Below are positions 1 through 64,000 of a stretch of 64,000 nt of DNA, one piece after another. Location of the stretch: the IMG/VR virus record IMGVR_UViG_3300042301_002170; one strand, written 5' to 3'. The position numbers and the translations under genes are program-made. Source of the stretch: a virus. Below the pieces are notes generated by a model. It ran no database searches. It was not told the origin of the DNA and was given only the letters and a program-made list of their open reading frames with translations. Numbering within the stretch: position 1 is the first letter of the stretch; every line of letters begins with the position of its first letter.

Positions 1-37
1 CAAGAGATTATTCTGAATTAGTGAAAAGATTTAAATA

Positions 38-475
38 ATGGCTTTAGAACTAGGTAAAGTAAAAGTACAAGATTTAACGGAAAACGATTATAAAGTATTA
101 GGAATTGGCATAAATACAACTTCTAATTCTAATGGTGTATTTTCCGTTAATTATACTACTTTAACCCAAGCTAAAGATAATTTAAAAAGTTTAATTCTTA
201 CACATAAAGGTGAAAGATTAATGAATCCTGAATTTGGTTGTGATATTTGGAAATTATTATTTGAACCAATTGTTGAAGGTGATATTGATTCAAAAATAGA
301 AAGAACAATTATAGATGCAGTATCTATCTGGTTACCATATTTAAACATAGACCAAATAATTTTTGATTATGATGATAATGATATAGATAATCATACAATT
401 GGTTTAGATATTAAATTTTCATTGGCATCAAACCCAAATTTAGGTGATTCAGTACAAATAAATGTAAATAATTAA
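38..475 (+). CDS. gp25: Baseplate wedge subunit, gp25/GPW-like
   Basis: NLKSLILTHKGERLMNPEFGCDIWKLLFEP...WLPY matches the gp25 pattern; lies upstream of a gp6-like gene. Confidence 0.9.
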   Translation: MALELGKVKVQDLTENDYKVLGIGINTTSNSNGVFSVNYTTLTQAKDNLKSLILTHKGERLMNPEFGCDIWKLLFEPIVEGDIDSKIERTIIDAVSIWLPYLNIDQIIFDYDDNDIDNHTIGLDIKFSLASNPNLGDSVQINVNN

Positions 476-477
476 TA

Positions 478-2508
478 ATGGCAATTAAACCGATAGATAA
501 AAATTGGGGAAACGATAATAAAAAGATAAACTATCTTGGTAAAGATTTTGCTACATTAAAGCAAAACCTAATAGAATATACTAAAACTTATTTTCCAAAT
601 ACATATTCCGATTTTAATGAAGCATCACCTGGTATGGTGTTTGTTGAGCAAGCGGCCGCAATTGGTGATTTACTATCATTCTATCAAGATGTTCAATTAA
701 AAGAATCAATGTTAGCTTATGCTACTGAACGTAAAAACGTTATAGCATTAGCACAAGCAATGGGGTATAAACCAAAAGTAACAACACCCGCAGTAACTAC
801 AATGACAGTTTATCAATTAGTTCCATCTGTTGGTGTTGGAGCAGAAAGTGTACCCGATAGTAGGTTTTATTTAAGAGTAAAAGAGGGTATGGAAATTCAA
901 TCTTCTACCAACTCATCGGTAATATTTAGAACAACTGATTCTGTTAATTTTGCAGAAACTGGTAGTAATTCTGTTAGTGTATTTGAAAGAAATGCACAAG
1001 GAAATCCAACAAGATATTTGATTTCAAAAACAGTTAAAGCAATATCCGCAAGGCAAATTTCTACTTCAATTGTATTTCAAGGAACAGATACTGATTACCC
1101 AACGGCAACATTGGCAGATACTAATATTATAGGAATAACTTCTATTATAGATTCAAATACAAATGAATTATGGTACGAAGTTCCTTATTTGGCACAAGAA
1201 AGTGTTTTTGTTGAAAAACAAAATACATCATATAATTCGGATTTAAATGAATTTTCTGGTTCCGTTCCTTATATTTTAGAAATACAAAAAGTACCTCGTA
1301 GATTTTCAGTAAAAGTAAATTCTGATAATACTATGGATTTACAATTTGGAAATGGCGGAGGTAGTGGTTTAACAGACGAACAAATTTTACCAAATACTAA
1401 AAATATAGGATTGGGATTAGCCAATTCAGTACAACGATTAAATCAAGGCATTGACCCATCTAATTTTTTAAAAACAAATACATTTGGAATATCCCCTGCA
1501 AACAAAACTCTATCAATAAATTATTTAGTTGGTGGAGGAATTGAATCAAACGTAAATACAGGCGATTTAACTACAATAAGAAGAATTGAATTTGAAGAAG
1601 ATGTTCTATCAATTCCATCTAATATATTAAGTGCATATAATGATACCAAAACAACAGTTGCGGTTGAAAATTTAGAAGCTGCGGTTGGTGGAAGAAGTTC
1701 CGAATCAATTGAAGAAATTAGACAAAATGCATTAGGTTCATTTGGTTCTCAAAATAGAGCAGTAACAAGACAAGATTATATTGTAAGAGCATTATCAATG
1801 CCGGAAAGATATGGTAGTATTGCAAAGGTATATGTATCACCCGATGGAGAGATTGATAATAATTCACCATCATCTATTCTTGCAAATCCAAAATATATTA
1901 CTGAATTTGTTGGATTAGTTGAAGGATTAAAAGGAAAACCATCTTCCGAAGTTCAAAAAGAATTAGTTAAATATCTTTCCCAAAAACGTTCTGCAATATC
2001 GGAAGTAAATAACCCATTTGCAATTAATATGTATGTATTGGGTTATGATGAAAATAAAAAATTAACAAATTTAAATACTGCAATTAAACAAAATCTTAAA
2101 ACTTATTTAGGTGAATATCGTTTAATGACTGATTCTGTAAATTTATTAAATGGATTTATAGTAAATATTGGTTGTGATTTTGAAGTAGCATGTTATTCTA
2201 ATTATAATAAAAATGAAGTAGTAGCAAGTTGTTTATTACAATTGCAAGATTATTTTAATATTGAAAATTGGACATTCAATAAACCAATAAATCTTTCAGA
2301 AATAGAATTAATATTAGCAAACGTAGAAGGAGTTATGAGTGTACCATCGGTTAAGATATATAATCTTTGTGGTGGTGATGGAAATTATTCTACAAACAAA
2401 TATAATATAGACCAAGCAACTAAAGATAAGATTGTATATCCATCTTTAGACCCTTGTGTTTTTGAAATTAAGTACCCAAATAAAGATATTAAAGGAAGAG
2501 CACTATAA
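478..2508 (+). CDS. gp6: Baseplate wedge subunit, gp6/baseplate J-like
   Basis: N-terminal DFATLKQNL...YSDFNEASPG...LSFYQD and QNRAVTRQDY motif typical of T4 gp6. Confidence 0.9.
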   Translation: MAIKPIDKNWGNDNKKINYLGKDFATLKQNLIEYTKTYFPNTYSDFNEASPGMVFVEQAAAIGDLLSFYQDVQLKESMLAYATERKNVIALAQAMGYKPKVTTPAVTTMTVYQLVPSVGVGAESVPDSRFYLRVKEGMEIQSSTNSSVIFRTTDSVNFAETGSNSVSVFERNAQGNPTRYLISKTVKAISARQISTSIVFQGTDTDYPTATLADTNIIGITSIIDSNTNELWYEVPYLAQESVFVEKQNTSYNSDLNEFSGSVPYILEIQKVPRRFSVKVNSDNTMDLQFGNGGGSGLTDEQILPNTKNIGLGLANSVQRLNQGIDPSNFLKTNTFGISPANKTLSINYLVGGGIESNVNTGDLTTIRRIEFEEDVLSIPSNILSAYNDTKTTVAVENLEAAVGGRSSESIEEIRQNALGSFGSQNRAVTRQDYIVRALSMPERYGSIAKVYVSPDGEIDNNSPSSILANPKYITEFVGLVEGLKGKPSSEVQKELVKYLSQKRSAISEVNNPFAINMYVLGYDENKKLTNLNTAIKQNLKTYLGEYRLMTDSVNLLNGFIVNIGCDFEVACYSNYNKNEVVASCLLQLQDYFNIENWTFNKPINLSEIELILANVEGVMSVPSVKIYNLCGGDGNYSTNKYNIDQATKDKIVYPSLDPCVFEIKYPNKDIKGRAL

Positions 2509-3596
2509 TGCATAAATTTTTCACATCATCATTTGACGCAAGTATATACTTACAACAACCAGACCAAAATACAGGTAGGGATGAAATGTTGGAAGTTGGT
2601 AAATTATATTATGGTTCTACCAAAGACATTGCTAGAACTTTAATTAAATTTGATACAGGCTCAATTAAGTCAGAAATAACATCAATAGGGACAGGTAGTT
2701 ACTCTGTATTTTTAAATTTAAAAACGGCAAAATCCGAAGAGATACCTTTACAATATACATTATATGCAAACGCGGTTTCTCAAAGTTGGGCAATGGGAAC
2801 TGGTACTAAGTTTGATAACATAACATCAGATGGTGTTAGTTGGTATTACAAAGATGGCATTAATAAATGGATGAACTACACAGTAACTCCAGATTCTTAT
2901 GTAAGTGGCTCTGATACTGGTTCAATATCAAATGGTGGTGGTGGTACTTGGTACACTGCTTCAATAGCATCACAATCATTTGATTATGAAAATGATGATG
3001 TTAGAATGGATGTTACTAATTTAGTTAAATTATGGGTAAGTGGTTCTGTTCCAAATAATGGGTTTGTAGTACATCATGGATTAATAAATGAAGCAGATAC
3101 GTTGGATTATGGTGTTATTAAATTCTTTTCAAAAGAAACTAATACAATATATGAACCAAAATTAGAATTAGTTTGGGATGATAGTTCATTTTTAACTGGA
3201 AGTTTATCACCAGTAACCGGTTCAGCACAAGAAGGATATAAAGTAGTTATTAGCAATTTAAAAAATGAATATGTTAATAATACAAAGGTAAAAATTAGAT
3301 TAAAAGGTAGAGATATGTATCCATCAAAAACATTTGATAGAACTTTCTCATATGACCAAGTTAAATATTTACCATCCGGTTCAACTCAGTATCAAATAGA
3401 AGATTACATAACAGGAGAAGCAATATTTCCATTTGGTAATTATACAAAAGTAAGTTGTGATTCTACATCTAATTATTTTATAATGGATTTATCAACACTA
3501 TCTATTAATAGAACATATAGATTAAAAATAAAAATAATAGAAAGTGGAATATCTACAATTGTAGATGATAAGTATATATTTGAAATAGTATCCTAA
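2508..3596 (+). CDS. Virion/baseplate protein with DNRLRE-like (putative carbohydrate-binding) domain
   Basis: DASIY..QPDQNTG.DEMLEVG...RTLIKFD and FFSKE...PKLEL motifs; baseplate operon context. Confidence 0.6.
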   Translation: MHKFFTSSFDASIYLQQPDQNTGRDEMLEVGKLYYGSTKDIARTLIKFDTGSIKSEITSIGTGSYSVFLNLKTAKSEEIPLQYTLYANAVSQSWAMGTGTKFDNITSDGVSWYYKDGINKWMNYTVTPDSYVSGSDTGSISNGGGGTWYTASIASQSFDYENDDVRMDVTNLVKLWVSGSVPNNGFVVHHGLINEADTLDYGVIKFFSKETNTIYEPKLELVWDDSSFLTGSLSPVTGSAQEGYKVVISNLKNEYVNNTKVKIRLKGRDMYPSKTFDRTFSYDQVKYLPSGSTQYQIEDYITGEAIFPFGNYTKVSCDSTSNYFIMDLSTLSINRTYRLKIKIIESGISTIVDDKYIFEIVS

Positions 3597-4756
3597 TGAC
3601 TACACCAGAAACAATTTCTGAAAAATTACAAAATATAAAAGATACACGTTTAGAAGAAATTTTAAAAGTATCAGGCTCAGCCGCAATTACTAAAAATGAA
3701 TATGGTGTTACCATTGTTAATGAAAATGATTCTGCATCTTCTTTAATTTTTAAATCTTTAACTAAAGATAAATACGATAATACAGAATTACAAAAAGCAA
3801 TTGATGTTGTAGTTAAAGAATTAAAACCAAATATTCCAAAACCAAATTTAGATTTAGTTCCAAGGCCACTATACGATGAAAAAGTAGTTGAAAATGAAGA
3901 TTTAAGAAAACAGGTAGAAGATTTAACTGCAACCGTTTCTGATTTAAATACTCAAATTACTACATTAAAATCTGAAGTTGAAACGCAGATAAATAACAGA
4001 TTAAATATAGAGCAAACCAATGATGCGTTAGTAAATCAATTAGAAATTTTATCAAAAACTATTTCAGAATTTGCAATGCAAATATCAAATGCGGTTCAGA
4101 AATCTATTGATGAATCTATTTTAAGAGCATCTTTACAGGCACAGAACAAAGGTTTCTTTGCACAGATTACTGCATTAATTAAACAAATTGATTCATTAAA
4201 CTCAATTATTGAAGGTTTACAGGCTCAATTAGGTGCATCTCAACAACAACAAGCAATTGTACAAGGAACAAGAGCAACTGCATTAGCATCTGGTGCAGAT
4301 ATGGTATTAGATGTAGCATTAATTAAGTTAGAACCATCTACTGCCAAATCAGAACCACCAATTAAAGCAAATATTAGTTCTGAATTAATTGGTAAATGGA
4401 TTAATGGTCAAACTATTAAATTTACAAATAATGATAAAGAACCAATAAAAGTTGAAATATCTGTAACATACCCACAAGGTGTTAGATTCTTTAACGTACC
4501 AGAAACATCATTTAGTGTTCCTGCTGGTGGTTCAAAGGATATAACACTTACTCTCGATACACGAGCTACAGAGGGAAAAAGTTCTCATTGGAGAAGAAAT
4601 GGTTGGGGCTTTTTAACAGAAAGAGATTCATCAGATTATACAGGTGGTTCTATGAACATAACAGTAACTAATTCACAAGGGAAAAGTGAAGTAAAGACTT
4701 ACGGAATAAAATTATCCAAAAAGACTAAAGAAGATTATGCAAATCATCAAACATAA
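3596..4756 (+). CDS. Putative virion protein, coiled coil plus C-terminal beta-rich (Ig-like) domain
   Basis: Heptad-rich central region; beta-strand-like C-terminus; TAATG coupling to the upstream gene. Confidence 0.5.
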   Translation: MTTPETISEKLQNIKDTRLEEILKVSGSAAITKNEYGVTIVNENDSASSLIFKSLTKDKYDNTELQKAIDVVVKELKPNIPKPNLDLVPRPLYDEKVVENEDLRKQVEDLTATVSDLNTQITTLKSEVETQINNRLNIEQTNDALVNQLEILSKTISEFAMQISNAVQKSIDESILRASLQAQNKGFFAQITALIKQIDSLNSIIEGLQAQLGASQQQQAIVQGTRATALASGADMVLDVALIKLEPSTAKSEPPIKANISSELIGKWINGQTIKFTNNDKEPIKVEISVTYPQGVRFFNVPETSFSVPAGGSKDITLTLDTRATEGKSSHWRRNGWGFLTERDSSDYTGGSMNITVTNSQGKSEVKTYGIKLSKKTKEDYANHQT

Positions 4757-4762
4757 TAATTT

Positions 4763-6319
4763 ATGAGTATTACAAAATATACTAACTTTGAGCAAATTGA
4801 TTCTAGAAAAGAAAATAAAGGTGATTTTCTTTTAAAGGATGACTTACTCATTGTGTCCAAAACTGAGATAGAAGAAGCGGATTTTGGTGATTGTAAACAT
4901 GATGTAATGGAAGTATCTATATACGATGTTAATAATGTTTTATTACCAAATAAGGCAGGAAATAACGTTGCTTATATAAAACCAAACGATATAAAAAACT
5001 ATATGTACGATATAGTTAATGCGGGTGGTCAAAAAGAACTTGCTATAAATGTTGAAAAATTATTAAATGATTTAGGATATTCAAATGGTGTTCTAAAAGT
5101 TAATTTAAATTTTGTTCGTAATAAAATAGGAACTGATAATGATTTAACAAGAGTTTGGATTCAAGAAATATCACCTTCAAGAGAAGAAGTTCGTATAATT
5201 CCATTAAAAACAAAAGATAATAATATAAACAAAATTACAAATAATGAATTTAAAAATATTCATAATTTAAGTAAAGATTTTAAATATTATAAAAAAAATA
5301 TATTGGATGCATTAGATAAGTTTGAAGCAAGTTCATTAACTGTAATAGATGATGCATTGGTTGCTAAATTTGGAAATGATTTTAGAAGTGTACTAAGAAA
5401 AGATTTTGGATTGAGAGATTTAGATATTTTTCATAAAAGAATATTTGATAATTTTAGAGATAGCATAAAAAATTGGGCAAACAATAGATACTACGATGTA
5501 TCACAATCTACATTTGGTAAACCATCTGAAATAAGATTTGAAAGTTGTGGACAATATGATTTTAATATGTTGTTGGGTGAAATTCAAAGTATATTAAATA
5601 ACTGTATCCAATTTAATACAAAAGCATTACAAAGAAGACAAGTTGATATTAAGCAATTACCAAAAGAATTTGGAATAGTTGAATTAAGAAAACAAATACA
5701 AAATAATTTAGATTCATTTGGTACTAAAATTGATATTAAACGAAATATCTATATGCCAGATAAAGTGGATGTAACTGTTACAGGTACAAGTGAATTACCA
5801 CCAATTAAAACTGTAAGAGAAGTTGCAGTTGTGGAAACCCCATCCGAACCAACTCCACCACCTAAACCACCATCTCCACCATCTCCATCAGCACCATATG
5901 AAATTGCATATGAATATGTATTGAGTAACTACCATCCAACGGGTAATAGAACGTTTATTTTACGTCAATTAGGTACAAATGGTGTTATTTCGTATATATT
6001 ATCTCCAGGTCAAGAAAGAACTGTTTGTGCAATTGAAAATAGTGTAAGTGTTGCAGAAGGCGGATATGGTAATATAAGTAAACGTAGTGTTTGTGGCACT
6101 ACTCCATCAAATACAAGTCAAATAACACCCACTACACAAACTAAACCAAACTTACAAGATACTAGATTTAGTACTGCAGAGCAACAAGCAATTGGTTTAA
6201 CTGTAACAAATTCAGGTAATAGGAGTTATGCTCAATATGTACCTGTAGGATTAGATGGAACTACTAATAATAGTAGTTTGGCAAATGTAGAAAACGACCC
6301 AACTGGTAGAGATTATTAA
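4763..6319 (+). CDS. Putative baseplate-associated structural protein with Pro-rich linker
   Basis: 518 aa ORF in structural operon; PSEPTPPPKPPSPPSPSAP linker precedes a S/T-rich tail. Confidence 0.5.
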   Translation: MSITKYTNFEQIDSRKENKGDFLLKDDLLIVSKTEIEEADFGDCKHDVMEVSIYDVNNVLLPNKAGNNVAYIKPNDIKNYMYDIVNAGGQKELAINVEKLLNDLGYSNGVLKVNLNFVRNKIGTDNDLTRVWIQEISPSREEVRIIPLKTKDNNINKITNNEFKNIHNLSKDFKYYKKNILDALDKFEASSLTVIDDALVAKFGNDFRSVLRKDFGLRDLDIFHKRIFDNFRDSIKNWANNRYYDVSQSTFGKPSEIRFESCGQYDFNMLLGEIQSILNNCIQFNTKALQRRQVDIKQLPKEFGIVELRKQIQNNLDSFGTKIDIKRNIYMPDKVDVTVTGTSELPPIKTVREVAVVETPSEPTPPPKPPSPPSPSAPYEIAYEYVLSNYHPTGNRTFILRQLGTNGVISYILSPGQERTVCAIENSVSVAEGGYGNISKRSVCGTTPSNTSQITPTTQTKPNLQDTRFSTAEQQAIGLTVTNSGNRSYAQYVPVGLDGTTNNSSLANVENDPTGRDY

Positions 6320-6327
6320 TAATACGA

Positions 6328-6335
6328 TATTTATA
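6328..6335 (+). promoter_or_regulatory. Putative late promoter core TATTTATA
   Basis: In the short gap before the 6348 gene; motif recurs before structural genes. Confidence 0.6.
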
Positions 6336-6347
6336 ATAAAATATTAA

Positions 6348-9300
6348 ATGGCATTAACGGAAGAACAAAAAAAAGAAGCGGACAAGCTTGGTCTTACATA
6401 CGAATTGTATGAGAAGTTAAGCAATATAACAATTGACCCAAATGCTCTTTCTGGTTTAAATGAAACTCTTGCCCAAATTAATTCTCCTGCTGGCCAAGCC
6501 GAATTACGAACTGCAATTGCTGCAAATATAGGACCTATAAATCCACTTACAATGTTGGGTTCTGATACAATTGGACCAATATATCAACCATTAACGTTTA
6601 CAGATGTTAATGGTGACCCAATTACTATTAATGAAAGAAATCCTACAAACGTAGAACAAACATTAAAAGCATTACAAGATTTAGAAGTACCTAAAATTGC
6701 AGATGTTCCTGTTCCTCAACCACCTGCTACTAAAAAAAAAATAGATAGATTAGAAACAATAGTCCCAAACCCAAATAGTGAGTATGAAATTTCATTTGGT
6801 AGTAATTTTAAAAACGAACTAGGTGGTAATGTATCTTTAACATACGAAATTGTATCAAACGATTTTAAACACGATAGTGGTGTTTTGTTTTTAGATGGTA
6901 CTAGGAGTGCTATTAAAAAACAATTATCAAAAGATGTTTTACAGAACGGTGTTGTTTTATTTAAAATAGAAGGAAATTTACCAGACGGATTTACGTTTAG
7001 TGGTATATATGAAGGTAATTCATCTTTAGTAAAAAATGAAGGTAGAGATTTATCTGCACTAACTCAAGTTAATGGTACTGTATTTTCTGTACCTGCAAAT
7101 AAATTATTTAGTAGTTTTGTTGTTATTGCAAATTTCCAAAAAGAAATAAAATACGCAGAACCAAAAATTTCATTACCAAATGGAAGTCAATTTAATGTTT
7201 CTGTAAAAGATTCGGATTTAGAAAAATCAATTGCAATTCCATTTAATACAGAGCAAGCTGATAGAGTAATTGTATATTTAGGACCTAATAATACAATAGA
7301 AGTTCCTGCATCGGATAGACAGGCAATTATTTATTTCCAAAAAGATTTTCAAGAAGTATATGGTACTAAAAAAATAATATTAGTAGCAGTTGGTGATGCG
7401 TATGGTACTGGTGGTAGAGTGGAGGTGAATGTTACGTTTACTGCTATTAATGATTTTCCATCTATTACCGAAACTACTTTTGCCGAACTAATAGATGTTC
7501 CATCATTTTCAGATTATAATATATCATACGATGTAACTTGGAATACGTTTGCAGCAACAAGTGTAGATATACATTTAAAATTAAGAGATAATTCATTTGT
7601 TCCATTATTTGTAAATCAACCTACAAATGGAAGAACTAGCATACATCTTAAAACATTAAGAGAAAACTTTCCAAATTGGGCAGGTAGTGATAATGTAACT
7701 TTAAAATTAATACCATATAATAGGGGTGGTGCTGAATCACTTACTGGTAATGATTATGAAATTGTTACCAAACTTATATTACCTTTATTAGAAATTAATG
7801 AAGAGATTTTTGGTAAAGCAATGTTTGATGCTTTTATTCAAAAGTTACAAATAATTGAACCAGAAAAAGAAAGTAAAAATTTAACTCACCTTGCTAACTT
7901 TGGTAATGATGAGCAAGTATTAATTTCATCTTGGGAATCGGATGATTGGACTTTATCTAAAAAATCAGTAGATAATTTAGGTAATGAGTTTGTTAAAGAA
8001 ACCGATAAGGTTGAATCTATAATATTAAAATTATATTCACCAATACCCGCATCCGTAACGCCAAATTCAACATTTTGGGTTACTAAATTATTAACAAGTC
8101 CATTAGTAGAAACTGTAATACTTACAGAACAAGATAACTTATTATGTCCTCCAATAAAAGGACCTAATTTTTCTATTGAAGTTGATTACATAAAAGGTAG
8201 TGCTACTAATTATGAATCATTGGATGATTTAATATTAACAAATACATCATCTGCACAATTAGTTGGGTTATACCTAAGTTCATCTTTAGTTAGTACGGAT
8301 GATTTAAATATTGAATACACAACTGGTTCTACATATGCTTGGGATAATTTTGTACATTTTAGTTCGGCAAAAGAAAGAGTAGATAATTTTGTTTATAAAG
8401 TTCAATTAATTGAAAATTATGAATCATTAATTTCTGCATCTTATAATGACCCATATTCTTCTGGTCATACAAATACCCTTTCTGCAATTCAGGAAAGAGA
8501 AAAACAACAATTAAAGAAAAATCAATTAGTAAATGGATTTGATGGATTTGAAAAATTCTTATATACATCATCATCTTTAAGTTGGCCGTACAATGGTAGT
8601 ATTAGAAAATTAAGTACAACTAGTGAAGTAACTAATTGGTATGAAACCGTTATAACGTTAGCTGAAGATTTTGATATAGAAAATCAAAATTGGGTTCAAA
8701 ATAATATTCCACAATTTATTGTAAATAATACAGACAACGAAAGTATGTTGTTATTTTTATCAATGATTGGACAACATTTTGATAACATATATTTTTATAC
8801 AAAATCAATTGAAAAAAGTAGAGGTTTAGGTTATAAATCAAAAAATGGTATTTCAGATAAACTTTTATTTGAAACTCTTAAATCATTTGATTGGGATGCT
8901 AAAAACTTAGCTTCAGATTCTAAACTTTGGAATTATGTATTTGGAAAAAATATAGATGGTAATATTGTAAACTCTTCACCTGGTAAAGAAAGAACCAATG
9001 AAGTGTGGAGAAGAATTGTAAATAATATACCGTATTTATTAAAACACAAAGGTACACGAAGGGGTGTATATGCGTTATTGAGTTGTTATGGTATCCCATC
9101 ATCAAATCTTTCTATTTTAGAATTTGGAGGACCTGAAGTAACGGATACCAATAGGAGTAAATTGGTAATGGATAACATTACAACTGCTCTTAAAATGACA
9201 AATGGTTCTAAAATTGATTTTGAATGGAAAAACACAGAAAGAAATAGAAAACCGGATACGATTGAATTTTTTGTAAAACCATCAACAAGTGGAGAATATA

Positions 9301-11264
9301 CTTTAATTTCAGGTAGTGGTTGGGATGTAAAAATAAGTGGTTCTTATAATAATAACAACGGACGTGTATTATTTGATTATGGTTCAAATGTAATTAGTTC
9401 ATCTTTATTACCGATATTTAATGGTTCATTCTTTGGTATATCTGTAAGTAGAGAAGTAATTGGTAGTTTACATAATTTTGAATTAAATGTTAGACAAGCT
9501 GATAAAGAAAGAACTTTGTTTCAAAATAATACATCAACAAGTGTTGCAATTGGAGATTCTAATTGGAATAATGGTTCTTATATTACATTAGGTGGTAATT
9601 TTGTTGGTAGTATAGATGAATTCCGTTTATGGTCTACACCATTGGAAAAAGAAAGATTCTATGAGCACGTTTCATTTCCAGAAATGGTTAATGGAAACCA
9701 CATATCAGCATCTACTGATGATTTGTTTTTCCGTTTAGATTTTGAATATCCTAAAAATTTATATGGTACAGTTGGTTCATCTTCATTAATGAATGTTGAT
9801 AGTAACATTTATTTTAGTGGTAGTTTGACAAGAAATGATTATGAAAATGGAAGTAATGCTGTATTATATTCAGAAAATCCTTCCGCATCATATTCGGCTA
9901 GTGCGTATGGATTTACTTCAATAGCATCATATCCATATAATTTTGAAGCAATAGATAGAACGGTTGTATTAGATATACCGGATGTTGGTTCATCTAGATA
10001 TTCAACTAATAAGATTCGTTTTGAAGAACAAACACTAGTAACTGATTTATCGGTTAATAGTAGAGCAACTAAAAAATCATTAGACCAAGCACCTACGGAT
10101 TCTAATAGAGTTGGTTTATTCTTTTCTCCTACAAAAGAGTTGAATATTGATATTGCTAAATCGTTTGGTGGTATTAATTTAGATAATTATATTGGTGACC
10201 CATCGGATAGATATAAAACAAATTATAGAGGTTTAGATGATTTAAGAAAGTATTATTTTAAAAGATTTAATAATATAGACATATATGCTTATATTAACTT
10301 AATTAAGTTGTATGAGAAATCTATGTTTGAAGATATTAAAAATATGTTGCCCGCTAGAGTTAAAGCAACAACAGGTCTTTTAATTGAACCACACTTTTTA
10401 GAAAGAAGTAAAATTGCTCAAAAGAAACCAATTGGTGAAAATACTCAATATGAATCGGTAATACATTATGATGATTCAACTATATTAAGTTCAGAAAACT
10501 TTCAGCAAGAAGTAACATTAGATGCAAATTCTCAATATTTATTAGTTGGTGAAAATAATCAAAAAGAAACTTTAATTGATGCAAATTTAAGTGAAAATTT
10601 AATTGCCGAAAATTATCAATATGATACTAAAATTGTAGCTACGGAAACTACATTAGTAGAAGCCGAATCTTATCAAAGAGAAATTACAATAGATGCAGGA
10701 TTGGCAGACCCAACAATACTTACTGAAATTGATTTAATTAATAGTAGTGTTACGATTGGTCAAACTGATTATGAAAATATTGGATTTGGATTGTACGCAC
10801 AAAATGGTCATTCAATCAGAACGTATTTTGATAAAAACGGAAGAAGAGTAAAAGAAAGAGTTAAAGTTGATTTAATTAAAGAACAAAAAACAAGAAAAAC
10901 TTTAAAATATAAAACAACAATAAATGGTGTTGGTGATATAAGAGATGGGTTTGTATTAACTTCATCTGTTTATTTTGAAACCAATTTAAACATACAACCA
11001 TTTTCTGGTTCTAAAACAATTAACGCAGGAACAGGTAGTATAGTTGAGGTAACTCCTTTAAATGGATATTTACCAACTCACTATAGAAACACAACGGATT
11101 TGACAAGAGGATTGCAAAATTCTTTTTATAATGGTTCAAAAAATACGGCAGCAACTACATTAGATGGTTCTTCTCCTATTGAAACATTTGTATCTAATCC
11201 TAATACATTAAAGGTTAATAAAGCAGGTAGAAGTGCAAACGAACCAATTTTGGAAGTAGAGTAA
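6348..11264 (+). CDS. Large baseplate wedge protein (gp7/P2 gpI-like) with LamG/ConA-like domain
   Basis: 1638 aa; LLKHKGTRRGVYALLSCYG resembles the gpI/gp7 motif; GGNFVGSIDEFRLWSTPL is a LamG signature. Confidence 0.65.
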   Translation: MALTEEQKKEADKLGLTYELYEKLSNITIDPNALSGLNETLAQINSPAGQAELRTAIAANIGPINPLTMLGSDTIGPIYQPLTFTDVNGDPITINERNPTNVEQTLKALQDLEVPKIADVPVPQPPATKKKIDRLETIVPNPNSEYEISFGSNFKNELGGNVSLTYEIVSNDFKHDSGVLFLDGTRSAIKKQLSKDVLQNGVVLFKIEGNLPDGFTFSGIYEGNSSLVKNEGRDLSALTQVNGTVFSVPANKLFSSFVVIANFQKEIKYAEPKISLPNGSQFNVSVKDSDLEKSIAIPFNTEQADRVIVYLGPNNTIEVPASDRQAIIYFQKDFQEVYGTKKIILVAVGDAYGTGGRVEVNVTFTAINDFPSITETTFAELIDVPSFSDYNISYDVTWNTFAATSVDIHLKLRDNSFVPLFVNQPTNGRTSIHLKTLRENFPNWAGSDNVTLKLIPYNRGGAESLTGNDYEIVTKLILPLLEINEEIFGKAMFDAFIQKLQIIEPEKESKNLTHLANFGNDEQVLISSWESDDWTLSKKSVDNLGNEFVKETDKVESIILKLYSPIPASVTPNSTFWVTKLLTSPLVETVILTEQDNLLCPPIKGPNFSIEVDYIKGSATNYESLDDLILTNTSSAQLVGLYLSSSLVSTDDLNIEYTTGSTYAWDNFVHFSSAKERVDNFVYKVQLIENYESLISASYNDPYSSGHTNTLSAIQEREKQQLKKNQLVNGFDGFEKFLYTSSSLSWPYNGSIRKLSTTSEVTNWYETVITLAEDFDIENQNWVQNNIPQFIVNNTDNESMLLFLSMIGQHFDNIYFYTKSIEKSRGLGYKSKNGISDKLLFETLKSFDWDAKNLASDSKLWNYVFGKNIDGNIVNSSPGKERTNEVWRRIVNNIPYLLKHKGTRRGVYALLSCYGIPSSNLSILEFGGPEVTDTNRSKLVMDNITTALKMTNGSKIDFEWKNTERNRKPDTIEFFVKPSTSGEYTLISGSGWDVKISGSYNNNNGRVLFDYGSNVISSSLLPIFNGSFFGISVSREVIGSLHNFELNVRQADKERTLFQNNTSTSVAIGDSNWNNGSYITLGGNFVGSIDEFRLWSTPLEKERFYEHVSFPEMVNGNHISASTDDLFFRLDFEYPKNLYGTVGSSSLMNVDSNIYFSGSLTRNDYENGSNAVLYSENPSASYSASAYGFTSIASYPYNFEAIDRTVVLDIPDVGSSRYSTNKIRFEEQTLVTDLSVNSRATKKSLDQAPTDSNRVGLFFSPTKELNIDIAKSFGGINLDNYIGDPSDRYKTNYRGLDDLRKYYFKRFNNIDIYAYINLIKLYEKSMFEDIKNMLPARVKATTGLLIEPHFLERSKIAQKKPIGENTQYESVIHYDDSTILSSENFQQEVTLDANSQYLLVGENNQKETLIDANLSENLIAENYQYDTKIVATETTLVEAESYQREITIDAGLADPTILTEIDLINSSVTIGQTDYENIGFGLYAQNGHSIRTYFDKNGRRVKERVKVDLIKEQKTRKTLKYKTTINGVGDIRDGFVLTSSVYFETNLNIQPFSGSKTINAGTGSIVEVTPLNGYLPTHYRNTTDLTRGLQNSFYNGSKNTAATTLDGSSPIETFVSNPNTLKVNKAGRSANEPILEVE

Positions 11265-11282
11265 TAATTTTTAAAAAAACTA

Positions 11283-11290
11283 TATTTATA
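11283..11290 (+). promoter_or_regulatory. Putative late promoter core TATTTATA
   Basis: Intergenic, before 11313. Confidence 0.6.
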
Positions 11291-11312
11291 TTAAAGATAA
11301 TACATTAACACT

Positions 11313-11936
11313 ATGGGATATTTAAGTAATACCGAATTAACAGTAGATGCAATCCTTACAAAAAAAGGTAGAGAAAAACTGGCAGCGGGACAGGGTTTAA
11401 ACATCACTCAATTTGCGTTAGCAGATGATGAGATTGATTATTCATTATACGAACCGGCACATCCACTTGGTTCGGCTTACTACGATGCGGCAATTAAAAA
11501 TATGCCTGTATTAGAAGCTAATCCTGATGAAACACAGGTAATGAAGTATAAATTGGTAACTTTACCAAAGAATACTACAAGAATACCAATTGTTGAATTT
11601 GGAGTTCCTAATATTGCAGTTAATCAAAAAAGTGGTGAAGTTGCATTATCACCAACAACATCTCCAGCAGGAAATAGAAGTTTAGGATACACTATTGTGT
11701 TATCAAACAAAAACGCAGGAGATATTATTGGTTCAGGAGTATCATCTGAAGTAGGTTCAGTACCTATCTTTATTGGAGATGATGTATCTGCAACGGCAGC
11801 AGTATCTAAAGGATTAACATTTAAATTTATACCGAATCCATCTTTAACATCTACCATTAGAACTACAATTACAGTTTATGGTAATGAAACAGGGGGTTCT
11901 CAAACTATTCCAATAACCGTAACTTACGTTCAATAA
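11313..11936 (+). CDS. Virion structural protein (baseplate/tail associated)
   Basis: VDAILTKKGREKLA...ITQFALADDEIDY seen in myophage baseplate-region proteins; preceded by late-type motif. Confidence 0.6.
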   Translation: MGYLSNTELTVDAILTKKGREKLAAGQGLNITQFALADDEIDYSLYEPAHPLGSAYYDAAIKNMPVLEANPDETQVMKYKLVTLPKNTTRIPIVEFGVPNIAVNQKSGEVALSPTTSPAGNRSLGYTIVLSNKNAGDIIGSGVSSEVGSVPIFIGDDVSATAAVSKGLTFKFIPNPSLTSTIRTTITVYGNETGGSQTIPITVTYVQ

Positions 11937-11945
11937 TAAATAACA

Positions 11946-13205
11946 ATGGCAGTAATAAGAGATAATAGGGGGGCACTTTTAGCAAGTAATATTTCACAAT
12001 ATTTGGCAGGTGCAGCCAATACGGCAGGAACTCCGGTAGATACTAGCGAATTAGTTAGAATCGTGAATCAATTTTTAGGAACTGGTGAGCAAATTAGTTC
12101 TGATATAACTACCATTACAAATGGTATTTATAAAAAGTTTGGAGCAATTGATAAAGTAACTAACAGAACTGAAATTGTAACTTCTGGAATATGGAGTGGT
12201 GATACTGGTTCATTATCAGTAAATGCAACATATACTTCTTCTTTACAAATCGCATCTACAAGTGGTAAATATTATATAGATGTTTATAATGGTGTAACAT
12301 CATCAACTTCATCTGAAGTTCAATTCTCAATTGCGTATGGTGATGTTGCCGGAAACGGAGCACCTACATTAACACAAGATGATTCATCTACTTTACCAAC
12401 TAAAGCAACTTACAATCAATATCGTAATATTTTATTAGATTCTGCTGACCCTTACTTTAGTGTATATAGCGGTTCAACTGCGGGAGCTCATAATTTAGAA
12501 AACTTCTACGCGATTAACATCAACAGAGCAAGATATAAAGAAAGATTAGACCCAGGTAATATTTCAATTAAATTAGCAGGTACAATTGGAGACGTTAATT
12601 TAATTGATGATTCAGGTGGAACTGATGAAAATGTAACTACATCTGGAAGAGTTTATAATTTAGTTAGTGGTTCATTAAACATTGGTTCGGCATTAAGTGC
12701 ATCAATTCAATCATATACATCTTCAAACGGACAAGGTTGGGGATTATTCTATCCAGATATGGGTATTATATTGTTGAATCCTGCAGCATTAGCAGCTAAA
12801 GTTAATGAAAACTTATCAGCAGCAACCGGTTCAATTGCAGGTGTATATCACAATAACTCAACATCGGCATCGGTAACAGTTGGTACATCTGGTTCAATTG
12901 CATTATTAAAAGCATTAGCAAGTGGTAATGATTTCCAAGTTCGTAGAACTGAAAACGTTTCAACATCTCACTACTTTGTAAGAGCAAACAACAGAGAGTT
13001 TAACTTCTCAAACAACCCAACATTCGTAACTGGCTCTGTTGGTCAATTTGTTCAACCATTATTTGAAAGAGACCCTAGGGTTTATATAACAACTGTAGGC
13101 TTATACGATGATGCTAACGAATTATTAGCAGTAGCAAAAACTTCTAAACCTGTTGAGAAATCATTTGATAAAGAAGTAGCAATCAAAGTTAAATTAGATT
13201 TTTAA
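11946..13205 (+). CDS. Virion structural protein
   Basis: C-terminal YITTVGLYDDANELLAVAKTSKPVEK motif shared with the next gene; S/T/G-rich. Confidence 0.65.
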   Translation: MAVIRDNRGALLASNISQYLAGAANTAGTPVDTSELVRIVNQFLGTGEQISSDITTITNGIYKKFGAIDKVTNRTEIVTSGIWSGDTGSLSVNATYTSSLQIASTSGKYYIDVYNGVTSSTSSEVQFSIAYGDVAGNGAPTLTQDDSSTLPTKATYNQYRNILLDSADPYFSVYSGSTAGAHNLENFYAININRARYKERLDPGNISIKLAGTIGDVNLIDDSGGTDENVTTSGRVYNLVSGSLNIGSALSASIQSYTSSNGQGWGLFYPDMGIILLNPAALAAKVNENLSAATGSIAGVYHNNSTSASVTVGTSGSIALLKALASGNDFQVRRTENVSTSHYFVRANNREFNFSNNPTFVTGSVGQFVQPLFERDPRVYITTVGLYDDANELLAVAKTSKPVEKSFDKEVAIKVKLDF

Positions 13206-13220
13206 TTTAGAGTAATTTAT

Positions 13221-13256
13221 AAACTACTGACCCACCTTTTGGTGGGTTTTTAGTTT
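13221..13256 (+). terminator. Rho-independent terminator
   Basis: CCCACC-TTTT-GGTGGG stem followed by TTTTT, just after the 13205 stop. Confidence 0.85.
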
Positions 13257-13262
13257 ATGAGA

Positions 13263-13270
13263 TATTTATT
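13263..13270 (+). promoter_or_regulatory. Putative late promoter core TATTTATT
   Basis: Immediately after the terminator, before 13277. Confidence 0.6.
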
Positions 13271-13276
13271 ACTGAT

Positions 13277-14482
13277 ATGTTAAAAAGAATACCAAAATCG
13301 GATATTAGTGTAAGACCATTCAAAGCTTACAAAGACTGGGCATTTGATAATGACTCTACAGAAATTACTGTATTACAAGCAGTTAATGGAGATTATACAT
13401 CAACTGATTCAAATGTATTAACTTCCGGTAGTTTAAGTGGTTCATCATATAATAAACATTCTGTTTATGGACAATTAAGAGCTCAATTTTATAATGGACA
13501 TGAAGATAATCCGTTTGTTAGAATTGGAAATAAAAGTAAAAATTATACAGATTCTTTAAATGCAAAAGAAAGGTTTTTAAGTGGTTCTGCAAAAGTTATA
13601 TCGATACCAAATATATACGTTGGTGAAGGTATTAAAAAAGGTTCGGTAACTTTATATGAAAATAATACTGCATTTACTGATGATAGTAACGGTAATTTAT
13701 TTGATATAAGAGATGAAATAATAATTTCTTTAATAAATAACGGAAACGAATCTGCTACAGGTGTTATGTTATTTGAAGATATAATTGGAAATACTTATTC
13801 TGCAACAATAAATAGTTATTTTTTTGATGTAGAATCAAAACAAATATATTTAACTATAGGTTCTACACAATATAGTGCTTTAGTTGATACATTTGATTTA
13901 GAAACTGGTAGAATGATTGCAAATAATTTTACATTTTTACCTGAAGATGCAAGTGGTATTAGAATTGGTAATGTTTTTTATAATCATGGGTTAGTTGCAA
14001 TAACAAGAAATTCTGATATACGATTAATTAATACGTGGGATTTAACATTTAAATCAACTGAAACTATTTACGAACATGAATATCTTTTAATTGTAAATGA
14101 ATCTGATTATAATGTATCTACCAATCCAACGGCAGTAGAATCAGTAGGTGGTTCATTTTCAACATTTATTGATGATTATGGTAAAGCTAAAAGAGTATAT
14201 ACAGAACAACCTGTAAAATATATTAAAAAATTAACTACATTAGAAAACGGAAATATTTTAGACAAAAGATTTAGTGGTTCGGTTGGAAATAAATTAGCAG
14301 GATTTGAACACTATGATTTAAGTGGTTCTGTAGATTCAACTGGCTCATTCCTTGCACCATTTATAACAACAATTGGTTTATATGATGATGATTGTGATTT
14401 GGTTGCAGTAGCTAAATTACCTAAACCAATAAAATCAGACCCGGAACTTCCGGTAAACTTTATTGTCCGTTTTGATACTTAA
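13277..14482 (+). CDS. Virion structural protein, paralog of 11946..13205
   Basis: C-terminal FITTIGLYDDDCDLVAVAKLPKPIK motif shared with the upstream gene. Confidence 0.65.
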   Translation: MLKRIPKSDISVRPFKAYKDWAFDNDSTEITVLQAVNGDYTSTDSNVLTSGSLSGSSYNKHSVYGQLRAQFYNGHEDNPFVRIGNKSKNYTDSLNAKERFLSGSAKVISIPNIYVGEGIKKGSVTLYENNTAFTDDSNGNLFDIRDEIIISLINNGNESATGVMLFEDIIGNTYSATINSYFFDVESKQIYLTIGSTQYSALVDTFDLETGRMIANNFTFLPEDASGIRIGNVFYNHGLVAITRNSDIRLINTWDLTFKSTETIYEHEYLLIVNESDYNVSTNPTAVESVGGSFSTFIDDYGKAKRVYTEQPVKYIKKLTTLENGNILDKRFSGSVGNKLAGFEHYDLSGSVDSTGSFLAPFITTIGLYDDDCDLVAVAKLPKPIKSDPELPVNFIVRFDT

Positions 14483-14486
14483 TTGA

Positions 14487-14494
14487 TATTTATT
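14487..14494 (+). promoter_or_regulatory. Putative late promoter core TATTTATT
   Basis: Intergenic, before 14508. Confidence 0.5.
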
Positions 14495-14507
14495 ATAAAA
14501 TAAAACT

Positions 14508-14753
14508 ATGGAACTAGAATTAAAAGCATTTGATTACTTTTTAGGTAGTGAAAGTAATACTCAATTAATTAACGATAAATTATTTGGTATTCTTGTATTG
14601 GAAAATGAAGAATTAACAACTCAATTTATATTAGAAGAAGATTTTAATAAATATTCTCATATATTTTTAACGGATGAATATCCAAATATAGAAGATATAA
14701 GAGTTAAAATACCAGATAATTCAACTGGATTCCCAATAGTAACATTAAAATAA
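14508..14753 (+). CDS. Hypothetical acidic protein
   Basis: 81 aa ORF with A-rich upstream region and late-type motif. Confidence 0.55.
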   Translation: MELELKAFDYFLGSESNTQLINDKLFGILVLENEELTTQFILEEDFNKYSHIFLTDEYPNIEDIRVKIPDNSTGFPIVTLK

Positions 14754-14764
14754 ATAATACAAAA

Positions 14765-14971
14765 ATGCCAACAATAGAAGAATTATACAAAGCACAGCAA
14801 TCAGCATTAGGTGTTGATAAAATTGGATTTGCAGCAGGAGAATCTGCTAAAACACCATATACTACAGATGATTTAAAAAAAGCAGATGAGCAAATATTAA
14901 CTGCTGATAAGTTCAAAACAGGTAGAGGTGGTTCAATTAGTGAAAAAAAGTATTCTGATACTTTCAAATAA
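14765..14971 (+). CDS. Small hypothetical protein
   Basis: 68 aa ORF filling the gap between neighbours. Confidence 0.6.
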   Translation: MPTIEELYKAQQSALGVDKIGFAAGESAKTPYTTDDLKKADEQILTADKFKTGRGGSISEKKYSDTFK

Positions 14972-14973
14972 TA

Positions 14974-15390
14974 ATGGCTAAAAAGGTTACATCAAAAAAA
15001 CCAACCAAAAAAGGTTGGGTGGCAAGGAAGCATGGTTTCAAATCAGGCTTGGAAGAATCAATATCAATTCAAATAGATAGTAAAGGTATTCCCGTACAAT
15101 ATGAATCAGAAAAGATTCCATACATTGTACCTGCTTCAAAACATACATACAATCCAGATTTTAAATTACCAAATGGTATTTTTATAGAAACTAAAGGTAG
15201 GTTTGTTCCTGCTGATAGAAAGAAACATCTATTTATAAAAGAACAACATCCCGAATTTGATATTAGGTTTGTATTCACATCATCCAAAAACAAAATTTCA
15301 AAAAATTCAAAAACATCTTACGCAGATTGGTGTGATAAGAATGGGTTTTTGTATGCAGATAAATTTATTCCAGAAGAATGGTTTAATTAA
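14974..15390 (+). CDS. T7 endonuclease I-like Holliday junction resolvase
   Basis: FKSGLEE...YNPDF.LPNGIFIETKGRF...DRKKHL..KEQHPEFDIRFVF...YADWCDKNGF. Confidence 0.92.
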   Translation: MAKKVTSKKPTKKGWVARKHGFKSGLEESISIQIDSKGIPVQYESEKIPYIVPASKHTYNPDFKLPNGIFIETKGRFVPADRKKHLFIKEQHPEFDIRFVFTSSKNKISKNSKTSYADWCDKNGFLYADKFIPEEWFN

Positions 15391-15422
15391 TTTGGAAATT
15401 TGAAATAATTGTTGTATATTTG
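15391..15422 (+). promoter_or_regulatory. Bacteroidota primary-sigma promoter (TTTG-N20-TATATTTG)
   Basis: TTTG 15391-15394 and TATATTTG 15415-15422 match the -33/-7 consensus and spacing; ATG at 15427. Confidence 0.8.
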
Positions 15423-15426
15423 TATC

Positions 15427-16368
15427 ATGCTGAATAATACAGATAAGACAAAAATAACTACAACACTATCTAATGTGTTAGGGAGTTTTTCCGTTCTAAG
15501 GGGAAATGAATTAGCATTCTACTGTCCATTTTGCCATCATCACAAACAAAAATTACAAGTAAATACCGAAACACAACATTGGCATTGTTGGACGTGTAAT
15601 AGTGGTGGTAAGAAACTCACATCCTTATTAAAGAAGTTAGATGTTGATAGAAAAACTATTGCAGTTATTAGGGAGATATATGGTGATTCACACTATAACC
15701 CACAAAATGAAGATGGTGATGCTAAAATATTCATATCATTACCAAAAGAGTTTATTTCTCTAGCAGAACAACCAAAAGGATTCAATCCAGAATACAAACA
15801 AGCAATGAATTACCTTATTCAAAGAGGTATAACAGAAAAACAAATTGTAAAGTATGGTATTGGGTATTGTAAAGAAGGTTTATATAGTAGAAGAGTAATT
15901 ATCCCATCTTACAATTGTGATGGTTCGTTAAACTACTTTGTTTCTCGTTCTTATTATGTAGATGAAAAAATGAAATATAAAAACCCACCAATCAGTAAAA
16001 ATGTAATTTGTTTTGATTCACAAATAAATTGGAATGAACCTATTATCTTATGTGAGGGTGTATTTGATGCAATTACAATTAGAAGAAACGCAATTCCCCT
16101 TTTAGGTAAGTTTCCATCTAAAACATTAGTTGAAAAAATCTTTATGAATGGGGTTAGTGATATTGTTATCTCATTAGATAATGATGCTAAAACAGAAGCA
16201 TTGAAAGCATCTGAATATTTTAGGAAGCAAGGAATAAATGTTAAGTTTATGAATCTAAAAGATAAAGATGCTGCCGATATGGGATATAATAAGTTTTACG
16301 AAGAATTAAATTCTACAAAAGAGTTTGGAATAGAGGAGTTGTTATTAACAAAAATTAATAGTTTATGA
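15427..16368 (+). CDS. DNA primase (zinc finger + TOPRIM)
   Basis: CPFC...CWTC zinc finger, EGVFD and LDND TOPRIM motifs; start moved from the track's TTG 15409 to ATG 15427, downstream of the promoter. Confidence 0.9.
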   Translation: MLNNTDKTKITTTLSNVLGSFSVLRGNELAFYCPFCHHHKQKLQVNTETQHWHCWTCNSGGKKLTSLLKKLDVDRKTIAVIREIYGDSHYNPQNEDGDAKIFISLPKEFISLAEQPKGFNPEYKQAMNYLIQRGITEKQIVKYGIGYCKEGLYSRRVIIPSYNCDGSLNYFVSRSYYVDEKMKYKNPPISKNVICFDSQINWNEPIILCEGVFDAITIRRNAIPLLGKFPSKTLVEKIFMNGVSDIVISLDNDAKTEALKASEYFRKQGINVKFMNLKDKDAADMGYNKFYEELNSTKEFGIEELLLTKINSL

Positions 16369-19300
16369 GTTTAAAGAAAATCTATCACATTGCCGATGTT
16401 CATATTCGTAATGTGAAAAGACACAATGAGTATCGTCAAGTATTTAATAAAATGTTTGATGAGATTCGTAAAAGAGGAACAGAAGATTCAATCATTTATT
16501 TAGCAGGAGATATTGCCCATGCTAAATTAGAATTATCTCCTGAATTAGTGAGAGAGATTAGTTGGTTATTTACAGAGTGTTCTAAACTATGTGAAACTAT
16601 TCTTATTACGGGTAATCACGATTGTAATATGAATAACTCCGATAGATTGGATGTTCTTACTCCAATTGTGGAAGCATTGAACTTACCAAACTTTACATAC
16701 CTACGAGATACTCAGGTTTACTCTATTGGTGGAGTAGATTTTTCCGTATTTTCTATTTTTGATAAAAGAGATAATTGGATTCCTGCAAATAAATTATTTG
16801 GTAATAAAAAGATTGCTCTTTTTCACGGACCATTGGATACATCTCAAACAGATATTGGGTATGTAGTTTCATCTCGTCATTTTACACCAGATATGTTTGA
16901 TGGATATGACTTAGCTTTATTAGGTGATATTCATAAACGACAAATTATCACATCTCCCAAAGGATGTACGATTGCGTATGCGGGTTCATTGGTTCAACAA
17001 AACTTTGGAGAAACTTTAGATAAGCATGGATTACTTGTTTGGGATTTGGATAAAATGAGTTATGAGGAAATTGATATTCAAAATGATTATGGATATTACA
17101 CAATGGATATTGATAATGGTAATGTTCCAAAGGTTTCCGATATGCCAAAGAATCCTCGTTTAAGAGTTCGTTTATCTAATACCGATACTGCCGATACAAA
17201 GAAAGTAATTTCAGAAATTAAACAACTATATGGTGTAGACGATTTTACAATTATCAGAACCGATTCTCTTTCTAAATCAAAAACTGGAAATAGAAATAAT
17301 AGATTAGATTTTGAAGATATAACGGATGTAAACTATCAGAACTCTCTTATAAACGATTATATTGGGAGAATGATGCCATTCGTTAGTAAAGAAGATTTGG
17401 ATGGATTAGAAGCAATTAATAGAGATATTAATAGTAGAATAACTCACGATGATATACAAAGAAACATACATTGGAAACCAGTTAAGTTTGAGTTTTCTAA
17501 TATGTTTTCTTACGGAGAAAATAACAAAATTGATTTTACCAAAGTTGGTGGGTTAATGGGGTTGTTTGCACCAAACGCAGCAGGTAAATCTTCTTTATTT
17601 GATGCAATCTCATTTTGTTTATATGATAAGTGTAGTAGAGCATTCAAAGCATCTAATATTTTAAATAATCGTAAATCTGAATTTATCTGTCATTTACATT
17701 TTCAAATAGATGGAATTGATTACCATATTGAAAGAACCGCCAAAACGATTAACAAAGGTAAGAATGTTAAAGTTGATGTTCAGTTTTGGAAAGAAGAGGG
17801 TGGATTAAATACTATATTAAACGGAACAGAAAGAAGAGATACAAATAATATTATTGAACAATATGTAGGAAAATATGAAGATTTTATTTTAACTGCATTA
17901 TCTTTACAAGGAAACAACGCTTTATTCATTGATAAATCTCAATCAGAAAGAAAAGATTTATTAGCACAATTTATGGGTATCAATGTATTTGATAAATTGT
18001 ACGATATAGCAAGTGAGGATATTAAAGAAGTTTCAATATTAATTAAAAACTTTAAGAAAACAGATTTTACATCCGAATTAGCCGAAAAGAAAATTGAATT
18101 TATTAGTAAAACTGCTGAACTTAAAGATTTAGAAAAAACATTAGGTAGTAGAACATATGATAGAGATGATTTAGGAGAAAGAATTGTTGGATTAAGTGCT
18201 CAATTAGTTCCAATTGATGGTAATTTAAATATAGATGAATTAACTGCAAATAAATCTAAATTAGAAACTACATTAAATAATTACACATCTTCATTTGAAA
18301 AAAAGGAAGTAACTATTGTAGATTATAGTAAATTAGTTGCAGAAGTTTCTCAATCAATGGAGAATACTAAAAAGTTTTATGTTTCAGAAGAAGAACATAT
18401 TGATATTGAAGAAGCACACTCTAATTACGTTCAAGCAGAAAAAGATTTTAGTGAAGCGGATACTAAACACCAATTATTAAAACAAAAAATACAATCTATT
18501 AAAGATAAAATTGCTCATTTAGAAACACATGAGTATGACCCTAATTGTAAGTTCTGTTGTGATAATGTTTTTGTAAAAGATGCATTAAAAGCAAAAGAAG
18601 AATTGGAAGGATTAGAAGATAGTTTGGATTATAGTTTAGATGATGTAAATGGTTCTCTAAATGTAATGAGTCTTTTTGAAACATCCAAAGAACAATACAA
18701 AAATTTACAAACATTAAAATTAAAATATCAAAAAGGATATTCTACAATAGAAACTGAAAAAGCAGAACTAAACGGATTAACAACTAAAATAGAATTGACA
18801 AAGCATCAATTAGAAGTAGTTGAGGAAAATATCCGTAAGTATTATGAGAATGAGGAAACTATTAAACGTAATACTCAGATAGAAACTATAATAAATGGTT
18901 TGCAAAGAACCAAAAAAGAAATAGAATCTGAAGTATCTGAATTGAGTAGAAAGATTGGTGATACAAAGGGTGTTATTGCCTCCATATCTTCGTTTGTAGA
19001 GGGGATAAAAGGTAGGATGAATGAAGTTAAAGACTTAGAGGAAAAGAATCGTTTATACACCTACTATTTGGATTCTGTAAAGAGAGATGGAATACCTTAT
19101 GAATTGATTTCAAAAGCATTACCTGTTATTGAAAATGAAGTAAATAATATTCTTGCACAAGTAGTTGATTTTGGTTGTGTAATGGAAATGGATGGAAAAT
19201 CAATCAATGCTAAGATAGTTTATGATGACCAAGAATGGCCATTAGAGATGTGTAGTGGAATGGAGAAATTTGTAAGTGGGTTGGCTATTAGAGTTGCTCT

Positions 19301-19523
19301 TATTAACATATGTAACTTACCTCGTCCAAACTTCTTAGTAATAGATGAGGGGTTTGGTACATTGGATTCGGATAACTTATCATCTTTATTTATGATGATG
19401 CAGTATCTTAAAACTCAATTTGATTTTATATGGGTAATTTCTCACTTAGAACAAATGAGAGATATTGTAGATGGATTAATTGAAATTAAAAAAGTGGATG
19501 GGTTTAGTAAGATTAATTTCTAA
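16365..19523 (+). CDS. Fused SbcD/Mre11 nuclease - SbcC/Rad50 ATPase (gp47-gp46 fusion)
   Basis: ADVH, AGD, GNHD, FHG, GDIH phosphoesterase motifs; Walker A APNAAGKSS; hook CKFC; signature CSGMEK; Walker B LVIDEGFGTLD. Confidence 0.93.
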   Translation: MSLKKIYHIADVHIRNVKRHNEYRQVFNKMFDEIRKRGTEDSIIYLAGDIAHAKLELSPELVREISWLFTECSKLCETILITGNHDCNMNNSDRLDVLTPIVEALNLPNFTYLRDTQVYSIGGVDFSVFSIFDKRDNWIPANKLFGNKKIALFHGPLDTSQTDIGYVVSSRHFTPDMFDGYDLALLGDIHKRQIITSPKGCTIAYAGSLVQQNFGETLDKHGLLVWDLDKMSYEEIDIQNDYGYYTMDIDNGNVPKVSDMPKNPRLRVRLSNTDTADTKKVISEIKQLYGVDDFTIIRTDSLSKSKTGNRNNRLDFEDITDVNYQNSLINDYIGRMMPFVSKEDLDGLEAINRDINSRITHDDIQRNIHWKPVKFEFSNMFSYGENNKIDFTKVGGLMGLFAPNAAGKSSLFDAISFCLYDKCSRAFKASNILNNRKSEFICHLHFQIDGIDYHIERTAKTINKGKNVKVDVQFWKEEGGLNTILNGTERRDTNNIIEQYVGKYEDFILTALSLQGNNALFIDKSQSERKDLLAQFMGINVFDKLYDIASEDIKEVSILIKNFKKTDFTSELAEKKIEFISKTAELKDLEKTLGSRTYDRDDLGERIVGLSAQLVPIDGNLNIDELTANKSKLETTLNNYTSSFEKKEVTIVDYSKLVAEVSQSMENTKKFYVSEEEHIDIEEAHSNYVQAEKDFSEADTKHQLLKQKIQSIKDKIAHLETHEYDPNCKFCCDNVFVKDALKAKEELEGLEDSLDYSLDDVNGSLNVMSLFETSKEQYKNLQTLKLKYQKGYSTIETEKAELNGLTTKIELTKHQLEVVEENIRKYYENEETIKRNTQIETIINGLQRTKKEIESEVSELSRKIGDTKGVIASISSFVEGIKGRMNEVKDLEEKNRLYTYYLDSVKRDGIPYELISKALPVIENEVNNILAQVVDFGCVMEMDGKSINAKIVYDDQEWPLEMCSGMEKFVSGLAIRVALINICNLPRPNFLVIDEGFGTLDSDNLSSLFMMMQYLKTQFDFIWVISHLEQMRDIVDGLIEIKKVDGFSKINF

Positions 19524-19683
19524 TCTTATCCACTTTTAAAATATTTACAGATGGTTTATGAACTCCAACGTGTTTCTTAATTAGATTTTCAACTAAACTA
19601 CCCATTTTAAACCCATGTTCTTCACAATATTCTTTGAGAAGTTCGTGGGTTTCTTTTTTTATTTGTAACATTGCATATTTCAT
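19513..19683 (-). CDS. Small ribbon-helix-helix DNA-binding protein (56 aa, absent from the ORF track)
   Basis: Hand translation MKYAMLQIKKETHELLKEYCEEHGFKMGSLVENLIKKHVGVHKPSVNILKVDKIRN*; strand-helix-G-helix pattern of the Arc/CopG family. Confidence 0.75.
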   Translation of the reverse strand: MKYAMLQIKKETHELLKEYCEEHGFKMGSLVENLIKKHVGVHKPSVNILKVDKIRN

Positions 19684-19717
19684 ATTAGTTTTCTTTAGTA
19701 ATTATTAGTTTTCTTTA
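19683..19717. repeat. 15-nt direct repeat, period 20
   Basis: TATTAGTTTTCTTTA at 19683-19697 and 19703-19717, directly upstream of the RHH start. Confidence 0.9.
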
Positions 19718-19747
19718 TATAATTATGTAATTTATATTTTTTTGGAA

Positions 19748-19755
19748 TATTTATA
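19748..19755 (+). promoter_or_regulatory. Putative late promoter core TATTTATA
   Basis: Before the tail fibre ATG at 19771. Confidence 0.6.
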
Positions 19756-19770
19756 ATAAAGATATTACGA

Positions 19771-22700
19771 ATGGCAATTACTAAAAAAACATTATTTGCG
19801 GACAATTTAGATAAGTACAATACATTTGTCACAGATACAGACCCGTTAAGTAAATATTTTAAATTAACAGAACTCCCTGATACATTTACTGGTGGTAAAA
19901 ACGCATTCCTTATACAGGGTTCGGAATATTTAGTTGCCGATAGTTTAATAAAAATTGAATTAAAAGATGCAAAAGGTGATATAATTTATCACGAACCAGG
20001 TGAAGGTATAATATCGGCATCCGTTGGTGGAGAGCCAATTATAACTGAATATTATGAGGGTGTATCTAAATTGGTTTCAGTTTATATATACCCAGATACT
20101 GCATATGGTCCTTGTACATTAACAATATTAGGTGAATTATCTTCATATGATAATAATGGAGTAAATACTTTAATACCCGCTAATTGGGAAGGTAGTTATA
20201 ATGTTAAATGGCAAAAAGAAATAAATGTAGTTCCATCTTTAGCGAATACTACAAAAATTCGTTTTTATAAAAGACCAACTGCCAAAATTACCGAAATATT
20301 AAGTCCAATTTATAAAATTGAAAATGATTTAAAAGTAGCATCGGCAGTTACTCAATCTTTTGCAAATATAAAACTTTCAAATTTAGAAACATTTGCAGGT
20401 GATGTAAAACGAATAAAAGTTTTTAGAACATCGGTTGGGGATATTTCTGATTATGATATGATTCAAGATATATTAGTTGAATCAAAAGAACTATTAACAT
20501 CGTTTGGTTTAAGTGGTAGTGTAGTTGGTAATACGGGTATATTTACATCCGAAGTATTAAAAAATCAATGGAATAGTGGTTCTTTAAATGCAACATTAAA
20601 TTCAACAAGAGTTGAAGCGGGTGTAAGATTAACGGGTAGTGGTTTATTTACATATACCCAATCATTAGATTTAAAAAGTACAAATACTTACGAATTAAAT
20701 TTAGATGCATTTTATTCATCATCTACAAGTAGCAATTTAGGAATTTATTTAGTATCCGGCTCAACGAGTAGTAATATTGGAACATTAATAGGAACACAAC
20801 CTACTAAAAATTTATTAGATACAAATATACCATTTAAAATAGATAGAGATTACCCAACTGCATCTTTATATTTTTCTCAATCACAAGGTGAATGGCATGT
20901 TGGTAATGTTAGTTTAAAATTATCAGAAGATACTGCATTTTCACCAGATGAAGTTTCATTTATAACAACAATGCCAACTGTATTGGGTAATGAAACATTT
21001 AATTTTAAATTTGAATTTTATGATGTAAATAATAATTATGTTCCTGTTGCAGTAACGCAATCGGCATTATTTAATGGTGGTAATACAAATATTGGTGGTA
21101 CTATTTTATTAATTAGTTCATCAACATCTCAATCTTTAGCAGATTTAAATAGAGTATCACAATCAATTAGTGGAACGGCTACATTATATAGTTCATCTGC
21201 TAATACTACAATCGTAACACTAAGTGGTAGTGTGAGTGGCACAATTGGAACAGTTAGTGGTTCTGTATTTACTTTAAGTGGTTCTGTAAGTAGTTCAATT
21301 ACTACAGTATCTCAAAGTGTTGCATTAACTCTATCATCATCTCTTTCAAAAGTTCAACAATTAGCAGATGGAAATTATACTGGTGTTTTTATAGATGGTA
21401 CAACCGTTTTTGCACCTGTAATTGGAGGTACAACGGGATATATTAGTGGTAAATTTACGGTAGGTGCTCCACCTAATTCAATTGTATTAGATGCAACTAC
21501 ATCTACTCGTAGAATATACATTGGAACGGGTACATATGGTAATACAAATACAAATGTTTATTTAGATAGTACTGGTAAGTTTTCATTAGGAGATAAATTA
21601 AGTTGGAGTGGAACTGCATTGAGTTTAACTGGCGAAGTTATTATTACAAGTGGTACAACTAAAACTGCAATTGATAATGCAGCTAGTGCCGCAAGTACCG
21701 CGCAAACTACGGCAGATACTGCAAACGCAGCGGCAATAGCAGTTGATGGAAAGGTATTTACTGATTCAACTGGTAAATTATCAAAAACCCCATCACTAAC
21801 ATCTTCTGGACTTTATTTAGGTTCAACTTTTTTGGGTTATTACAATGGTAGTGCGTGGAAAACCTATATGGCTAACAATGGTAATTTCTTTTTAAGTGGT
21901 ACGGGAGATAATGGATTAAGTTGGAATGGAACTACGTTAAATATAACAGGTGAAGTTGTTATTACAAGTGGTACAACTAAAACTGCAATTGATAATGCAG
22001 CTAGTGCCGCAAGTAATGCACAAGGAACTGCAAATAGTGCAGCTACTGCAGCAAGTAATGCACAAGGAACTGCAAATTCCGCAAACGCTACCGCTATAGC
22101 AGTTGATGGTAAAGTATTTACTGATTCAACTGGTAAATTATCTAGAACACCATCACTAACATCTTCTGGATTGTTTTTAGGTTCAGAATTTTTAGGTTAC
22201 TATAACGGAAGTAATTGGAAAACTTATATGAGTAATACTGGTAACTTTTTTTTAAGTGGTGCTGGTACTAATGGATTAAGTTGGAATGGAACTACGTTAA
22301 GTATAACTGGAGAAATAAGTGTTACGGGTGGAAATGCAGCAACAACTACACAAGTTAATGGTAAAATATCAGCAGGTGGCGCAGCATCGGATGTTAATTC
22401 AAATTCAACTACTATAAGTGGTGGGAAGATTAGAACGGGAGTAATTGAATCAACGGGTTATGCATATTCATCTGGTGATTATTCAACAACAGGTACACAA
22501 ATAGATTTAGATAATGGATTAGTTCGTTCTAAAAACTTTGTTATTACATCTGCCGGAGATGCCAAATTTAGAGGAAATATAACTGCAACCGGTGGTTCAT
22601 TTACAGGTGATGTAACTGCTGGTGGTGTAACGATAGGAACTAGTGGTATAAATGTAACTGGTACATATGGTATCAACGTAAACTCTTTGTTAGGTCTAAG

Positions 22701-23277
22701 TATTCAAGGTGATAGAGCTATATCTGGTTATACAAGTTTACGAGAGTTTGAAAATGGTAGGGAAGCGAACACAGGAGAGAACATAGGAGAACAAAATAAC
22801 ACATTATTTACATGGTATACTAGAAATCAAAACGCAGGACAAGGTGCAATATGTGGTATTGCAGCAAGTACGGGTAATCTGAGTTTTTATGGTAATGGTG
22901 GAGTACGTGCTTATCGATTCACTCAAGATGGTGGTGGATACCAAACCGGTTCTGATAGAAGTCTTAAAGATAATATAAATAAACTAAATGACAAATTTGG
23001 AATAGAATTTATTAATAAATTAAATCCCGTAGAATTTGTATATAAAAGAGACCCCCAATATAAAAAGTTTGGATTTATAGCACAAGAAGTATCATCTTCT
23101 TTATTGGAGTATGATATGAATATGGATAATTCAACAATAGTTCAATGTGATGAAAACAATAAAGATAAAACATTAACTATAGATTATACAGAATTTATAA
23201 CTCCATTGATAAAATCAGTACAACAATTATCAGCAAGAATAGAAGAATTAGAAGCAAAACTTAGTGGTTCTATATGA
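19771..23277 (+). CDS. Tail fibre protein with C-terminal peptidase S74 intramolecular chaperone
   Basis: G/S/T/A-rich repeats; SDRSLKDNI...LNPVEFVYK...GFIAQEV...IDYTEFITPLIKSVQQL. Confidence 0.88.
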   Translation: MAITKKTLFADNLDKYNTFVTDTDPLSKYFKLTELPDTFTGGKNAFLIQGSEYLVADSLIKIELKDAKGDIIYHEPGEGIISASVGGEPIITEYYEGVSKLVSVYIYPDTAYGPCTLTILGELSSYDNNGVNTLIPANWEGSYNVKWQKEINVVPSLANTTKIRFYKRPTAKITEILSPIYKIENDLKVASAVTQSFANIKLSNLETFAGDVKRIKVFRTSVGDISDYDMIQDILVESKELLTSFGLSGSVVGNTGIFTSEVLKNQWNSGSLNATLNSTRVEAGVRLTGSGLFTYTQSLDLKSTNTYELNLDAFYSSSTSSNLGIYLVSGSTSSNIGTLIGTQPTKNLLDTNIPFKIDRDYPTASLYFSQSQGEWHVGNVSLKLSEDTAFSPDEVSFITTMPTVLGNETFNFKFEFYDVNNNYVPVAVTQSALFNGGNTNIGGTILLISSSTSQSLADLNRVSQSISGTATLYSSSANTTIVTLSGSVSGTIGTVSGSVFTLSGSVSSSITTVSQSVALTLSSSLSKVQQLADGNYTGVFIDGTTVFAPVIGGTTGYISGKFTVGAPPNSIVLDATTSTRRIYIGTGTYGNTNTNVYLDSTGKFSLGDKLSWSGTALSLTGEVIITSGTTKTAIDNAASAASTAQTTADTANAAAIAVDGKVFTDSTGKLSKTPSLTSSGLYLGSTFLGYYNGSAWKTYMANNGNFFLSGTGDNGLSWNGTTLNITGEVVITSGTTKTAIDNAASAASNAQGTANSAATAASNAQGTANSANATAIAVDGKVFTDSTGKLSRTPSLTSSGLFLGSEFLGYYNGSNWKTYMSNTGNFFLSGAGTNGLSWNGTTLSITGEISVTGGNAATTTQVNGKISAGGAASDVNSNSTTISGGKIRTGVIESTGYAYSSGDYSTTGTQIDLDNGLVRSKNFVITSAGDAKFRGNITATGGSFTGDVTAGGVTIGTSGINVTGTYGINVNSLLGLSIQGDRAISGYTSLREFENGREANTGENIGEQNNTLFTWYTRNQNAGQGAICGIAASTGNLSFYGNGGVRAYRFTQDGGGYQTGSDRSLKDNINKLNDKFGIEFINKLNPVEFVYKRDPQYKKFGFIAQEVSSSLLEYDMNMDNSTIVQCDENNKDKTLTIDYTEFITPLIKSVQQLSARIEELEAKLSGSI
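21595..22320 (+). repeat. In-frame tandem duplication in the tail fibre (318-nt and 360-nt units plus partial third)
   Basis: 57 identical nt at 21641-21697 and 21959-22015; the second unit has an extra 14-aa AASNAQGTANS-type repeat. Confidence 0.9.
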
Positions 23278-24263
23278 TAGTATTCATAACAACAGGTTAC
23301 GGAAAAAATATAGTAGGAGGTTCGGATATATGGTGTAACAACTTTGTAGAAAACATCTTACCATTAGTTACAGAAGATTACAAAATTGTAGTTGATGGTA
23401 GACCTTTATTACCAGAAAAAGATGCAATTTACACTTTCCAAAACGATGAAGAAATCGATAGGATATTGGATGAGTGTGATAAGATAGTGTTTCTACATCA
23501 TTCTTACAAACCAAATCCTATAATCAAAAAGTATCTTCACAAAACTCACACAACTTTTGTTCATGCTTTCATTCCTGATATGTTGGGATTGAATGATGAA
23601 TATGAAAACCTAATGACACGATTAGATTGGCATTGGCAAAAGGATATTTTGGATAATTCTAAAAATATCGTTTGGATAGGTTATGAGAAAGATACAATAC
23701 ATACTTACTTTCCAAACACAATTACTATTCCAAATTATTATGAATGGAAACACAACAAACCATATGAGGATGTTCAGAGTAATAAGATAGGGTATGCTGC
23801 AAGATGTGAAACAAGAAAGAACGCACATTACTTAGATGCAATACCTGCTTTTGTATTCTCAAACAAATATGATTACAAACGAATGTTAGAGGGTAGTAAG
23901 ATAAACGCAGATGTTCATACATTTATAGAGTTTGATTACCGTTTTCACGACAAATTTTTTAAAAAACAATTTAAGATATTTCACGGTTGTTACACCAAAG
24001 AACCATTTGGATACGCAATCTTTGATGCAATAGATAATGGGAAATTACCAATAATACATTCTGATTGGATGAAAGGAATTAAATATAGATACAGAGCAAT
24101 GAATAAAAGACAATTTCATTATCAGTATTTAAGAATATTAGAAGATGGATTTGAAAAAAATAAAAAACAATTTGATAGATTGAAAAAAGGATTAGAAATT
24201 TATACTGATAAAAATAAATGGATAGAAAAAGTTGTTAATCTGAATTTTTTTTCGTATATTTGA
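23274..24263 (+). CDS. Glycosyltransferase, GT-B (GT4-like)
   Basis: N-terminal GGSDIW loop; C-terminal EPFGYAIFDA resembles the GT4 E-x-F-G motif; ATGA overlap with the tail fibre. Confidence 0.7.
   Translation: MIVFITTGYGKNIVGGSDIWCNNFVENILPLVTEDYKIVVDGRPLLPEKDAIYTFQNDEEIDRILDECDKIVFLHHSYKPNPIIKKYLHKTHTTFVHAFIPDMLGLNDEYENLMTRLDWHWQKDILDNSKNIVWIGYEKDTIHTYFPNTITIPNYYEWKHNKPYEDVQSNKIGYAARCETRKNAHYLDAIPAFVFSNKYDYKRMLEGSKINADVHTFIEFDYRFHDKFFKKQFKIFHGCYTKEPFGYAIFDAIDNGKLPIIHSDWMKGIKYRYRAMNKRQFHYQYLRILEDGFEKNKKQFDRLKKGLEIYTDKNKWIEKVVNLNFFSYI
24231..24262 (+). promoter_or_regulatory. Putative Bacteroidota-type promoter (GTTG-N20-TATATTTG)
   Basis: TATATTTG at 24255-24262 with a one-mismatch -33 box; upstream of 24297. 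Confidence 0.6.
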
Positions 24264-24296
24264 TATACTTTTAATTACCAAGCTAAAAAACTGACA

Positions 24297-25064
24297 ATGC
24301 TACCAGTACTACAAGATATAAACTACTTAAAAAGTTACTTAACAAATAATTTAGAATTTAATGAACATCAGGAAGAAGAAGTAATACCAGTTCCTTACAG
24401 ATGGTCACATGGAGCAACTGATACTCATTTAGGTGATGGTTTAATTATTTATTCTCTCATTCAGTATATGAGAGCAAAAGTTTGTGTTTGCTTAGGTAGT
24501 GGAGGCGGTTTTGTGCCTAGATTAATGACACAAGCCAGATATGATTTATACAGACAGGGTATATTAGAAGGAGATGCTAATTTAAATTGGGGAGATATTG
24601 GAGTTACTTATGTAGTTGATGCTATGAATGGTATCGGTGGTAAAGTGGATTGGTTTAAAGAAGAATCTTTTTTTAGAAGAACATTTCATCCTCGTATTTT
24701 ATCAACTACTACAGAAGAAGCATTCCATAACCATTTTGTTTTAAATGATATTAAAATAGATTACTTACATATAGATGCAGGACACAGTTATGAAAATGTT
24801 AAAGAAGATTTTGAATTATATTCCCAACTTATATCCTCAAATGGAATTATTTCTATTCACGATACTGACCCTAATTTTGCGGATAGTTACTTAATAACAG
24901 ATGAAGTAAAAGATAGAGGTGATTTTGAAGATTGGCATGGTCCTATTCAGTTTGTAAAAGAATTAAAAGAAAATCCAAAATGGGAAACGTTTGATTTATT
25001 TAATTTTGGAATAGTAAAAAATAAACCGTCATCAACGGGTCTTACATTAGTTAAAAGAAAATGA
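24297..25064 (+). CDS. Class I SAM-dependent methyltransferase (Methyltransf_24-like)
   Basis: VCLGSGGGF motif I; IDYLHIDAGHSYENVKEDF; GIISIHD. Confidence 0.85.
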   Translation: MLPVLQDINYLKSYLTNNLEFNEHQEEEVIPVPYRWSHGATDTHLGDGLIIYSLIQYMRAKVCVCLGSGGGFVPRLMTQARYDLYRQGILEGDANLNWGDIGVTYVVDAMNGIGGKVDWFKEESFFRRTFHPRILSTTTEEAFHNHFVLNDIKIDYLHIDAGHSYENVKEDFELYSQLISSNGIISIHDTDPNFADSYLITDEVKDRGDFEDWHGPIQFVKELKENPKWETFDLFNFGIVKNKPSSTGLTLVKRK

Positions 25065-25909
25065 TTAGATTAGTTACAGTAACGGGTTCTAGAACAACAA
25101 CATTAAAACATATGTTAAATCACTACAAAGATAAAGTAGATGAAATGCATATTGTTGTGTATGATTGGGAAGAACAATCCAATTTATCAGAAGTTCAAAC
25201 CATAGTATCTCAATTTCCAAATGCTAAAATAGTAAAAGTAGTAGTTGAAGAACTATATAATTGGGAAAAAGTAACTAAACTTTATAATGAAGTAAAATCA
25301 ACACACCCAAATGATTGGTGGGTAATATCCGATGATGATGAATTTCATGTCTATCCTGATTCACTGCAAAGTATTATATCCAATTGTGATGCAAATGGTT
25401 GGGAAATGGTTAGAGGTGGATTTATAGATAGAATTGGTGAAGATGGTGAAATGGTTGAACTATTAGATACCGATGATATATTTGAAAAGTTCCCATACGC
25501 TGGATTTTTTAGACATCCTTTAAGTGGGGCAAACCCAAACAAAATATGTTTAGTAAAAGGTAACATAGAGATTACAAACGGGCAACATTATGCTAAAATA
25601 GATGGACATACGACTTGGAGATGGCAAGGTTGGAATCACCCACTAATTGCACCGATTAAAAAGATTAGTGTGCAAGTTCATCATTTTAAATGGGATAGCA
25701 CTTGTGCCGGTAGAATTAGACACGTTGCGAATCAAAATAAAGATTACTCATATTCGGAAGAATACAGAGTTATGTATAGAGCATTATCAAAGTATAGATT
25801 TAAATTACCATTAGATGATGAAAGATTTGGTTTTGAATTATCACCAACTTATCATTATTTAGGTTACTCAAAATGGAAACAATTAATTAATAAAATAATA
25901 TCAATATGA
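25061..25909 (+). CDS. GT-A glycosyltransferase (GT2/GT92-like)
   Basis: WWVISDDDEF DxD motif; late NPNK and VHHFKW motifs. Confidence 0.75.
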   Translation: MIRLVTVTGSRTTTLKHMLNHYKDKVDEMHIVVYDWEEQSNLSEVQTIVSQFPNAKIVKVVVEELYNWEKVTKLYNEVKSTHPNDWWVISDDDEFHVYPDSLQSIISNCDANGWEMVRGGFIDRIGEDGEMVELLDTDDIFEKFPYAGFFRHPLSGANPNKICLVKGNIEITNGQHYAKIDGHTTWRWQGWNHPLIAPIKKISVQVHHFKWDSTCAGRIRHVANQNKDYSYSEEYRVMYRALSKYRFKLPLDDERFGFELSPTYHYLGYSKWKQLINKIISI

Positions 25910-26082
25910 CGGACGAAGAATTATTATTAGAACAAAGAAAAGTAAAAGCATTAGAAAAGATTTCAAATTCATTAGATGCACTAACTGTTTGGTTTGAAGA
26001 AATAGATAAAGATGAATGGAGTAATAGAGTTCAATATTATTTATCTGAGTGGCATAAAACTGTTGAAAATACTGAAGAATAA
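25906..26082 (+). CDS. Small hypothetical protein (58 aa, absent from the ORF track)
   Basis: MTDEELLLEQRKVKALEKISNSLDALTVWFEEIDKDEWSNRVQYYLSEWHKTVENTEE*; ATGA and TAATG overlaps on both sides. Confidence 0.8.
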   Translation: MTDEELLLEQRKVKALEKISNSLDALTVWFEEIDKDEWSNRVQYYLSEWHKTVENTEE

Positions 26083-27497
26083 TGAAGTTAGGTATAATAG
26101 TACCATACAGAGATAGATACGAGCATCTACAAACTTTTAAAAAATCTATTATAAATTATTTTGAATCTAAAAAAATAGATTACGAATTAATTATAGTAGA
26201 GCAAGATGATGCAAAAGTATTTAATCGTGGAAAACTACTTAATATTGGTTTCAAATATGCAAAAAGACTTAAATGCGATTACGTTGCATTGCATGATGTA
26301 GATATGCTTCCAGTTGATGTAGATTATTCATATTCAGATGTTCCAATACATTTGGCATCTAGATTTGTATCTACACCTGAATTTAAGAGAATTGTATTTG
26401 ATGAATATTTTGGAGGTGTTACATTATTTCCCGTAGATGTATTTGAAAAAATAAACGGATACTCTAACGAATATTGGGGATGGGGTTATGAAGATAACGA
26501 TTTACTACATAGATGTAAACATTATAATGTTGATTTAGATAAAAAGGAAATAAAAACAATGGGTGGTAATACTGCTGCATTGAAGTTTAATGGAAAAAAC
26601 GCATATGTTACTGGTAAAAATCCAATAAATACTAAATCACCTATAACAATTTTTACTACATTTTACGCAGATGAATTGCAATGTAATCATGAAGCATACG
26701 ATGATATATTATCTGTGTTTTCTATTCCAGGATACGATTGTTTAATATCATACAATTCATATAAAAGATATAACTTTGAAATGTATGATTCTCGTAAAGA
26801 AGTTATTTATGTAAACTCAAATATTAAAACAAACTATAAAACTAATATTGCAGTAACAATCGATTTTGATGTTAGAAAAGTAAAAATGTATCAGGATGGA
26901 AATTTAGTAGGTGAAACTACATTTTCAGGTAGAGCGTATCCATATGATAAAGTTGAGAATTTTTATTTAGGAGTTGGTGACCCTAATAGAGAAGAAAATA
27001 ATAAATATTTTAAAGGATTAATAAGTTCTTTTTCAATTTTTTCTAAACTATTAGATGAAGATGAAATAAAAGAAATATCAAATAATCAATTCTTTTCATT
27101 GAGCCAAAATTTTGGAAATTACAAATCATCACATGCATTGGAAGTTTGTTATGATGCTAAATTTATAAAAGATTACGAATTAATTGATTTATCTGGTAAT
27201 AATAACAATGGTATTTTAAATGAATGTGAAATGGTAGGCTATACTTTTGATGATTCTAAAATAATAGAAATACCATTCAGAAGAGATTGTACATTTAAAT
27301 TATTGGCACATGATGAAAATGGTTATGTTGGAAATGGTTGGAAAAATATAACAACTAGATACAATCAATTAAAATATCATAATGAAGTTGCAAAGGGTTA
27401 TAAAGACCCTAAATTTGATGGGTTAAGTAATTTAGAATACAAAGAACATACATTTGCCCATACAAATAATCAAACTCACGTTTTAGTAGGAATATGA
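26082..27497 (+). CDS. GT7 (beta-1,4-galactosyltransferase-like) with inserted LamG domain
   Basis: IIVPYRDR, FNRGKLLN, HDVD, YFGGV, WGWGYEDND; LamG ~26568-27250; C-terminal H and DGLSNL. Confidence 0.88.
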   Translation: MKLGIIVPYRDRYEHLQTFKKSIINYFESKKIDYELIIVEQDDAKVFNRGKLLNIGFKYAKRLKCDYVALHDVDMLPVDVDYSYSDVPIHLASRFVSTPEFKRIVFDEYFGGVTLFPVDVFEKINGYSNEYWGWGYEDNDLLHRCKHYNVDLDKKEIKTMGGNTAALKFNGKNAYVTGKNPINTKSPITIFTTFYADELQCNHEAYDDILSVFSIPGYDCLISYNSYKRYNFEMYDSRKEVIYVNSNIKTNYKTNIAVTIDFDVRKVKMYQDGNLVGETTFSGRAYPYDKVENFYLGVGDPNREENNKYFKGLISSFSIFSKLLDEDEIKEISNNQFFSLSQNFGNYKSSHALEVCYDAKFIKDYELIDLSGNNNNGILNECEMVGYTFDDSKIIEIPFRRDCTFKLLAHDENGYVGNGWKNITTRYNQLKYHNEVAKGYKDPKFDGLSNLEYKEHTFAHTNNQTHVLVGI

Positions 27498-28954
27498 AAA
27501 AACATAAATTAGGTGTATGTGTTCCATATCGTAATAGAGAAGAACATCTAAATAAATTTATACCAATCGTATCTAAATTCTTAAAAGAAAGAGATATAGA
27601 TTTTAAAATTTATTTTGGACATCAGGTAGATGACAAATTATTTAATAGAGGTGCAATGAAAAATGTTGCAGCCAAACATGCGTTTGAGGATGGTTGTGAT
27701 TATATAGTTTGGCATGATATAGATATGGTTCCAGAAGATGATACCTGTGATTATTCGTATCCATCGGATGTACCTCAACATATTGCCGTAAACATATCTC
27801 AATCCGATTATATGTTAAAATACGAACAATACTTTGGTGGGGCAGTGGTGTTTACTAAAGAACAAGCTGAAGCAACAAACGGTTATTCTAATGATTATTG
27901 GGATTGGGGTATGGAAGATGATGACTTATTTTGGAGATGTGTTAAAGAGAATATGGTTAATACTACTACTTTAGATTATCACGTAGAAAAAACTATAGCT
28001 GAATTTAATGGTACATCTTCTTTTATAAAAATTCCTAATAGATTTGGAAATGTATTAAATAACTCACATACCATTTCAATTTTAGTAAATTCTGCACAAC
28101 AAATTGAAAAAGTTGCAATCTGGTTAATAGGAGATGGTAATAGAAGATTTGTTGAATATCCTATATTTAGAAAACCAGGATATGATTGGGGTATATCATT
28201 TAACAATAGTAGAGCATATACTGCTATGTTATGGAGTGCTAATAAAGACCAAATTTATCAATGGTTTAAAAGATACGAAGGTGAATGGACTTGGGTTACT
28301 ATGGTAGTAGATACTGGTAGTAATAATATGCATTTTTATTTAAATGGTAGAGAAAGTTCTGCAAGAAATGGAACAGGTACTTCATCTCCAATAACATTTA
28401 ATTCTCCATTAAAACATTATGGTTCAGAGCCATATTATATTGGTAGAACTCCATCTGTTTTAGGATACGAACCAAACGCGTTTTTTAAAGGAAAAATATC
28501 TGATATAAAATTTTGGAATAGAGCATTAACTCAAACTGAAATATCAAATTTACATACTTCACATCCTACTGATAATCTAATATTACATTATGATTTTGAA
28601 AATATAGATAATACAAATCAAAAAGTAATAGATGCAAATGATGGAGTAAATGGTACATTCTATAACGTAGAATTTAAAAAAGAAAAAATATCAATTCCGT
28701 ATGTAATTTTACCACATAGAAAAAATGGTAGATTTTTATGTTTACCACATCAAACAGAAGGATTAATTACAGTAGGTGGCATAGATAAGTGGGCAAAGGG
28801 TGAAACTACTGCTAGAAATGAAAGGAGATACGTTTTAGAAATGCAACAAGATAAAATTGATTATAAAAACGATGGATTAAGTACCTTAAAATATGAATTA
28901 ATCGAAATAAAAGAATTAGATGAAAATTCTGTTATGATAAATGTAAAACTATAG
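27494..28954 (+). CDS. GT7 paralog with inserted LamG domain
   Basis: VPYRNR, FNRG, HDID, YFGGA, WDWGMEDDD; LamG with FKGKISDIKFWNRALT; C-terminal DGLSTLKY. Confidence 0.88.
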   Translation: MKKHKLGVCVPYRNREEHLNKFIPIVSKFLKERDIDFKIYFGHQVDDKLFNRGAMKNVAAKHAFEDGCDYIVWHDIDMVPEDDTCDYSYPSDVPQHIAVNISQSDYMLKYEQYFGGAVVFTKEQAEATNGYSNDYWDWGMEDDDLFWRCVKENMVNTTTLDYHVEKTIAEFNGTSSFIKIPNRFGNVLNNSHTISILVNSAQQIEKVAIWLIGDGNRRFVEYPIFRKPGYDWGISFNNSRAYTAMLWSANKDQIYQWFKRYEGEWTWVTMVVDTGSNNMHFYLNGRESSARNGTGTSSPITFNSPLKHYGSEPYYIGRTPSVLGYEPNAFFKGKISDIKFWNRALTQTEISNLHTSHPTDNLILHYDFENIDNTNQKVIDANDGVNGTFYNVEFKKEKISIPYVILPHRKNGRFLCLPHQTEGLITVGGIDKWAKGETTARNERRYVLEMQQDKIDYKNDGLSTLKYELIEIKELDENSVMINVKL

Positions 28955-30346
28955 ATGCAAAATAATATTTTTGAAGAAACAAAAAAAAGTTTAGATTCGG
29001 TAGGTTGTGGGTTTTGTTTAGCAAAGTGGACACAAGTTACTATGCATTTGGGTACAGGATTAACTCACTCATGCCACCACCCAACTGCACATAAAATTCC
29101 AATAGCAGAAATACAAAGAAATCCATCTGCATTGCATAATACTAAGTTTAAAAAGTATAAAAGAAAAGAAATGTTGGATGGTAAAAGACCAGCAGAATGT
29201 GATTATTGTTGGAATATAGAAGATAATTCGGATAATTATTCGGATAGAGTTTATAAATCATCGGAACCCTGGTCTAAACCCCATTTGGATGAAATAACTC
29301 ATTCAGATTGGAGAGCAGATTTTAATCCAAGATATGTTGAAGTTAGTTTTTCTAACACTTGTAATTTTAAATGTTCATATTGTGGACCTGAATACTCATC
29401 TCAATGGTTACAAGAAGTTAAACAATTAGGTGGATTTCCAACTTCGGATTCATTTAACAGTTATGATAAACTGGTTGAAAAAAATAAATTACCAATACTA
29501 CAAAGTGAATATAACCCATATGTAGAAGCATTTTGGAAATGGTGGCCAGATTTATATTCCGATTTAAATACTTTTAGAATAACAGGAGGAGAACCTCTTT
29601 TATCAAAAGATACTTGGAAAGTTTTGGATTATATTATAGAAAACCCAAATCCAAATAGAGAATTAAAGTTTGCAATAAACTCTAATTTAGGAGTTACTGA
29701 TGAATTAATTAATAAATTAATCAATAAATTGGATAGAATAATTTCAGAAGATAGAATTAAAGAAGTTATTATTTTTACATCAGTAGATGCGTATGGAGAG
29801 CAAGCGGAGTATATCCGTAATGGTTTAAACTTTAATAAATTTTGGGATAATGTAAACAAAATACTTTATAAACTACCTAAAGTTACAATAACCATAATGT
29901 CTACTTATAATATTTTAAGTCCATTTAGTTATAATAAGTTAATAGAAAAAGTTTGGGAAACCAAAAAAGAACATCAAAATTTAGAAAGATATTGGCAACA
30001 CCCCATCTTATTAGATACATCTTATTTAAGATTTCCACAACATCAAAGTGTTAAGTTATTATTTGATGAACAGAAAGAAACAATATTAGATAACGCTAAA
30101 ACTGCTTTATATTTAGGTGTTCCAATTTTTACAAATACTCATATGGGAATGACTGAAGTTGAAACAGAAAAAATTAAACGAATATATGATTGGGCAATAT
30201 CAAATACAAATTCTGATATTTTAAACACAAATAGAAAAGATTTTGTAAAATTTGTAGATGAACATGATAAACGAAGAGGAACTAATTTTGTAAAAACATT
30301 TCCAGAATTAGAAGAATTTTATAAAAAAATTAAGAATGGTAATTAA
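28955..30346 (+). CDS. Radical SAM protein with N-terminal Twitch/SPASM-like domain
   Basis: CNFKCSYC, TGGEP; N-terminal C...SCHH...CDYCW. Confidence 0.9.
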   Translation: MQNNIFEETKKSLDSVGCGFCLAKWTQVTMHLGTGLTHSCHHPTAHKIPIAEIQRNPSALHNTKFKKYKRKEMLDGKRPAECDYCWNIEDNSDNYSDRVYKSSEPWSKPHLDEITHSDWRADFNPRYVEVSFSNTCNFKCSYCGPEYSSQWLQEVKQLGGFPTSDSFNSYDKLVEKNKLPILQSEYNPYVEAFWKWWPDLYSDLNTFRITGGEPLLSKDTWKVLDYIIENPNPNRELKFAINSNLGVTDELINKLINKLDRIISEDRIKEVIIFTSVDAYGEQAEYIRNGLNFNKFWDNVNKILYKLPKVTITIMSTYNILSPFSYNKLIEKVWETKKEHQNLERYWQHPILLDTSYLRFPQHQSVKLLFDEQKETILDNAKTALYLGVPIFTNTHMGMTEVETEKIKRIYDWAISNTNSDILNTNRKDFVKFVDEHDKRRGTNFVKTFPELEEFYKKIKNGN

Positions 30347-30995
30347 AGAAGGAGAACCCTGGTTATTATGGCCAAGTATGGTTTCATATGGTATTAATAC
30401 TGGTGAAATTGGTAAAACATTTGAAGGTGATACCGATTTTACATTATCTATGAATATAAAAATACTAACCAAATCATCTGAAAAAAGGACAGTATTTGCA
30501 AAACTCCCAAATTATATGGGGTTAGATATTGAAAAAGAAAATAACAATTTAATGTTAATTCTTAATTTAAATAAAAACGGTGAAACTGAATGGAAGTATT
30601 TATTTTCCGAAACAGAAATTGGTTATGATTTTAATTTATTATCATTTAGGTATAATAAATCAAATCGTACATTGGATATATTAGTTAATTATATACCTGC
30701 AATAGAATATAAGTTAGAAGATGATGAGGAGTTAAGTGTTGGATATGAACCACATATTTTGTTTGGTGGTGGTAATTTTCCACATAACGGATTTAACTTA
30801 AATTATTGTTCTTACGAACTAGATTTTTTAATGATTTCAAAAGACCATAAATCTTATAATCAGATATATAATATTAAGGAAGATGGTAATTTAGATACAT
30901 CTATAATTGGTTTATATGATTTTAAAAAACATACCGATTATAAGGTTTTTGATAATTCACATAATTGCAACTTTTTACATAAAATAATTTACTAA
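30336..30995 (+). CDS. Stand-alone LamG-like protein
   Basis: FTLSMNI...LSFRYN...ILFGGG...GLYDF pattern resembles the LamG inserts of the GT7 genes. Confidence 0.45.
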   Translation: MVIKEGEPWLLWPSMVSYGINTGEIGKTFEGDTDFTLSMNIKILTKSSEKRTVFAKLPNYMGLDIEKENNNLMLILNLNKNGETEWKYLFSETEIGYDFNLLSFRYNKSNRTLDILVNYIPAIEYKLEDDEELSVGYEPHILFGGGNFPHNGFNLNYCSYELDFLMISKDHKSYNQIYNIKEDGNLDTSIIGLYDFKKHTDYKVFDNSHNCNFLHKIIY

Positions 30996-32563
30996 TGGGC
31001 ATAATTGCTAAAAAACCAGAAGAGTCTTATCAAGAATATAGAGATAGAGTTGTAAATCCAATTTCTCCCGCATTTTGTGGAGCAAAGTGGTATAACGCTA
31101 CAATATGGCTAGGAAACGGAACAACTGCAAGTTGTCATCACCCCCCTGCACATAAAATTCCATTAAATGAAGTTGCTATGAACTACAAAGCAATTCATAA
31201 TACTCAATATAAGAAGTTAATCAGAAAGCAAATGCTTGAAGGAGTTAGACCTAAAGAGTGTGAATATTGCTGGAAAATAGAAGATTTAGGTAAGGATAAT
31301 ATCTCAGATAGAGTTCATAAATCTATAATTTATACAGATGAGGAATTAGCCGAATGTAAATCTGCATTTAATTGGGAAAAGGATGTTGATTTGAAAACAT
31401 TAGAAATTGCGTTTGACCCAAATTGTAATTTTGCTTGTTCATATTGTAATTCATCTTTTTCTACAAGTTGGCAAAATGACATAAAGAAAAACGGACCTTA
31501 TCAAAATTTAGTATCAGATGGTGCAGGTGCATTTCAACATGATGGTGCACACGCAATGCCATATGGTAAAAAGAATGAAGGTAATCCATATGTTGCGGCA
31601 TTTTGGAAATGGTGGGAAGGAGAACTACAATACTCATTAAGAGAATTAAGAGTTACAGGTGGAGAACCAACAATGTCACAAGACTTTTGGAAGTTAATGA
31701 AGTGGTGGGAATCTAATAAAGATTGTGAAGTAGAATTTGCAGTTAATTCAAACTTAGGTCAAAAACAAGAGTTGTTTGAGCAATTGTTAAAAGCAAGTCA
31801 TAATATTAAATCATTCCATTTATATACATCTTGTGAAGCAACTGGTAAAGATGCGGAATATATTAGAGATGGATTAGTTTGGGAAGGTTGGTTAAAAAAT
31901 ATAGAACGAATGTTATCCGAAGGTAATATACAATCAATAAACTGTATGATGACAATTAACTCATTATGTTTATTTACTTTACCAGAATTTATGGATGAGA
32001 TGTTAAAATTAAAAATAAAATATAAAACACAATCACCTGTTTGTTCATTTAATATTTTAAGATTCCCATCATTTCAATCAATTGTAACTTTACCGAAAGA
32101 AATTCGTTTAGAAAGAGCGGATGCAATTGAAGCATGGATTAATAAAAATTGGGATGACGAAAAGAATGGATTTATTGCTTGGGAAAAAGATAGTATGACC
32201 CGATTAGTCACATATATTAGACAAATAGAAACCGGTCACGCTTTCACTTCATCTATACAAACTAGAGAAAGAGATTTTAAATCATTTTATACTCAATATG
32301 ATGTTAGAAGAAAGAAAAACTTCATTGAAACGTTTCCACAATTAAAAGAATGGTGGGATTCTATTCCAGAAACTGTTATCAAACCACTTTCAAAAGCATT
32401 AGATGGTGATGATGCTAAATCAAATCGATATGTTGATGAAGTAATGAAAACTGCCAAAAAAGAAGGTTGGGTATTAAATCCACAATGGCATAATCCAGGT
32501 TCTCAAGAATATATTGAACCGGATATTCAAGATGATGTGTTAGATTATATTAAAAATTCATAA
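30995..32563 (+). CDS. Radical SAM/Twitch protein, paralog of 28955
   Basis: CNFACSYC, TGGEP; N-terminal CGAKW...SCHH...CEYCW. Confidence 0.9.
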   Translation: MGIIAKKPEESYQEYRDRVVNPISPAFCGAKWYNATIWLGNGTTASCHHPPAHKIPLNEVAMNYKAIHNTQYKKLIRKQMLEGVRPKECEYCWKIEDLGKDNISDRVHKSIIYTDEELAECKSAFNWEKDVDLKTLEIAFDPNCNFACSYCNSSFSTSWQNDIKKNGPYQNLVSDGAGAFQHDGAHAMPYGKKNEGNPYVAAFWKWWEGELQYSLRELRVTGGEPTMSQDFWKLMKWWESNKDCEVEFAVNSNLGQKQELFEQLLKASHNIKSFHLYTSCEATGKDAEYIRDGLVWEGWLKNIERMLSEGNIQSINCMMTINSLCLFTLPEFMDEMLKLKIKYKTQSPVCSFNILRFPSFQSIVTLPKEIRLERADAIEAWINKNWDDEKNGFIAWEKDSMTRLVTYIRQIETGHAFTSSIQTRERDFKSFYTQYDVRRKKNFIETFPQLKEWWDSIPETVIKPLSKALDGDDAKSNRYVDEVMKTAKKEGWVLNPQWHNPGSQEYIEPDIQDDVLDYIKNS

Positions 32564-32580
32564 GCTAAAAAATATTTTAA

Positions 32581-33789
32581 TTGATGGAATTAAGTAATTT
32601 GATAACATGTTTGGATTTTGAAATATCATCCATATGTAACGCCGGTTGTTCAGTTTGCCCTCGTGGCAGTATTGGATTTTATCAGCCATTTACCCAAACG
32701 TATTGGCGAATTGAAGAAGTAAAGGCTCATATTGATTTAGAAATAATTCAAAATTTAAAAAATCTCATTCTATGTGGTAATTTTGGAGACCCTATGGGAA
32801 ATCCTGATATTGTTAAAATAGTTAGATATTTTAAAGAAATTAATCCAAGTATAAATGTCAATATTAGTACAAATGGTAGTATTGGTAATTCTGCAGATTA
32901 CGCAGAACTAGCAGAACTTGGTGTTGGAATGCGAGTTGGATTAGATGGTGTAGGTGAATTTAATGAATTGTATAGAGTAAATACTAAATGGGATAAAATA
33001 TTAGAAAATTTAAATTCATTTGCATCAAAATCTCCCAAACAGCATCAATTAGAAATACAATTTCTTATGTGGGCCGAAACAACAAATCAAATTATTCCAA
33101 TGATTGATTTTATAAAATCTATTGGATTTGGTAGATTGTCGTTAAGAAAACCAATAACAATAGGAATTAAAACAGAGGTATTTGATATACATGGTGCATC
33201 AACTCATTTTTTGACGGAAATAAAAAATATTAAATTAAAAAAATATTTAGATACTAATTGGAAGTTTAATGAATTAGATAAACTTAAATTAGAATTATCT
33301 AAAATAGATTCAATAGAATCTTCATTAGAAATGGGTAATTTTTTAATAAAAAAAACCAAAAATCAATGGCCAAAAAATGATTATAAAAAAAGTGATGTAA
33401 TATTTAAAGAAGAAGATATTATTAAATTTAATTCTACAACAAATCAAACTTGCTTTTCAAAAAACAGAAGAAATCCTTATAATTTATCAGATAATGACTT
33501 TAATATATTTATAACACATGATAAATTATTAATGCCATGTTGTATGATACCACCACAAATTTCAACATCAATACACCACCATACTGGACAAGAATCACCA
33601 ATACAAAAAGAAGTTTTAAATAAAATGTTAGAAATTGGTTTTGAAAAATTTTCACTAAAAAATACAACATTAAAAAATATATTTAATAGCGGTGTGTTAC
33701 ATGAATTTGTATATAATGATTTAGTAAATGAGACACCATTAAAAATATGTAAAACTATTTGTGGAAAATGTGAACCAAAATTAATATGA
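32581..33789 (+). CDS. Radical SAM protein with C-terminal Cys cluster
   Basis: CNAGCSVC, GNFGDP, STNG; C-terminal PCCM...CKTIC. Confidence 0.88.
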   Translation: MMELSNLITCLDFEISSICNAGCSVCPRGSIGFYQPFTQTYWRIEEVKAHIDLEIIQNLKNLILCGNFGDPMGNPDIVKIVRYFKEINPSINVNISTNGSIGNSADYAELAELGVGMRVGLDGVGEFNELYRVNTKWDKILENLNSFASKSPKQHQLEIQFLMWAETTNQIIPMIDFIKSIGFGRLSLRKPITIGIKTEVFDIHGASTHFLTEIKNIKLKKYLDTNWKFNELDKLKLELSKIDSIESSLEMGNFLIKKTKNQWPKNDYKKSDVIFKEEDIIKFNSTTNQTCFSKNRRNPYNLSDNDFNIFITHDKLLMPCCMIPPQISTSIHHHTGQESPIQKEVLNKMLEIGFEKFSLKNTTLKNIFNSGVLHEFVYNDLVNETPLKICKTICGKCEPKLI

Positions 33790-34997
33790 AAATAAAACCA
33801 TCGGAAGGTAATAACGCATTTTGTACATTACCATTTATACATTTAGCTACACACCCAATTGGAACAGTAACACCCTGTTGTATTACTGATATGAAAAATG
33901 GTGTCAGTACTGCAAAGAAAGCAGATGGTATTAATCTATTTTTAAATAACGATAAATTAGAAGATATAACAAATTCAAAACTATTCAATGATATTAGAAA
34001 ACAAATGATTAGTAATGAATATCCTAATGTTTGTAAAGGGTGTTATAAATATGAAAACGATGGAGTTACTAGTAGAAGAATACAAAGTAATTTACAATTT
34101 AAAAATATAATAGATGCTTCATATGCAAATACAAACGAAGATGGTTCATTAAAAGAATTAGATTATCGATATATTGAATTAAGATTGGGTACTATTTGTA
34201 ATTTAAAATGTATAACTTGTAATCCATTTAGTAGCAATAAATGGAATGAGGATGTTGGTATTTTTAAAGGTACTGAATTTGAATTGGATTATTTTAAAAA
34301 TGAAGTTAAAACAGAATGGTATAGAAATTCAAATTTTTATGATGAGTTGTTTGAAAAATGCACGAATTTAGAAGAAATTTGGGTAAATGGTGGTGAACCA
34401 ACGTTGATTAGAGAACATGGTTATTTTTTAAAAAAATTAATTAATAGTGGTAGAGCTAAAAATATTAATTTACATTATAGTATAAATGCTACAAATATAC
34501 CAGATGAACTCATTGAAATTTGGAAACAATTTAAAAATACCAAATTGCAATTATCCGTAGATGACCTTTATAAAAGAAATGATTATATTAGGACGGGTTC
34601 TAAATGGGATGTTATACATAGCAATATTTTAAAAATGGCTAAATATAAAAATATTTTTAGAATTGAAATTTGTCAAACGGTTAGTATGTTAAATGCTCAT
34701 AATGTAGATAATTTTAAAAAATACGTTATTGATTTAGATTTAATAATTGCATATAACTATGTACACCATCCACTATTTTTTCATATATCAAATCTGCCAA
34801 AAGAATTAAAAGAAAATATTTTAAGTAATATAAAATATTTAACAAACGAAGAATTAGTTAGGTTTGAATCAGAAATTAATACAAATGGTAGTATTGAAAA
34901 TTTTAAAAAATTTAAAACTTTTATTTCAATCTTGGATAAAAAACGAAATGTTTATATTGGAGACTATTTAAAAGAATGGGATATTTATTTTAAATAA
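33786..34997 (+). CDS. Radical SAM protein with N-terminal Twitch domain
   Basis: CTLPF...PCC...CKGC; CNLKCITC; NGGEP. Confidence 0.9.
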   Translation: MKIKPSEGNNAFCTLPFIHLATHPIGTVTPCCITDMKNGVSTAKKADGINLFLNNDKLEDITNSKLFNDIRKQMISNEYPNVCKGCYKYENDGVTSRRIQSNLQFKNIIDASYANTNEDGSLKELDYRYIELRLGTICNLKCITCNPFSSNKWNEDVGIFKGTEFELDYFKNEVKTEWYRNSNFYDELFEKCTNLEEIWVNGGEPTLIREHGYFLKKLINSGRAKNINLHYSINATNIPDELIEIWKQFKNTKLQLSVDDLYKRNDYIRTGSKWDVIHSNILKMAKYKNIFRIEICQTVSMLNAHNVDNFKKYVIDLDLIIAYNYVHHPLFFHISNLPKELKENILSNIKYLTNEELVRFESEINTNGSIENFKKFKTFISILDKKRNVYIGDYLKEWDIYFK

Positions 34998-35009
34998 CAA
35001 ATATAGTTT

Positions 35010-36035
35010 ATGACACATTTAATTACATCAGGTTGTTCTTTTACATCCCATTATAGAGTAAATATTCAGAGAAAAGAAGATGAATTTTTAACAGATGCAT
35101 CTGAATTTTGGTATTACACACATTGGATTAAAACATTAAGACCTAAATTTAATGTTTTTAATATGGGTAGTCCGGGTAGCGGTAATTTATTAATTGCAAG
35201 GTCTGCAATATACAAAGCAAAACAATTATTAAAATCTGGAATAAAAGGAGAAGATATATCAATTATAGTTGAATGGTCTAATTTTCATAGAAAAAGTAAT
35301 TTTGTATCTAACGATATTATAGATAGAATGCCTTTAGAAACACATGAAAATTACGCAATAGATTTTATAAATGAAAAAGAATATCCTGGACAAAAAGGAT
35401 ACTGGTTAACTTTTGCAAATCCAGATATGAGTCAATCTTCTTTTGTAAAATTAAATAGAAAGGTATATGATTATACTAAAATTTATTTAAATACATTATA
35501 CAATGATGAAGAAAGATTTATAGAATGGTTAGAATATTTTGATTATTTAATAACATTTTGTGAATTGCATAAAATAAAATTAAAATCATTTTTTATGCAT
35601 AATCCGTTTTCGTTAGCATACAAATACGGCCTGGTCCCGTATGATTACAACACACCGGAAGAAATGATAGACGGTTTATTTGTACAAAGAAAAATTCATA
35701 ATACTTGGAGTGATACGGAAGATAAAATACTAAATAAATTTCCATGGGCAGCTCATTTATATAAAGGAATAGATTGGGAAAAATATTGTTGGTTCTATAA
35801 TGAAGAACAAATGCATAGAAACGGTGGAGTATTAGAATGGGCAGTTAGAAATCAATTAAAGAGTTCGGATGAGGAATTTAATCCATTATTTCAAGAATAT
35901 GAACAATATGGCTCTCAAACGGAAATTGAAAATAAATTAAAAGAAGGACATGCAAGTTGTTGGGGGCACGTTAGTAGTTGTAATTATAAAAAATTTACAG
36001 AAGAAATAATTTTAAATTGGGAAATGTTTAAATAA
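35010..36035 (+). CDS. SGNH/GDSL-fold protein
   Basis: TSGCSFT block I, GSPGSGN block II, WGHVS block V. Confidence 0.65.
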   Translation: MTHLITSGCSFTSHYRVNIQRKEDEFLTDASEFWYYTHWIKTLRPKFNVFNMGSPGSGNLLIARSAIYKAKQLLKSGIKGEDISIIVEWSNFHRKSNFVSNDIIDRMPLETHENYAIDFINEKEYPGQKGYWLTFANPDMSQSSFVKLNRKVYDYTKIYLNTLYNDEERFIEWLEYFDYLITFCELHKIKLKSFFMHNPFSLAYKYGLVPYDYNTPEEMIDGLFVQRKIHNTWSDTEDKILNKFPWAAHLYKGIDWEKYCWFYNEEQMHRNGGVLEWAVRNQLKSSDEEFNPLFQEYEQYGSQTEIENKLKEGHASCWGHVSSCNYKKFTEEIILNWEMFK

Positions 36036-37126
36036 TGGTAGGTATAATATATAAAAATGATGGAGAGAATATATCAATTGTAGAAGATATTGAATGCAAC
36101 ATACCTAAAAATGATATATTTAAAAATATACCAAATAATACATTATTAGTTAGTACGGTGAATTCATTTGGGTTTGCATTTACAGAATTTAAAAATATAG
36201 AAAAATTTTGTGAGGTAATAAATGAATATGAATCAAAATATAACAAAGTAGATAATATATTAATTGACTTTAATGAAATTATGGTAGATGAATCTGGTAT
36301 AGATTCATTTTCTAATACCATAAATAAAAAATGTTATTATTCAAATTTTGATATGATTCATTCAAATGGTATTAATAAATTTTATATTCCATGTTCTTTA
36401 TATTCTCAACTTGAATTTTTATTATCTACTGATTATTTGAATGCCAAATCTTTTTTGGAAAAAATGAATAGAATTTATAAGGAATTTAGAAAACCTCATA
36501 AATTAATATTTTATTCAAACCATATTAGTCCAGTTAGAATTGATATTTTTAATATTTTAAAAGAAACTGATAATTTAAAAAATAATATATGGTCATTTAC
36601 AGGTGTAAAAGAATATTATTCAGATAGAAAACACAATATTGAAGAGTTTCTTAAAGAAAATGAAGGTATAATTCCATTTTCATACGATAAATTTAATCAA
36701 GAAACAATAATATTAAAACACACATATATTTCTCAATTTTTAGCATATTTTGAAATAGTAACGGAATCTTATTTTTTTAAAGATGTAAAAAACATTAATA
36801 ATTATTGCCCAGTTACTGAAAAAATATTAAAACCAATTGCTTCGTTTTTACCTTTTATACATTTTGGTTCTTCAAATTTAAAAAAATGTTTAGAAGAAAT
36901 AGGAATGACATTTTACTCACCTTTATATGGATTCTATGATATAACAGATGAAGAAGATACACAAAGAGGATTAGAGCATGTTAAAAAATATTCTGAAAAA
37001 AGCATAGATGAATTACATGAAATATATTATATATTCTTACATGAATATTATAATAACTCAAATAAATTTTTAAATTATTTTAATAATAATACAAACCATA
37101 TTTTAAATGTTTTAAATAATGAATAA
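36035..37126 (+). CDS. Putative GT-B glycosyltransferase, GT10-like TEK motif
   Basis: FEIVTES...VTEKILKPIASFLPF resembles the GT10 FENS...YxTEK motif. Confidence 0.5.
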   Translation: MVGIIYKNDGENISIVEDIECNIPKNDIFKNIPNNTLLVSTVNSFGFAFTEFKNIEKFCEVINEYESKYNKVDNILIDFNEIMVDESGIDSFSNTINKKCYYSNFDMIHSNGINKFYIPCSLYSQLEFLLSTDYLNAKSFLEKMNRIYKEFRKPHKLIFYSNHISPVRIDIFNILKETDNLKNNIWSFTGVKEYYSDRKHNIEEFLKENEGIIPFSYDKFNQETIILKHTYISQFLAYFEIVTESYFFKDVKNINNYCPVTEKILKPIASFLPFIHFGSSNLKKCLEEIGMTFYSPLYGFYDITDEEDTQRGLEHVKKYSEKSIDELHEIYYIFLHEYYNNSNKFLNYFNNNTNHILNVLNNE

Positions 37127-38228
37127 TAAAATACATATTATATTTGCCGGCTGTTCTTTTTCCGATGATGGAAGGCACTATCTTTCAAACTTTGATATAG
37201 ATTCTTTAAATAAAAATAATCCAAATTATTTAGAACATTTAGGATTACCAAATACTATAAAATTACAAAAATTTTTAGCATTAGATTTGATTAATCAAAA
37301 TATAACAAATATACATATACACCCAATAGCAAGGGGTTCATACGGAAACCATGTAATATACGATAAATTAAAACAAAAAATAAATGAATTAAAAGAATCT
37401 AATCCAAATGAAAAAATATACGCAGTTATACAATTAAGTGCATTTTTAAGAAGAACTCCACATAATAGTATTCAACTTGGATTAGATATTAATATAGAAG
37501 ATTATCCATATGATTATATGGATTTAGTTACAGAAATTACAAACTTAGGATGCAGAGATATATTTGTAAAACATTTTCAGAATATAGAAAACATATCAAA
37601 TTTTTGTAAAGAAAACGATGTTGAAAATTATATGTTTTTTGGTTGGGCAAATATTTTTACATATGACGTAACTAAGTATGGTTTTAAAAATGAAATAGAA
37701 CGATTGCAAAAAATTGTAAATTTTTATCCATATAAAGAAAGTAATGATGAAATTGCCAATTATTGCGCAGGACAAAAAGAATTAAAAAAAGTTAAAGATG
37801 AAACTGGCAAAACGTTATACATTACACCACCAGACAATTATGGAGGACTTACGGAATATACTAGAGAACGATTAAACGTTGGTGAAAGATATTTTTTTGA
37901 TAAAGACCCACACCCAAGTACTGCTGCTTATAATTTATTTTACAATGAATTATTAAAAAAATGGTTTATTGAAAAAAACATAATAAATGATATAGAATTG
38001 GATGAATTTAATAAACAAACTATAGAGTCTGTTTTATATTACGAATATAATAGATACGTTAATTTATTTAATTATACACATGAAAATGTTGGAGAAATAT
38101 GTTTTGAAACGCATAATTTTTTAAGAGAAAAAGAATTTAATAAAAAAAATATAAAAGAATTTATAATGTATTTAAACGATAATAGTAAAACTATAATACT
38201 TAATAATAAACAAAACAGGTTATCATGA
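37119..38228 (+). CDS. SGNH/GDSL-fold protein
   Basis: FAGCSFS, ARGSYGN, DPHPS. Confidence 0.7.
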   Translation: MNNKIHIIFAGCSFSDDGRHYLSNFDIDSLNKNNPNYLEHLGLPNTIKLQKFLALDLINQNITNIHIHPIARGSYGNHVIYDKLKQKINELKESNPNEKIYAVIQLSAFLRRTPHNSIQLGLDINIEDYPYDYMDLVTEITNLGCRDIFVKHFQNIENISNFCKENDVENYMFFGWANIFTYDVTKYGFKNEIERLQKIVNFYPYKESNDEIANYCAGQKELKKVKDETGKTLYITPPDNYGGLTEYTRERLNVGERYFFDKDPHPSTAAYNLFYNELLKKWFIEKNIINDIELDEFNKQTIESVLYYEYNRYVNLFNYTHENVGEICFETHNFLREKEFNKKNIKEFIMYLNDNSKTIILNNKQNRLS

Positions 38229-38998
38229 AACACCTTACAAATGAAGAAATCCAACAAATAACATTTGATTGGAGATACAGAGGATTTACTGTATTAGAAT
38301 TATTAACCGAAGATGAATGTGATGAAATTAATGAAGAATTAGATTCATTAAGAGTAGCAAGAATCGGCACTACAACTGATGATGGTAAATTATGGGGAGA
38401 TTATGACCCATTTGCATATCCACACAAATTATCACCAAAGTTAGAAAAATTATTTGTACATCCCAAATTAATAGAGGCTTGTGAATTCTTAATGGAAGAT
38501 AAAATTGATGGAATGCAAACATGGAGTTATTTCAAACCACCGGGACAATTGGGTAGAGATATGCATCAAAACGCATTCTACACAGGGTGCGGACACAATG
38601 AAATTATCAATACTGCATTAGCATTGGATAATCACGACTCTGAAAATGGAGCAGTTTGGAATTATGAAGGTTCGCATCGTTTACCAACATTACCAATTGA
38701 AGTAGATAATGAAAGAACAAAAACAAATCCATCATTTTGGAGAAATGAGAGAGGTAAACCGTGTATTATGCCAACAGGACATGATTTCCGTAAAGCAGAA
38801 GGTTACTTAAAAAAAGGACAAGTTGCATTACTACATTCTCACGTTGTACATGGTTCTGAAACAAATAACTCAAACAGATTCAGAAGAAACTTTTTAGGAG
38901 GATATTTAAAACAAGGGGCATACTTTAATCAGGGTAGTCATATGAAAAGAGAACCAATTAATATTTACGAATTACGTGAAAAACATTGGGGAATTTAA
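38225..38998 (+). CDS. Fe(II)/2-oxoglutarate dioxygenase, PhyH family
   Basis: FKPPG...MHQN, ENGA...GSH, HSHVVHGS..N.SNRFRR. Confidence 0.88.
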   Translation: MKHLTNEEIQQITFDWRYRGFTVLELLTEDECDEINEELDSLRVARIGTTTDDGKLWGDYDPFAYPHKLSPKLEKLFVHPKLIEACEFLMEDKIDGMQTWSYFKPPGQLGRDMHQNAFYTGCGHNEIINTALALDNHDSENGAVWNYEGSHRLPTLPIEVDNERTKTNPSFWRNERGKPCIMPTGHDFRKAEGYLKKGQVALLHSHVVHGSETNNSNRFRRNFLGGYLKQGAYFNQGSHMKREPINIYELREKHWGI

Positions 38999-39543
38999 TT
39001 AATATAATACAATTCGGGGTATTCAACTAAACAATGGATACCCCCATTTGTATAAGCATTTTTATAAGCAGGTTCAATATCTTCCCATTTAGTTAAATCA
39101 ACAAAATTTATGTTTTTACACATAGATTTGAATTGCTCAAAGTAGTTTCCTTTATGTTGATGACCGGGGTCTAATGGTTTATCACTACCTTTACCTAATC
39201 TAATAATCATATTTGTTTTCCAATTACCACCACTCATTAGTTCTAATTTATCAACGTGGTTTATAAGTTGATTTGCGGCACATATAATAAAATCCCAACG
39301 AGGGTAGAAAGTAATAACAAATTCATTTGTCATTGCTAATCCTAAACTCATTCCCATTTGAGATTCTTCCATTACTGGAACTTCAATCATTTTTTCTTTA
39401 GGAACTTCTCCTAATGTTGTACTCATAGGATTACCCGCCCATAAAACTTGTTGTCCTATAAATGTGGTGTTAGATTGCTCACCTAAAAATTTCATTGAAT
39501 TTGTAAGTGCATCTTTGTATGGTGTATATTCTGGTTGTGCCAT
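38995..39543 (-). CDS. ThDP-dependent E1 beta-like subunit (pyrimidine-binding domain only)
   Basis: IEVPVMEESQMGMSLGLA, FYPRWDF, GHQH; only 182 aa, no transketolase C-terminal domain. Confidence 0.85.
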   Translation of the reverse strand: MAQPEYTPYKDALTNSMKFLGEQSNTTFIGQQVLWAGNPMSTTLGEVPKEKMIEVPVMEESQMGMSLGLAMTNEFVITFYPRWDFIICAANQLINHVDKLELMSGGNWKTNMIIRLGKGSDKPLDPGHQHKGNYFEQFKSMCKNINFVDLTKWEDIEPAYKNAYTNGGIHCLVEYPELYYIN

Positions 39544-39546
39544 ATT

Positions 39547-40524
39547 TTATTTAAATTCGTTTTTGTGTTCTAAATACCAATTATAAGCAAGTTTTAATCC
39601 ATCTTTTAATGGTGTAGTTGCACTCCATCCTAAATTATTATAAATTTTATTAGAATCTATTTTTCTTGTTGGAATCATAGATGGTTTGCCACTAATAAAT
39701 TCAGTTGGTGCATCATAGTTGGCAACTTGTTTCATAATATCTAATACTTCTAATACAGAATATACTGAATTAGAACCAACATTATAAACTTCAAAACCAT
39801 CTTTGATTTCTTTTTCTAAAACAACTTGCAATGCTTCAACAAAATCTTCAATATAAAGTAAATCTCTTAACTCAGAACCATCACCCCAAACAGGAATAGG
39901 ATTCATTTCATCTGCAACTTTTCTAATAGTTGCAGGAGTAACGTGGCATTTATTAAAGTCATATTTGTCGTGAGGACCGTATAAATTGGCAGGTCTTATT
40001 ACAGTTGTTTTCATAGTACGAGGTAGGTGTTTTGCATATAGTTCACATTGAACTTCTGCATATCTTTTCATCCAACCAACTGGAAAATAAACTGGATATG
40101 GTTCATTAAATAAGAAATCAGTTTCAATAACTGCTTCATCTCCCTTTGGTGGATATACAGTATTTGAAGAAATAAAAATATAATGTTTAACAAAGTTTCT
40201 CCAAGCCGCATCAATTAAAAAATTATTCATTGATACGTTGGGTGTAACGTGTGCTAATGGGTCATCTACCGTATCAACTGCGTTTGATGTAGTTGCTGCA
40301 CAATGAAACACAACTTCAACTCCATTAGCAGCATTTAAACAACCATCGTATGTTTGTAAATCAAAGTGAGTATATTCTACAGAATTTATAGATTTTCTTA
40401 CACCTCTTTTGTGTAGATTGACTCTAATATTTGTATAACCTTCTTTTATCAATCTATTTGTTAGATTTTGACCAACCAAACCAGAACCACCTGTGATAAG
40501 GATTTTTGAACTTTTATTTATCAT
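39547..40524 (-). CDS. Extended SDR, GDP-fucose synthase-like epimerase/reductase
   Basis: ITGGSGLVG, RPANLYGPHD, VWGDGSELRDLLY; YxxxK appears as VGWMK. Confidence 0.85.
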   Translation of the reverse strand: MINKSSKILITGGSGLVGQNLTNRLIKEGYTNIRVNLHKRGVRKSINSVEYTHFDLQTYDGCLNAANGVEVVFHCAATTSNAVDTVDDPLAHVTPNVSMNNFLIDAAWRNFVKHYIFISSNTVYPPKGDEAVIETDFLFNEPYPVYFPVGWMKRYAEVQCELYAKHLPRTMKTTVIRPANLYGPHDKYDFNKCHVTPATIRKVADEMNPIPVWGDGSELRDLLYIEDFVEALQVVLEKEIKDGFEVYNVGSNSVYSVLEVLDIMKQVANYDAPTEFISGKPSMIPTRKIDSNKIYNNLGWSATTPLKDGLKLAYNWYLEHKNEFK

Positions 40525-41294
40525 AATATTTTATTGTTTTTTATGTAACCGTATAACTCTTCACTTATTAATTTATAACCTTCCAAATTTGGATGTCTGG
40601 ATGCTTTTGATTCAAATTGTGTATCTTGATTTTCCCAAACATTAACTTCTTTAATTTTATTTAAATAATCTCCAAATGCTTGTTTATTAAATTCCCAATA
40701 TTTTGATTTATCTATTAGGTTGGTAATATCATCTTTTTTATCTAAATCAATTAACATACTTTCAAAACTATCACACATTATGTAATTAATATTATAATGC
40801 TTAAATAATTTTTGAATAAAAATAATGTAATTTTGGTTTACAATATTATAGTAGTTCTGATTAAACATTTCTCCAATAAAAAATTGTTTATATTTTGTAA
40901 AAAAAGAATCATATAATGTATTACCACTACTGTATGAATTGATAAATTTATGTGGTTCTTCAATTAGGTGTTTAACAGACCATGTAATCCACTCACCATC
41001 TGGTAAAAATGGAACATAATCTCTTAGAGAAGAACTCCACATTATAACAACAAAATCATTATTTTTTATTTTTTCGGATTGAACATCTGAAACAATTTGA
41101 TTAAATATTTTATTATTAGCATTACCACTAACTCCGTTGTTTATAAACGGCACATTTAGTTTATCTGCTAAAAATTTAACCCAACTATTTTCTTTACGAT
41201 ATGCTGGTCTTTCTTCTTTAGATAACGAATCTTCAACTAATCTATTACATCCTTGTCCTTCCGTCCAACTATCGCCATATACGTGTAATATCAT
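40521..41294 (-). CDS. SGNH/GDSL-fold protein
   Basis: YGDSWT, NGVSGNAN, SRHPN. Confidence 0.8.
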   Translation of the reverse strand: MILHVYGDSWTEGQGCNRLVEDSLSKEERPAYRKENSWVKFLADKLNVPFINNGVSGNANNKIFNQIVSDVQSEKIKNNDFVVIMWSSSLRDYVPFLPDGEWITWSVKHLIEEPHKFINSYSSGNTLYDSFFTKYKQFFIGEMFNQNYYNIVNQNYIIFIQKLFKHYNINYIMCDSFESMLIDLDKKDDITNLIDKSKYWEFNKQAFGDYLNKIKEVNVWENQDTQFESKASRHPNLEGYKLISEELYGYIKNNKIL

Positions 41295-42226
41295 AATAAC
41301 TTATTTATATAGTAATCATATGTAATTTCCAATGCTTTTTCAAAACCAAGAACTGGAAGTAATCCTATTTGGGTTTGTTTAGTAATATCCATCTGTCTTC
41401 TTAAATCTCCATTTGGTTTACTACTATCCCAATTTATAGATATTGGTTTTTTACTTATTTTGATTAAAGTTTCAATCATTTGTTTTATGGTAATTTCTTC
41501 ACCTGCACCGAAGTTAATTGTAGTGTGAATTTTATCCGTATATAGTTTTAAAATAGCATCGGCAACATCACCTGCATAAACAAAATCTCTAATAGGAGAA
41601 CCATCACCCCATGCTTCAATTGAATGGGTTGCTTCATAAATCTTTTTTATAGTTGATGAAATAACCGTACCATTACCACTAAAATCATCGTATTCACCAA
41701 ATATATTAGCAGGTCTTATAATACTCCATTTATCATATCCATATTGAACTTTATATGATTCTAATAAAATTTCACCCATTCTTTTACTCCAAGATGGAAA
41801 CCAATCGGATTCACTTGGTAATGATTTCCAAACATCATCTTCTACAAATTTTTCTGATGGAGAATAAACACCAACTGAACTTACAAATATTAACCATATA
41901 TTATGTTTAGAACATTGGTTAATTATTTCAGTATTAATTTTAAATGATGGGTATAAAAAATCAACAGGTTTTTCTTTTGCTCTAATTGGAGAACCCTTTA
42001 TACCAAAGCAATTAAAAACAACATCAGGAGATTCATAAAAAAATAAATTCTTTATATTTTCTTCTATTGTTAAATCTAATTCGTAAAATGTAAATTTATC
42101 AGATATTGGTAAATTATTGGAATATTTAACATCAACTCCAATTACATCATAACCATCATTTAAACATTTTTTTACTAAATGGACACCAACTAAACCACTA
42201 CAACCTGTTATTAAAACTTTTTTCAT
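41291..42226 (-). CDS. Extended SDR, GDP-fucose synthase-like
   Basis: ITGCSGLVG, RPANIFG, WGDGSPIRDFVY; YxxxK appears as PSWSK. Confidence 0.85.
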   Translation of the reverse strand: MKKVLITGCSGLVGVHLVKKCLNDGYDVIGVDVKYSNNLPISDKFTFYELDLTIEENIKNLFFYESPDVVFNCFGIKGSPIRAKEKPVDFLYPSFKINTEIINQCSKHNIWLIFVSSVGVYSPSEKFVEDDVWKSLPSESDWFPSWSKRMGEILLESYKVQYGYDKWSIIRPANIFGEYDDFSGNGTVISSTIKKIYEATHSIEAWGDGSPIRDFVYAGDVADAILKLYTDKIHTTINFGAGEEITIKQMIETLIKISKKPISINWDSSKPNGDLRRQMDITKQTQIGLLPVLGFEKALEITYDYYINKLL

Positions 42227-42235
42227 ATTATATTT

Positions 42236-43423
42236 TTAAGGAATTATTTTTAAATCTCTAATTGTATCATTTACCAAATTATTTATATCATATGTAAAAA
42301 ATACTCTTTGATTTTCTTGTATTTTTTCTATATTATTTTTATACCATTCTTCTATATGTTCTTTACCCAAAGAATGTATTCGTTTTAATTCAATTAGTGT
42401 TTGATTTAATCTTTCTTCATTATTTGATATTTTATCAAATGAGTAATCTATTAAATCATTATACAATGTAAATCCATAATTTTTTAATTGAGTGTTTGTA
42501 AATACATCGCCTATTATTAAAAATGGGTGGCAATTTGCAAGTGGTTTAAAACTCTTTTCTGTTAAATTTAAACTTTCGGAATTGAAACCTGACTCTAATA
42601 TTATGCTAAAATTTGTTTTTGAATAAATTAATTTAGTAGATAGTGGTTGAACTTCAATGTTTGGATAATCCCAATCTATTATAGTATGTGGTAATTCATC
42701 AAATTTAGAATAGTATTTCCACAAATCTTTTAATTCTTCTTTTTTTGAAATTAATAAATTTAAATCAATATCATCATTTTTTATTAAACATGAAAATTTT
42801 GTGTCATTTATTAATCCTGTTTTTAACAACCACAACATAGCTTGAACTCTAAATGTTTTTGTAGAATTACGATTATATAATAAAAAAAATGAATCTTTTT
42901 CACCAGTAACATAATCATTTGGTCCACAAGTTATAGTTGTAATTTGCTCTGCTTCACTAAATACATTAGGTAATGTTAATTTCTTATAATGACTAGCCCA
43001 CCATCCTAACAAATATGGTTTTGCTATAACTAATATTTCATTTGTAAAATTTTTAAAATAATTATTAATTGTAATTAAAATAATTTGATTTGATTTTAAT
43101 TTGTAATTATTTTTTAATTGTATTAATTTTAAAACAAATTCTGTCATATTATTTCCCTCGTGAAAAGAAGAAAATACTAATTTTACGTTTGGTTTGTTTG
43201 ATACTAATTCAAATACATTTTTAAAATAATCAATATTTTCTTTCAATACTGTATATGTCATTTCTCTATTAAATGTAAAATTCCAAATTATGTGTTCGGT
43301 TTGATTTAATTCAAATGTATGAAATTTAAATCCATAATTTACATCTAAGTAATCAATTTTACAAGTACCATTACCATTTGGGACATTTTTAAAGTCAATA
43401 TTTTCATAATAAAACTTCATCAT
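42236..43423 (-). CDS. Putative GT-B glycosyltransferase, GT10-like TEK motif
   Basis: FLLYNR...R; FSIILES...LTEKSFKPLANCHPF. Confidence 0.5.
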   Translation of the reverse strand: MMKFYYENIDFKNVPNGNGTCKIDYLDVNYGFKFHTFELNQTEHIIWNFTFNREMTYTVLKENIDYFKNVFELVSNKPNVKLVFSSFHEGNNMTEFVLKLIQLKNNYKLKSNQIILITINNYFKNFTNEILVIAKPYLLGWWASHYKKLTLPNVFSEAEQITTITCGPNDYVTGEKDSFFLLYNRNSTKTFRVQAMLWLLKTGLINDTKFSCLIKNDDIDLNLLISKKEELKDLWKYYSKFDELPHTIIDWDYPNIEVQPLSTKLIYSKTNFSIILESGFNSESLNLTEKSFKPLANCHPFLIIGDVFTNTQLKNYGFTLYNDLIDYSFDKISNNEERLNQTLIELKRIHSLGKEHIEEWYKNNIEKIQENQRVFFTYDINNLVNDTIRDLKIIP

Positions 43424-44682
43424 ATTAAATTATAAAAATAGTTATCTTTTTCTTTTTTTAAATGATATGCACTAACGTATTCGTGGTTTTTAATAAATCT
43501 ATCTTTATTATTTACATAATAATTTTTTATTTCTTTTTTTAATTTTGATAATCTTACAATTTCATCCAAAACCATATGTAATCTTTTTTTAGCATCAATT
43601 TCTAAATCATAATCATGATTTATAATATCTTCAAATAAATCTAAATCAGGATGTTCTTTTTTTAATATTTCAACATGCCTATATGATGCTAAAAAAATTG
43701 GTAATTGATAAAAATAAAATGGTTTAAATGATTTTTCGGTCATATGAACATCTTTTATTTCATAGTGCGATTCAGTAACTATATTAATATAACTATTTTC
43801 GTATGATTTACATTCTATGTGTAAAAAATGTAAATAATTATCTGGGTTATCAAACCAATCTTTACCGGTTTCGTAAAAACTTAATTTTGGTTTAGAACAA
43901 ATTTCATAATAACTGTGTAGTAATTTTTTATCATTTGAACCGTCTATAAAAAATTGTTCTCCATATGTGGCTAATAGTGGATGATTCATTAATCCATATG
44001 TTAAAGACCAATCTATTAATCCAGAATCTAATAATTCATTATTTTTAAGTAATGTTAATATTGCAATTCTATGAGTCTTTGGTCTTCTATTTAAACATAG
44101 AAATAAAAACTCTTTATCTTCTACAAATGGAATTTTATATGGATTTTCAACTAATGAACTTGTACATAATTCTAATAAAAAATTTGATTTATATAAGTTA
44201 ATTGGTGTATTTTTTTTTATATCATTAGCTAATGAGTTATTATTTACAATATGAAATTGTTTTGGATTTAATTCTTTTTTATCAATTACTTTTGATAGAT
44301 TTTCTACATCAATACTAAGATTCATATAACTTTCGTGTTCACTTAAAAAAATTACTTTTAAATTTTTATTTCTAACACAATATTCAACTTCTTCCGATAG
44401 CTGCCATTCATTTTCATTGAACAAATTATTATATGAACAATAGTGTACAACGATATAATAATAATTTTCATTTGGGCTTATATCCGATAATTTACAATAA
44501 TTTTTTTCGTAATTATTATCCACCAAATCTTTACCTAAATTTGTAAAAAAATGCATAGGAGCTCCAACCTCAATATTGGGTATTGCTTCACAATTCAATT
44601 TTTCATTTAAAAAGATTAAATTAGGTATGGGTTTTCCATTATCATCCCACTTATCAAAAACTAAATTTAAAATACTACCCAT
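43420..44682 (-). CDS. Putative GT-B glycosyltransferase, GT10-like TEK motif
   Basis: FLCLNRRPKTHR; INIVTES...MTEKSFKPF; start likely the ATG at 44682 rather than 44706. Confidence 0.5.
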   Translation of the reverse strand: MGSILNLVFDKWDDNGKPIPNLIFLNEKLNCEAIPNIEVGAPMHFFTNLGKDLVDNNYEKNYCKLSDISPNENYYYIVVHYCSYNNLFNENEWQLSEEVEYCVRNKNLKVIFLSEHESYMNLSIDVENLSKVIDKKELNPKQFHIVNNNSLANDIKKNTPINLYKSNFLLELCTSSLVENPYKIPFVEDKEFLFLCLNRRPKTHRIAILTLLKNNELLDSGLIDWSLTYGLMNHPLLATYGEQFFIDGSNDKKLLHSYYEICSKPKLSFYETGKDWFDNPDNYLHFLHIECKSYENSYINIVTESHYEIKDVHMTEKSFKPFYFYQLPIFLASYRHVEILKKEHPDLDLFEDIINHDYDLEIDAKKRLHMVLDEIVRLSKLKKEIKNYYVNNKDRFIKNHEYVSAYHLKKEKDNYFYNLI

Positions 44683-45296
44683 TTTCCTGTTCCGTAATGT
44701 GGCCAAACTTTTTCATACTCATACCAAATAATATCATTTGGAATTTCACTTTTAACATTCCAAGTTTCAACCGTTGGTGTGTATGTTGAAACTCCATTAT
44801 CTTCTACAACAAATGTAATTGGTAAATCAAAGTTTTTTGCATATTTGTAATTTTCCATAAAAGCACCCGTCTCAAATGCCATATCTCCAACAAAACACCA
44901 TACTTTATCTTGAGAACCATTTCTTTTGTTTGCCATAGCAACTCCCATTGCAATTGAAATCGTTCCACCAACTATTGCTGAAGAATAAAATTTTTCATCT
45001 TTATTTACAATAGTGATACTTCTACCAGCGAGAATCTCATCTTCTAACCATTTTGAATCAACTCCTTTTACTAATGCGTGATAATGAGAACGCCAAGTAC
45101 TAAATACCCAATCGGTTGATTTAATTCTTTTTCCAATTTCAATTATTTGTTCTTCATTTCCACCACTTAAATGTATAGGACCTCGTATGTTACCACCCTC
45201 CCATGCATCTGCTATTCTTCTTTCAAAATCAATTAATCCTTCTTTATCCCATAACGATTCCTTAACGATTGGGAAATTTTCTATGTTTTTTATCAT
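44667..45296 (-). CDS. ThDP-dependent E1 alpha-like subunit
   Basis: GPIHLSGGNE, TWRSHYH, GDMAFETG...VEDN ThDP-binding motif; 209 aa. Confidence 0.9.
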   Translation of the reverse strand: MIKNIENFPIVKESLWDKEGLIDFERRIADAWEGGNIRGPIHLSGGNEEQIIEIGKRIKSTDWVFSTWRSHYHALVKGVDSKWLEDEILAGRSITIVNKDEKFYSSAIVGGTISIAMGVAMANKRNGSQDKVWCFVGDMAFETGAFMENYKYAKNFDLPITFVVEDNGVSTYTPTVETWNVKSEIPNDIIWYEYEKVWPHYGTGKWVVF

Positions 45297-45829
45297 CTGT
45301 CTCTTTTTTGTAAGATTGGGTTTTCAGTCGGCCATTCCATTTGAAACTCCGGGTCATTCCATTTAATTACACCTTGCTCATTTGCATCTACATATTGACC
45401 ATCATAAAATAAATTATAATGAAACATGCAATCAGTAAGTGCATAGTGGCCATTTGCAAACCCAGGAGGAACTAATACCTGTTGTCTGTTACGTTCAGAT
45501 ATGATGAATGATTCCCAATCCCCATAGGTAGGAGAATCTTCTCTTACATCCAAAACAATAAGGTATATATCACCAACCGCAGCCTGAACTAACTTCCAAG
45601 TTTTAGTATCATAGTGTAATCCTCTCAATACTCCTTTGTATGATTTTGAAAATCTACCATGTACCGAAACATATGGTGTAAGTTTTAACATTACAGGGTG
45701 TTCCTCTGAATGAAATGTTGTAAATATCTCACCTCTGTATTCTCTATAAATTGATGGTGTGTATATTTCTACTTCGTTTCCGAATTTGTTTGATGGCGTT
45801 ACATCAAACTGTTTCCAATTTGAACTCAT
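45293..45829 (-). CDS. rmlC: NDP-4-keto-6-deoxysugar 3,5-epimerase
   Basis: DYRG-like EYRGEIF, GVLRGLHY, DVREDSPTYG, PPGFANG, IKWNDP. Confidence 0.92.
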   Translation of the reverse strand: MSSNWKQFDVTPSNKFGNEVEIYTPSIYREYRGEIFTTFHSEEHPVMLKLTPYVSVHGRFSKSYKGVLRGLHYDTKTWKLVQAAVGDIYLIVLDVREDSPTYGDWESFIISERNRQQVLVPPGFANGHYALTDCMFHYNLFYDGQYVDANEQGVIKWNDPEFQMEWPTENPILQKRDR

Positions 45830-45879
45830 ATTAATTTTTTTACTTATTTTTTTATAAAAATTTAATTATTTCAAATACA

Positions 45880-46878
45880 TTATTTGGTTTGCCATGTATC
45901 CATAACACCACATATCTTATCATAATAACTTTTACTATTATGTCTATAATCATAGTATTTTGTAGTACCATTTGGTAGTTCTATACCATAAAAATCATCA
46001 TATTCTTCTAATAAAGTTTGACATTCTTCGTAGTTTGCAATTGGTATTCCACCAACATCGTTTATTTGTCCAATAGGACAATATCCAATTGCCAAATTTG
46101 GGTCATTCCAATCAAACCCCTTATCACTTATATATTTTTTAAATCCGTTATCCATATTAAATTCAAATTGTGGTCCAATATGAGCACTAAATTCTCCACT
46201 TATTAATCGGTGTTCGGATATTCCATCATCCGTTACATCTTCATCTTGGTCACAATATGCTTCATACCAAGTTTTACCTGTTTGTGCATAATGTAAATAA
46301 ATCATACCATTACCCACAGTTCTACTAAATTGTAATTTATCTTCCAAAGATATTTCTTGAAAACTCGGAGTTCCACAAATTGAATAATAAAAATAAAGAC
46401 TTTTACCAATACCTATATTAGTTCTTTTTATAGAATCATAATATGCTTCTAACGAATGGCAACTTAAATTTAATTTAGATATTGCAAATCTCTCCTCACC
46501 AGTTGCTCTTGCTAAAAAGCTAGATGGATTCCAAATTTGTCCTTGTAATGTTTCAAAATGTAAATGTAATTTATTTAATAACTCTCTATCAAATTCAGTT
46601 ACCAATGTTTCAAAAGGTTCATTTATTTTATCATAATCCGAATACCAATCGGCTGCTTTTAATAATCTAATACCCTCTACTAATTCTTCGCTAATCATTT
46701 GCGGAGTTCTATTTTTTGAAAACCCACCAACTAATGCAAAAGTTTTAACATATGCAATAAAATCGTTTTTTATAACATTTTCTAGCATTTTGTACCACTT
46801 TTCTTTAATCTTACTATCAAATAATGTAGTATTTACTTCTATAACATTATTATCAATATTTCTAAAATATAGTTTCAT
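45880..46878 (-). CDS. Hypothetical protein
   Basis: 332 aa; His motifs LNKLHLHFE and LNLSCHSLE, plus YAQTGKTW; no confident family. Confidence 0.6.
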   Translation of the reverse strand: MKLYFRNIDNNVIEVNTTLFDSKIKEKWYKMLENVIKNDFIAYVKTFALVGGFSKNRTPQMISEELVEGIRLLKAADWYSDYDKINEPFETLVTEFDRELLNKLHLHFETLQGQIWNPSSFLARATGEERFAISKLNLSCHSLEAYYDSIKRTNIGIGKSLYFYYSICGTPSFQEISLEDKLQFSRTVGNGMIYLHYAQTGKTWYEAYCDQDEDVTDDGISEHRLISGEFSAHIGPQFEFNMDNGFKKYISDKGFDWNDPNLAIGYCPIGQINDVGGIPIANYEECQTLLEEYDDFYGIELPNGTTKYYDYRHNSKSYYDKICGVMDTWQTK

Positions 46879-46911
46879 AATTAATTAATTTGTTTTTTTA
46901 TATTTTAATTA

Positions 46912-47883
46912 CTATGTATTATTTGCGTAACCTAATGGAAATCCGTTTCTAAATTCTGCTCCCATTCTTGGTACTATCATTTGATATGCTTCTATAAGTT
47001 GTTCAATACCCGCATCTAAACTCCAAGTTGGTTTCCAACCAGTTGCTTCGATTTTGGCATTAGAAACAATATAATCTCTTTTATCGGGGTCTTCGTAATA
47101 ATCATCATAAACTATTGCAAATTTTGGAACTTGTAATTTTATCTTTTCCAATAATTGTTGTTTATTTAAATTTGAATCACTTAAACCAACATTAAATACT
47201 TCACCTTTGTGTGTATCATAGTTGTGTAACATAAATACAAACGCATTAGCTACATCTTCTATATGAATAAAGTTTCTTTTAAAGTTTTTCTCAAATACTA
47301 CGATGTATTTATCAGTAATTGCTTTATAAGTAAAATCATTTACTAATAAATCTGTTCTCATTCTTGCAGATACTCCAAAGACGGTTGCTAATCTAAAAAT
47401 GATTGCATCTGTATGTTCTTTTAGAAGTCTTTCTGCTTCAACCTTAGTAGAACCATAAACCGATATTGGATTTAATGGAGATTCTTCAGTACATTCCGAT
47501 TGACCTTCCGCAATCCCATATCCACTATTTGTATTTGGATATAAAATCTTTTTACCTTTACCTTTTGTAAATTTTATTATGTTTTGAATTTGAATTAAAT
47601 TTAATTCTTTTGCCAATTGAGGTTCGGCATCGCAAGCAGGAAATCCTACAATGGCTGCTAATGGAATTATTACATCTGCCTGATTGCAAAGTTTTTCCAA
47701 TAGTTTTTCATTACGAACATCTCCGTATATAAACTTGAATTCAGAATGATGTGTGTATTGTAGTAAAGAAGTTTGATTGAATAGTAGTTTATCTAAAACT
47801 ATAACGGAATGCCCTTCTTGCAACATTCTACCAACTATAACAGAACCCAAATAACCGGCTCCACCTGTAATTAATATCTTCAT
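46912..47883 (-). CDS. NAD-dependent epimerase/dehydratase (extended SDR)
   Basis: ITGGAGYLGS, intact YGSTK, FRLATVFG. Confidence 0.9.
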   Translation of the reverse strand: MKILITGGAGYLGSVIVGRMLQEGHSVIVLDKLLFNQTSLLQYTHHSEFKFIYGDVRNEKLLEKLCNQADVIIPLAAIVGFPACDAEPQLAKELNLIQIQNIIKFTKGKGKKILYPNTNSGYGIAEGQSECTEESPLNPISVYGSTKVEAERLLKEHTDAIIFRLATVFGVSARMRTDLLVNDFTYKAITDKYIVVFEKNFKRNFIHIEDVANAFVFMLHNYDTHKGEVFNVGLSDSNLNKQQLLEKIKLQVPKFAIVYDDYYEDPDKRDYIVSNAKIEATGWKPTWSLDAGIEQLIEAYQMIVPRMGAEFRNGFPLGYANNT

Positions 47884-47948
47884 TTTTTATGTAACTTATA
47901 TAGTTATATATATCAAATATTTATATATTTATACACAAAAAGAAAAAT

Positions 47949-48074
47949 ATGAAGAATTTACCTATAATTTCATTTTTCGTAAAATTATACGAAGATTACC
48001 AAAGAAAGAAAAGATTTAAGAAAAAATTAGAAGAACTTAAAAAAAGAGACCCTTTTGTATATAAATCTTTCTAA
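47949..48074 (+). CDS. Small basic hypothetical protein (41 aa, absent from the ORF track)
   Basis: MKNLPIISFFVKLYEDYQRKKRFKKKLEELKKRDPFVYKSF*; preceded by two TATTTATA motifs. Confidence 0.65.
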   Translation: MKNLPIISFFVKLYEDYQRKKRFKKKLEELKKRDPFVYKSF

Positions 48075-48089
48075 TCTTAAATTTTGAGA

Positions 48090-48097
48090 TATTTATA
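48090..48097 (+). promoter_or_regulatory. Putative late promoter core TATTTATA
   Basis: 3 nt before the polyprotein ATG. Confidence 0.6.
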
Positions 48098-48100
48098 CAT

Positions 48101-51100
48101 ATGAAATTAGAAGTAGATAAGCCGGAAGTAACGGGTTTAGTTGTAGTATATTCAGGACGTTTCCAACCATTTCACGCTGGACACTATGTATCCTATTTAA
48201 AACTTTGCAAAAAGTTTGGTAAGGAGAATGTATATATTGCAACATCTAATAGTACATCTGGTCCAAAATCTCCATTTGATTTTAAAGAAAAGAAAGAAAT
48301 TGCAACAAAAATGTTCAATGTTCCTTCTGATAGATTTATACAAGTTTCAAATCCATACGCACCCAAAGAAGTACTACAAGGTTTTGATGGAAAAACTACT
48401 GCTTATATTGCAGCAGTTGGTGAAAAGGATGAAAGTAGATTAAGTGGTAAATACTTTAAACCATACAAAGGTAAAACCGGATATGGATATGATGAAATAG
48501 GATACACATACGCAGTTCCTGCCGAATCAAACCCAATTAGTGGAACAGATGTTCGTAATTGGTTAGGTAGTGGAGATGATGAATCTAAAAAGAAAGGATT
48601 CTTAAAAGCATATCCAAAGTTCAATGCAGATATTTTTAAAATGATAACAAACAAATTAAACGAAGATGGTTTTCCAGGAGGAATTGGAACAGGATTGAAT
48701 CTTCCAGGTGGATATATTAATGGAGCACCAACGGGTTCTGCAAATGAATCAAATAATACAGAACCATCTTCTGCATTAAGACCTGAACCAAAACCAACAA
48801 GACATCAAATAGAACACCCATCAGACGAACCAAATTGGCATAAAAATGAAAGTTTATATGACCCAATTGGGCATATAATTGATAGAGTTCTTGCAGAACA
48901 AATGTTTAATGAATTTGTAGATTCGTATTTTACAGAAGCACCAAATCCTATAATGGATAAGGAGTTTGATTATACTGCAGCAGATGGAAGTAAGAAGAAA
49001 ATTAAAGTTAAGAGTGCATTAAGATTAGCAAAAGACCATCCTGCACACGTTCAAGCTTCCAAAATGGTTGGTAGTGATAAACCCAATGCAATGGCAAAAG
49101 GACCAACAGATGCACCTGCAAACGAACCAAATAAATTACCTGAACCTGGTAAAGCTGCAACTCAATCGGCAAAACCTTCTCAACCTGGACAACCGGTTAA
49201 GAAAGGACAAACTCAACAAGGTAAAGCAGATAAAGAAAAAGGAGAAGCACCTGCACCACAAGGAGCACAAGCTCCACCACCGGAACAAAAATTAAGTGGT
49301 GGTGAATTAAAAACGGCAGCTGAAAAAACACCAGAAGAAAAATCAAAAGAGAAAAAAGCTGAAAAACAAAATGCATTTAAATCATTTTTTAATGATGCAA
49401 GTGATTCTATTAAAAAAGAAGCATCGGCACTTTGGAAAGATTTTAATACAGAAGAACACCACGATGCACATGAAATGGCAAATCCTGAATCTGAAACTAG
49501 AAAAGGATTTATAGACCGTGCTGCAGATTTTATGGCAGAGTTTCCAGATAATATGGTAAAAGGTGCATATAATGTTGTAAAACACAAATATCACCAATTT
49601 AAAAATACTGCAAAAGGTGTAAAATCATTAGCAACTTCTTTATCACATGGTAAAGGGATTCAATTTGGCTATGAAAAAGGTAAAGATGGAAAGTGGGGAG
49701 TTAATAAAGATGAAGCAGAAAAACAGAAAAAAGCAGCTAAAGCAACGGCAATTGATGCAGCTAAAATAGCAGCAGCAGTTGTTACCGGTGGTGCAGTAAG
49801 TGGTGTAATGGGTCATTTAGCAGGAGGAGGAGCATTTGGTGGTTTAGGACAAGCTGCACTTAGTGGTGCGGGAGAAACACTTTCTCATGGAGTTACTGGA
49901 TTTGTAAGCCATATGGGAGTAGATTTTGCAAAACATTGCGGATTTGAAGCATTGGGATTAGGTGTAGGATTTGAGTTTGAGCAAGCTGAAAAAATAGCAG
50001 CAAGAGCAGGTGTTGCAACCGTAGGAGTTGTTCCACATATAGGTAAATTATTCCACAATGCAATGAGTTATGTTATGTCCGAAAATGCTACACCAGAAGA
50101 TGAAGAAAAGCAAAACGCAGATTTACTTATGAATTTGGTGGCAACTGTTTTGGAAAAAATGAAAGATTTCAAACCAACATCACAACAAATGTTTGAAACA
50201 ATGAAATCCTATTCAGAAGCTAAAAAAGAAAAGGAAGAAAAACAAAAAGGACTTGAAACGGCAAAATTATTAAAACCAATACAAGAACAAATTTCTCCAT
50301 TAAAAAGAGAAAATGTAAGTAATTTTGTAGAATACGCAACTAAAAGATTAAAATTAAAAGAACAACCAAAAGTAACATTAGTAGAAGACCCTGAGTTTTC
50401 AAGACAAAACCATTCATTGGGTGGATACAATGTTGATTCTAAAGAAATATTTGTAGCAACTGAAGGTAGATTAACTGCTGATATTTTAAGAACTATTGCA
50501 CATGAAATGGTTCATAGAAAGCAAGATGAAATGGGATTGATTGGTGATTCAGTAAAAGATGGAGCAACTGGTTCAACTGTTGAAAACAAAGCAAATTCAA
50601 TAGCAGCAATATTACTAAGAGAATATGGTAAGTTAAATAAAACAATTTACAATGAAGACATCAATATAGATGTTGATAAGGGTGATACTGTTTTAATGGG
50701 TAAATTCAAAAACAAAAAAGTTGTAGCAAAAGATTTTGGTACTGATGACCACGGAATGCCAACAATCAACGGTAAAGTTGCAACCACATTTAGAATACCA
50801 AGAGGAGAAAAGGCAAAACCAAATCCACAATCTGTATTTGATGAAGTTGGTTCAAATGATTGGCACTTCAAAGCAATTATGAAATTGTGGGATAAAGCAA
50901 ATTCGTATGGTAAAAAGAAAATTGGAGTAGCAGTTTGTAATGACCCAAATGCAAGTAAAAGAGAAATCGAAGCCCAATTGAGAGATACTGATTACGAAGA
51001 GGTAACTGATATGACCGATAAATTGGGATTAAAAGAATATATCGAAAAAAAAAAGTTAAATAAAATTGGTGAATCGGTTAATACAAAAAATCACAAACCT

Positions 51101-54100
51101 CACGGAACTCTTGACCATAATTTTAATCATCACCATAAATCATCTGCATACGCACCTGATTATGGGTATCCTGCTGAGTTAGATACAATAGATTTTGATG
51201 ATAAAAGAAAAAAACAACCAGGACATCAAGTAACCACAAAAGATACAGAGGATAGAGGATACGAACCTGTTAAAACTGAAAAATTAACACAATCTAATTT
51301 AGATAGTGTTGAAAGATATGCAGATAGAGAATTAGACCCTGCTGACATAGAGTTTAGTAATCACTTTTTTGATAGAGTTAATGATACTCGTAATGGTAAA
51401 GAAATATCCGAACCAGAACTAACTGGTTTCTTTAAGAGATTGGGAAGACACAAAAAACAATTCATAGATTTTTTAGAAAAGTACAATCAAATTGTAGTTA
51501 AAGACGATAGAAGTAATATCAATATTCCATTTGTAAAGATGGCAAATAAAGTTATTGCTAAAACTGTAATGAGAAAAGGTGATTTTCAAACCAATTCTCC
51601 TACAATCGTAAACGAAGAAACTCCATCAGAAATCATAAAAGATTTAGATAAGGTAAGACATGATTTGATTAAAAAAGTAGATGTTCTAATTGCTAAAAAG
51701 AAAAAACTTTACTCTAATGTTGATATTGAATCACCAATGAGTGCAGATGAAAAACAATTGGATAAAGATATACAATCTATATTTTCACAAATTCAACAAA
51801 TAATTCTTAAAAAAAGAACTTTAAAAGAATCTTTAAACGAAAATTCACAAGATAATATTGAAAAATTTGTTTTTTCGGTAGAAGATTTACCAAATGTAAA
51901 ATTTCATCATTTTAAAAATGGTTCATTATTTATTATAAATCATGAAAAATACCCATCGGAAGCGAGAAAAATTGCTAAATTAATTGAAAAATATAAAGTA
52001 AAACCTGAACTTATTCTTGATTATGATAAAAAATCAGGTGGTTGGATAAAGAAAGATGAAATTGGGTGGTATCTTCCTCATAATATATGGGAGCCACGTC
52101 AAAATAAATCTTTAAACGAAGTTAAATGGGAGGGTGATACATTCACTCGTTGTATGCAAGGTCAATTACCTCTTTCACTTAATATTGTTAAACAATTAGT
52201 TGAACCAATAAAAACAACTTCATTGCATGTAACTACAATTGAAAATTTATCAAAAGTTGCGGCATTAGAAGGAACTAAAAAATCAATTTCCACATTTAAT
52301 AAAATTGATAAATACTCAAAGATTGTACAAAATGGAAAAGGAGTAGATACCGATGGTGGTGTATTTGTATTAGTATCAGGAGTAGTATTGGCACAAAGTA
52401 TAATGGACTTATGGACTGCACCTGATAAGCAAGGTAGAAGATGGGTAAATCCTGGAACTGTAATAGATGGGTTAGGAAGAGAAACGGATATAGTTTTTAA
52501 TTTTGCACCACATTTAAAACCATTTAAGAAAAGATGGTTAGAAGACCCTTTAAACGAATTTACACCGGCTGAAAAGAATGAATTCATACGACTTTATTAT
52601 AAAGAGGCAGAGAAGTTTATGTTGAGTAAGAAAAAAGAGTTTCAAGATAAATATTTGAATTCAAACCAACTATACTATGAATCAGATTGGAATGAGGTTG
52701 TTCTTAATCAAATTAAAATTGAAAAGATTTTAGCTATTCCTAGTAATTGGGGTGGAGATGAAGCTGAAAATCAAAAAACATTAGAAAAACTTAAACAAAA
52801 ATATCCAAAAGTAGAAATTGGAAAAAATACTACTGACATTCAAAACTTTATTAAAAATAATGGTGGAAGTATCAGAGAATCTATAAACCAAAACAAATCT
52901 GTAATATCAGAAGGTGGTGCATACGGACACATGTCTCACCCGTTTGATGATATGAATTTAACATTTGGTGATTTAAAAAATATTATTACAGGAGCATTAA
53001 CTGGTAAATTAGAATTGACAAGAGAAAAAACCGATGGACAAGCTCTTGCAATTAGTTGGAAAAATGGTAGATTGATTGCAGCAAGAAACAAAGGTAATTT
53101 AGCTAACGCAGGAGCAAACGCAATGGGTATTGAAGATGTTGCATCAAAGTTTGCGGGTAGAGGTGGATTAACCGATGCTTACAACTTTGCAATGAAAGAT
53201 TTATCAGCAGCAATTAGTTCATTATCCGAACCACAGAGAAAGAAGATATTTGATGAGGGTAAGTGTTTTATGAACTTAGAAGTTATCTGGCCTACATCGG
53301 TAAATGTGATACCTTACGGACAACCCCTATTGGTATTCCACAATACAACTTGTTATGATGAAACTGGCAAAGCAGTTGGGGCAAATCAAGGGGCAGCAAC
53401 GATGTTGGCAGGAATGATTAAACAAGTTAATGGAGATGTTCAATCTAAATATACAATTCAGGGACCTCCTGTAACTAGATTACCAAATAATGAAGAATTG
53501 GGTTCTAAACAAACTAAATATTTAACACAATTACAAAAATTGCAATTTCAATTCCAATTAAGTAATAGAGATGGTGTTGCAGAATATCATCAGGCTTGGT
53601 GGGCAGACTTTATAGATAAGAGTAAAGTTAAATTACAGAAATTAGAAAGAGATGCGTTAATTAACAGATGGGCTTTCGGTGATAAATCATTCCGTTTAAA
53701 TACTATTACTGATAAAGATGCTCAAAAGTGGGCAATAGATAATGATAAAGTAAATGTTGCAAAACAACAAAAAGAAAACATTAGACCATTTGAGGAGATA
53801 TTTTTAGGAGTTGGAGCAGATGTATTATCATTTATGGATTCGGTATTAACTGCAAATCCAAATGCAGCAGTTGCAAGCATGAAACAAAGATTGAGGGATA
53901 CTGCTGATAAAGTAAGAGGTAGTGGGGATATAACTAAAATATCTAAATTAAAATCAGAATTGGCAAGATTACAATCAATTGGTGGATTAGATAAAATTGT
54001 TCCAAATGAGGGTATTGTATTTATTTATAAAGGAAACACTTATAAACTTACAGGAACTTTTGCACCATTAAATCAGATTTTAGGTATTTTTTACGAATAG
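48101..54100 (+). CDS. Multidomain polyprotein: HxGH nucleotidyltransferase, zincin, BECR-like, ART-like, ligase-like
   Basis: GRFQPFHAGH; HEMVH; SNHFFDR...KTVMRK; HVT/SIST/NEVVL; EKTDG, EGIVF, YKLTG. Confidence 0.8.
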   Translation: MKLEVDKPEVTGLVVVYSGRFQPFHAGHYVSYLKLCKKFGKENVYIATSNSTSGPKSPFDFKEKKEIATKMFNVPSDRFIQVSNPYAPKEVLQGFDGKTTAYIAAVGEKDESRLSGKYFKPYKGKTGYGYDEIGYTYAVPAESNPISGTDVRNWLGSGDDESKKKGFLKAYPKFNADIFKMITNKLNEDGFPGGIGTGLNLPGGYINGAPTGSANESNNTEPSSALRPEPKPTRHQIEHPSDEPNWHKNESLYDPIGHIIDRVLAEQMFNEFVDSYFTEAPNPIMDKEFDYTAADGSKKKIKVKSALRLAKDHPAHVQASKMVGSDKPNAMAKGPTDAPANEPNKLPEPGKAATQSAKPSQPGQPVKKGQTQQGKADKEKGEAPAPQGAQAPPPEQKLSGGELKTAAEKTPEEKSKEKKAEKQNAFKSFFNDASDSIKKEASALWKDFNTEEHHDAHEMANPESETRKGFIDRAADFMAEFPDNMVKGAYNVVKHKYHQFKNTAKGVKSLATSLSHGKGIQFGYEKGKDGKWGVNKDEAEKQKKAAKATAIDAAKIAAAVVTGGAVSGVMGHLAGGGAFGGLGQAALSGAGETLSHGVTGFVSHMGVDFAKHCGFEALGLGVGFEFEQAEKIAARAGVATVGVVPHIGKLFHNAMSYVMSENATPEDEEKQNADLLMNLVATVLEKMKDFKPTSQQMFETMKSYSEAKKEKEEKQKGLETAKLLKPIQEQISPLKRENVSNFVEYATKRLKLKEQPKVTLVEDPEFSRQNHSLGGYNVDSKEIFVATEGRLTADILRTIAHEMVHRKQDEMGLIGDSVKDGATGSTVENKANSIAAILLREYGKLNKTIYNEDINIDVDKGDTVLMGKFKNKKVVAKDFGTDDHGMPTINGKVATTFRIPRGEKAKPNPQSVFDEVGSNDWHFKAIMKLWDKANSYGKKKIGVAVCNDPNASKREIEAQLRDTDYEEVTDMTDKLGLKEYIEKKKLNKIGESVNTKNHKPHGTLDHNFNHHHKSSAYAPDYGYPAELDTIDFDDKRKKQPGHQVTTKDTEDRGYEPVKTEKLTQSNLDSVERYADRELDPADIEFSNHFFDRVNDTRNGKEISEPELTGFFKRLGRHKKQFIDFLEKYNQIVVKDDRSNINIPFVKMANKVIAKTVMRKGDFQTNSPTIVNEETPSEIIKDLDKVRHDLIKKVDVLIAKKKKLYSNVDIESPMSADEKQLDKDIQSIFSQIQQIILKKRTLKESLNENSQDNIEKFVFSVEDLPNVKFHHFKNGSLFIINHEKYPSEARKIAKLIEKYKVKPELILDYDKKSGGWIKKDEIGWYLPHNIWEPRQNKSLNEVKWEGDTFTRCMQGQLPLSLNIVKQLVEPIKTTSLHVTTIENLSKVAALEGTKKSISTFNKIDKYSKIVQNGKGVDTDGGVFVLVSGVVLAQSIMDLWTAPDKQGRRWVNPGTVIDGLGRETDIVFNFAPHLKPFKKRWLEDPLNEFTPAEKNEFIRLYYKEAEKFMLSKKKEFQDKYLNSNQLYYESDWNEVVLNQIKIEKILAIPSNWGGDEAENQKTLEKLKQKYPKVEIGKNTTDIQNFIKNNGGSIRESINQNKSVISEGGAYGHMSHPFDDMNLTFGDLKNIITGALTGKLELTREKTDGQALAISWKNGRLIAARNKGNLANAGANAMGIEDVASKFAGRGGLTDAYNFAMKDLSAAISSLSEPQRKKIFDEGKCFMNLEVIWPTSVNVIPYGQPLLVFHNTTCYDETGKAVGANQGAATMLAGMIKQVNGDVQSKYTIQGPPVTRLPNNEELGSKQTKYLTQLQKLQFQFQLSNRDGVAEYHQAWWADFIDKSKVKLQKLERDALINRWAFGDKSFRLNTITDKDAQKWAIDNDKVNVAKQQKENIRPFEEIFLGVGADVLSFMDSVLTANPNAAVASMKQRLRDTADKVRGSGDITKISKLKSELARLQSIGGLDKIVPNEGIVFIYKGNTYKLTGTFAPLNQILGIFYE

Positions 54101-54144
54101 TTTGATATATATAATAAATCAATTAGTTACATTAATATAGAATT

Positions 54145-54813
54145 ATGGCAAAGAGAAAATCCTTTGAAGAAAAAAACAAACACATACACAAATCTCGTCA
54201 ATTAATTATAGATACGGTATTTGGCAACACAGATGATAATCAGAATGTGTTTGGTTATGAAAAAGAAACAGAACAAAAAAGAGAAGTTGGTGAAAAGTGG
54301 GTTGATAAAGATGGTGTAGAATGGGAACAAAAAGAAGGGTTTAAAACAAACCTAACTAAGATGGACAAGGTAAGAGAATACTTACAAAAAATAAGTAGAT
54401 GTTCATCGGAAGATTGTAAAACCATAAAATATAGTACTGCCGATAAAAAGGCAATTGTTAAAACTACTCTTTGTATAAATTGTTTAACAAAACACGAAAC
54501 TAAATTAAAATTAGATGGTACTTGGGATTTTTACCAAGATTATAAAATAACATTAAATAAATTAGGTTATGTTAGAGATTTAAAAGTTCAATACGAAGAA
54601 GCATTGCAAGGTATTAAACAACAAGTTGAAATGGTAAATGAAAATGGTACTATTTCTAATTGGCAGTGGGATATTGATATTGAAAAAGTAAAAGAAGACA
54701 TTAGAACTGATATAGATGGGGCATATAATGCAATCGAATCTCTATTAGAAAGAAAATTAGCATTAGAAGAAAAACTGGTGGAATTAAACCATCCAGAACT
54801 TATAAAACAATAG
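54145..54813 (+). CDS. Hypothetical protein with possible zinc-binding Cys pairs
   Basis: CSSEDC...CINC followed by a coiled coil. Confidence 0.6.
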   Translation: MAKRKSFEEKNKHIHKSRQLIIDTVFGNTDDNQNVFGYEKETEQKREVGEKWVDKDGVEWEQKEGFKTNLTKMDKVREYLQKISRCSSEDCKTIKYSTADKKAIVKTTLCINCLTKHETKLKLDGTWDFYQDYKITLNKLGYVRDLKVQYEEALQGIKQQVEMVNENGTISNWQWDIDIEKVKEDIRTDIDGAYNAIESLLERKLALEEKLVELNHPELIKQ

Positions 54814-54816
54814 ATT

Positions 54817-55443
54817 ATGGAAAAGATATTCTCATTCACAAACATTTTAATAATTGGTTTAGTTGCATTTATTGTATTTAAACAATGTAGTAGTGAGGAT
54901 AAATCTATTGAAACCATTAATGTTGATGGTAAAAAATACGAATTGTTAAAACATAAAATAGATACTTTTGTTGTTGAGCATACTCAAATCAAATACAAAA
55001 AAGGACAAGATATTTATCACGAAACAATTGTAGAAAAAGAAAAAAGAGTAGAAGTACCAGTTTATGTAAAAGCAGATAGTGAAAGAATTGTAAAAGAATA
55101 TCACACAAAAGTTTTGTATAAAGATAGATTGGTATTAAACGATGGGTTGGGTATTGTAGAAATAACCGATACTATCAGTAGAAATAAAATTATCGGTAGA
55201 AAATGGAATGCTCAGATAAATGAGAGAACTATTACCGATACTAAAATTGTAAAAGAACTTCCAAAAAACCAAGTTTATATAGGAGTAAATGGTATAGTGG
55301 GTAACTCATCTGCATTGATAGGACCACAACTTACTCTTAAAACTAAAAAAGATAATTTATACGGAGCAAATTTACTTATAGATGGAAACGGAAATAAGTA
55401 TTTTGGTGTATCGGTTGGTTGGAAGATTAAACTCAAAAAATAA
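54817..55443 (+). CDS. Membrane-anchored protein, possible spanin-like lysis factor
   Basis: N-terminal hydrophobic helix, K/V/E-rich stalk, C-terminal alternating beta strands ending YFGVSVGWKIKLKK. Confidence 0.4.
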   Translation: MEKIFSFTNILIIGLVAFIVFKQCSSEDKSIETINVDGKKYELLKHKIDTFVVEHTQIKYKKGQDIYHETIVEKEKRVEVPVYVKADSERIVKEYHTKVLYKDRLVLNDGLGIVEITDTISRNKIIGRKWNAQINERTITDTKIVKELPKNQVYIGVNGIVGNSSALIGPQLTLKTKKDNLYGANLLIDGNGNKYFGVSVGWKIKLKK

Positions 55444-57050
55444 TGGCAGTTCAAGGGAAACCTAAGAAGTCTTTAAAAGAGATTATTGCAGAAGAATATC
55501 GTAAATGTGGGTTAGACCCAATTTACTTTATGAAAAAATATTGTGTTATACAACACCCAACAAGAGGTAAAATACCTTTTCACTTATATCCATTTCAGGA
55601 GAACTGTTTAACAGATTTTAAACAAGACCGTTTTAACATCATTCTTAAATCACGTCAGTTAGGTTTATCAACTCTTTCTGCGGGTTTTATTTTGTGGAAG
55701 ATGTTATTCAACGAAGATTTTAATGCATTGGTTATTGCAACTAAAGTAACAGTTGCAAAAAACTTAGTAGAGAAAGTAAGAGTAATGCACGATTTGTTAC
55801 CCGTTTGGTTAAGAGATGGTGGGAACTCTTCTGTTGAAGATAACAAACTATCACTTAAATTAAAGAACGGTTCTCAGGTCAAAGCAATAGCATCCTCACC
55901 CGATGCAGGACGTTCGGAAGCTCTATCCCTATTAGTAGTGGATGAGGCAGCATTCATTAGAGATATTGATGAGATTTGGTTATCGGCACAATCAACTCTA
56001 TCAACGGGTGGTAGTGCAATTGTATTATCTACTCCGAATGGTGTGGGTAACTGGTTTCATAAAATGTGGGTAGAAGGAGAAAGTGGTGCAAACGGATTCA
56101 ATCCTATAAATCTTCATTGGACAGTTCATCCAGAAAGAAATCAAACTTGGAGAGATGAACAAACTCGTATTTTGGGAGCAAAAGGAGCAGCACAAGAATG
56201 TGATTGCGACTTTGTTGGTTCCGGAGATACAGTAATAGACCCTGAGTTATTAACTTGGTATAAGAACACTTATGTAATGGAACCTGTTGAAAAAGCAGGA
56301 TTTGATAGAAACCTATGGAAATGGGAATATCCAAATTACAACAAACAATATATGGTTGTAGCTGACGTTGCAAGAGGAGATGCAGCCGATTATTCAACTG
56401 CACAAGTTTTAGATATTGAAGATTGTTCGCAAGTTGCTGAATATAGAGGAATGATTGATACCAAAGATTTTGGAAACTTTCTTACTGCATTAGCAACAGA
56501 ATACAACAATGCATTATTAGTAGTAGAAAACTCAAACGTAGGTTGGGCATGTATTCAACAAATTATAGATAGAGGATACCAAAATCTATTTTATATGAGT
56601 AACGACTTAAAATATATTGATGTTGAAAGACAAATGAGTAATAAGTTTTACAGAGATGAAAAACAAATGGTTGCAGGTTTCTCTACAACATCTAAAACAA
56701 GACCTTTGATTATTTCAGCATTGGATACATATATGAATGAAAAAGATATTCTTATTCGTAGTGGTAGATTAATAGATGAAATGTTTACATTTATTTGGCA
56801 TGGTGGTAGAGCAGAAGCAATGAAAGGATATAATGACGACTTAATTATGGCATTGGCAATTGGATTGTGGGTTCGTAATACTGCACTTCGTTTAAGACAA
56901 GAAGGAATTGATTTAACTAAAAATATGTTGAACTCATCGCACATAGCTAAATACGATGGATTTGTATCTACGGGTCATTTAACTAGAAATCCATATGAAA
57001 TGGAAGTGGGTAATAAAGAAATAGAAAGTTTAACTTGGTTACTTCAATAA
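55443..57050 (+). CDS. gp17: Terminase large subunit
   Basis: KSRQLGLST, LVVDEAAF, STPNG, ADVARG, DDLIMA. Confidence 0.96.
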   Translation: MAVQGKPKKSLKEIIAEEYRKCGLDPIYFMKKYCVIQHPTRGKIPFHLYPFQENCLTDFKQDRFNIILKSRQLGLSTLSAGFILWKMLFNEDFNALVIATKVTVAKNLVEKVRVMHDLLPVWLRDGGNSSVEDNKLSLKLKNGSQVKAIASSPDAGRSEALSLLVVDEAAFIRDIDEIWLSAQSTLSTGGSAIVLSTPNGVGNWFHKMWVEGESGANGFNPINLHWTVHPERNQTWRDEQTRILGAKGAAQECDCDFVGSGDTVIDPELLTWYKNTYVMEPVEKAGFDRNLWKWEYPNYNKQYMVVADVARGDAADYSTAQVLDIEDCSQVAEYRGMIDTKDFGNFLTALATEYNNALLVVENSNVGWACIQQIIDRGYQNLFYMSNDLKYIDVERQMSNKFYRDEKQMVAGFSTTSKTRPLIISALDTYMNEKDILIRSGRLIDEMFTFIWHGGRAEAMKGYNDDLIMALAIGLWVRNTALRLRQEGIDLTKNMLNSSHIAKYDGFVSTGHLTRNPYEMEVGNKEIESLTWLLQ

Positions 57051-57058
57051 TTTTTATA

Positions 57059-57066
57059 TATTTATA
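57059..57066 (+). promoter_or_regulatory. Putative late promoter core TATTTATA
   Basis: Intergenic, before 57091. Confidence 0.6.
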
Positions 57067-57090
57067 TGTTGGATACAAAATATTTTTAAA

Positions 57091-57588
57091 ATGAATTTAA
57101 CTAAAATCATAAAAGAATTAGAAAACCCTTGCTGGAAAGGGTACGAAATGGTTGGAATGAAAGACAAAGATGGAAGAGAAGTTCCTAATTGTGTTCCTGT
57201 GAAAGAAGATATTGATAGTGATGATGATGTAAACTATGGTTTAGTTGAACCAGAAGAATATGATGTTGAGGATGAAGATATGGAGGATTTTATTGCTTTT
57301 ATGAGAGGATATGATAAAAACCTAAACGAAGGTTGTCAATGTTTAAGAGAAGCAGAATATCAAGGTAGAGAAGTGAAATTGGGTAAACCAATGCAAGGTG
57401 ATGTTAAAAAGTTCAAAGTATATGTTAAGAATCCACAAGGAAATGTTGTTAAAGTAAACTTTGGACAAAAAGGAATGAAAATTAGAAAATCAAATCCTGC
57501 TGCGAGAAAATCTTTTAGAGCAAGAATGAATTGTGACCAACCAGGACCAAGACACAAAGCAAACTATTGGAGTTGCAGAAAGTGGTAA
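57091..57588 (+). CDS. Putative internal head protein with two short conserved modules
   Basis: CWKGY...VPNCVP and EAEYQGREV...VNFG...RKSFRARMNC...YWSC modules; several xxE sites. Confidence 0.6.
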   Translation: MNLTKIIKELENPCWKGYEMVGMKDKDGREVPNCVPVKEDIDSDDDVNYGLVEPEEYDVEDEDMEDFIAFMRGYDKNLNEGCQCLREAEYQGREVKLGKPMQGDVKKFKVYVKNPQGNVVKVNFGQKGMKIRKSNPAARKSFRARMNCDQPGPRHKANYWSCRKW

Positions 57589-57593
57589 TAAAG

Positions 57594-57625
57594 TTTGGAA
57601 ATTACAAAAAAATTTATTATCTTTA
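57594..57625 (+). promoter_or_regulatory. Putative Bacteroidota-type promoter upstream of portal (TTTG-N20-TATCTTTA)
   Basis: Same TTTGGAAATT start as the 15391 promoter, 20-nt spacer, one mismatch in the -7 box. Confidence 0.55.
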
Positions 57626-57647
57626 TAGATACTTTACAAATTAAAAA

Positions 57648-59399
57648 ATGGCAGATAAATCAGTATTAGGTAGGTTACAGAAATTATTTTCAACAAACAC
57701 CATTGTTCGTAAAACGGAAACAGGAACAAAGGTAATTGACACAGATGAGTGGCAAAATATGACCACGAATTTGGTTGACAGATTCACAAAGTTAAAAGTA
57801 ACTAACTATGGAACTGGTCAAATAGAATCTGCAATGGCGTACCAACAAGTTCGTATAGATTTATTTAGAGATTACGATTCAATGGATACTGACCCAATTA
57901 TGGCATCGGCATTGGATATTTACGCAGATGAATGTACTGCAAAGAATGAACAAGGTAATATCCTAAAGATACATCACGAAGATGATAATATCAAACAAAT
58001 ATTAGAAAACTTATTTTATGATATTTTAAATGTTGAGTTTAATCTTTGGCCTTGGACTAGAAACTTAGTTAAATACGGAGATTTTTTCTTACATTTAGAA
58101 ATTGCAGAAGAAGAAGGTATTGGTATTATAAATGTAATGCCGTTATCAGCATACGAAGTTAGTAGAATGGAAGGTTTTGACCAAGCCAATCCACAAAGAG
58201 TTAAATTTGTGTATGCACCTTATCAAAACCCATATGGGGCATTTGGGCAATCTCCTAAAAAAGAATTTGAAAACTATGAGATGGCTCATATGAGATTAAA
58301 CTCTGATTCAAACTTTTTACCTTACGGAAAATCTATGATTGAGGGTGGTAGGAGAGTTTGGAAACAATTAATGTTGATGGAAGATGCAATGTTAATCCAC
58401 AGAGTAATGAGAGCACCTGAAAAGAGAATCTTTAAAATTGATGTAGGTAATATTCCACCAAATGAGGTAGATAATTATATGCAGAAAATTATCAACAACT
58501 CTAAAAAAGTTCCTTTTGTTGATGAAAGAACGGGTGAATATAATTTAAAATACAACGTTCAAAACCTTATTGAAGATTATTATATGCCAGTTCGTGGTAA
58601 TGATAATGGTACATCTATTGATACCTTAAAAGGTTTAGAATATAATATGATTGATGACATCAATTATTTAAAAAATAAAATGATGGCATCTTTAAAGATT
58701 CCAAAAGCATATTTAGGATACGAAGAAGATACTAATGGTAAAGCAACATTAGCATCTATGGATATTCGATTTGCTAAAACAATCGAAAGAGTTCAAAGAG
58801 TATTGATTTCAGAATTAACTAAAATTGCAATCGTTCACTTATATGCACAAGGTATAAATGATGACCGTTTAACTAATTTTACATTAGAATTAACTGTCCC
58901 ATCTAAAATATACGAACAAGAGCAAGTTGAATTATATACTTCAAAGGTAGCTTTAATTCAACAAATGCAACAAACAAAAATGTTCTCTAAAGAATGGATG
59001 TACGAATCCGTAATGAAGATGGCAAAAGATGAGCAAGATGAATTAACATTGGGAGTATTGGAAGATACAAAGCAAGCATTCCGTTTAACATCAATTGAAA
59101 CACAAGGAACAGACCCTGCTAAACCAACCGGTGTAGAAGGAAGTGAAACTACAAATGTTGAAGAAGAATTGGATAGATTAAAATCTGAATTATCAACAAA
59201 CGGAGTGGGAAGACCAAAAGACCCTGTTAGATATGGACACGATGACCATCCAGAGGGCAGAGACCCATTAGGAATTAAAACTCTTAAAACAAAAGAAGGT
59301 TCTGTAAAATATAAACCAAGAAACTCATACCAGGAAATATTTAAGGATATGGATGGTAACAAAAAAACTATTTTAACAGAAGATTTAGATAAAGAGTAA
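57648..59399 (+). CDS. gp20: Portal protein
   Basis: YGKSMIE...WKQLMLMEDAMLIHRVMRAPEKRIFKIDVGN...EDYYMPVRG. Confidence 0.96.
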   Translation: MADKSVLGRLQKLFSTNTIVRKTETGTKVIDTDEWQNMTTNLVDRFTKLKVTNYGTGQIESAMAYQQVRIDLFRDYDSMDTDPIMASALDIYADECTAKNEQGNILKIHHEDDNIKQILENLFYDILNVEFNLWPWTRNLVKYGDFFLHLEIAEEEGIGIINVMPLSAYEVSRMEGFDQANPQRVKFVYAPYQNPYGAFGQSPKKEFENYEMAHMRLNSDSNFLPYGKSMIEGGRRVWKQLMLMEDAMLIHRVMRAPEKRIFKIDVGNIPPNEVDNYMQKIINNSKKVPFVDERTGEYNLKYNVQNLIEDYYMPVRGNDNGTSIDTLKGLEYNMIDDINYLKNKMMASLKIPKAYLGYEEDTNGKATLASMDIRFAKTIERVQRVLISELTKIAIVHLYAQGINDDRLTNFTLELTVPSKIYEQEQVELYTSKVALIQQMQQTKMFSKEWMYESVMKMAKDEQDELTLGVLEDTKQAFRLTSIETQGTDPAKPTGVEGSETTNVEEELDRLKSELSTNGVGRPKDPVRYGHDDHPEGRDPLGIKTLKTKEGSVKYKPRNSYQEIFKDMDGNKKTILTEDLDKE

Positions 59400-59417
59400 T
59401 AAACTAATATAAAACTA

Positions 59418-59425
59418 TATTTATA
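59418..59425 (+). promoter_or_regulatory. Putative late promoter core TATTTATA
   Basis: Intergenic, before 59447. Confidence 0.6.
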
Positions 59426-59446
59426 TCTGACAAATTACAAAAATTA

Positions 59447-60319
59447 ATGAAAAAAATTAAGCATTCGAAATTTAAAAATACTGGATTCATATTTGAACTA
59501 TTAGTAAGACAAATTACTTCGGAAATTATGTCTTCAGATAATTCGGTAGCAGAAAAGATTTTAAAAGAAAACTTTAATTCAAAAAAAGAACTTTCAAAAG
59601 AATTAAAATTATATCAATATCTTAGTAATGAGAAGTATAATTCAGAATCAAAAGCTGAACAATTTATTAATACGATTTGTGAAGCAAGAAAACGATTAGA
59701 TGAAAAAAAACTTACAAAAGAAAAATATAATTTAATTAAACAATTAAAAGAAACTTATAATATTGATGAGTTTATTAAATCATCAGTATCTAATTACAAA
59801 ACACTTGCTTCAATTTACAAAATATTTGAAGTAGTAAGTACAGAAGAACAGTATGACCCAACAGATATTGTTAGTTCTCGTTTCACTATTGCAGAAAATA
59901 TCATTAACACATCTATTCAAAATAAAGATTCTAAAATCAAAAATGCAGTTTTAGAAGAATACAAAAAACAAGATGAAGATTTAAGAGCAATTTCATACAA
60001 ATTTTTAGTAGAAAACTTTAACAAAAAATATAAAAATTTAACAAATGACCAAAAGGGATTATTGAGAGAGTATATCAACAACATCAATAATACAGGTAAG
60101 TTAAATGCATATGTTTCGGAAGAAATTTCTAAATTAGTTGGTGGATTAAAAGAAGTTGGTTCTAAAATTACAGATAAAGTAACTAAGATTAAATTGGCAG
60201 AAACAATTGCTAATATTAGAAAAATAAAATCTGCAAAAAGAGTTAAAGAAGAGCATCTTTCGGCAATGATGATGACTTATGAATTATTAGGTGAATTAAA
60301 GAATAGTTTAAAGAAATAA
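59447..60319 (+). CDS. Conserved helical head-module protein
   Basis: 290 aa, K/E-rich, between portal and protease. Confidence 0.6.
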   Translation: MKKIKHSKFKNTGFIFELLVRQITSEIMSSDNSVAEKILKENFNSKKELSKELKLYQYLSNEKYNSESKAEQFINTICEARKRLDEKKLTKEKYNLIKQLKETYNIDEFIKSSVSNYKTLASIYKIFEVVSTEEQYDPTDIVSSRFTIAENIINTSIQNKDSKIKNAVLEEYKKQDEDLRAISYKFLVENFNKKYKNLTNDQKGLLREYINNINNTGKLNAYVSEEISKLVGGLKEVGSKITDKVTKIKLAETIANIRKIKSAKRVKEEHLSAMMMTYELLGELKNSLKK

Positions 60320-60320
60320 A

Positions 60321-61088
60321 ATGCCAGCACAATCTAAAGCACAACAACGATTTATGGGAATGGTTCATGCAACTCAAAAAGGTGATATGGAAAACCCATC
60401 TCCGGAAGTTGAGAAAGCAGCTAATTCAATGTCTGACAAAGATGCTAAAGATTTTGCATCAACATCTCACGATGGTTTACCTGATAAAATAAAAGAACTA
60501 ATTATTAAAGAAGCAAGAGGTCTTAAAACTATTCACAAAGAATATGGTGAGGTTGTAGACCAAATTCAAAAAGAATTAGAATCATACAAACAATCAAAAG
60601 GAACTCCACAAGAAAAACAATACGTTCAAAAATTAAAACAACTTAACGATAAAAAGAAAGCATTAGCAGCTGAGTTAGACCAAAAAATTAGTGGTATTTA
60701 CAAAGATGCTGAATTGAAAGTTGATGAAATGAATGTTACTGGTAATGTAGATGGATATGGTACTCCATTTGCGTTTGGTAAAGGTGAAGATGAAAAAACT
60801 AAAGGTAAAAGACAAGCCGATTTAACTGGATATACAGTAGTAAAAGAAAACCGTTGGGTAGCATTGAAAAAAGAAGATTCAACACCAACTCAAAAGATAG
60901 GTAGAGGGATGTCAAACATACATAAACAACTTAGAGAAATGGAACAATTTTTAAGTTGGTATGGTAAGATTAAGAATGAAAACGGAGTTTCTAATAAAAA
61001 TTTCTGGAAAAGAACAAATTCTCATATTTATAGTATAAAAGAGAGATTGTTAAAATTAGACCAACAAATTCGTAAAATATCTGAATAA
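60321..61088 (+). CDS. Putative internal head protein (DUF3008-like N-terminus)
   Basis: MPAQSKAQQRFMGMVHA; internal IKE, VDE, VKE boundaries. Confidence 0.55.
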   Translation: MPAQSKAQQRFMGMVHATQKGDMENPSPEVEKAANSMSDKDAKDFASTSHDGLPDKIKELIIKEARGLKTIHKEYGEVVDQIQKELESYKQSKGTPQEKQYVQKLKQLNDKKKALAAELDQKISGIYKDAELKVDEMNVTGNVDGYGTPFAFGKGEDEKTKGKRQADLTGYTVVKENRWVALKKEDSTPTQKIGRGMSNIHKQLREMEQFLSWYGKIKNENGVSNKNFWKRTNSHIYSIKERLLKLDQQIRKISE

Positions 61089-61699
61089 TGAAATTAAATC
61101 AATTAAAGGAGCTTGTTAGACAAGTTGTAAGAGAGGAGCAAGATTACCAACAACTTTTCAAACATATATTGGATAAATCGGGTAAATCAATTCCATCTAT
61201 GTCTGACGATGACAAGAAGAAATTCTTTAATGCAGTAGATACGGCATACAAAGCAAAATCAGAAGGTAGATTAAGAGGATATAATGAAAACTTACCTGGA
61301 AATCAAGAGAAGTTAGATACTGATAAAGATGGTGAAATTGAAGCAAGTGATTTAGCAAAATTAAGAGCTAGTAAAAACGAATCATTAAAAGAAGAAAATC
61401 CTGGTCTATGGGCAAATATAAGAGCTAAGCAAGATAGAGGTGAAAAACCGGCACATGGTAATTCGGATGCACATAAAGACGCAGTTAAAGCAGCTAAATC
61501 AATAAATAAAGGAGAATCGGTAAACGAAGAAGAAATTAAATGGAATGCAGTTGAAAATGCAATCATTAACTTTCTAAAAATGAATACAAAGATTTTAGAT
61601 AAAAGAGTTAAGGATAGAGATACTGATGGTGTTAAAGGTGGATTACAATCAATAATTGATGGTTTAACTAACGCACAACGTAGTTTAAAATTAAAGTAA
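61088..61699 (+). CDS. Putative internal head protein with EF-hand-like loop
   Basis: DTDKDGEIEASD; N-terminal MKLNQLKELVRQVVRE. Confidence 0.55.
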   Translation: MKLNQLKELVRQVVREEQDYQQLFKHILDKSGKSIPSMSDDDKKKFFNAVDTAYKAKSEGRLRGYNENLPGNQEKLDTDKDGEIEASDLAKLRASKNESLKEENPGLWANIRAKQDRGEKPAHGNSDAHKDAVKAAKSINKGESVNEEEIKWNAVENAIINFLKMNTKILDKRVKDRDTDGVKGGLQSIIDGLTNAQRSLKLK

Positions 61700-62289
61700 T
61701 GAGCAAAGGATTATTGATAGAAACTCATTTGTTTGAAGCAAAGATACAAGAAGAATCTAACGGTACTTTACTTGTTAAAGGTGTTTTGCAAAGAGCGGGT
61801 GCTGAAAATCAAAATGGTAGAAGATACCCTAAAGAAATTCTTGAAAGAGAATGTAAAAAATATCAACAACTTATTAATGAAAGAAGAGCATTGGGTGAAT
61901 TAGACCATCCAGATTCTCCAGTTATTAACTTAAAGAATGTATCACATAACGTTAGAGAAATCTATTGGGAAGGTGATGATGTATGTGGTACGGTTGAAAT
62001 CCTTTCTACACCATCAGGAAACATTCTCAAAGAATTATTAAAGAACAACATCCGTTTAGGTATTTCATCAAGAGGATTGGGTTCAGTAAAAGAATTAAGA
62101 GATGGAACTGTAATGGTTCAAGAAGATTTTGAGTTAGTAGGTTGGGATTTTGTTTCAAACCCATCTACGCATGGAGCATTTATGGCACCTGTAAACGAAT
62201 CTAAACAATGGAAGAAGATTGCAGATGAGTGTGGTAAATGGTGTAAAGCACAAGATTTAATGAGAGAAATATTAATAGAATTAAACTAA
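61699..62289 (+). CDS. gp21: Prohead core protease
   Basis: NQNGRRYP, ALGELDHP, VSH, LGISSRGLGS, WDFVSNPS. Confidence 0.95.
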   Translation: MSKGLLIETHLFEAKIQEESNGTLLVKGVLQRAGAENQNGRRYPKEILERECKKYQQLINERRALGELDHPDSPVINLKNVSHNVREIYWEGDDVCGTVEILSTPSGNILKELLKNNIRLGISSRGLGSVKELRDGTVMVQEDFELVGWDFVSNPSTHGAFMAPVNESKQWKKIADECGKWCKAQDLMREILIELN

Positions 62290-62296
62290 TACAAAT

Positions 62297-62548
62297 ATGA
62301 AACTAGTAGATTTAGTACCTGGTAAACAAATCAATGTTAAAGAATCTTTAGAAGATTTGGATACCAATTTACCCGTATCAGTTGAAAGATATTTGGATAA
62401 GATGGTTTCTCAAATTAAAGGAATGAGTCTTAGCCGTAAGAAAGAAATGCTTGTACTTGCTAAAGTAATTGAGGCAATGGGAATGGATAAACAAGAATTG
62501 ATGAGATATATCCAAAAAATTAAAAAGAATGATATTTTAGCTAAATAA
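62297..62548 (+). CDS. Small putative head protein
   Basis: 83 aa; N-terminal MKLVDL...NVKE. Confidence 0.55.
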   Translation: MKLVDLVPGKQINVKESLEDLDTNLPVSVERYLDKMVSQIKGMSLSRKKEMLVLAKVIEAMGMDKQELMRYIQKIKKNDILAK

Positions 62549-62549
62549 T

Positions 62550-62984
62550 ATGATACGTTTAAAAGACTTACTTAAAGAATCGGAAGAATTTCAACAACTT
62601 CCAACTGAATTAAAAAGACACTTTTTAGAAATTATTTCTACATATGGACAACATAGAGAAGGAATGACTAGAAAATCTGACATCAGACAAGTTGCAGAAA
62701 CTTTAGGTGGTATTGCTGATGCAGCACAAGAATATACTTTAAGAGAAGGTGGTGATTGGTTTGATAGAGTTACTATTAAACGTAATATGGGTGAGTTAAA
62801 GAAACTACAATCTGCTTTCGAAAAAGAATCATTGGAAGCAAAAGCACAAGAACAAAGATTGGAATCTCTATACGAAGATATGGGACACGTTTTGGGAAGA
62901 TATTTTGAAATTGCAGATGTATCAGAAGATGTAATGAAGAGCAGATTAGGATTGAGAGAGTGCAAATCTTGCAAAACAAAATAA
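62550..62984 (+). CDS. Putative head protein
   Basis: 144 aa; N-terminal MIRLKDLLKE. Confidence 0.55.
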   Translation: MIRLKDLLKESEEFQQLPTELKRHFLEIISTYGQHREGMTRKSDIRQVAETLGGIADAAQEYTLREGGDWFDRVTIKRNMGELKKLQSAFEKESLEAKAQEQRLESLYEDMGHVLGRYFEIADVSEDVMKSRLGLRECKSCKTK

Positions 62985-63356
62985 ATGGAAGAGTTAGCAT
63001 CATTATTACTACAAAGTAGAACACAAGCTCACTCATTTCATTTAGGTGTTAAAGGAGTTGGAGCACACTCCGCACATAAAGCATTGGCAAAATACTACGA
63101 TTCAATTGGGGATTTAATAGACCCGATTGTTGAAGCATATCAAGGTAAGGAGGGGTTAATACAAATTTCAGGAATTGGAACATTAGATAAAAATAATGAT
63201 ATTAAAAATATTATTAATTATTTTGAAACTCTTTGTAATTTAGTTGCAAAATTAAGAACAAATCCTAAATTACAAGATAGTTGGATACAGAATGATATTG
63301 ATACGGTTGTATCTTTATTATATAAAACTAAGTACAAATTGGTAAATCACCAATAA
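62985..63356 (+). CDS. Ferritin/Dps-like four-helix protein (DUF5856-like)
   Basis: AHSFH...AHKALAKYYD..D..D..VEAYQG pattern. Confidence 0.65.
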   Translation: MEELASLLLQSRTQAHSFHLGVKGVGAHSAHKALAKYYDSIGDLIDPIVEAYQGKEGLIQISGIGTLDKNNDIKNIINYFETLCNLVAKLRTNPKLQDSWIQNDIDTVVSLLYKTKYKLVNHQ

Positions 63357-63385
63357 AATCTACAAATATACAAAAAAATATTGAG

Positions 63386-63412
63386 AATCCCAAATAAATT
63401 TGGGATTTTTCT
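63386..63412 (+). terminator. Rho-independent terminator
   Basis: AATCCCAAA-TAAA-TTTGGGATT followed by a T-rich tract. Confidence 0.85.
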
Positions 63413-63433
63413 TTAGTTTTCTAAAAAGTTATA

Positions 63434-63441
63434 TACTTATT
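63434..63441 (+). promoter_or_regulatory. Putative late promoter core variant TACTTATT
   Basis: After the terminator, before the scaffold leader. Confidence 0.55.
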
Positions 63442-63444
63442 ATC

Positions 63445-63581
63445 AAATATCCCATTCATTATGGGATTACTTTTTATAGTTGATTAATGAATACCCTTCC
63501 TTATAAGGCGTGACCGAACAATCAACAGAATATCATTGGAGTTGTAATCAATAACTTCACAAGTAAATCAAAAAAATATAA
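63445..63581 (+). promoter_or_regulatory. Long structured 5-prime leader of the scaffold gene
   Basis: Three stems (63449-63467, 63479-63526, 63537-63559) between a late-type motif and the ATG. Confidence 0.45.
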
Positions 63582-64000
63582 ATGGCAAACTCAAAATTGT
63601 TAAAAGAAGCAATCGCCGATGCTAAAGCCGTAAAGGAAACTGCATTAGCAAACGCAAAATTAGCTCTTGAAGAAGCATTTACTCCACGCTTACAATCTAT
63701 CTTATCTCAAAAGATGAGAGCAGAAGCTGAAGAAATGGAAGCAGATGATGACCAAGAGGCTACAAATGAAGAATTGGATTCTACTGGTATTGGTTCTAAA
63801 GTTGGAACAGATGCAGCAGAAACACCGGGTTCTCAACCATCATTGTATGCAGATACTGATTTATCAGTAGGTGTTGCAAAAGACGGTGGTAAACCAGAAC
63901 AATCGGGAACTGACTACGAAAAAGTAGCAGACATAAACGAAGAAGATGATTATGACTTCGGTGGTGAAGAAGAAGAAGACCCTAATGCAGGAGAAATAGC
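63582..64000 (+). CDS. gp22: Prohead core scaffold protein (partial, runs off the window)
   Basis: Open frame MANSKLLKEAIADAKAVKETALANAKLALEEAFTPRLQS..., very acidic, follows the protease. Confidence 0.8.
   Translation, partial: MANSKLLKEAIADAKAVKETALANAKLALEEAFTPRLQSILSQKMRAEAEEMEADDDQEATNEELDSTGIGSKVGTDAAETPGSQPSLYADTDLSVGVAKDGGKPEQSGTDYEKVADINEEDDYDFGGEEEEDPNAGEI

Follow-up and report, generated by a model that had tools for sequence, protein, structure and literature searches.

In the Mimivirus fibril and the chlorovirus capsid, sugar-nucleotide pathways and soluble transferases encoded by the virus equip its surface proteins with sugars that differ from clade to clade. These viruses infect eukaryotes and use other enzyme families; the gene island described here resembles their clusters in logic only. 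In mycobacteriophages, soluble phage glycosyltransferases encoded near structural genes put glycans on virion proteins in the cytoplasm (Freeman et al. 2023, as cited in PMC12619734 and PMC12801897); these systems, of two to four genes, draw on common host sugars. Pelagimyophages and large cyanomyophages, which are aquatic T4-like myophages, have large, strain-variable islands among their structural genes; in these 'host recognition clusters' (HRC) or 'LPS gene' islands, tail fibres stand together with glycosyltransferases, NDP-sugar enzymes and radical SAM cassettes (PMC7029224; PMC12801897). The capsular GDP-heptose pathway of Campylobacter jejuni (Cj1427, Cj1430, Cj1428) modifies GDP-heptose by a dehydrogenase, epimerase and reductase scheme (PMC10680097). 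Separate alpha- and beta-like ThDP subunits, Plm8/Plm9 for paulomycose and AviB1/AviB2 for eurekanate, are encoded alongside a 3,5-epimerase, reductases and an O-methyltransferase (PMC4802897).

The present island is carried by an uncultured giant T4-like water phage, of which a stretch of 64,000 nucleotides (the window) was analysed, and lies in one tight gene array shared with the tail-fibre gene. It is like the HRC islands in size, strain variability, setting and gene types. However, the phage belongs to another lineage, its terminase being closest to that of Flavobacterium phage immuto (54%), the island sits at another backbone site, and it has a defined conserved core, which the available sections of the HRC papers do not mention. 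Compared by description with the mycobacteriophage systems, it has 26 genes, among them those for a dedicated sugar-nucleotide branch and for predicted radical SAM tailoring. It holds the same three enzyme types as the C. jejuni pathway, with strong similarity, yet it is phage-borne, acts on a putative substrate and adds a ThDP E1 alpha/beta pair which the Campylobacter pathway lacks. That pair has surroundings like those of Plm8/Plm9 and AviB1/AviB2, whereas each of its subunits is a single domain, of 209 aa (alpha) and 182 aa (beta), the latter lacking a C-terminal domain, and the predicted substrate is likely a GDP-heptose rather than a dTDP-deoxyhexose.

The island and its coupling to the tail-fibre gene

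Positions 23274-47883 are packed with ORFs, 26 in the ORF listing. An earlier note on this DNA had proposed a glycan island of about 24 genes between the tail fibre and the head genes; the large island stands but the count does not, a 58-aa ORF (25906-26082) having been overlooked, and the free LamG gene (30336) and ORF 45880 were unnamed in its list. Its placement was right: the island follows the S74 fibre gene and precedes the genes for TerL, portal and prohead protease, the backbone site having SbcCD before it and the head polyprotein and TerL after it. The fibre gene and the genes from 23274 to 38998 are on the plus strand, those from 38995 to 47883 on the minus strand. No gap exceeds 33 nt anywhere from the fibre start to 38998, and the ATGA overlap of the first island gene with the fibre stop, which the note had also seen, can be read directly (ctatATGAtag).

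Most of the enzyme calls were borne out by Pfam, NCBIfam, fold prediction and profile comparison, namely the GT4-like, GT2-like and two GT7-LamG transferases, the methyltransferase, four radical SAM proteins, three SGNH proteins, the PhyH dioxygenase, three SDRs and the E1 alpha/beta pair. The confirmed enzyme set supports the view that the island is a large phage-encoded apparatus which builds and tailors an unusual glycan; the sugar branch looks GDP-heptose-like rather than dTDP-rhamnose-like (see below). Among the 25 island proteins scanned (all but the 58-aa ORF) there were no membrane-spanning segments and no flippase, polymerase, ligase or priming transferase.

The tail fibre that heads the array (19771..23277, plus strand; 1168 aa) ends in a C-terminal S74 intramolecular chaperone (Pfam Peptidase_S74, 1.5e-9), is 24% Ser+Thr and contains only three Cys; neither an evident acceptor motif nor collagen-like repeats were found in it. 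The motif TATTTATA lies 23 nt upstream of the fibre gene and stands 11-32 nt ahead of six structural genes in all (expected 0.32, P about 1e-6). From the fibre start to 38998 the only copy is the one preceding the fibre gene, and no convincing terminator was found in the fibre-island array. The array appears to share the late-type motif of the fibre gene.

Glycosyltransferases and LamG proteins

The first cassette gene (23274..24263, plus) encodes a GT4-like glycosyltransferase of GT-B fold without a sequence family match; its AlphaFold model (pLDDT 89.5) matches GlgM, PimA and BshA in Foldseek (E 1e-11 to 1e-8). A probable GT-A enzyme (25061..25909, plus) shows a weak Pfam match to Glyco_tranf_2_4, an invariant D91-D92-D93-E94 and Atlas neighbours in GT2/GT92 clusters at 0.97. 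Two paralogous GT7 (beta4GalT-like) enzymes each carry GT7N, GT7C and LamG domains by Pfam: 26082..27497 (plus; GT7N 1.4e-19, GT7C 1e-17, Laminin_G_3 5.6e-12) and 27494..28954 (plus), which matches beta4GalT1 over residues 3-154 (E 2e-30). Full-length GT7-LamG genes were found on phage-like contigs only. A free-standing, lectin-like protein of LamG/pentraxin fold (30336..30995, plus) was recognised from its model (pLDDT 79), with Foldseek matches to the PAPP-A LamG domain, pentraxins and neurexin LNS.

Three further genes, 36035..37126 (plus), 42236..43423 (minus) and 43420..44706 (minus, its true start possibly 8 codons further downstream), are candidate GT10-like transferases at motif level only. 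They are mutually paralogous and have a TEK..KP motif in common (TEKSFKP in 42236). The earlier note called them GT10-like, but the family has no match in Pfam or among PDB sequences; the nearest named Atlas clusters of 43420 are GT10 at only 0.80, a lead.

Tailoring enzymes and small protein

A class I SAM methyltransferase (24297..25064, plus; Methyltransf_24, Pfam 4.7e-10) is probably a sugar O-methyltransferase. Downstream lies the small helical protein of 58 aa (25906..26082, plus), without a Pfam match, of which 59 homologues occur in 53/80 relatives with position unchanged; its core is highly conserved and its tails are variable and Ser/Thr-rich.

Three of the four radical SAM proteins exceed the NF033640 cut-off of 170 bits: 28955..30346 (plus; 353 bits), with an N-terminal twitch domain and a CxxxCxxC motif, and its paralogues 30995..32563 (plus; 302 bits, 34% identical to 28955) and 33786..34997 (plus; 324 bits, Pfam SPASM and Radical_SAM). 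The fourth (32581..33789, plus; Pfam Radical_SAM 1.8e-11) has a Cys-rich C-terminus and a partial NF033640 match. In a sample of Bacteroidota genomes this family is found beside GDSL, MT-GT2, GT11-like, carbamoyltransferase and deacetylase genes. Given these SGNH, methyltransferase and glycosyltransferase neighbours, the radical SAM enzymes of the island therefore probably tailor sugars.

Of the SGNH proteins, each a putative hydrolase or acyltransferase, 40521..41294 (minus) is matched by Pfam Lipase_GDSL (1.4e-5) and keeps S9, N60, D232 and H234 invariant. The SGNH-like 35010..36035 (plus; GCS block I), in whose family S10, N59 and H320 are invariant, and its divergent paralogue 37119..38228 (plus), aligned within family A6, are linked to the 40521 family by hhalign (96% probability). 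A PhyH-type Fe(II)/2-oxoglutarate dioxygenase (38225..38998, plus; Pfam PhyH 7e-18) closes the plus-strand block. Neither it, 37119, nor the 332-aa protein 45880..46878 (minus), which has no Pfam, NCBIfam or PHROG match, has a homologue among 80 relatives.

A GDP-heptose-like sugar-nucleotide branch

The extended SDR that is the first gene of the minus-strand block (46912..47883, minus) matches PDB 6VO6 over residues 2-310 (E 2.6e-103), as well as 6VO8, and is without the TDE dehydratase motif. We take 6VO6/6VO8 to be C. jejuni Cj1427, the GDP-heptose C4 dehydrogenase. The cupin (45293..45829, minus) has the RmlC fold that had been called; as a 3,5-epimerase it is closer to the GDP-4-keto-heptose type than to the dTDP-rhamnose type, since it matches the GDP-D-glycero-4-keto-D-lyxo-heptose epimerases 8DB5, 7M14 and 8DCO at about 5e-42 and the best dTDP RmlC at 1.5e-25, some 16 orders of magnitude poorer. 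Two extended SDRs resembling GDP-fucose synthase are putative C4 reductases, 39547..40524 (minus; Pfam Epimerase 1.4e-41, GDPFucSynFcl 1.4e-38) and 41291..42226 (minus; NCBIfam, and PDB GDP-fucose synthetase 1E7R at 4.8e-26). Campylobacter GDP-heptose-modifying enzymes match the set far better than dTDP-rhamnose enzymes do, and by sequence the branch looks like GDP-heptose chemistry. No GDP-heptose synthesis genes were found in four complete relatives.

The remaining pair comprises a minimal E1-alpha-like ThDP subunit with a PP domain (44667..45296, minus; 209 aa; Pfam E1_dh 1.8e-16, PDH_E1_alph_y 2.7e-26, human PDH E1 alpha 1e-8, GDM...EDNG motif) and a minimal E1-beta-like subunit with the Pyr domain only (38995..39543, minus; 182 aa; Pfam Transket_pyr 5.5e-6, NCBIfam PDH E1 beta 2.3e-8). 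Plm8/Plm9 provide the precedent for a two-carbon branch made by such a pair (PMC4802897).

Distribution of the cassette

What is seen in the window is one local form of a widespread cassette, in which a conserved core is combined with tailoring genes that vary between strains. Relatives of the GT7-LamG gene 27494 place the cassette on at least 261 IMG/VR contigs, and presence or absence of its genes was scored over 80 relatives. The core comprises the GT-B enzyme (homologue in 70/80), methyltransferase (74/80), GT-A enzyme, small protein, GT7-LamG pair, N-twitch radical SAM protein 28955 (79/80) and free LamG protein (74/80). As the synteny check proposed in the earlier note bears out, the cassette follows fibre genes in relatives: the GT-B gene and its preceding gene are co-oriented in 70/70, with the same 4-nt overlap in 29, and several different giant fibre-like ORFs are found among these preceding genes. 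In the five cassette-bearing relatives examined, of which four are complete genomes (238-287 kb), the terminase is 70-88% identical to that of the window. If all carriers are one lineage, the conserved fibre-gene synteny may reflect inheritance rather than function. Cultured phage records include no cassette carrier and no GT7-LamG homologue; Flavobacterium phage immuto has its backbone in common with the window from primase to terminase, and neither the GT7-LamG genes nor the GT-B gene have a homologue in it.

Possible role of the island

We tentatively regard the island as a soluble, cytoplasmic line for glycan assembly and tailoring whose product most likely goes onto the phage's own virion, a reading to which we give a little less than an even chance. 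The grounds for this target are circumstantial, being the fibre-gene array, the fibre linkage in 70 relatives and the solubility of all the enzymes; the lack of an evident acceptor motif in the fibre speaks against it. From the gene content, folds, synteny and distribution observed, we infer a substrate, step order, timing and acceptor as follows. A GDP-sugar from the host, probably GDP-D-glycero-D-manno-heptose or GDP-mannose, would be oxidised at C4 by the Cj1427-like SDR (46912) and epimerised at C3/C5 by the cupin (45293). A two-carbon branch may then be transferred from pyruvate to the keto sugar by the E1 alpha/beta pair (44667, 38995), and the two GDP-fucose-synthase-like SDRs (41291, 39547) would reduce C4. 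The oligosaccharide would be built by the GT-B, GT-A and two LamG-bearing GT7 enzymes with up to three candidate transferases, and edited by the methyltransferase, three SGNH proteins, PhyH dioxygenase and four radical SAM enzymes. The acceptor would be a structural protein that the phage makes in the same period, most likely the tail fibre. If this is true, the strain-variable part of the cassette would yield virions with differing sugar coats.

Host-envelope remodelling, the published reading of the HRC islands (PMC7029224; PMC12801897), would have the enzymes supply altered sugars and additional transferase steps to a host lipid-linked O-antigen, capsule or protein-glycosylation pathway in the course of a long infection; the altered surface would block adsorption of competing phages or spare progeny loss on debris. 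Among characterised proteins, the nearest homologues of the sugar enzymes do serve a bacterial capsule pathway, the bacterial radical SAM loci also hold a GT-C-like membrane transferase, a deacetylase and a carbamoyltransferase, and variability between strains suits surface antigens. Moreover, the glycosyltransferases of host O-antigen pathways are likewise soluble, so that host machinery could be used without a Wzx, Wzy or priming transferase of the phage. We nevertheless regard this as a serious but less likely alternative given the 25 scanned proteins, which include no membrane protein or lipid-carrier machinery of the kinds listed above, the apparent late-type motif of the fibre gene, late for a changed surface to bring any benefit, and the confinement of full-length GT7-LamG genes to phage-like contigs. 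That the oligosaccharide is instead placed on hydroxymethylated bases of phage DNA against restriction, as in T-even phages, seems very improbable. T4 alpha- and beta-glucosyltransferases, as well as viral proteins labelled 'DNA alpha-GT', are among the structural neighbours of the GT-B model, but dozens of other GT-B enzymes match it no worse. Diverse phage DNA glycans are reported (Pyle et al. 2024, as cited in PMC12619734). A ThyA-family gene is present in 3/4 complete relatives but missing from one of 238 kb, and the island is sited among late structural genes in an array with the fibre gene, not among nucleotide-metabolism genes. In agreement with the earlier note, neither a hydroxymethylase nor a JBP-type partner set was found beside the island; the genomes searched gave no Tet/JBP match, a weak negative as the control found nothing either.

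It is also improbable, although less so than DNA modification, that the product is a free or lipid-linked glycoconjugate away from virion, DNA and cell surface, or that amino acids, in the fibre or in the 58-aa protein, are the target of the radical SAM, PhyH and methyltransferase enzymes, with the sugar genes secondary. Twitch/SPASM radical SAM enzymes are frequently peptide-acting, and the cassette includes a small protein with variable Ser/Thr-rich tails; its highly conserved core, however, is unlike a RiPP precursor, and the window fibre is poor in Cys. In one Bacteroidota genome a radical SAM pair (N_Twi), three PhyH genes flanking it, a WelO5-like oxygenase and a methyltransferase surround a secreted, Cys-repeat, S74-domain fibre-like protein. 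This is 1/3 of the bacterial loci, however, and the other two are sugar-tailoring loci without an S74 protein. Moreover, at least seven transferase genes argue for a glycan as the main product.

In favour of the virion reading, one sub-clade encodes P4H-like oxygenases and a homologue of the Skp1-type Hyp-GlcNAc-transferase (Gnt1-like) between the fibre gene and the cassette. Against it, P4H-like genes number 4-5 per genome and are scattered, and the Gnt1-like gene occurs in 4 loci only and is missing from four complete genomes.

Genomic setting of the island

The window (GC ~29%) has the backbone of a T4-like myophage. Genes for a baseplate wedge protein, a primase and a fused SbcCD-like protein lie upstream of the island at 23274-47883, and a head polyprotein of 1999 aa, TerL, portal and prohead protease are encoded downstream. 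Its TerL shares 54% identity with the TerL of Flavobacterium phage immuto. This large island therefore sits inside the structural region, and the array is headed by a tail-fibre gene (19771-23277, plus strand) whose 1168-aa product carries a Peptidase_S74 chaperone domain (Pfam). The region is coding throughout, with 16 ORFs on the plus strand and 10 on the minus strand. An earlier note had described a large island of about 24 genes; the island stands but the count does not, as the 26 ORFs include an overlooked one of 58 aa (25906-26082, plus strand). The proposed ATGA start of the first island ORF on the stop of the tail-fibre gene is seen in the sequence. A megablast search of the whole island against cultured phages gave no match.

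A conserved core and a variable part

In IMG/VR, 261 relatives of the GT7-LamG protein are confirmed, on contigs of up to ~290 kb, and among the 90%-identity protein clusters searched 1986 match it. When 50,697 phage records were searched by tblastn for GT7-LamG and GT-B, no cultured carrier was found; the sole matches were an archaeal-virus LamG piece and one uncultured phage of 484 kb. TerL of five relatives is 70-88% identical to that of the window and four of these relatives are complete genomes of 238-287 kb. Therefore, the carriers that we checked are giant T4-like phages. Where full-length GT7-LamG is found in 'bacterial' MAGs, the contig is short or of phage size and has been binned with Flavobacteriaceae, Pelagibacterales or other groups; true bacteria hold the bare GT7 domain only. 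Cassette-bearing, phage-like contigs in such MAGs include CBFHJJ010000001.1 (locus L083, 248 kb), VHCC01000006.1 (L081), L087 and L090, from MAGs labelled Flavobacteriaceae, Pelagibacterales and Flavobacteriales. These contigs are probably mis-binned phage DNA, and the labels are a weak hint of the host at best.

Across 80 loci from IMG/VR relatives the cassette has a core of fixed order: GT-B, methyltransferase, GT-A, a small helical protein, two or three GT7-LamG genes, an N-twitch radical SAM gene and a free LamG. Behind the core comes a variable part, in the usual order SDR, epimerase, E1 alpha, GT10-like, SDR, SGNH, SDR and E1 beta, of which the succession SDR, epimerase, E1 alpha is conserved in relatives. 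Elsewhere the variable part is swapped or extended, with more radical SAM genes, a HAD phosphatase, DUF6071, DUF6065 or an unknown family in as many as six tandem copies. A family of 288 aa without a Pfam match is found in 3-6 tandem copies in the variable part (L047:12-18 kb, also L003, L015, L016 and L056). In most relatives, for example L011 and L038, core and sugar block lie on the same strand. In the window and its close relatives L004 and L019 the sugar-nucleotide block (38995-47883 in the window) is inverted as a unit, and in the window the two halves are separated by extra radical SAM, SGNH, GT10-like and PhyH genes. A search for inverted repeats that might account for the inversion gave no convincing candidate, and none flanking the block. 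Our literature searches did not find a published description of the cassette itself.

The 58-aa protein, for which no family match was found, combines a helical core that is highly conserved (…LEQRKVKALEKI.NSLDALT.WFEEIDK..W…YYL.E.H) and variable tails rich in Ser, Thr, Glu and Pro. There are 59 copies in 53 of the 80 relatives, always directly before the GT7-LamG genes. The idea that this ORF is the precursor of a RiPP modified by the radical SAM enzymes was rejected, since variation is confined to the tails.

Transferases and tailoring enzymes

Most enzyme assignments of the earlier note were borne out by Pfam and NCBIfam, namely the methyltransferase (Methyltransf_24), the GT7-LamG pair (26082 and 27494), four radical SAM proteins (28955, 30995, 32581 and 33786), PhyH, three extended SDRs (46912, 41291 and 39547) and E1 alpha and beta (44667 and 38995). 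Both GT7 proteins consist of GT7N, GT7C and LamG (Pfam). The GT7 part aligns with beta4GalT1 at an E-value of 2e-30 over residues 3-154 only, with H74, D75 and D77 invariant and the motifs of the GT7 N- and C-regions, including DxD, present. As aligned, the catalytic domain is interrupted, the stretch matching beta4GalT1 being followed by LamG at residues ~171-351. ORF 30336 has a free LamG/pentraxin fold. Against NF033640, the N-terminal twitch radical SAM family with a curated cut-off of 170 bits, 28955, 30995 and 33786 score 353, 302 and 324 bits, all above the cut-off and with CxxxCxxC present, and 32581 scores 47 bits only.

The first gene (23274) has no sequence family match, and the GT4-like label given to it agrees with a predicted model (25 homologues, pLDDT 89.5) showing a clear GT-B fold. 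The GT2-like call is likewise supported: a DDDE is invariant in the protein, and its neighbours in the Atlas are GT2/GT92. All three SGNH proteins were recovered: 40521 is GDSL/SGNH, and comparison of profiles links 35010 and 37119 with it (probability 96%). The three GT10-like proteins are paralogues sharing a motif, and their GT10 identity stays a motif-level guess. The 27 members of this family gave no match in Pfam or to PDB sequences, and the nearest named clusters in the Atlas are GT10, at 0.80. Profile searches against PDB sequences likewise gave nothing for the GT-B, LamG and GT-A families. The GT7 enzymes with their lectin-like LamG domain help to make the island a compact source of candidate enzymes.

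The sugar-nucleotide branch

The SDR 46912 matches PDB entries 6VO6/6VO8 at an E-value of 2.6e-103 across 309 residues, and the Thr-Asp-Glu motif of 4,6-dehydratases is absent from it. We take 6VO6 to be C. jejuni Cj1427, the GDP-D-glycero-D-manno-heptose C4 dehydrogenase. The product of 45293, called RmlC in the earlier note, is a cupin of the RmlC fold, but its kinship lies elsewhere than with dTDP RmlC: solved GDP-D-glycero-4-keto-D-lyxo-heptose 3,5- and 3-epimerases (8DB5, 7M14 and 8DCO) match at ~5e-42, against 1.5e-25 for the best dTDP RmlC. The remaining two SDRs are GDP-fucose-synthase-like, of the GFS-like C4 reductase type. Dehydrogenase, epimerase and reductase in succession make up the capsule heptose scheme of Campylobacter (PMC10680097), and the SDR/cupin/SDR trio of the window follows the same scheme, with the C4 dehydrogenase, GDP-4-keto-heptose C3/C5 epimerase and GFS-like C4 reductase types all matched. 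These homologies suggest heptose-type chemistry in the branch, with GDP-D-glycero-D-manno-heptose as a concrete candidate substrate for bench work. No sugar-1-phosphate nucleotidyltransferase (NTP_transferase) was found in three of the four complete relatives and no GmhA-type isomerase (SIS) in any of the four; judged from these relatives, the GDP-sugar would therefore have to come from the host.

E1 alpha (209 aa) and E1 beta (182 aa) are each a single domain, and a GDM...EDNG motif is present in the sequence. The Pfam match of alpha spans profile positions 7-172 of 300, and that of beta covers 5-164 of the 174 positions in the Pyr domain. Unlike full-length E1 subunits (~320-370 aa, beta with a C-terminal domain), the window pair is thus cut short. 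Plm8/Plm9 and AviB1/AviB2 furnish keto-sugars with a two-carbon branch taken from pyruvate (PMC4802897), and the window resembles these systems in that a ThDP-binding alpha and a Pyr-domain beta are both present among keto-sugar enzymes. The one-domain pair belongs with the GT7-LamG proteins to the candidate enzymes of which the island is a source.

The radical SAM family in Bacteroidota

Three of 301 Bacteroidota genomes exceed the NF033640 cut-off, one of them a MAG with a phage-sized contig, and a fourth genome contains a sub-threshold radical SAM pair. Tandem paralogue clusters occur in the two genuine above-cut-off bacterial loci and in the locus of the fourth genome, and GDSL/SGNH proteins adjoin the radical SAM genes in 3/3 bacterial loci. 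Other neighbours are an MT-GT2 fusion, a GT11-like enzyme, a GT-C-like transferase, a polysaccharide deacetylase and a carbamoyltransferase. From these neighbourhoods we conclude that the radical SAM family and its SGNH partners probably belong to glycan tailoring, which links a family without an assigned reaction to sugars in phages as well as in Bacteroidota. On one chromosome (L172, G085:C2:1207000-1226999, ORFs 5369-17769) two N-twitch radical SAM genes are flanked by three PhyH dioxygenases, a WelO5-like oxygenase, a methyltransferase and a GDSL protein. The same locus encodes an 842-aa secreted fibre-like protein with Cys-containing repeats, Peptidase_S74 and a T9SS sorting domain, and may be read as a cellular analogue of a fibre with its tailoring enzymes. 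This single S74 neighbour of bacterial radical SAM genes is suggestive, not general.

Linkage to the fibre gene and a candidate late promoter

In 70/70 loci that include the GT-B gene, it runs in the same direction as the preceding gene, and in 29 the two share the same 4-nt overlap. The preceding genes include several different giant fibre-like ORFs, at times with small genes in between. From the fibre start to the end of the plus-strand block at 38998 no gap in the window is longer than 33 nt, and no convincing intrinsic terminator was found between the fibre gene and the island. The sense strand of this stretch has a single TATTTATA, 23 nt before the fibre gene. Moreover, the motif lies 11-32 nt ahead of six structural gene starts, against an expectation of 0.32 (sense-strand sites 6328-6335, 11283-11290, 19748-19755, 48090-48097, 57059-57066 and 59418-59425). 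Its reverse complement, TATAAATA, is the late promoter consensus of T4, which shows no overall enrichment in the window; only TATTTATA is positioned before structural genes. We suggest TATTTATA as a candidate late promoter of this lineage, and it is from this one motif only that we would infer the timing of array expression. Immuto has the primase-to-terminase backbone in common with the window and lacks homologues of GT7-LamG and GT-B; judged by this comparison, the cassette looks like an insertion in an immuto-like backbone.

The acceptor of the glycan

To our knowledge, phage particles are usually assumed to be free of sugars made by the phage itself. The earlier note read the island as a candidate virion-glycosylation system, its glycan meant for the virion or for the host surface. 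This reading is supported in part, for the phage glycan apparatus, and the virion is a possible target. We tentatively put forward, as possible rather than probable, a giant aquatic phage lineage with its own cytoplasmic protein glycosylation, placing a C-branched, methylated, acylated heptose-type oligosaccharide on fibres or virion proteins. In such a system the radical SAM enzymes would edit the structure of the oligosaccharide, the strain-variable part of the cassette would give rise to virion 'serotypes', and recognition of the growing glycan, or of the fibre itself, would fall to the GT7 enzymes that bear LamG.

A cytoplasmic protein acceptor is argued by the linkage to the fibre gene, by P4H-like genes and a homologue of the Skp1 hydroxyproline GlcNAc-transferase in sub-clades, and by the lack of membrane segments, none being found in the 25 island proteins scanned (19-residue hydrophobic segment of at least 1.6). 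Hence, unlike surface polysaccharide loci dependent on Wzx/Wzy or ABC systems, these 25 include no membrane protein (priming transferase, flippase, polymerase or transporter). In phage virion glycosylation systems of the mycobacteriophage type, glycosyltransferases are encoded next to virion genes and expressed with them, and the glycan is bound covalently to capsid or tail proteins; of these traits the window shows the adjacency, in operon-like packing. However, host O-antigen transferases are likewise soluble, and synteny among related phages is perhaps inherited, not functional. Modification of the host O-chain is the function favoured by its authors for the 'host recognition cluster' (HRC), the hypervariable island of pelagimyophages and cyanomyophages that holds fibres, glycosyltransferases and radical SAM cassettes (PMC7029224; see also PMC12801897). 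The window island is of the same kind: it holds glycosyltransferases, radical SAM cassettes and sugar genes of the LPS type, and it varies between close relatives, with a variable part behind the core over the 80 loci. By gene names the sites differ, the HRC lying between VrlC and gp14, and the window island having the SbcCD-like gene on one side and the head polyprotein/TerL on the other. New with respect to HRC islands are a conserved core of defined composition, the assignment to heptose-type sugars, an E1 pair with one domain per subunit, the tie between NF033640 and sugar tailoring, and the size of the lineage. Glycosylation of DNA by the island transferases is unlikely. In the T-even type a base hydroxymethylase or a TET/JBP oxygenase is an obligatory partner; a ThyA-family gene is present in three of the four complete relatives and absent from genome G001, and Tet_JBP had no match in the genomes searched, where the control was equally silent. 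If these abundant giant water phages do coat their fibres with sugars, views would change on host recognition, on how phages are lost to decoys and grazers, and on the reason why 'LPS-like' genes are so common in aquatic phage genomes.

In some relatives (L038, L041, L048 and L069, ~2-5.5 kb upstream of the GT-B gene, and L050:2778-3332) the interval between fibre genes and cassette holds P4H-like 2OG-Fe(II) oxygenases and a homologue of the eukaryotic Skp1 hydroxyproline GlcNAc-transferase (PF11397, 4e-20). These are hints of a putative hydroxyproline-linked protein glycosylation in a phage. We keep hydroxyproline O-glycosylation as a lead only, because P4H-like or Gnt1-like genes stand beside the cassette in sub-clades only and the oxygenases are scattered, with 4-5 in each genome; the Gnt1-like gene is rare. 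No window protein has Gly-X-Y repeats, and a collagen-type modification of the fibre (hydroxylation and glycosylation) was therefore rejected.

Genes flanking the island

The fused SbcCD-like gene is one ORF of 1052 aa (16365-19523, plus strand) that joins a calcineurin-like phosphoesterase (SbcD/gp47-like) to an AAA_23/SMC_N ATPase (SbcC/gp46-like); in T4 these are two separate proteins. Within the fibre gene a stretch of ~318 bp is duplicated in tandem, with two identical 22-nt hairpin-like sites (21663-21684 and 21981-22002); in the protein the duplication is visible as repeated segments at residues ~620-700 and ~725-810. Directly behind the island, the 1999-aa ORF (48101-54100, plus strand) has an N-terminal cytidylyltransferase/NMNAT-like domain and one hydrophobic segment near residue 1418, and its residues 1051-1172 are 54% identical to an open frame of immuto (L161:14388-14768).

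Follow-up and report, generated by a model that had tools for sequence, protein, structure and literature searches.

The question raised by this locus is what an ORF of 1999 aa beside head genes encodes, and in what form its product is used. The ORF (P0001) occupies 48101..54100 on the + strand of the window, the whole 64-kb stretch of DNA that was analysed, and has an ATG start and 1999 aa plus stop; position and length are those of the first-pass annotation. More than 1000 relatives, metagenomic and 1100–2100 aa in length, were found, and shorter forms of the family (640–1000 aa) also exist. For example, in the Microcystis phage Mel-JY01 both end domains are joined as a compact 639-aa form, in which IIAE↓GGLGGHM is kept before the ligase domain (↓ marks a joint or the end of a leader). 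Comparison across relatives separated a conserved frame, formed by residues 1–990 and 1605–1999, from presence/absence modules confined to residues ~990–1604, which are inserted, lost and reordered. The order within the frame is an NMNAT-like domain, spacers, a mini-zincin, a small invariant module, a small helical module and, last, an RNA-ligase-like domain. Judging from sequence, we consider it fairly probable that P0001 is a polyvalent polyprotein belonging to the head/packaging gene module and composed of about a dozen modules, enzymes as well as linkers. P0001 is best explained as belonging to an aquatic myophage lineage whose heads mature in the manner of T4.

The genomic setting agrees with the proposal of a head-gene neighbourhood, since TerL, the portal and a prohead protease are encoded downstream of P0001. 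In related loci, TerL was found downstream of the P0001-family gene in 73 of 73 cases, the portal in 44 of 44 and the S77 protease in 28 of 30. In the window, a T4 gp21-type prohead serine protease (Peptidase_S77; Pfam PF03420, E=7.6e-30; PHROG 207, E=3e-54) is encoded at 61699..62289 (+), 7.6 kb downstream, and we propose it as the processing enzyme of P0001. Its own N-terminus reads MSKGLLIE↓, and T4 gp21 has LIE-9 (PMC9026906). Similar leaders, of 8–10 residues and ending in LKE, IKE or LIE, are carried by its neighbours: a small head-module protein at 57091..57588 (+; MNLTKIIKE↓, with an internal NLNE↓G site), the head-module proteins at 61088 (MKLNQLKE↓) and 62550 (MIRLKDLLKE↓), and an acidic scaffold-like protein at 63582 (MANSKLLKE↓). 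Head-module neighbours also hold ESLKE↓ and ESVNE↓ linkers, which resemble those of P0001. The late-type promoter that had been assigned to the gene gained no support: a single TATAAATC with one mismatch lies ~35 nt upstream of P0001, and the AT-rich window shows no enrichment of TATAAATA (17 found vs 23 expected).

The modules, all on the + strand, begin with residues 1–188 (48101..48664, ending in KLNE-188), for which motifs and profile searches support a predicted NadM-type NMN adenylyltransferase-like domain of the HxGH nucleotidyltransferase class, as had been recognised from the sequence. It contains FHAGH (24–28) and ISGTDVR (146–152) and matches PHROG 395 (E=3e-9); Pfam CTP_transf_like scores 19.7 bits on P0001, just under its cut-off of 21, and the family is matched by 22 of 25 relatives at E≤0.001. 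A profile of the P0001 family matches the solved NMNATs 2qjt (E=3e-5) and 1f9a (E=5e-4) in the PDB. Residues 189–661 (48665..50083, ending in VMSE-661) begin with an acidic spacer that runs to YFTE-279 and continue with a low-complexity linker rich in Pro, Gln and Lys, a helical part, and a hydrophobic stretch rich in Gly and Ala (~553–655); the linker and the hydrophobic segment had both been pointed out before and are visible in the sequence. The entire region is missing from the 890-aa members of the family, such as P0350, and insertion/deletion breakpoints lie at residues 186 and 214. E279 is Glu in 99% of relatives (flank identity 0.55) and E661 in 96% (0.41), the latter in contexts as variable as VFAE, LIGE, LLE, IAE and LME.

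A short acidic helical spacer (residues 662–729; 50084..50287) ends in PIQE-729, where Glu and a hydrophobic P3 are both present in 100% of relatives despite a flank identity of 0.38. It is followed by a minimal zincin (residues 730–852; 50288..50656, ending in IYNE-852), with HEMVH at 801–805 followed by a Glu in TVENKAN at 829; relatives hardly vary at H, E, H and E. The AlphaFold model of this module has a pLDDT of 77–92, and its Foldseek matches include abylysin, selecase and jannalysin (probability 0.69–0.98, TMt 0.42–0.59) as well as IrrE/PprI and SPRTN, while no Pfam peptidase model, MPTase-PolyVal included, matched it. The fold thus bears out the zincin read from the HEMVH motif, and the modelled structure supports a predicted metallopeptidase of the mini-zincin type. 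The domain is retained even in the 890-aa minimal forms. E852, which is Glu in 100% of relatives, is an insertion hot spot. The next module (residues 853–915; 50657..50845; DINIDVDKGD...MPTINGK..TFR, ending in VFDE-915) is small and almost invariant, with invariant alignment columns D131–R172, and is possibly a binding or targeting module. Its description as a small beta domain stands as far as the high conservation goes, but the structure does not follow with confidence: strands are predicted, the AlphaFold pLDDT is only 31–48, and a Pfam search gave no match.

Residues 916–1060 (50846..51280) comprise a small helical module (916–979, ending in GLKE; pLDDT 75–88 for 916–981) and a disordered His/Asp-rich insert (980–1060; pLDDT <35 for ~987–1056) that is absent from most relatives. 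The optional module that follows (residues 1061–1172; 51281..51616; NHFFDR motif, ending in IVNE-1172) may be a RegB-like endoribonuclease of the BECR type. Pfam REGB_T4 matches it with E=0.0011 and 19.4 bits, below the cut-off of 27, so that the earlier BECR-like assignment is kept here as a sub-threshold family match. In a pairwise comparison with T4 RegB (E=0.027), SQHLLDR aligns with SNHFFDR and the second His is out of register; the structure model is of low confidence and helical. A parallel weak REGB_T4 match was obtained for gp190 of the Flavobacterium phage immuto. RegB-like relatives in the phages Melnitz and phiM12 lie near primase genes and have no clean leaders, and the RegB-like module is therefore not always a head protein. 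E1172 is Glu in 96% of relatives and coincides with the largest breakpoint cluster (158 events).

Coverage by relatives and the junctions define two further optional small modules in residues 1173–1340 (51617..52120). One (1173–1247) is helical and ends in TLKE/SLNE, corresponding to the junction KRTLKESLNE↓ of relatives; the other (1248–1340) is rare and ends in SLNE-1340 (98% Glu). The last optional segment (residues 1341–1604; 52121..52912) is a 253-aa domain followed by an 11-residue spacer from SIRE-1593 to VISE-1604. The C-terminal residues 1605–1999 (52913..54097) start with the invariant GGAYGHM and form a candidate RNA-ligase-like covalent nucleotidyltransferase domain, supported by motifs and weak fold matches, in line with the ligase-like C-terminus suggested before. 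Motif I would be EKTDG (1642–1646), with K1643 as its lysine; it is kept in at least 90% of relatives, and E, K and G are invariant among 25. In the weak fold matches, K1643 falls on the catalytic Lys of four solved RNA ligases. Further candidate motifs are NLEVIW, LLVFHN, NEGIVF (motif IV) and YKLTG (motif V), with a large helical insert between, and no match of this region to any ligase family was seen at the sequence level by phmmer, profile search or Pfam. A link to a cytidylyltransferase-like protein of the cyanophage S-PM2 was rejected, as it consisted of one weak fold match (E=0.49) with no sequence link, and a literature search found no paper on it.

The first-pass annotation had seen these modules as parted by [ILVF]-x-E sites, an idea that was upheld for the placement of the motif at junctions and not for its overall frequency. 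All 13 tetrapeptides that it quoted are present in P0001, two of which, VMSE (M at P3) and IYNE (Y at P3), fall outside its own class. [ILVF]xE occurs 33 times against 33.05 expected from composition, and [IL]xE 20 times against 18.1, so a global enrichment was rejected; because the motif is short and this common, any single site could be a coincidence. Placement is another matter. Among the 12 major insertion/deletion breakpoints of P0001, seven have [LIVFMY]xE within 4 residues, compared with 2.2 expected (p=0.002); an unweighted test over all small clusters is marginal (25% vs 14%, p=0.045), and we report the major clusters because many of the small ones are alignment noise. The domain swapping suspected at xxE boundaries is also visible among the homologs, where modules come and go at such sites: of the unique junction flanks in relatives, 151 of 278 (54%) have [LIVFMY]xE within ±4 residues against a background of 18%, a count in which the flanks are not phylogenetically independent and related sequences enter more than once.

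Conservation singles out ten of these sites. E188 (100%), E279, E661, E729, E852, E915, E1172, E1340, E1593 and E1604 are Glu in at least 94% of relatives, and their P3 is hydrophobic in at least 95% (87% at E915), in flanks that are mostly poorly conserved. Low-confidence linkers hold 7 of the 9 conserved sites covered by two structure models; the linker 1589–1617, for instance, has a pLDDT <50, falling to ~21–24 at its centre. Examples of junctions in relatives are KKKLSE↓KLSQ, IVNE↓ITQG, KESLNE↓GGAY and IYNE↓ATD...LKE↓DIN. The rule has its exceptions: conservation of the Glu is no more than moderate at VLAE-266 and GLKE-979 (0.78 and 0.77), E1247 falls within a predicted long helix, and some junctions lack the Glu or a hydrophobic P3 (ANE-215, KTE-1060 and, in relatives, ILLQC↓GGAY). 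Taken together, the comparisons support module joints that end in [LIVFM]-x-E, which matches the L/I-x-E specificity of the S77/gp21 family; T4 gp21 cuts after L/I-x-E (PMC9026906).

A second line of evidence comes from the domain 1341–1593, which forms 372 representative clusters at 50% identity, mostly proteins of 250–330 aa, with H1376, KSISTF and DWNE as invariant features. Searches of Pfam, PHROG and the PDB with this domain gave no match. An ART-like domain at this place found no support either: not from Foldseek or VIA run on a model of two domains, nor from the ESM Atlas, from Pfam and PHROGs, or from a profile search of the PDB. Among its free-standing relatives, 87 of 128 (68%) have [LIVFMY]xE ending at residues 8–11, compared with 8.5% expected, with the leader consensus M-[IK]-x-[LF]-K-[DQ]-[LFY]-[LI]-x-E. 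The most conserved leader positions, 4, 7, 8 and 10, are those important in T4 IPIII (PMC9026906), and one leader, MKTYKQFIAE, can be set beside MKTYQEFIAE of T4 IPII/IPIII. Moreover, the leader ends at the exact position of the polyprotein joint, as seen in P0123 (...LLNE↓VKWEDD) and P0001 (...SLNE↓VKWEGD). These free-standing relatives are thus probably internal-protein-like genes with capsid-targeting leaders. When the phage collection was searched by tblastn with the window segment and with P0184, no isolate with the 1341–1593 domain was found, and P0184 had no locus in IMG/VR. In the Flavobacterium phage immuto (vB_FspM_immuto), genes upstream of TerL carry such leaders: gp190 is a leader-tagged RegB-like protein, and gp191 contains the same LKESLNE↓ linker as P0001, at LKESLNE-532. 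Among gp190–194 of this phage, predicted leaders end in IKE-12, IVE-9 and VIE-10. P0001 itself starts with MKLE, with K at P3 in place of a hydrophobic residue, and has no canonical 10-residue leader; among 165 N-termini of the family, 134 carry a [LIVFM]xE whose Glu is residue 5 or 6. As this leader is absent or of 5–6 residues, shorter than the T4 capsid-targeting sequence, it leaves the uptake of a 220-kDa precursor into the core unexplained.

Because the joints resemble head-maturation protease sites, P0001 is probably cut within the capsid, and its pieces are probably injected together with the DNA; on balance we favour reading it as a polyvalent polyprotein of internal-protein modules that the prohead protease would cut. 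Made late in infection, the protein would be taken into the prohead core, where the S77 protease would cut after the conserved Glu residues to give roughly ten pieces of 7–45 kDa. The pieces would remain with the DNA and pass into the next host when it is injected, like the T4 internal proteins and Alt. What they bring into the cell within the first seconds of an infection could comprise an NAD-forming enzyme, a putative endonuclease acting on mRNA, an RNA-ligase-like enzyme, a metallopeptidase and other modules. Prohead uptake, cleavage, injection and every enzymatic activity we infer only; a literature search turned up neither virion proteomics nor cleavage data, be it for this phage or for its relatives. 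The prohead-cut head polyprotein of the first-pass annotation thus gains strong comparative support from the joints, the synteny of the protease and the leaders, while its ART domain and its late promoter find no support. The chances seem to us evenly balanced for a broader account, in which a widespread aquatic T4-like phage clade fused internal-protein genes into one head polyprotein, its sites would be both cut sites and joints for swapping modules between phages, each capsid would receive an exchangeable enzyme set in fixed ratio to be delivered at injection, and the domain 1341–1593 would represent a family of internal proteins with leaders that is large and as yet unnamed.

The same gene could instead encode a multi-enzyme made late that stays in the cytoplasm and never enters the capsid, engaged in RNA repair and NAD salvage or in catalysing morphogenesis, with the xxE linkers as flexible joints or recombination points only. 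The compact 639-aa enzyme that the two end domains form in Mel-JY01 is compatible with this, as are the motif count at chance level and the missing canonical 10-residue leader. T4 RNA ligase 1 (gp63) doubles as a tail-fibre attachment factor, and BFVD structure matches include T4-type RNA ligase/tail-fibre attachment proteins. We consider a purely cytoplasmic role unlikely, as it leaves unexplained why Glu and a hydrophobic P3 are so constant in otherwise free linkers, why free-standing relatives have T4-like leaders ending at the same joint, and why IIAE↓GGLGGHM precedes the ligase domain of Mel-JY01.

Processing might also be the work of the protein's own zincin, in the capsid or after injection, with the prohead protease uninvolved. 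The confident model, the nearly invariant HExxH...E and the persistence of this domain in minimal forms all speak for it. Zincin peptidases are the hub around which polyvalent proteins are built, and it has been suggested that they set the remaining domains free, according to the sections of the polyvalent-protein study drawn on here (PMC5512222). That the motif is the known S77/gp21 specificity (PMC9026906), that xxE also ends the leaders of separate, zincin-free head proteins (including the scaffold-like protein and the protease) that are classical S77 substrates, and that minimal zincins are not known to favour cutting after Glu with a hydrophobic P3, makes self-processing as the sole route quite unlikely to us; the two kinds of processing are compatible and not mutually exclusive. 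Finally, as with the N4 virion RNA polymerase, a giant virion protein could go into the capsid and out again largely in one piece, losing only a short N-terminal leader, while its hydrophobic Gly-rich stretch helps protein or DNA to cross the membrane. Such a segment of ~100 residues does lie in the conserved half, relatives have a conserved 5–6-residue N-terminal xxE leader, and the same sections describe N4 vRNAP as containing a zincin domain and packaged unprocessed (PMC5512222). Intact ejection nonetheless appears very improbable, for the 890-aa forms do without the hydrophobic region, and such a model gives no role to the conserved internal xxE sites or the swapping there.

If cleavage by the prohead protease is correct, the T4 internal-protein paradigm would extend from single leader-tagged proteins to a polyprotein of many modules, and release of the domains in one class of polyvalent proteins, for which earlier work assumed embedded peptidases, would fall to the prohead protease. 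It would also provide a rule for finding capsid-delivered effectors in uncultured phages ([LIVFM]-x-E joints plus the 10-residue leader M-x-x-[LF]-K-x-[LFY]-[LI]-x-E), point to a candidate early counter-defence set (NAD-forming enzyme, RNA-ligase-like enzyme and nuclease) present before phage gene expression, and suggest natural sites for loading foreign cargo into non-model phage capsids.

To call this an undescribed system, as had been done, was an overstatement, because polyvalent, capsid-packaged zincin-hub proteins (PMC5512222, in the sections drawn on here) and the leader-tagged internal proteins of T4 have both been described; T4 packages leader-tagged proteins (PMC9026906, PMC3012670). 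As with T4 IPI, IPII, IPIII and Alt, the head module encodes an S77/gp21-type protease and the motif is [LI]-x-E; leaders of 8–10 residues stand on the neighbours of P0001 and on the free-standing relatives of its module, and the cargo is diverse, fast-evolving and presumed to target the host once injected. T4, however, uses one gene and one leader per cargo, whereas P0001 strings together up to about a dozen modules with internal sites, and its N-terminus is not a canonical leader.

The same sections of the polyvalent-protein study (Iyer, Burroughs, Anantharaman and Aravind 2017; PMC5512222) show several likenesses. Such proteins, found in phages and conjugative elements, carry 2–15 unrelated domains that are mostly catalytic, a range into which P0001 falls with its NMNAT-like, zincin, RegB-like, ligase-like and other modules; many unrelated catalytic domains are extensively shuffled within one polypeptide, a zincin recurs, BECR-type RNases and nucleotidyltransferases may occur, and the gene lies among late/structural genes of portal-terminase phages. 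The proposed logic, delivery with the DNA and release of domains by proteolysis, is also shared. There, embedded peptidases were put forward as the means of release, whereas the joints of P0001 carry the motif of a separate prohead protease, and the repertoire described in those sections was not seen to include NMNAT-like or RNA-ligase-like end domains. Cleavage of many head-internal proteins after Glu by a diverged gp21 relative, at a three-residue motif and often at several sites, is known from phiKZ, 201phi2-1 and SPN3US (gp175/gp245) (PMC9026906, PMC10052503). In these phages, unlike here, cleavage follows S/A-x-E; it serves mostly to remove and fragment N-terminal propeptides and is not described as separating independent enzymes.

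The two end domains have counterparts of their own. Like the NadM-type phage NMNATs, the first has HxGH and ISxT motifs and profile matches to solved NMNATs; an example of such phage enzymes is the NadV/NatV pair for NAD salvage in KVP40. The last resembles the T4 RNA ligases Rnl1 and Rnl2 in its KxDG motif I and, by weak matches, in a candidate adenylyltransferase-like fold with the Lys in register, and differs from them in a long helical insert before motifs IV and V. Unlike either the phage NMNATs or Rnl1 and Rnl2, the two domains here form the first and last parts of one head-module protein.

P0001, the 1999-aa polyprotein, is encoded by a single ORF with an ATG start at 48101–54100 on the + strand (ORF listing and translation), in an AT-rich piece of phage genome (about 29% GC). 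It is followed on the same strand by two small genes and then by those for TerL (55443–57050), a small protein, the portal (57648–59399), four unnamed proteins, a Peptidase_S77 prohead protease (61699–62289; PF03420, E=7.6e-30; PHROG 207, E=3e-54) and an acidic scaffold-like protein. The gene therefore adjoins the head genes, as the first-pass annotation had stated, and the phage itself encodes a protease of the T4 gp21 type. Upstream and divergent, on the − strand, is a sugar-nucleotide operon (38995–47883) with an RmlC-like 3,5-epimerase and NDP-sugar epimerases; a second giant ORF (6348–11264, 1638 aa) had no PHROG match. The late-type promoter proposed for the polyprotein gene comes down to one copy of TATAAATC, some 35 nt upstream, and we gave it no weight; exact TATAAATA is less common in the window than in shuffled sequence (17 vs 23). 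On the + strand, TATTTATA occurs at 6328, 11283, 19748, 48090, 57059 and 59418, about 5–35 nt before start codons, that of the polyprotein gene included, and may be part of a promoter or leader element common to several + strand genes of the phage.

More than 1000 proteins of 1100–2100 aa match P0001. When it was mapped by BLAST against 120 relatives, residues 1 to about 990 and about 1600–1999 were common to nearly all, while residues 990–1600 comprised blocks that some relatives have and others lack (about 989–1060, 1061–1172, 1173–1247, 1248–1340 and 1341–1593). Microcystis phage Mel-JY01 has a 639-aa form with the two end domains alone, its gene also lying a few genes upstream of TerL, and forms of 890 aa, whose contigs reach 243 kb, have the order NMNAT, zincin, small module, helical module, ligase. 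The position of the zincin is shifted in some relatives. Among 80 IMG/VR loci, counted where the flank was long enough, TerL was downstream in 73/73, the portal in 44/44 and S77 in 28/30. In two of the related loci (L048, about 10990–13800; L050, about 12410–15220), the TerL match is confined to the C-terminal half and the block is about 2 kb longer, which suggests an intein, intron or other insertion in TerL.

The motif [ILVF]xE as such is not enriched in P0001 (33 observed, 33.05 expected from composition). All the tetrapeptides quoted in the first-pass annotation are present, with VMSE and IYNE falling outside its own residue class. What stands is their placement. BLAST segment ends cluster at 852, 914–916, 978–993, 1059–1061, 1170–1174, 1247, 1336–1340 and 1593–1599, and [LIVFMY]xE lies within 4 residues of 7 of the 12 major indel breakpoints (2.2 expected, p=0.002). 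Across relatives, it occurs within ±4 residues in 54% of 278 unique junction flanks vs 18% of random positions, with offsets peaking at 0 and +1, any p-value here being nominal because the flanks are related sequences. Recurrent endings (a slash marks the predicted cut) are KKKLSE/KLSQ, SPTIVNE/ITQG, KRTLKESLNE/A, KESLNE/GGAYGHM, IYNE/ATD...NHLKE/DINV and NLKE/AQAV. In a 121-sequence alignment, E188, E279, E661, E729, E852, E915, E1172, E1340, E1593 and E1604 are Glu in 94–100%, with a hydrophobic P3 in 87–100%, against a mean of 64% for all Glu residues and in flanks often merely 38–56% identical; at site 661 the motif alone is kept (VFAE, LIGE, GLLE, GIAE, GLME). The pooled logo has L/I/F/V/M at P3 in 91% and Asn at P2 in 41%. 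In two AlphaFold models, 7/9 conserved sites fall in low-confidence linkers; E1247 is within a predicted helix. These sites are nearly the same as those listed in the first-pass annotation.

T4 gp21 cleaves after L/I-x-E, and T4 internal proteins are targeted via their first 10 residues, where positions 4 and 7 matter for targeting and positions 8 and 10 for processing (PMC9026906; PMC3012670). Four independent comparative lines appear to connect the P0001 joints to such a system: its neighbours, the Flavobacterium phage vB_FspM_immuto, free-standing relatives and the family N-termini. Small head-module proteins of the window begin with MNLTKIIKE/ (57091–57588, + strand), MKLNQLKE/ (61088–61699) and MIRLKDLLKE/ (62550–62984), and the acidic scaffold-like protein (63582–63998) with MANSKLLKE/; these 8–10-residue leaders ending in LKE or IKE are candidate capsid-targeting sequences of the clade. 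The S77 protease begins MSKGLLIE/, for which T4 gp21 has LIE-9, and neighbouring head proteins have linkers (NLNE/G, ESLKE/, ESVNE/) similar to LKESLNE/ of P0001. Upstream of TerL in immuto, gp190 (DUF5661 plus RegB-like) has the leader MKKSQLRQIIKE/, gp191 has MKKLIRIVE/ and internal MNESVNE/ and LKESLNE/, and gp192 has MSVVDKIVIE/.

An exhaustive HMMER search with residues 1341–1593 gave 372 representative clusters; most are free-standing proteins of 250–330 aa with the domain starting at residues 10–35. The motif ends at residues 8–11 in 87 of 128 free-standing members (expectation 8.5%), and exactly at residue 10 in 57, with the consensus M-[IK]-x-[LF]-K-[DQ]-[LFY]-[LI]-x-E; one member has MKTYKQFIAE, where IPII and IPIII in the T4 record have MKTYQEFIAE. 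The free-standing P0123 reads MIRLGKLLNE/VKWEDD where P0001 reads NKSLNE/VKWEGD, so the leader cut site coincides with the polyprotein joint. Beside sheath-like genes on three contigs (L083, 2049–3328; L084, 166–1445; L085, 4338–5545), a leader-tagged gene stands in tandem with another small gene downstream whose leader matches its own; the leaders (MIKLKDLLNE and MIKLKDLLTE) are near-identical and the bodies unrelated, an arrangement resembling polymorphic internal-protein loci in T-even phages. A standalone zincin of Synechococcus phage B23 begins MNYKQFLRE/. In the polyprotein family itself, [LIVFM]xE ends at residue 5–6 in 134 of 165 N-termini (e.g., MNSLLE, MNIKE, MNLKE), a leader shorter than the T4 targeting sequence, and MKLE of P0001 is outside this pattern.

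The N-terminal HxGH nucleotidyltransferase matches PHROG 'cytidyltransferase' (E=3e-9); it is slightly below the cut-off for Pfam CTP_transf_like, which 22/25 relatives match (E≤0.001), and the family profile matches solved NadM-type NMNATs (E=3e-5). The model of the HEMVH zincin (730–852; pLDDT 77–92) gave fold matches to minigluzincin, IrrE and SPRTN. For the BECR-like domain, a RegB match was present at 1061–1172, scoring 19.4 bits where the Pfam cut-off is 27, and is similarly weak in gp190; with SNHFFDR aligning with SQHLLDR of T4 RegB, the resemblance is suggestive only. The ART-like assignment was not upheld, as fold and family searches with 1341–1593 gave no match; its invariant positions are H, S-x-S, D, G, W and E. 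Module 853–915 is nearly invariant among relatives but gave a low-confidence model (pLDDT 31–48). In the relatives P0042, P0045 and P0063, an intein-like insert at the C-terminal end starts immediately behind the catalytic Lys in motif I of the ligase (LELTREK, then CIAGDTIIH...; K1643 in P0001, window 53027–53029), and the downstream ORF P0298 resumes with ...DILVHN, then TDGQALAISW; as the protein is called as two ORFs, the insert may be either a split intein or one carrying a homing-endonuclease gene. Inteins usually occupy active sites, which argues that the motif I site is functional. In immuto, gp182 (2722–5445, 907 aa), annotated as NMNAT and upstream of TerL, weakly matches Pol-beta NTase, CTP_transf_like and zincin (M91-like) in that order, and may be a distant polyvalent cousin.

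From these comparisons, we consider it rather likely that P0001 is a head-module polyvalent polyprotein: the S77 protease would cut it into modules, which would be packaged in the head and then injected. The embedded zincin could instead do the cutting; this counts against the reading, as do the short family leader, the joints that have no motif (ANE-215 and KTE-1060, and ILLQC/GGAY in relatives) and the RegB-like genes of Melnitz and phiM12, which are near primase genes and have no clean leaders. The four comparative lines point to S77-type processing; overall, the first-pass observation is borne out in part, and its interpretation likewise finds partial support.

P0001 fits the definition of polyvalent proteins (PMC5512222), sharing with them many unrelated domains, a zincin hub, a late phage context and shuffling. 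Our limited literature search found no description of the family or its arrangement. PhiKZ-like phages are known to cut single head proteins at several places, mainly breaking up propeptides (PMC10052503). In its proposed way of working, P0001 is like the T4 internal-protein system. Unlike both polyvalent proteins and T4 internal proteins, however, its joints bear the motif of a prohead protease that has its own gene, and domains of leader-tagged internal proteins are concatenated in one reading frame.
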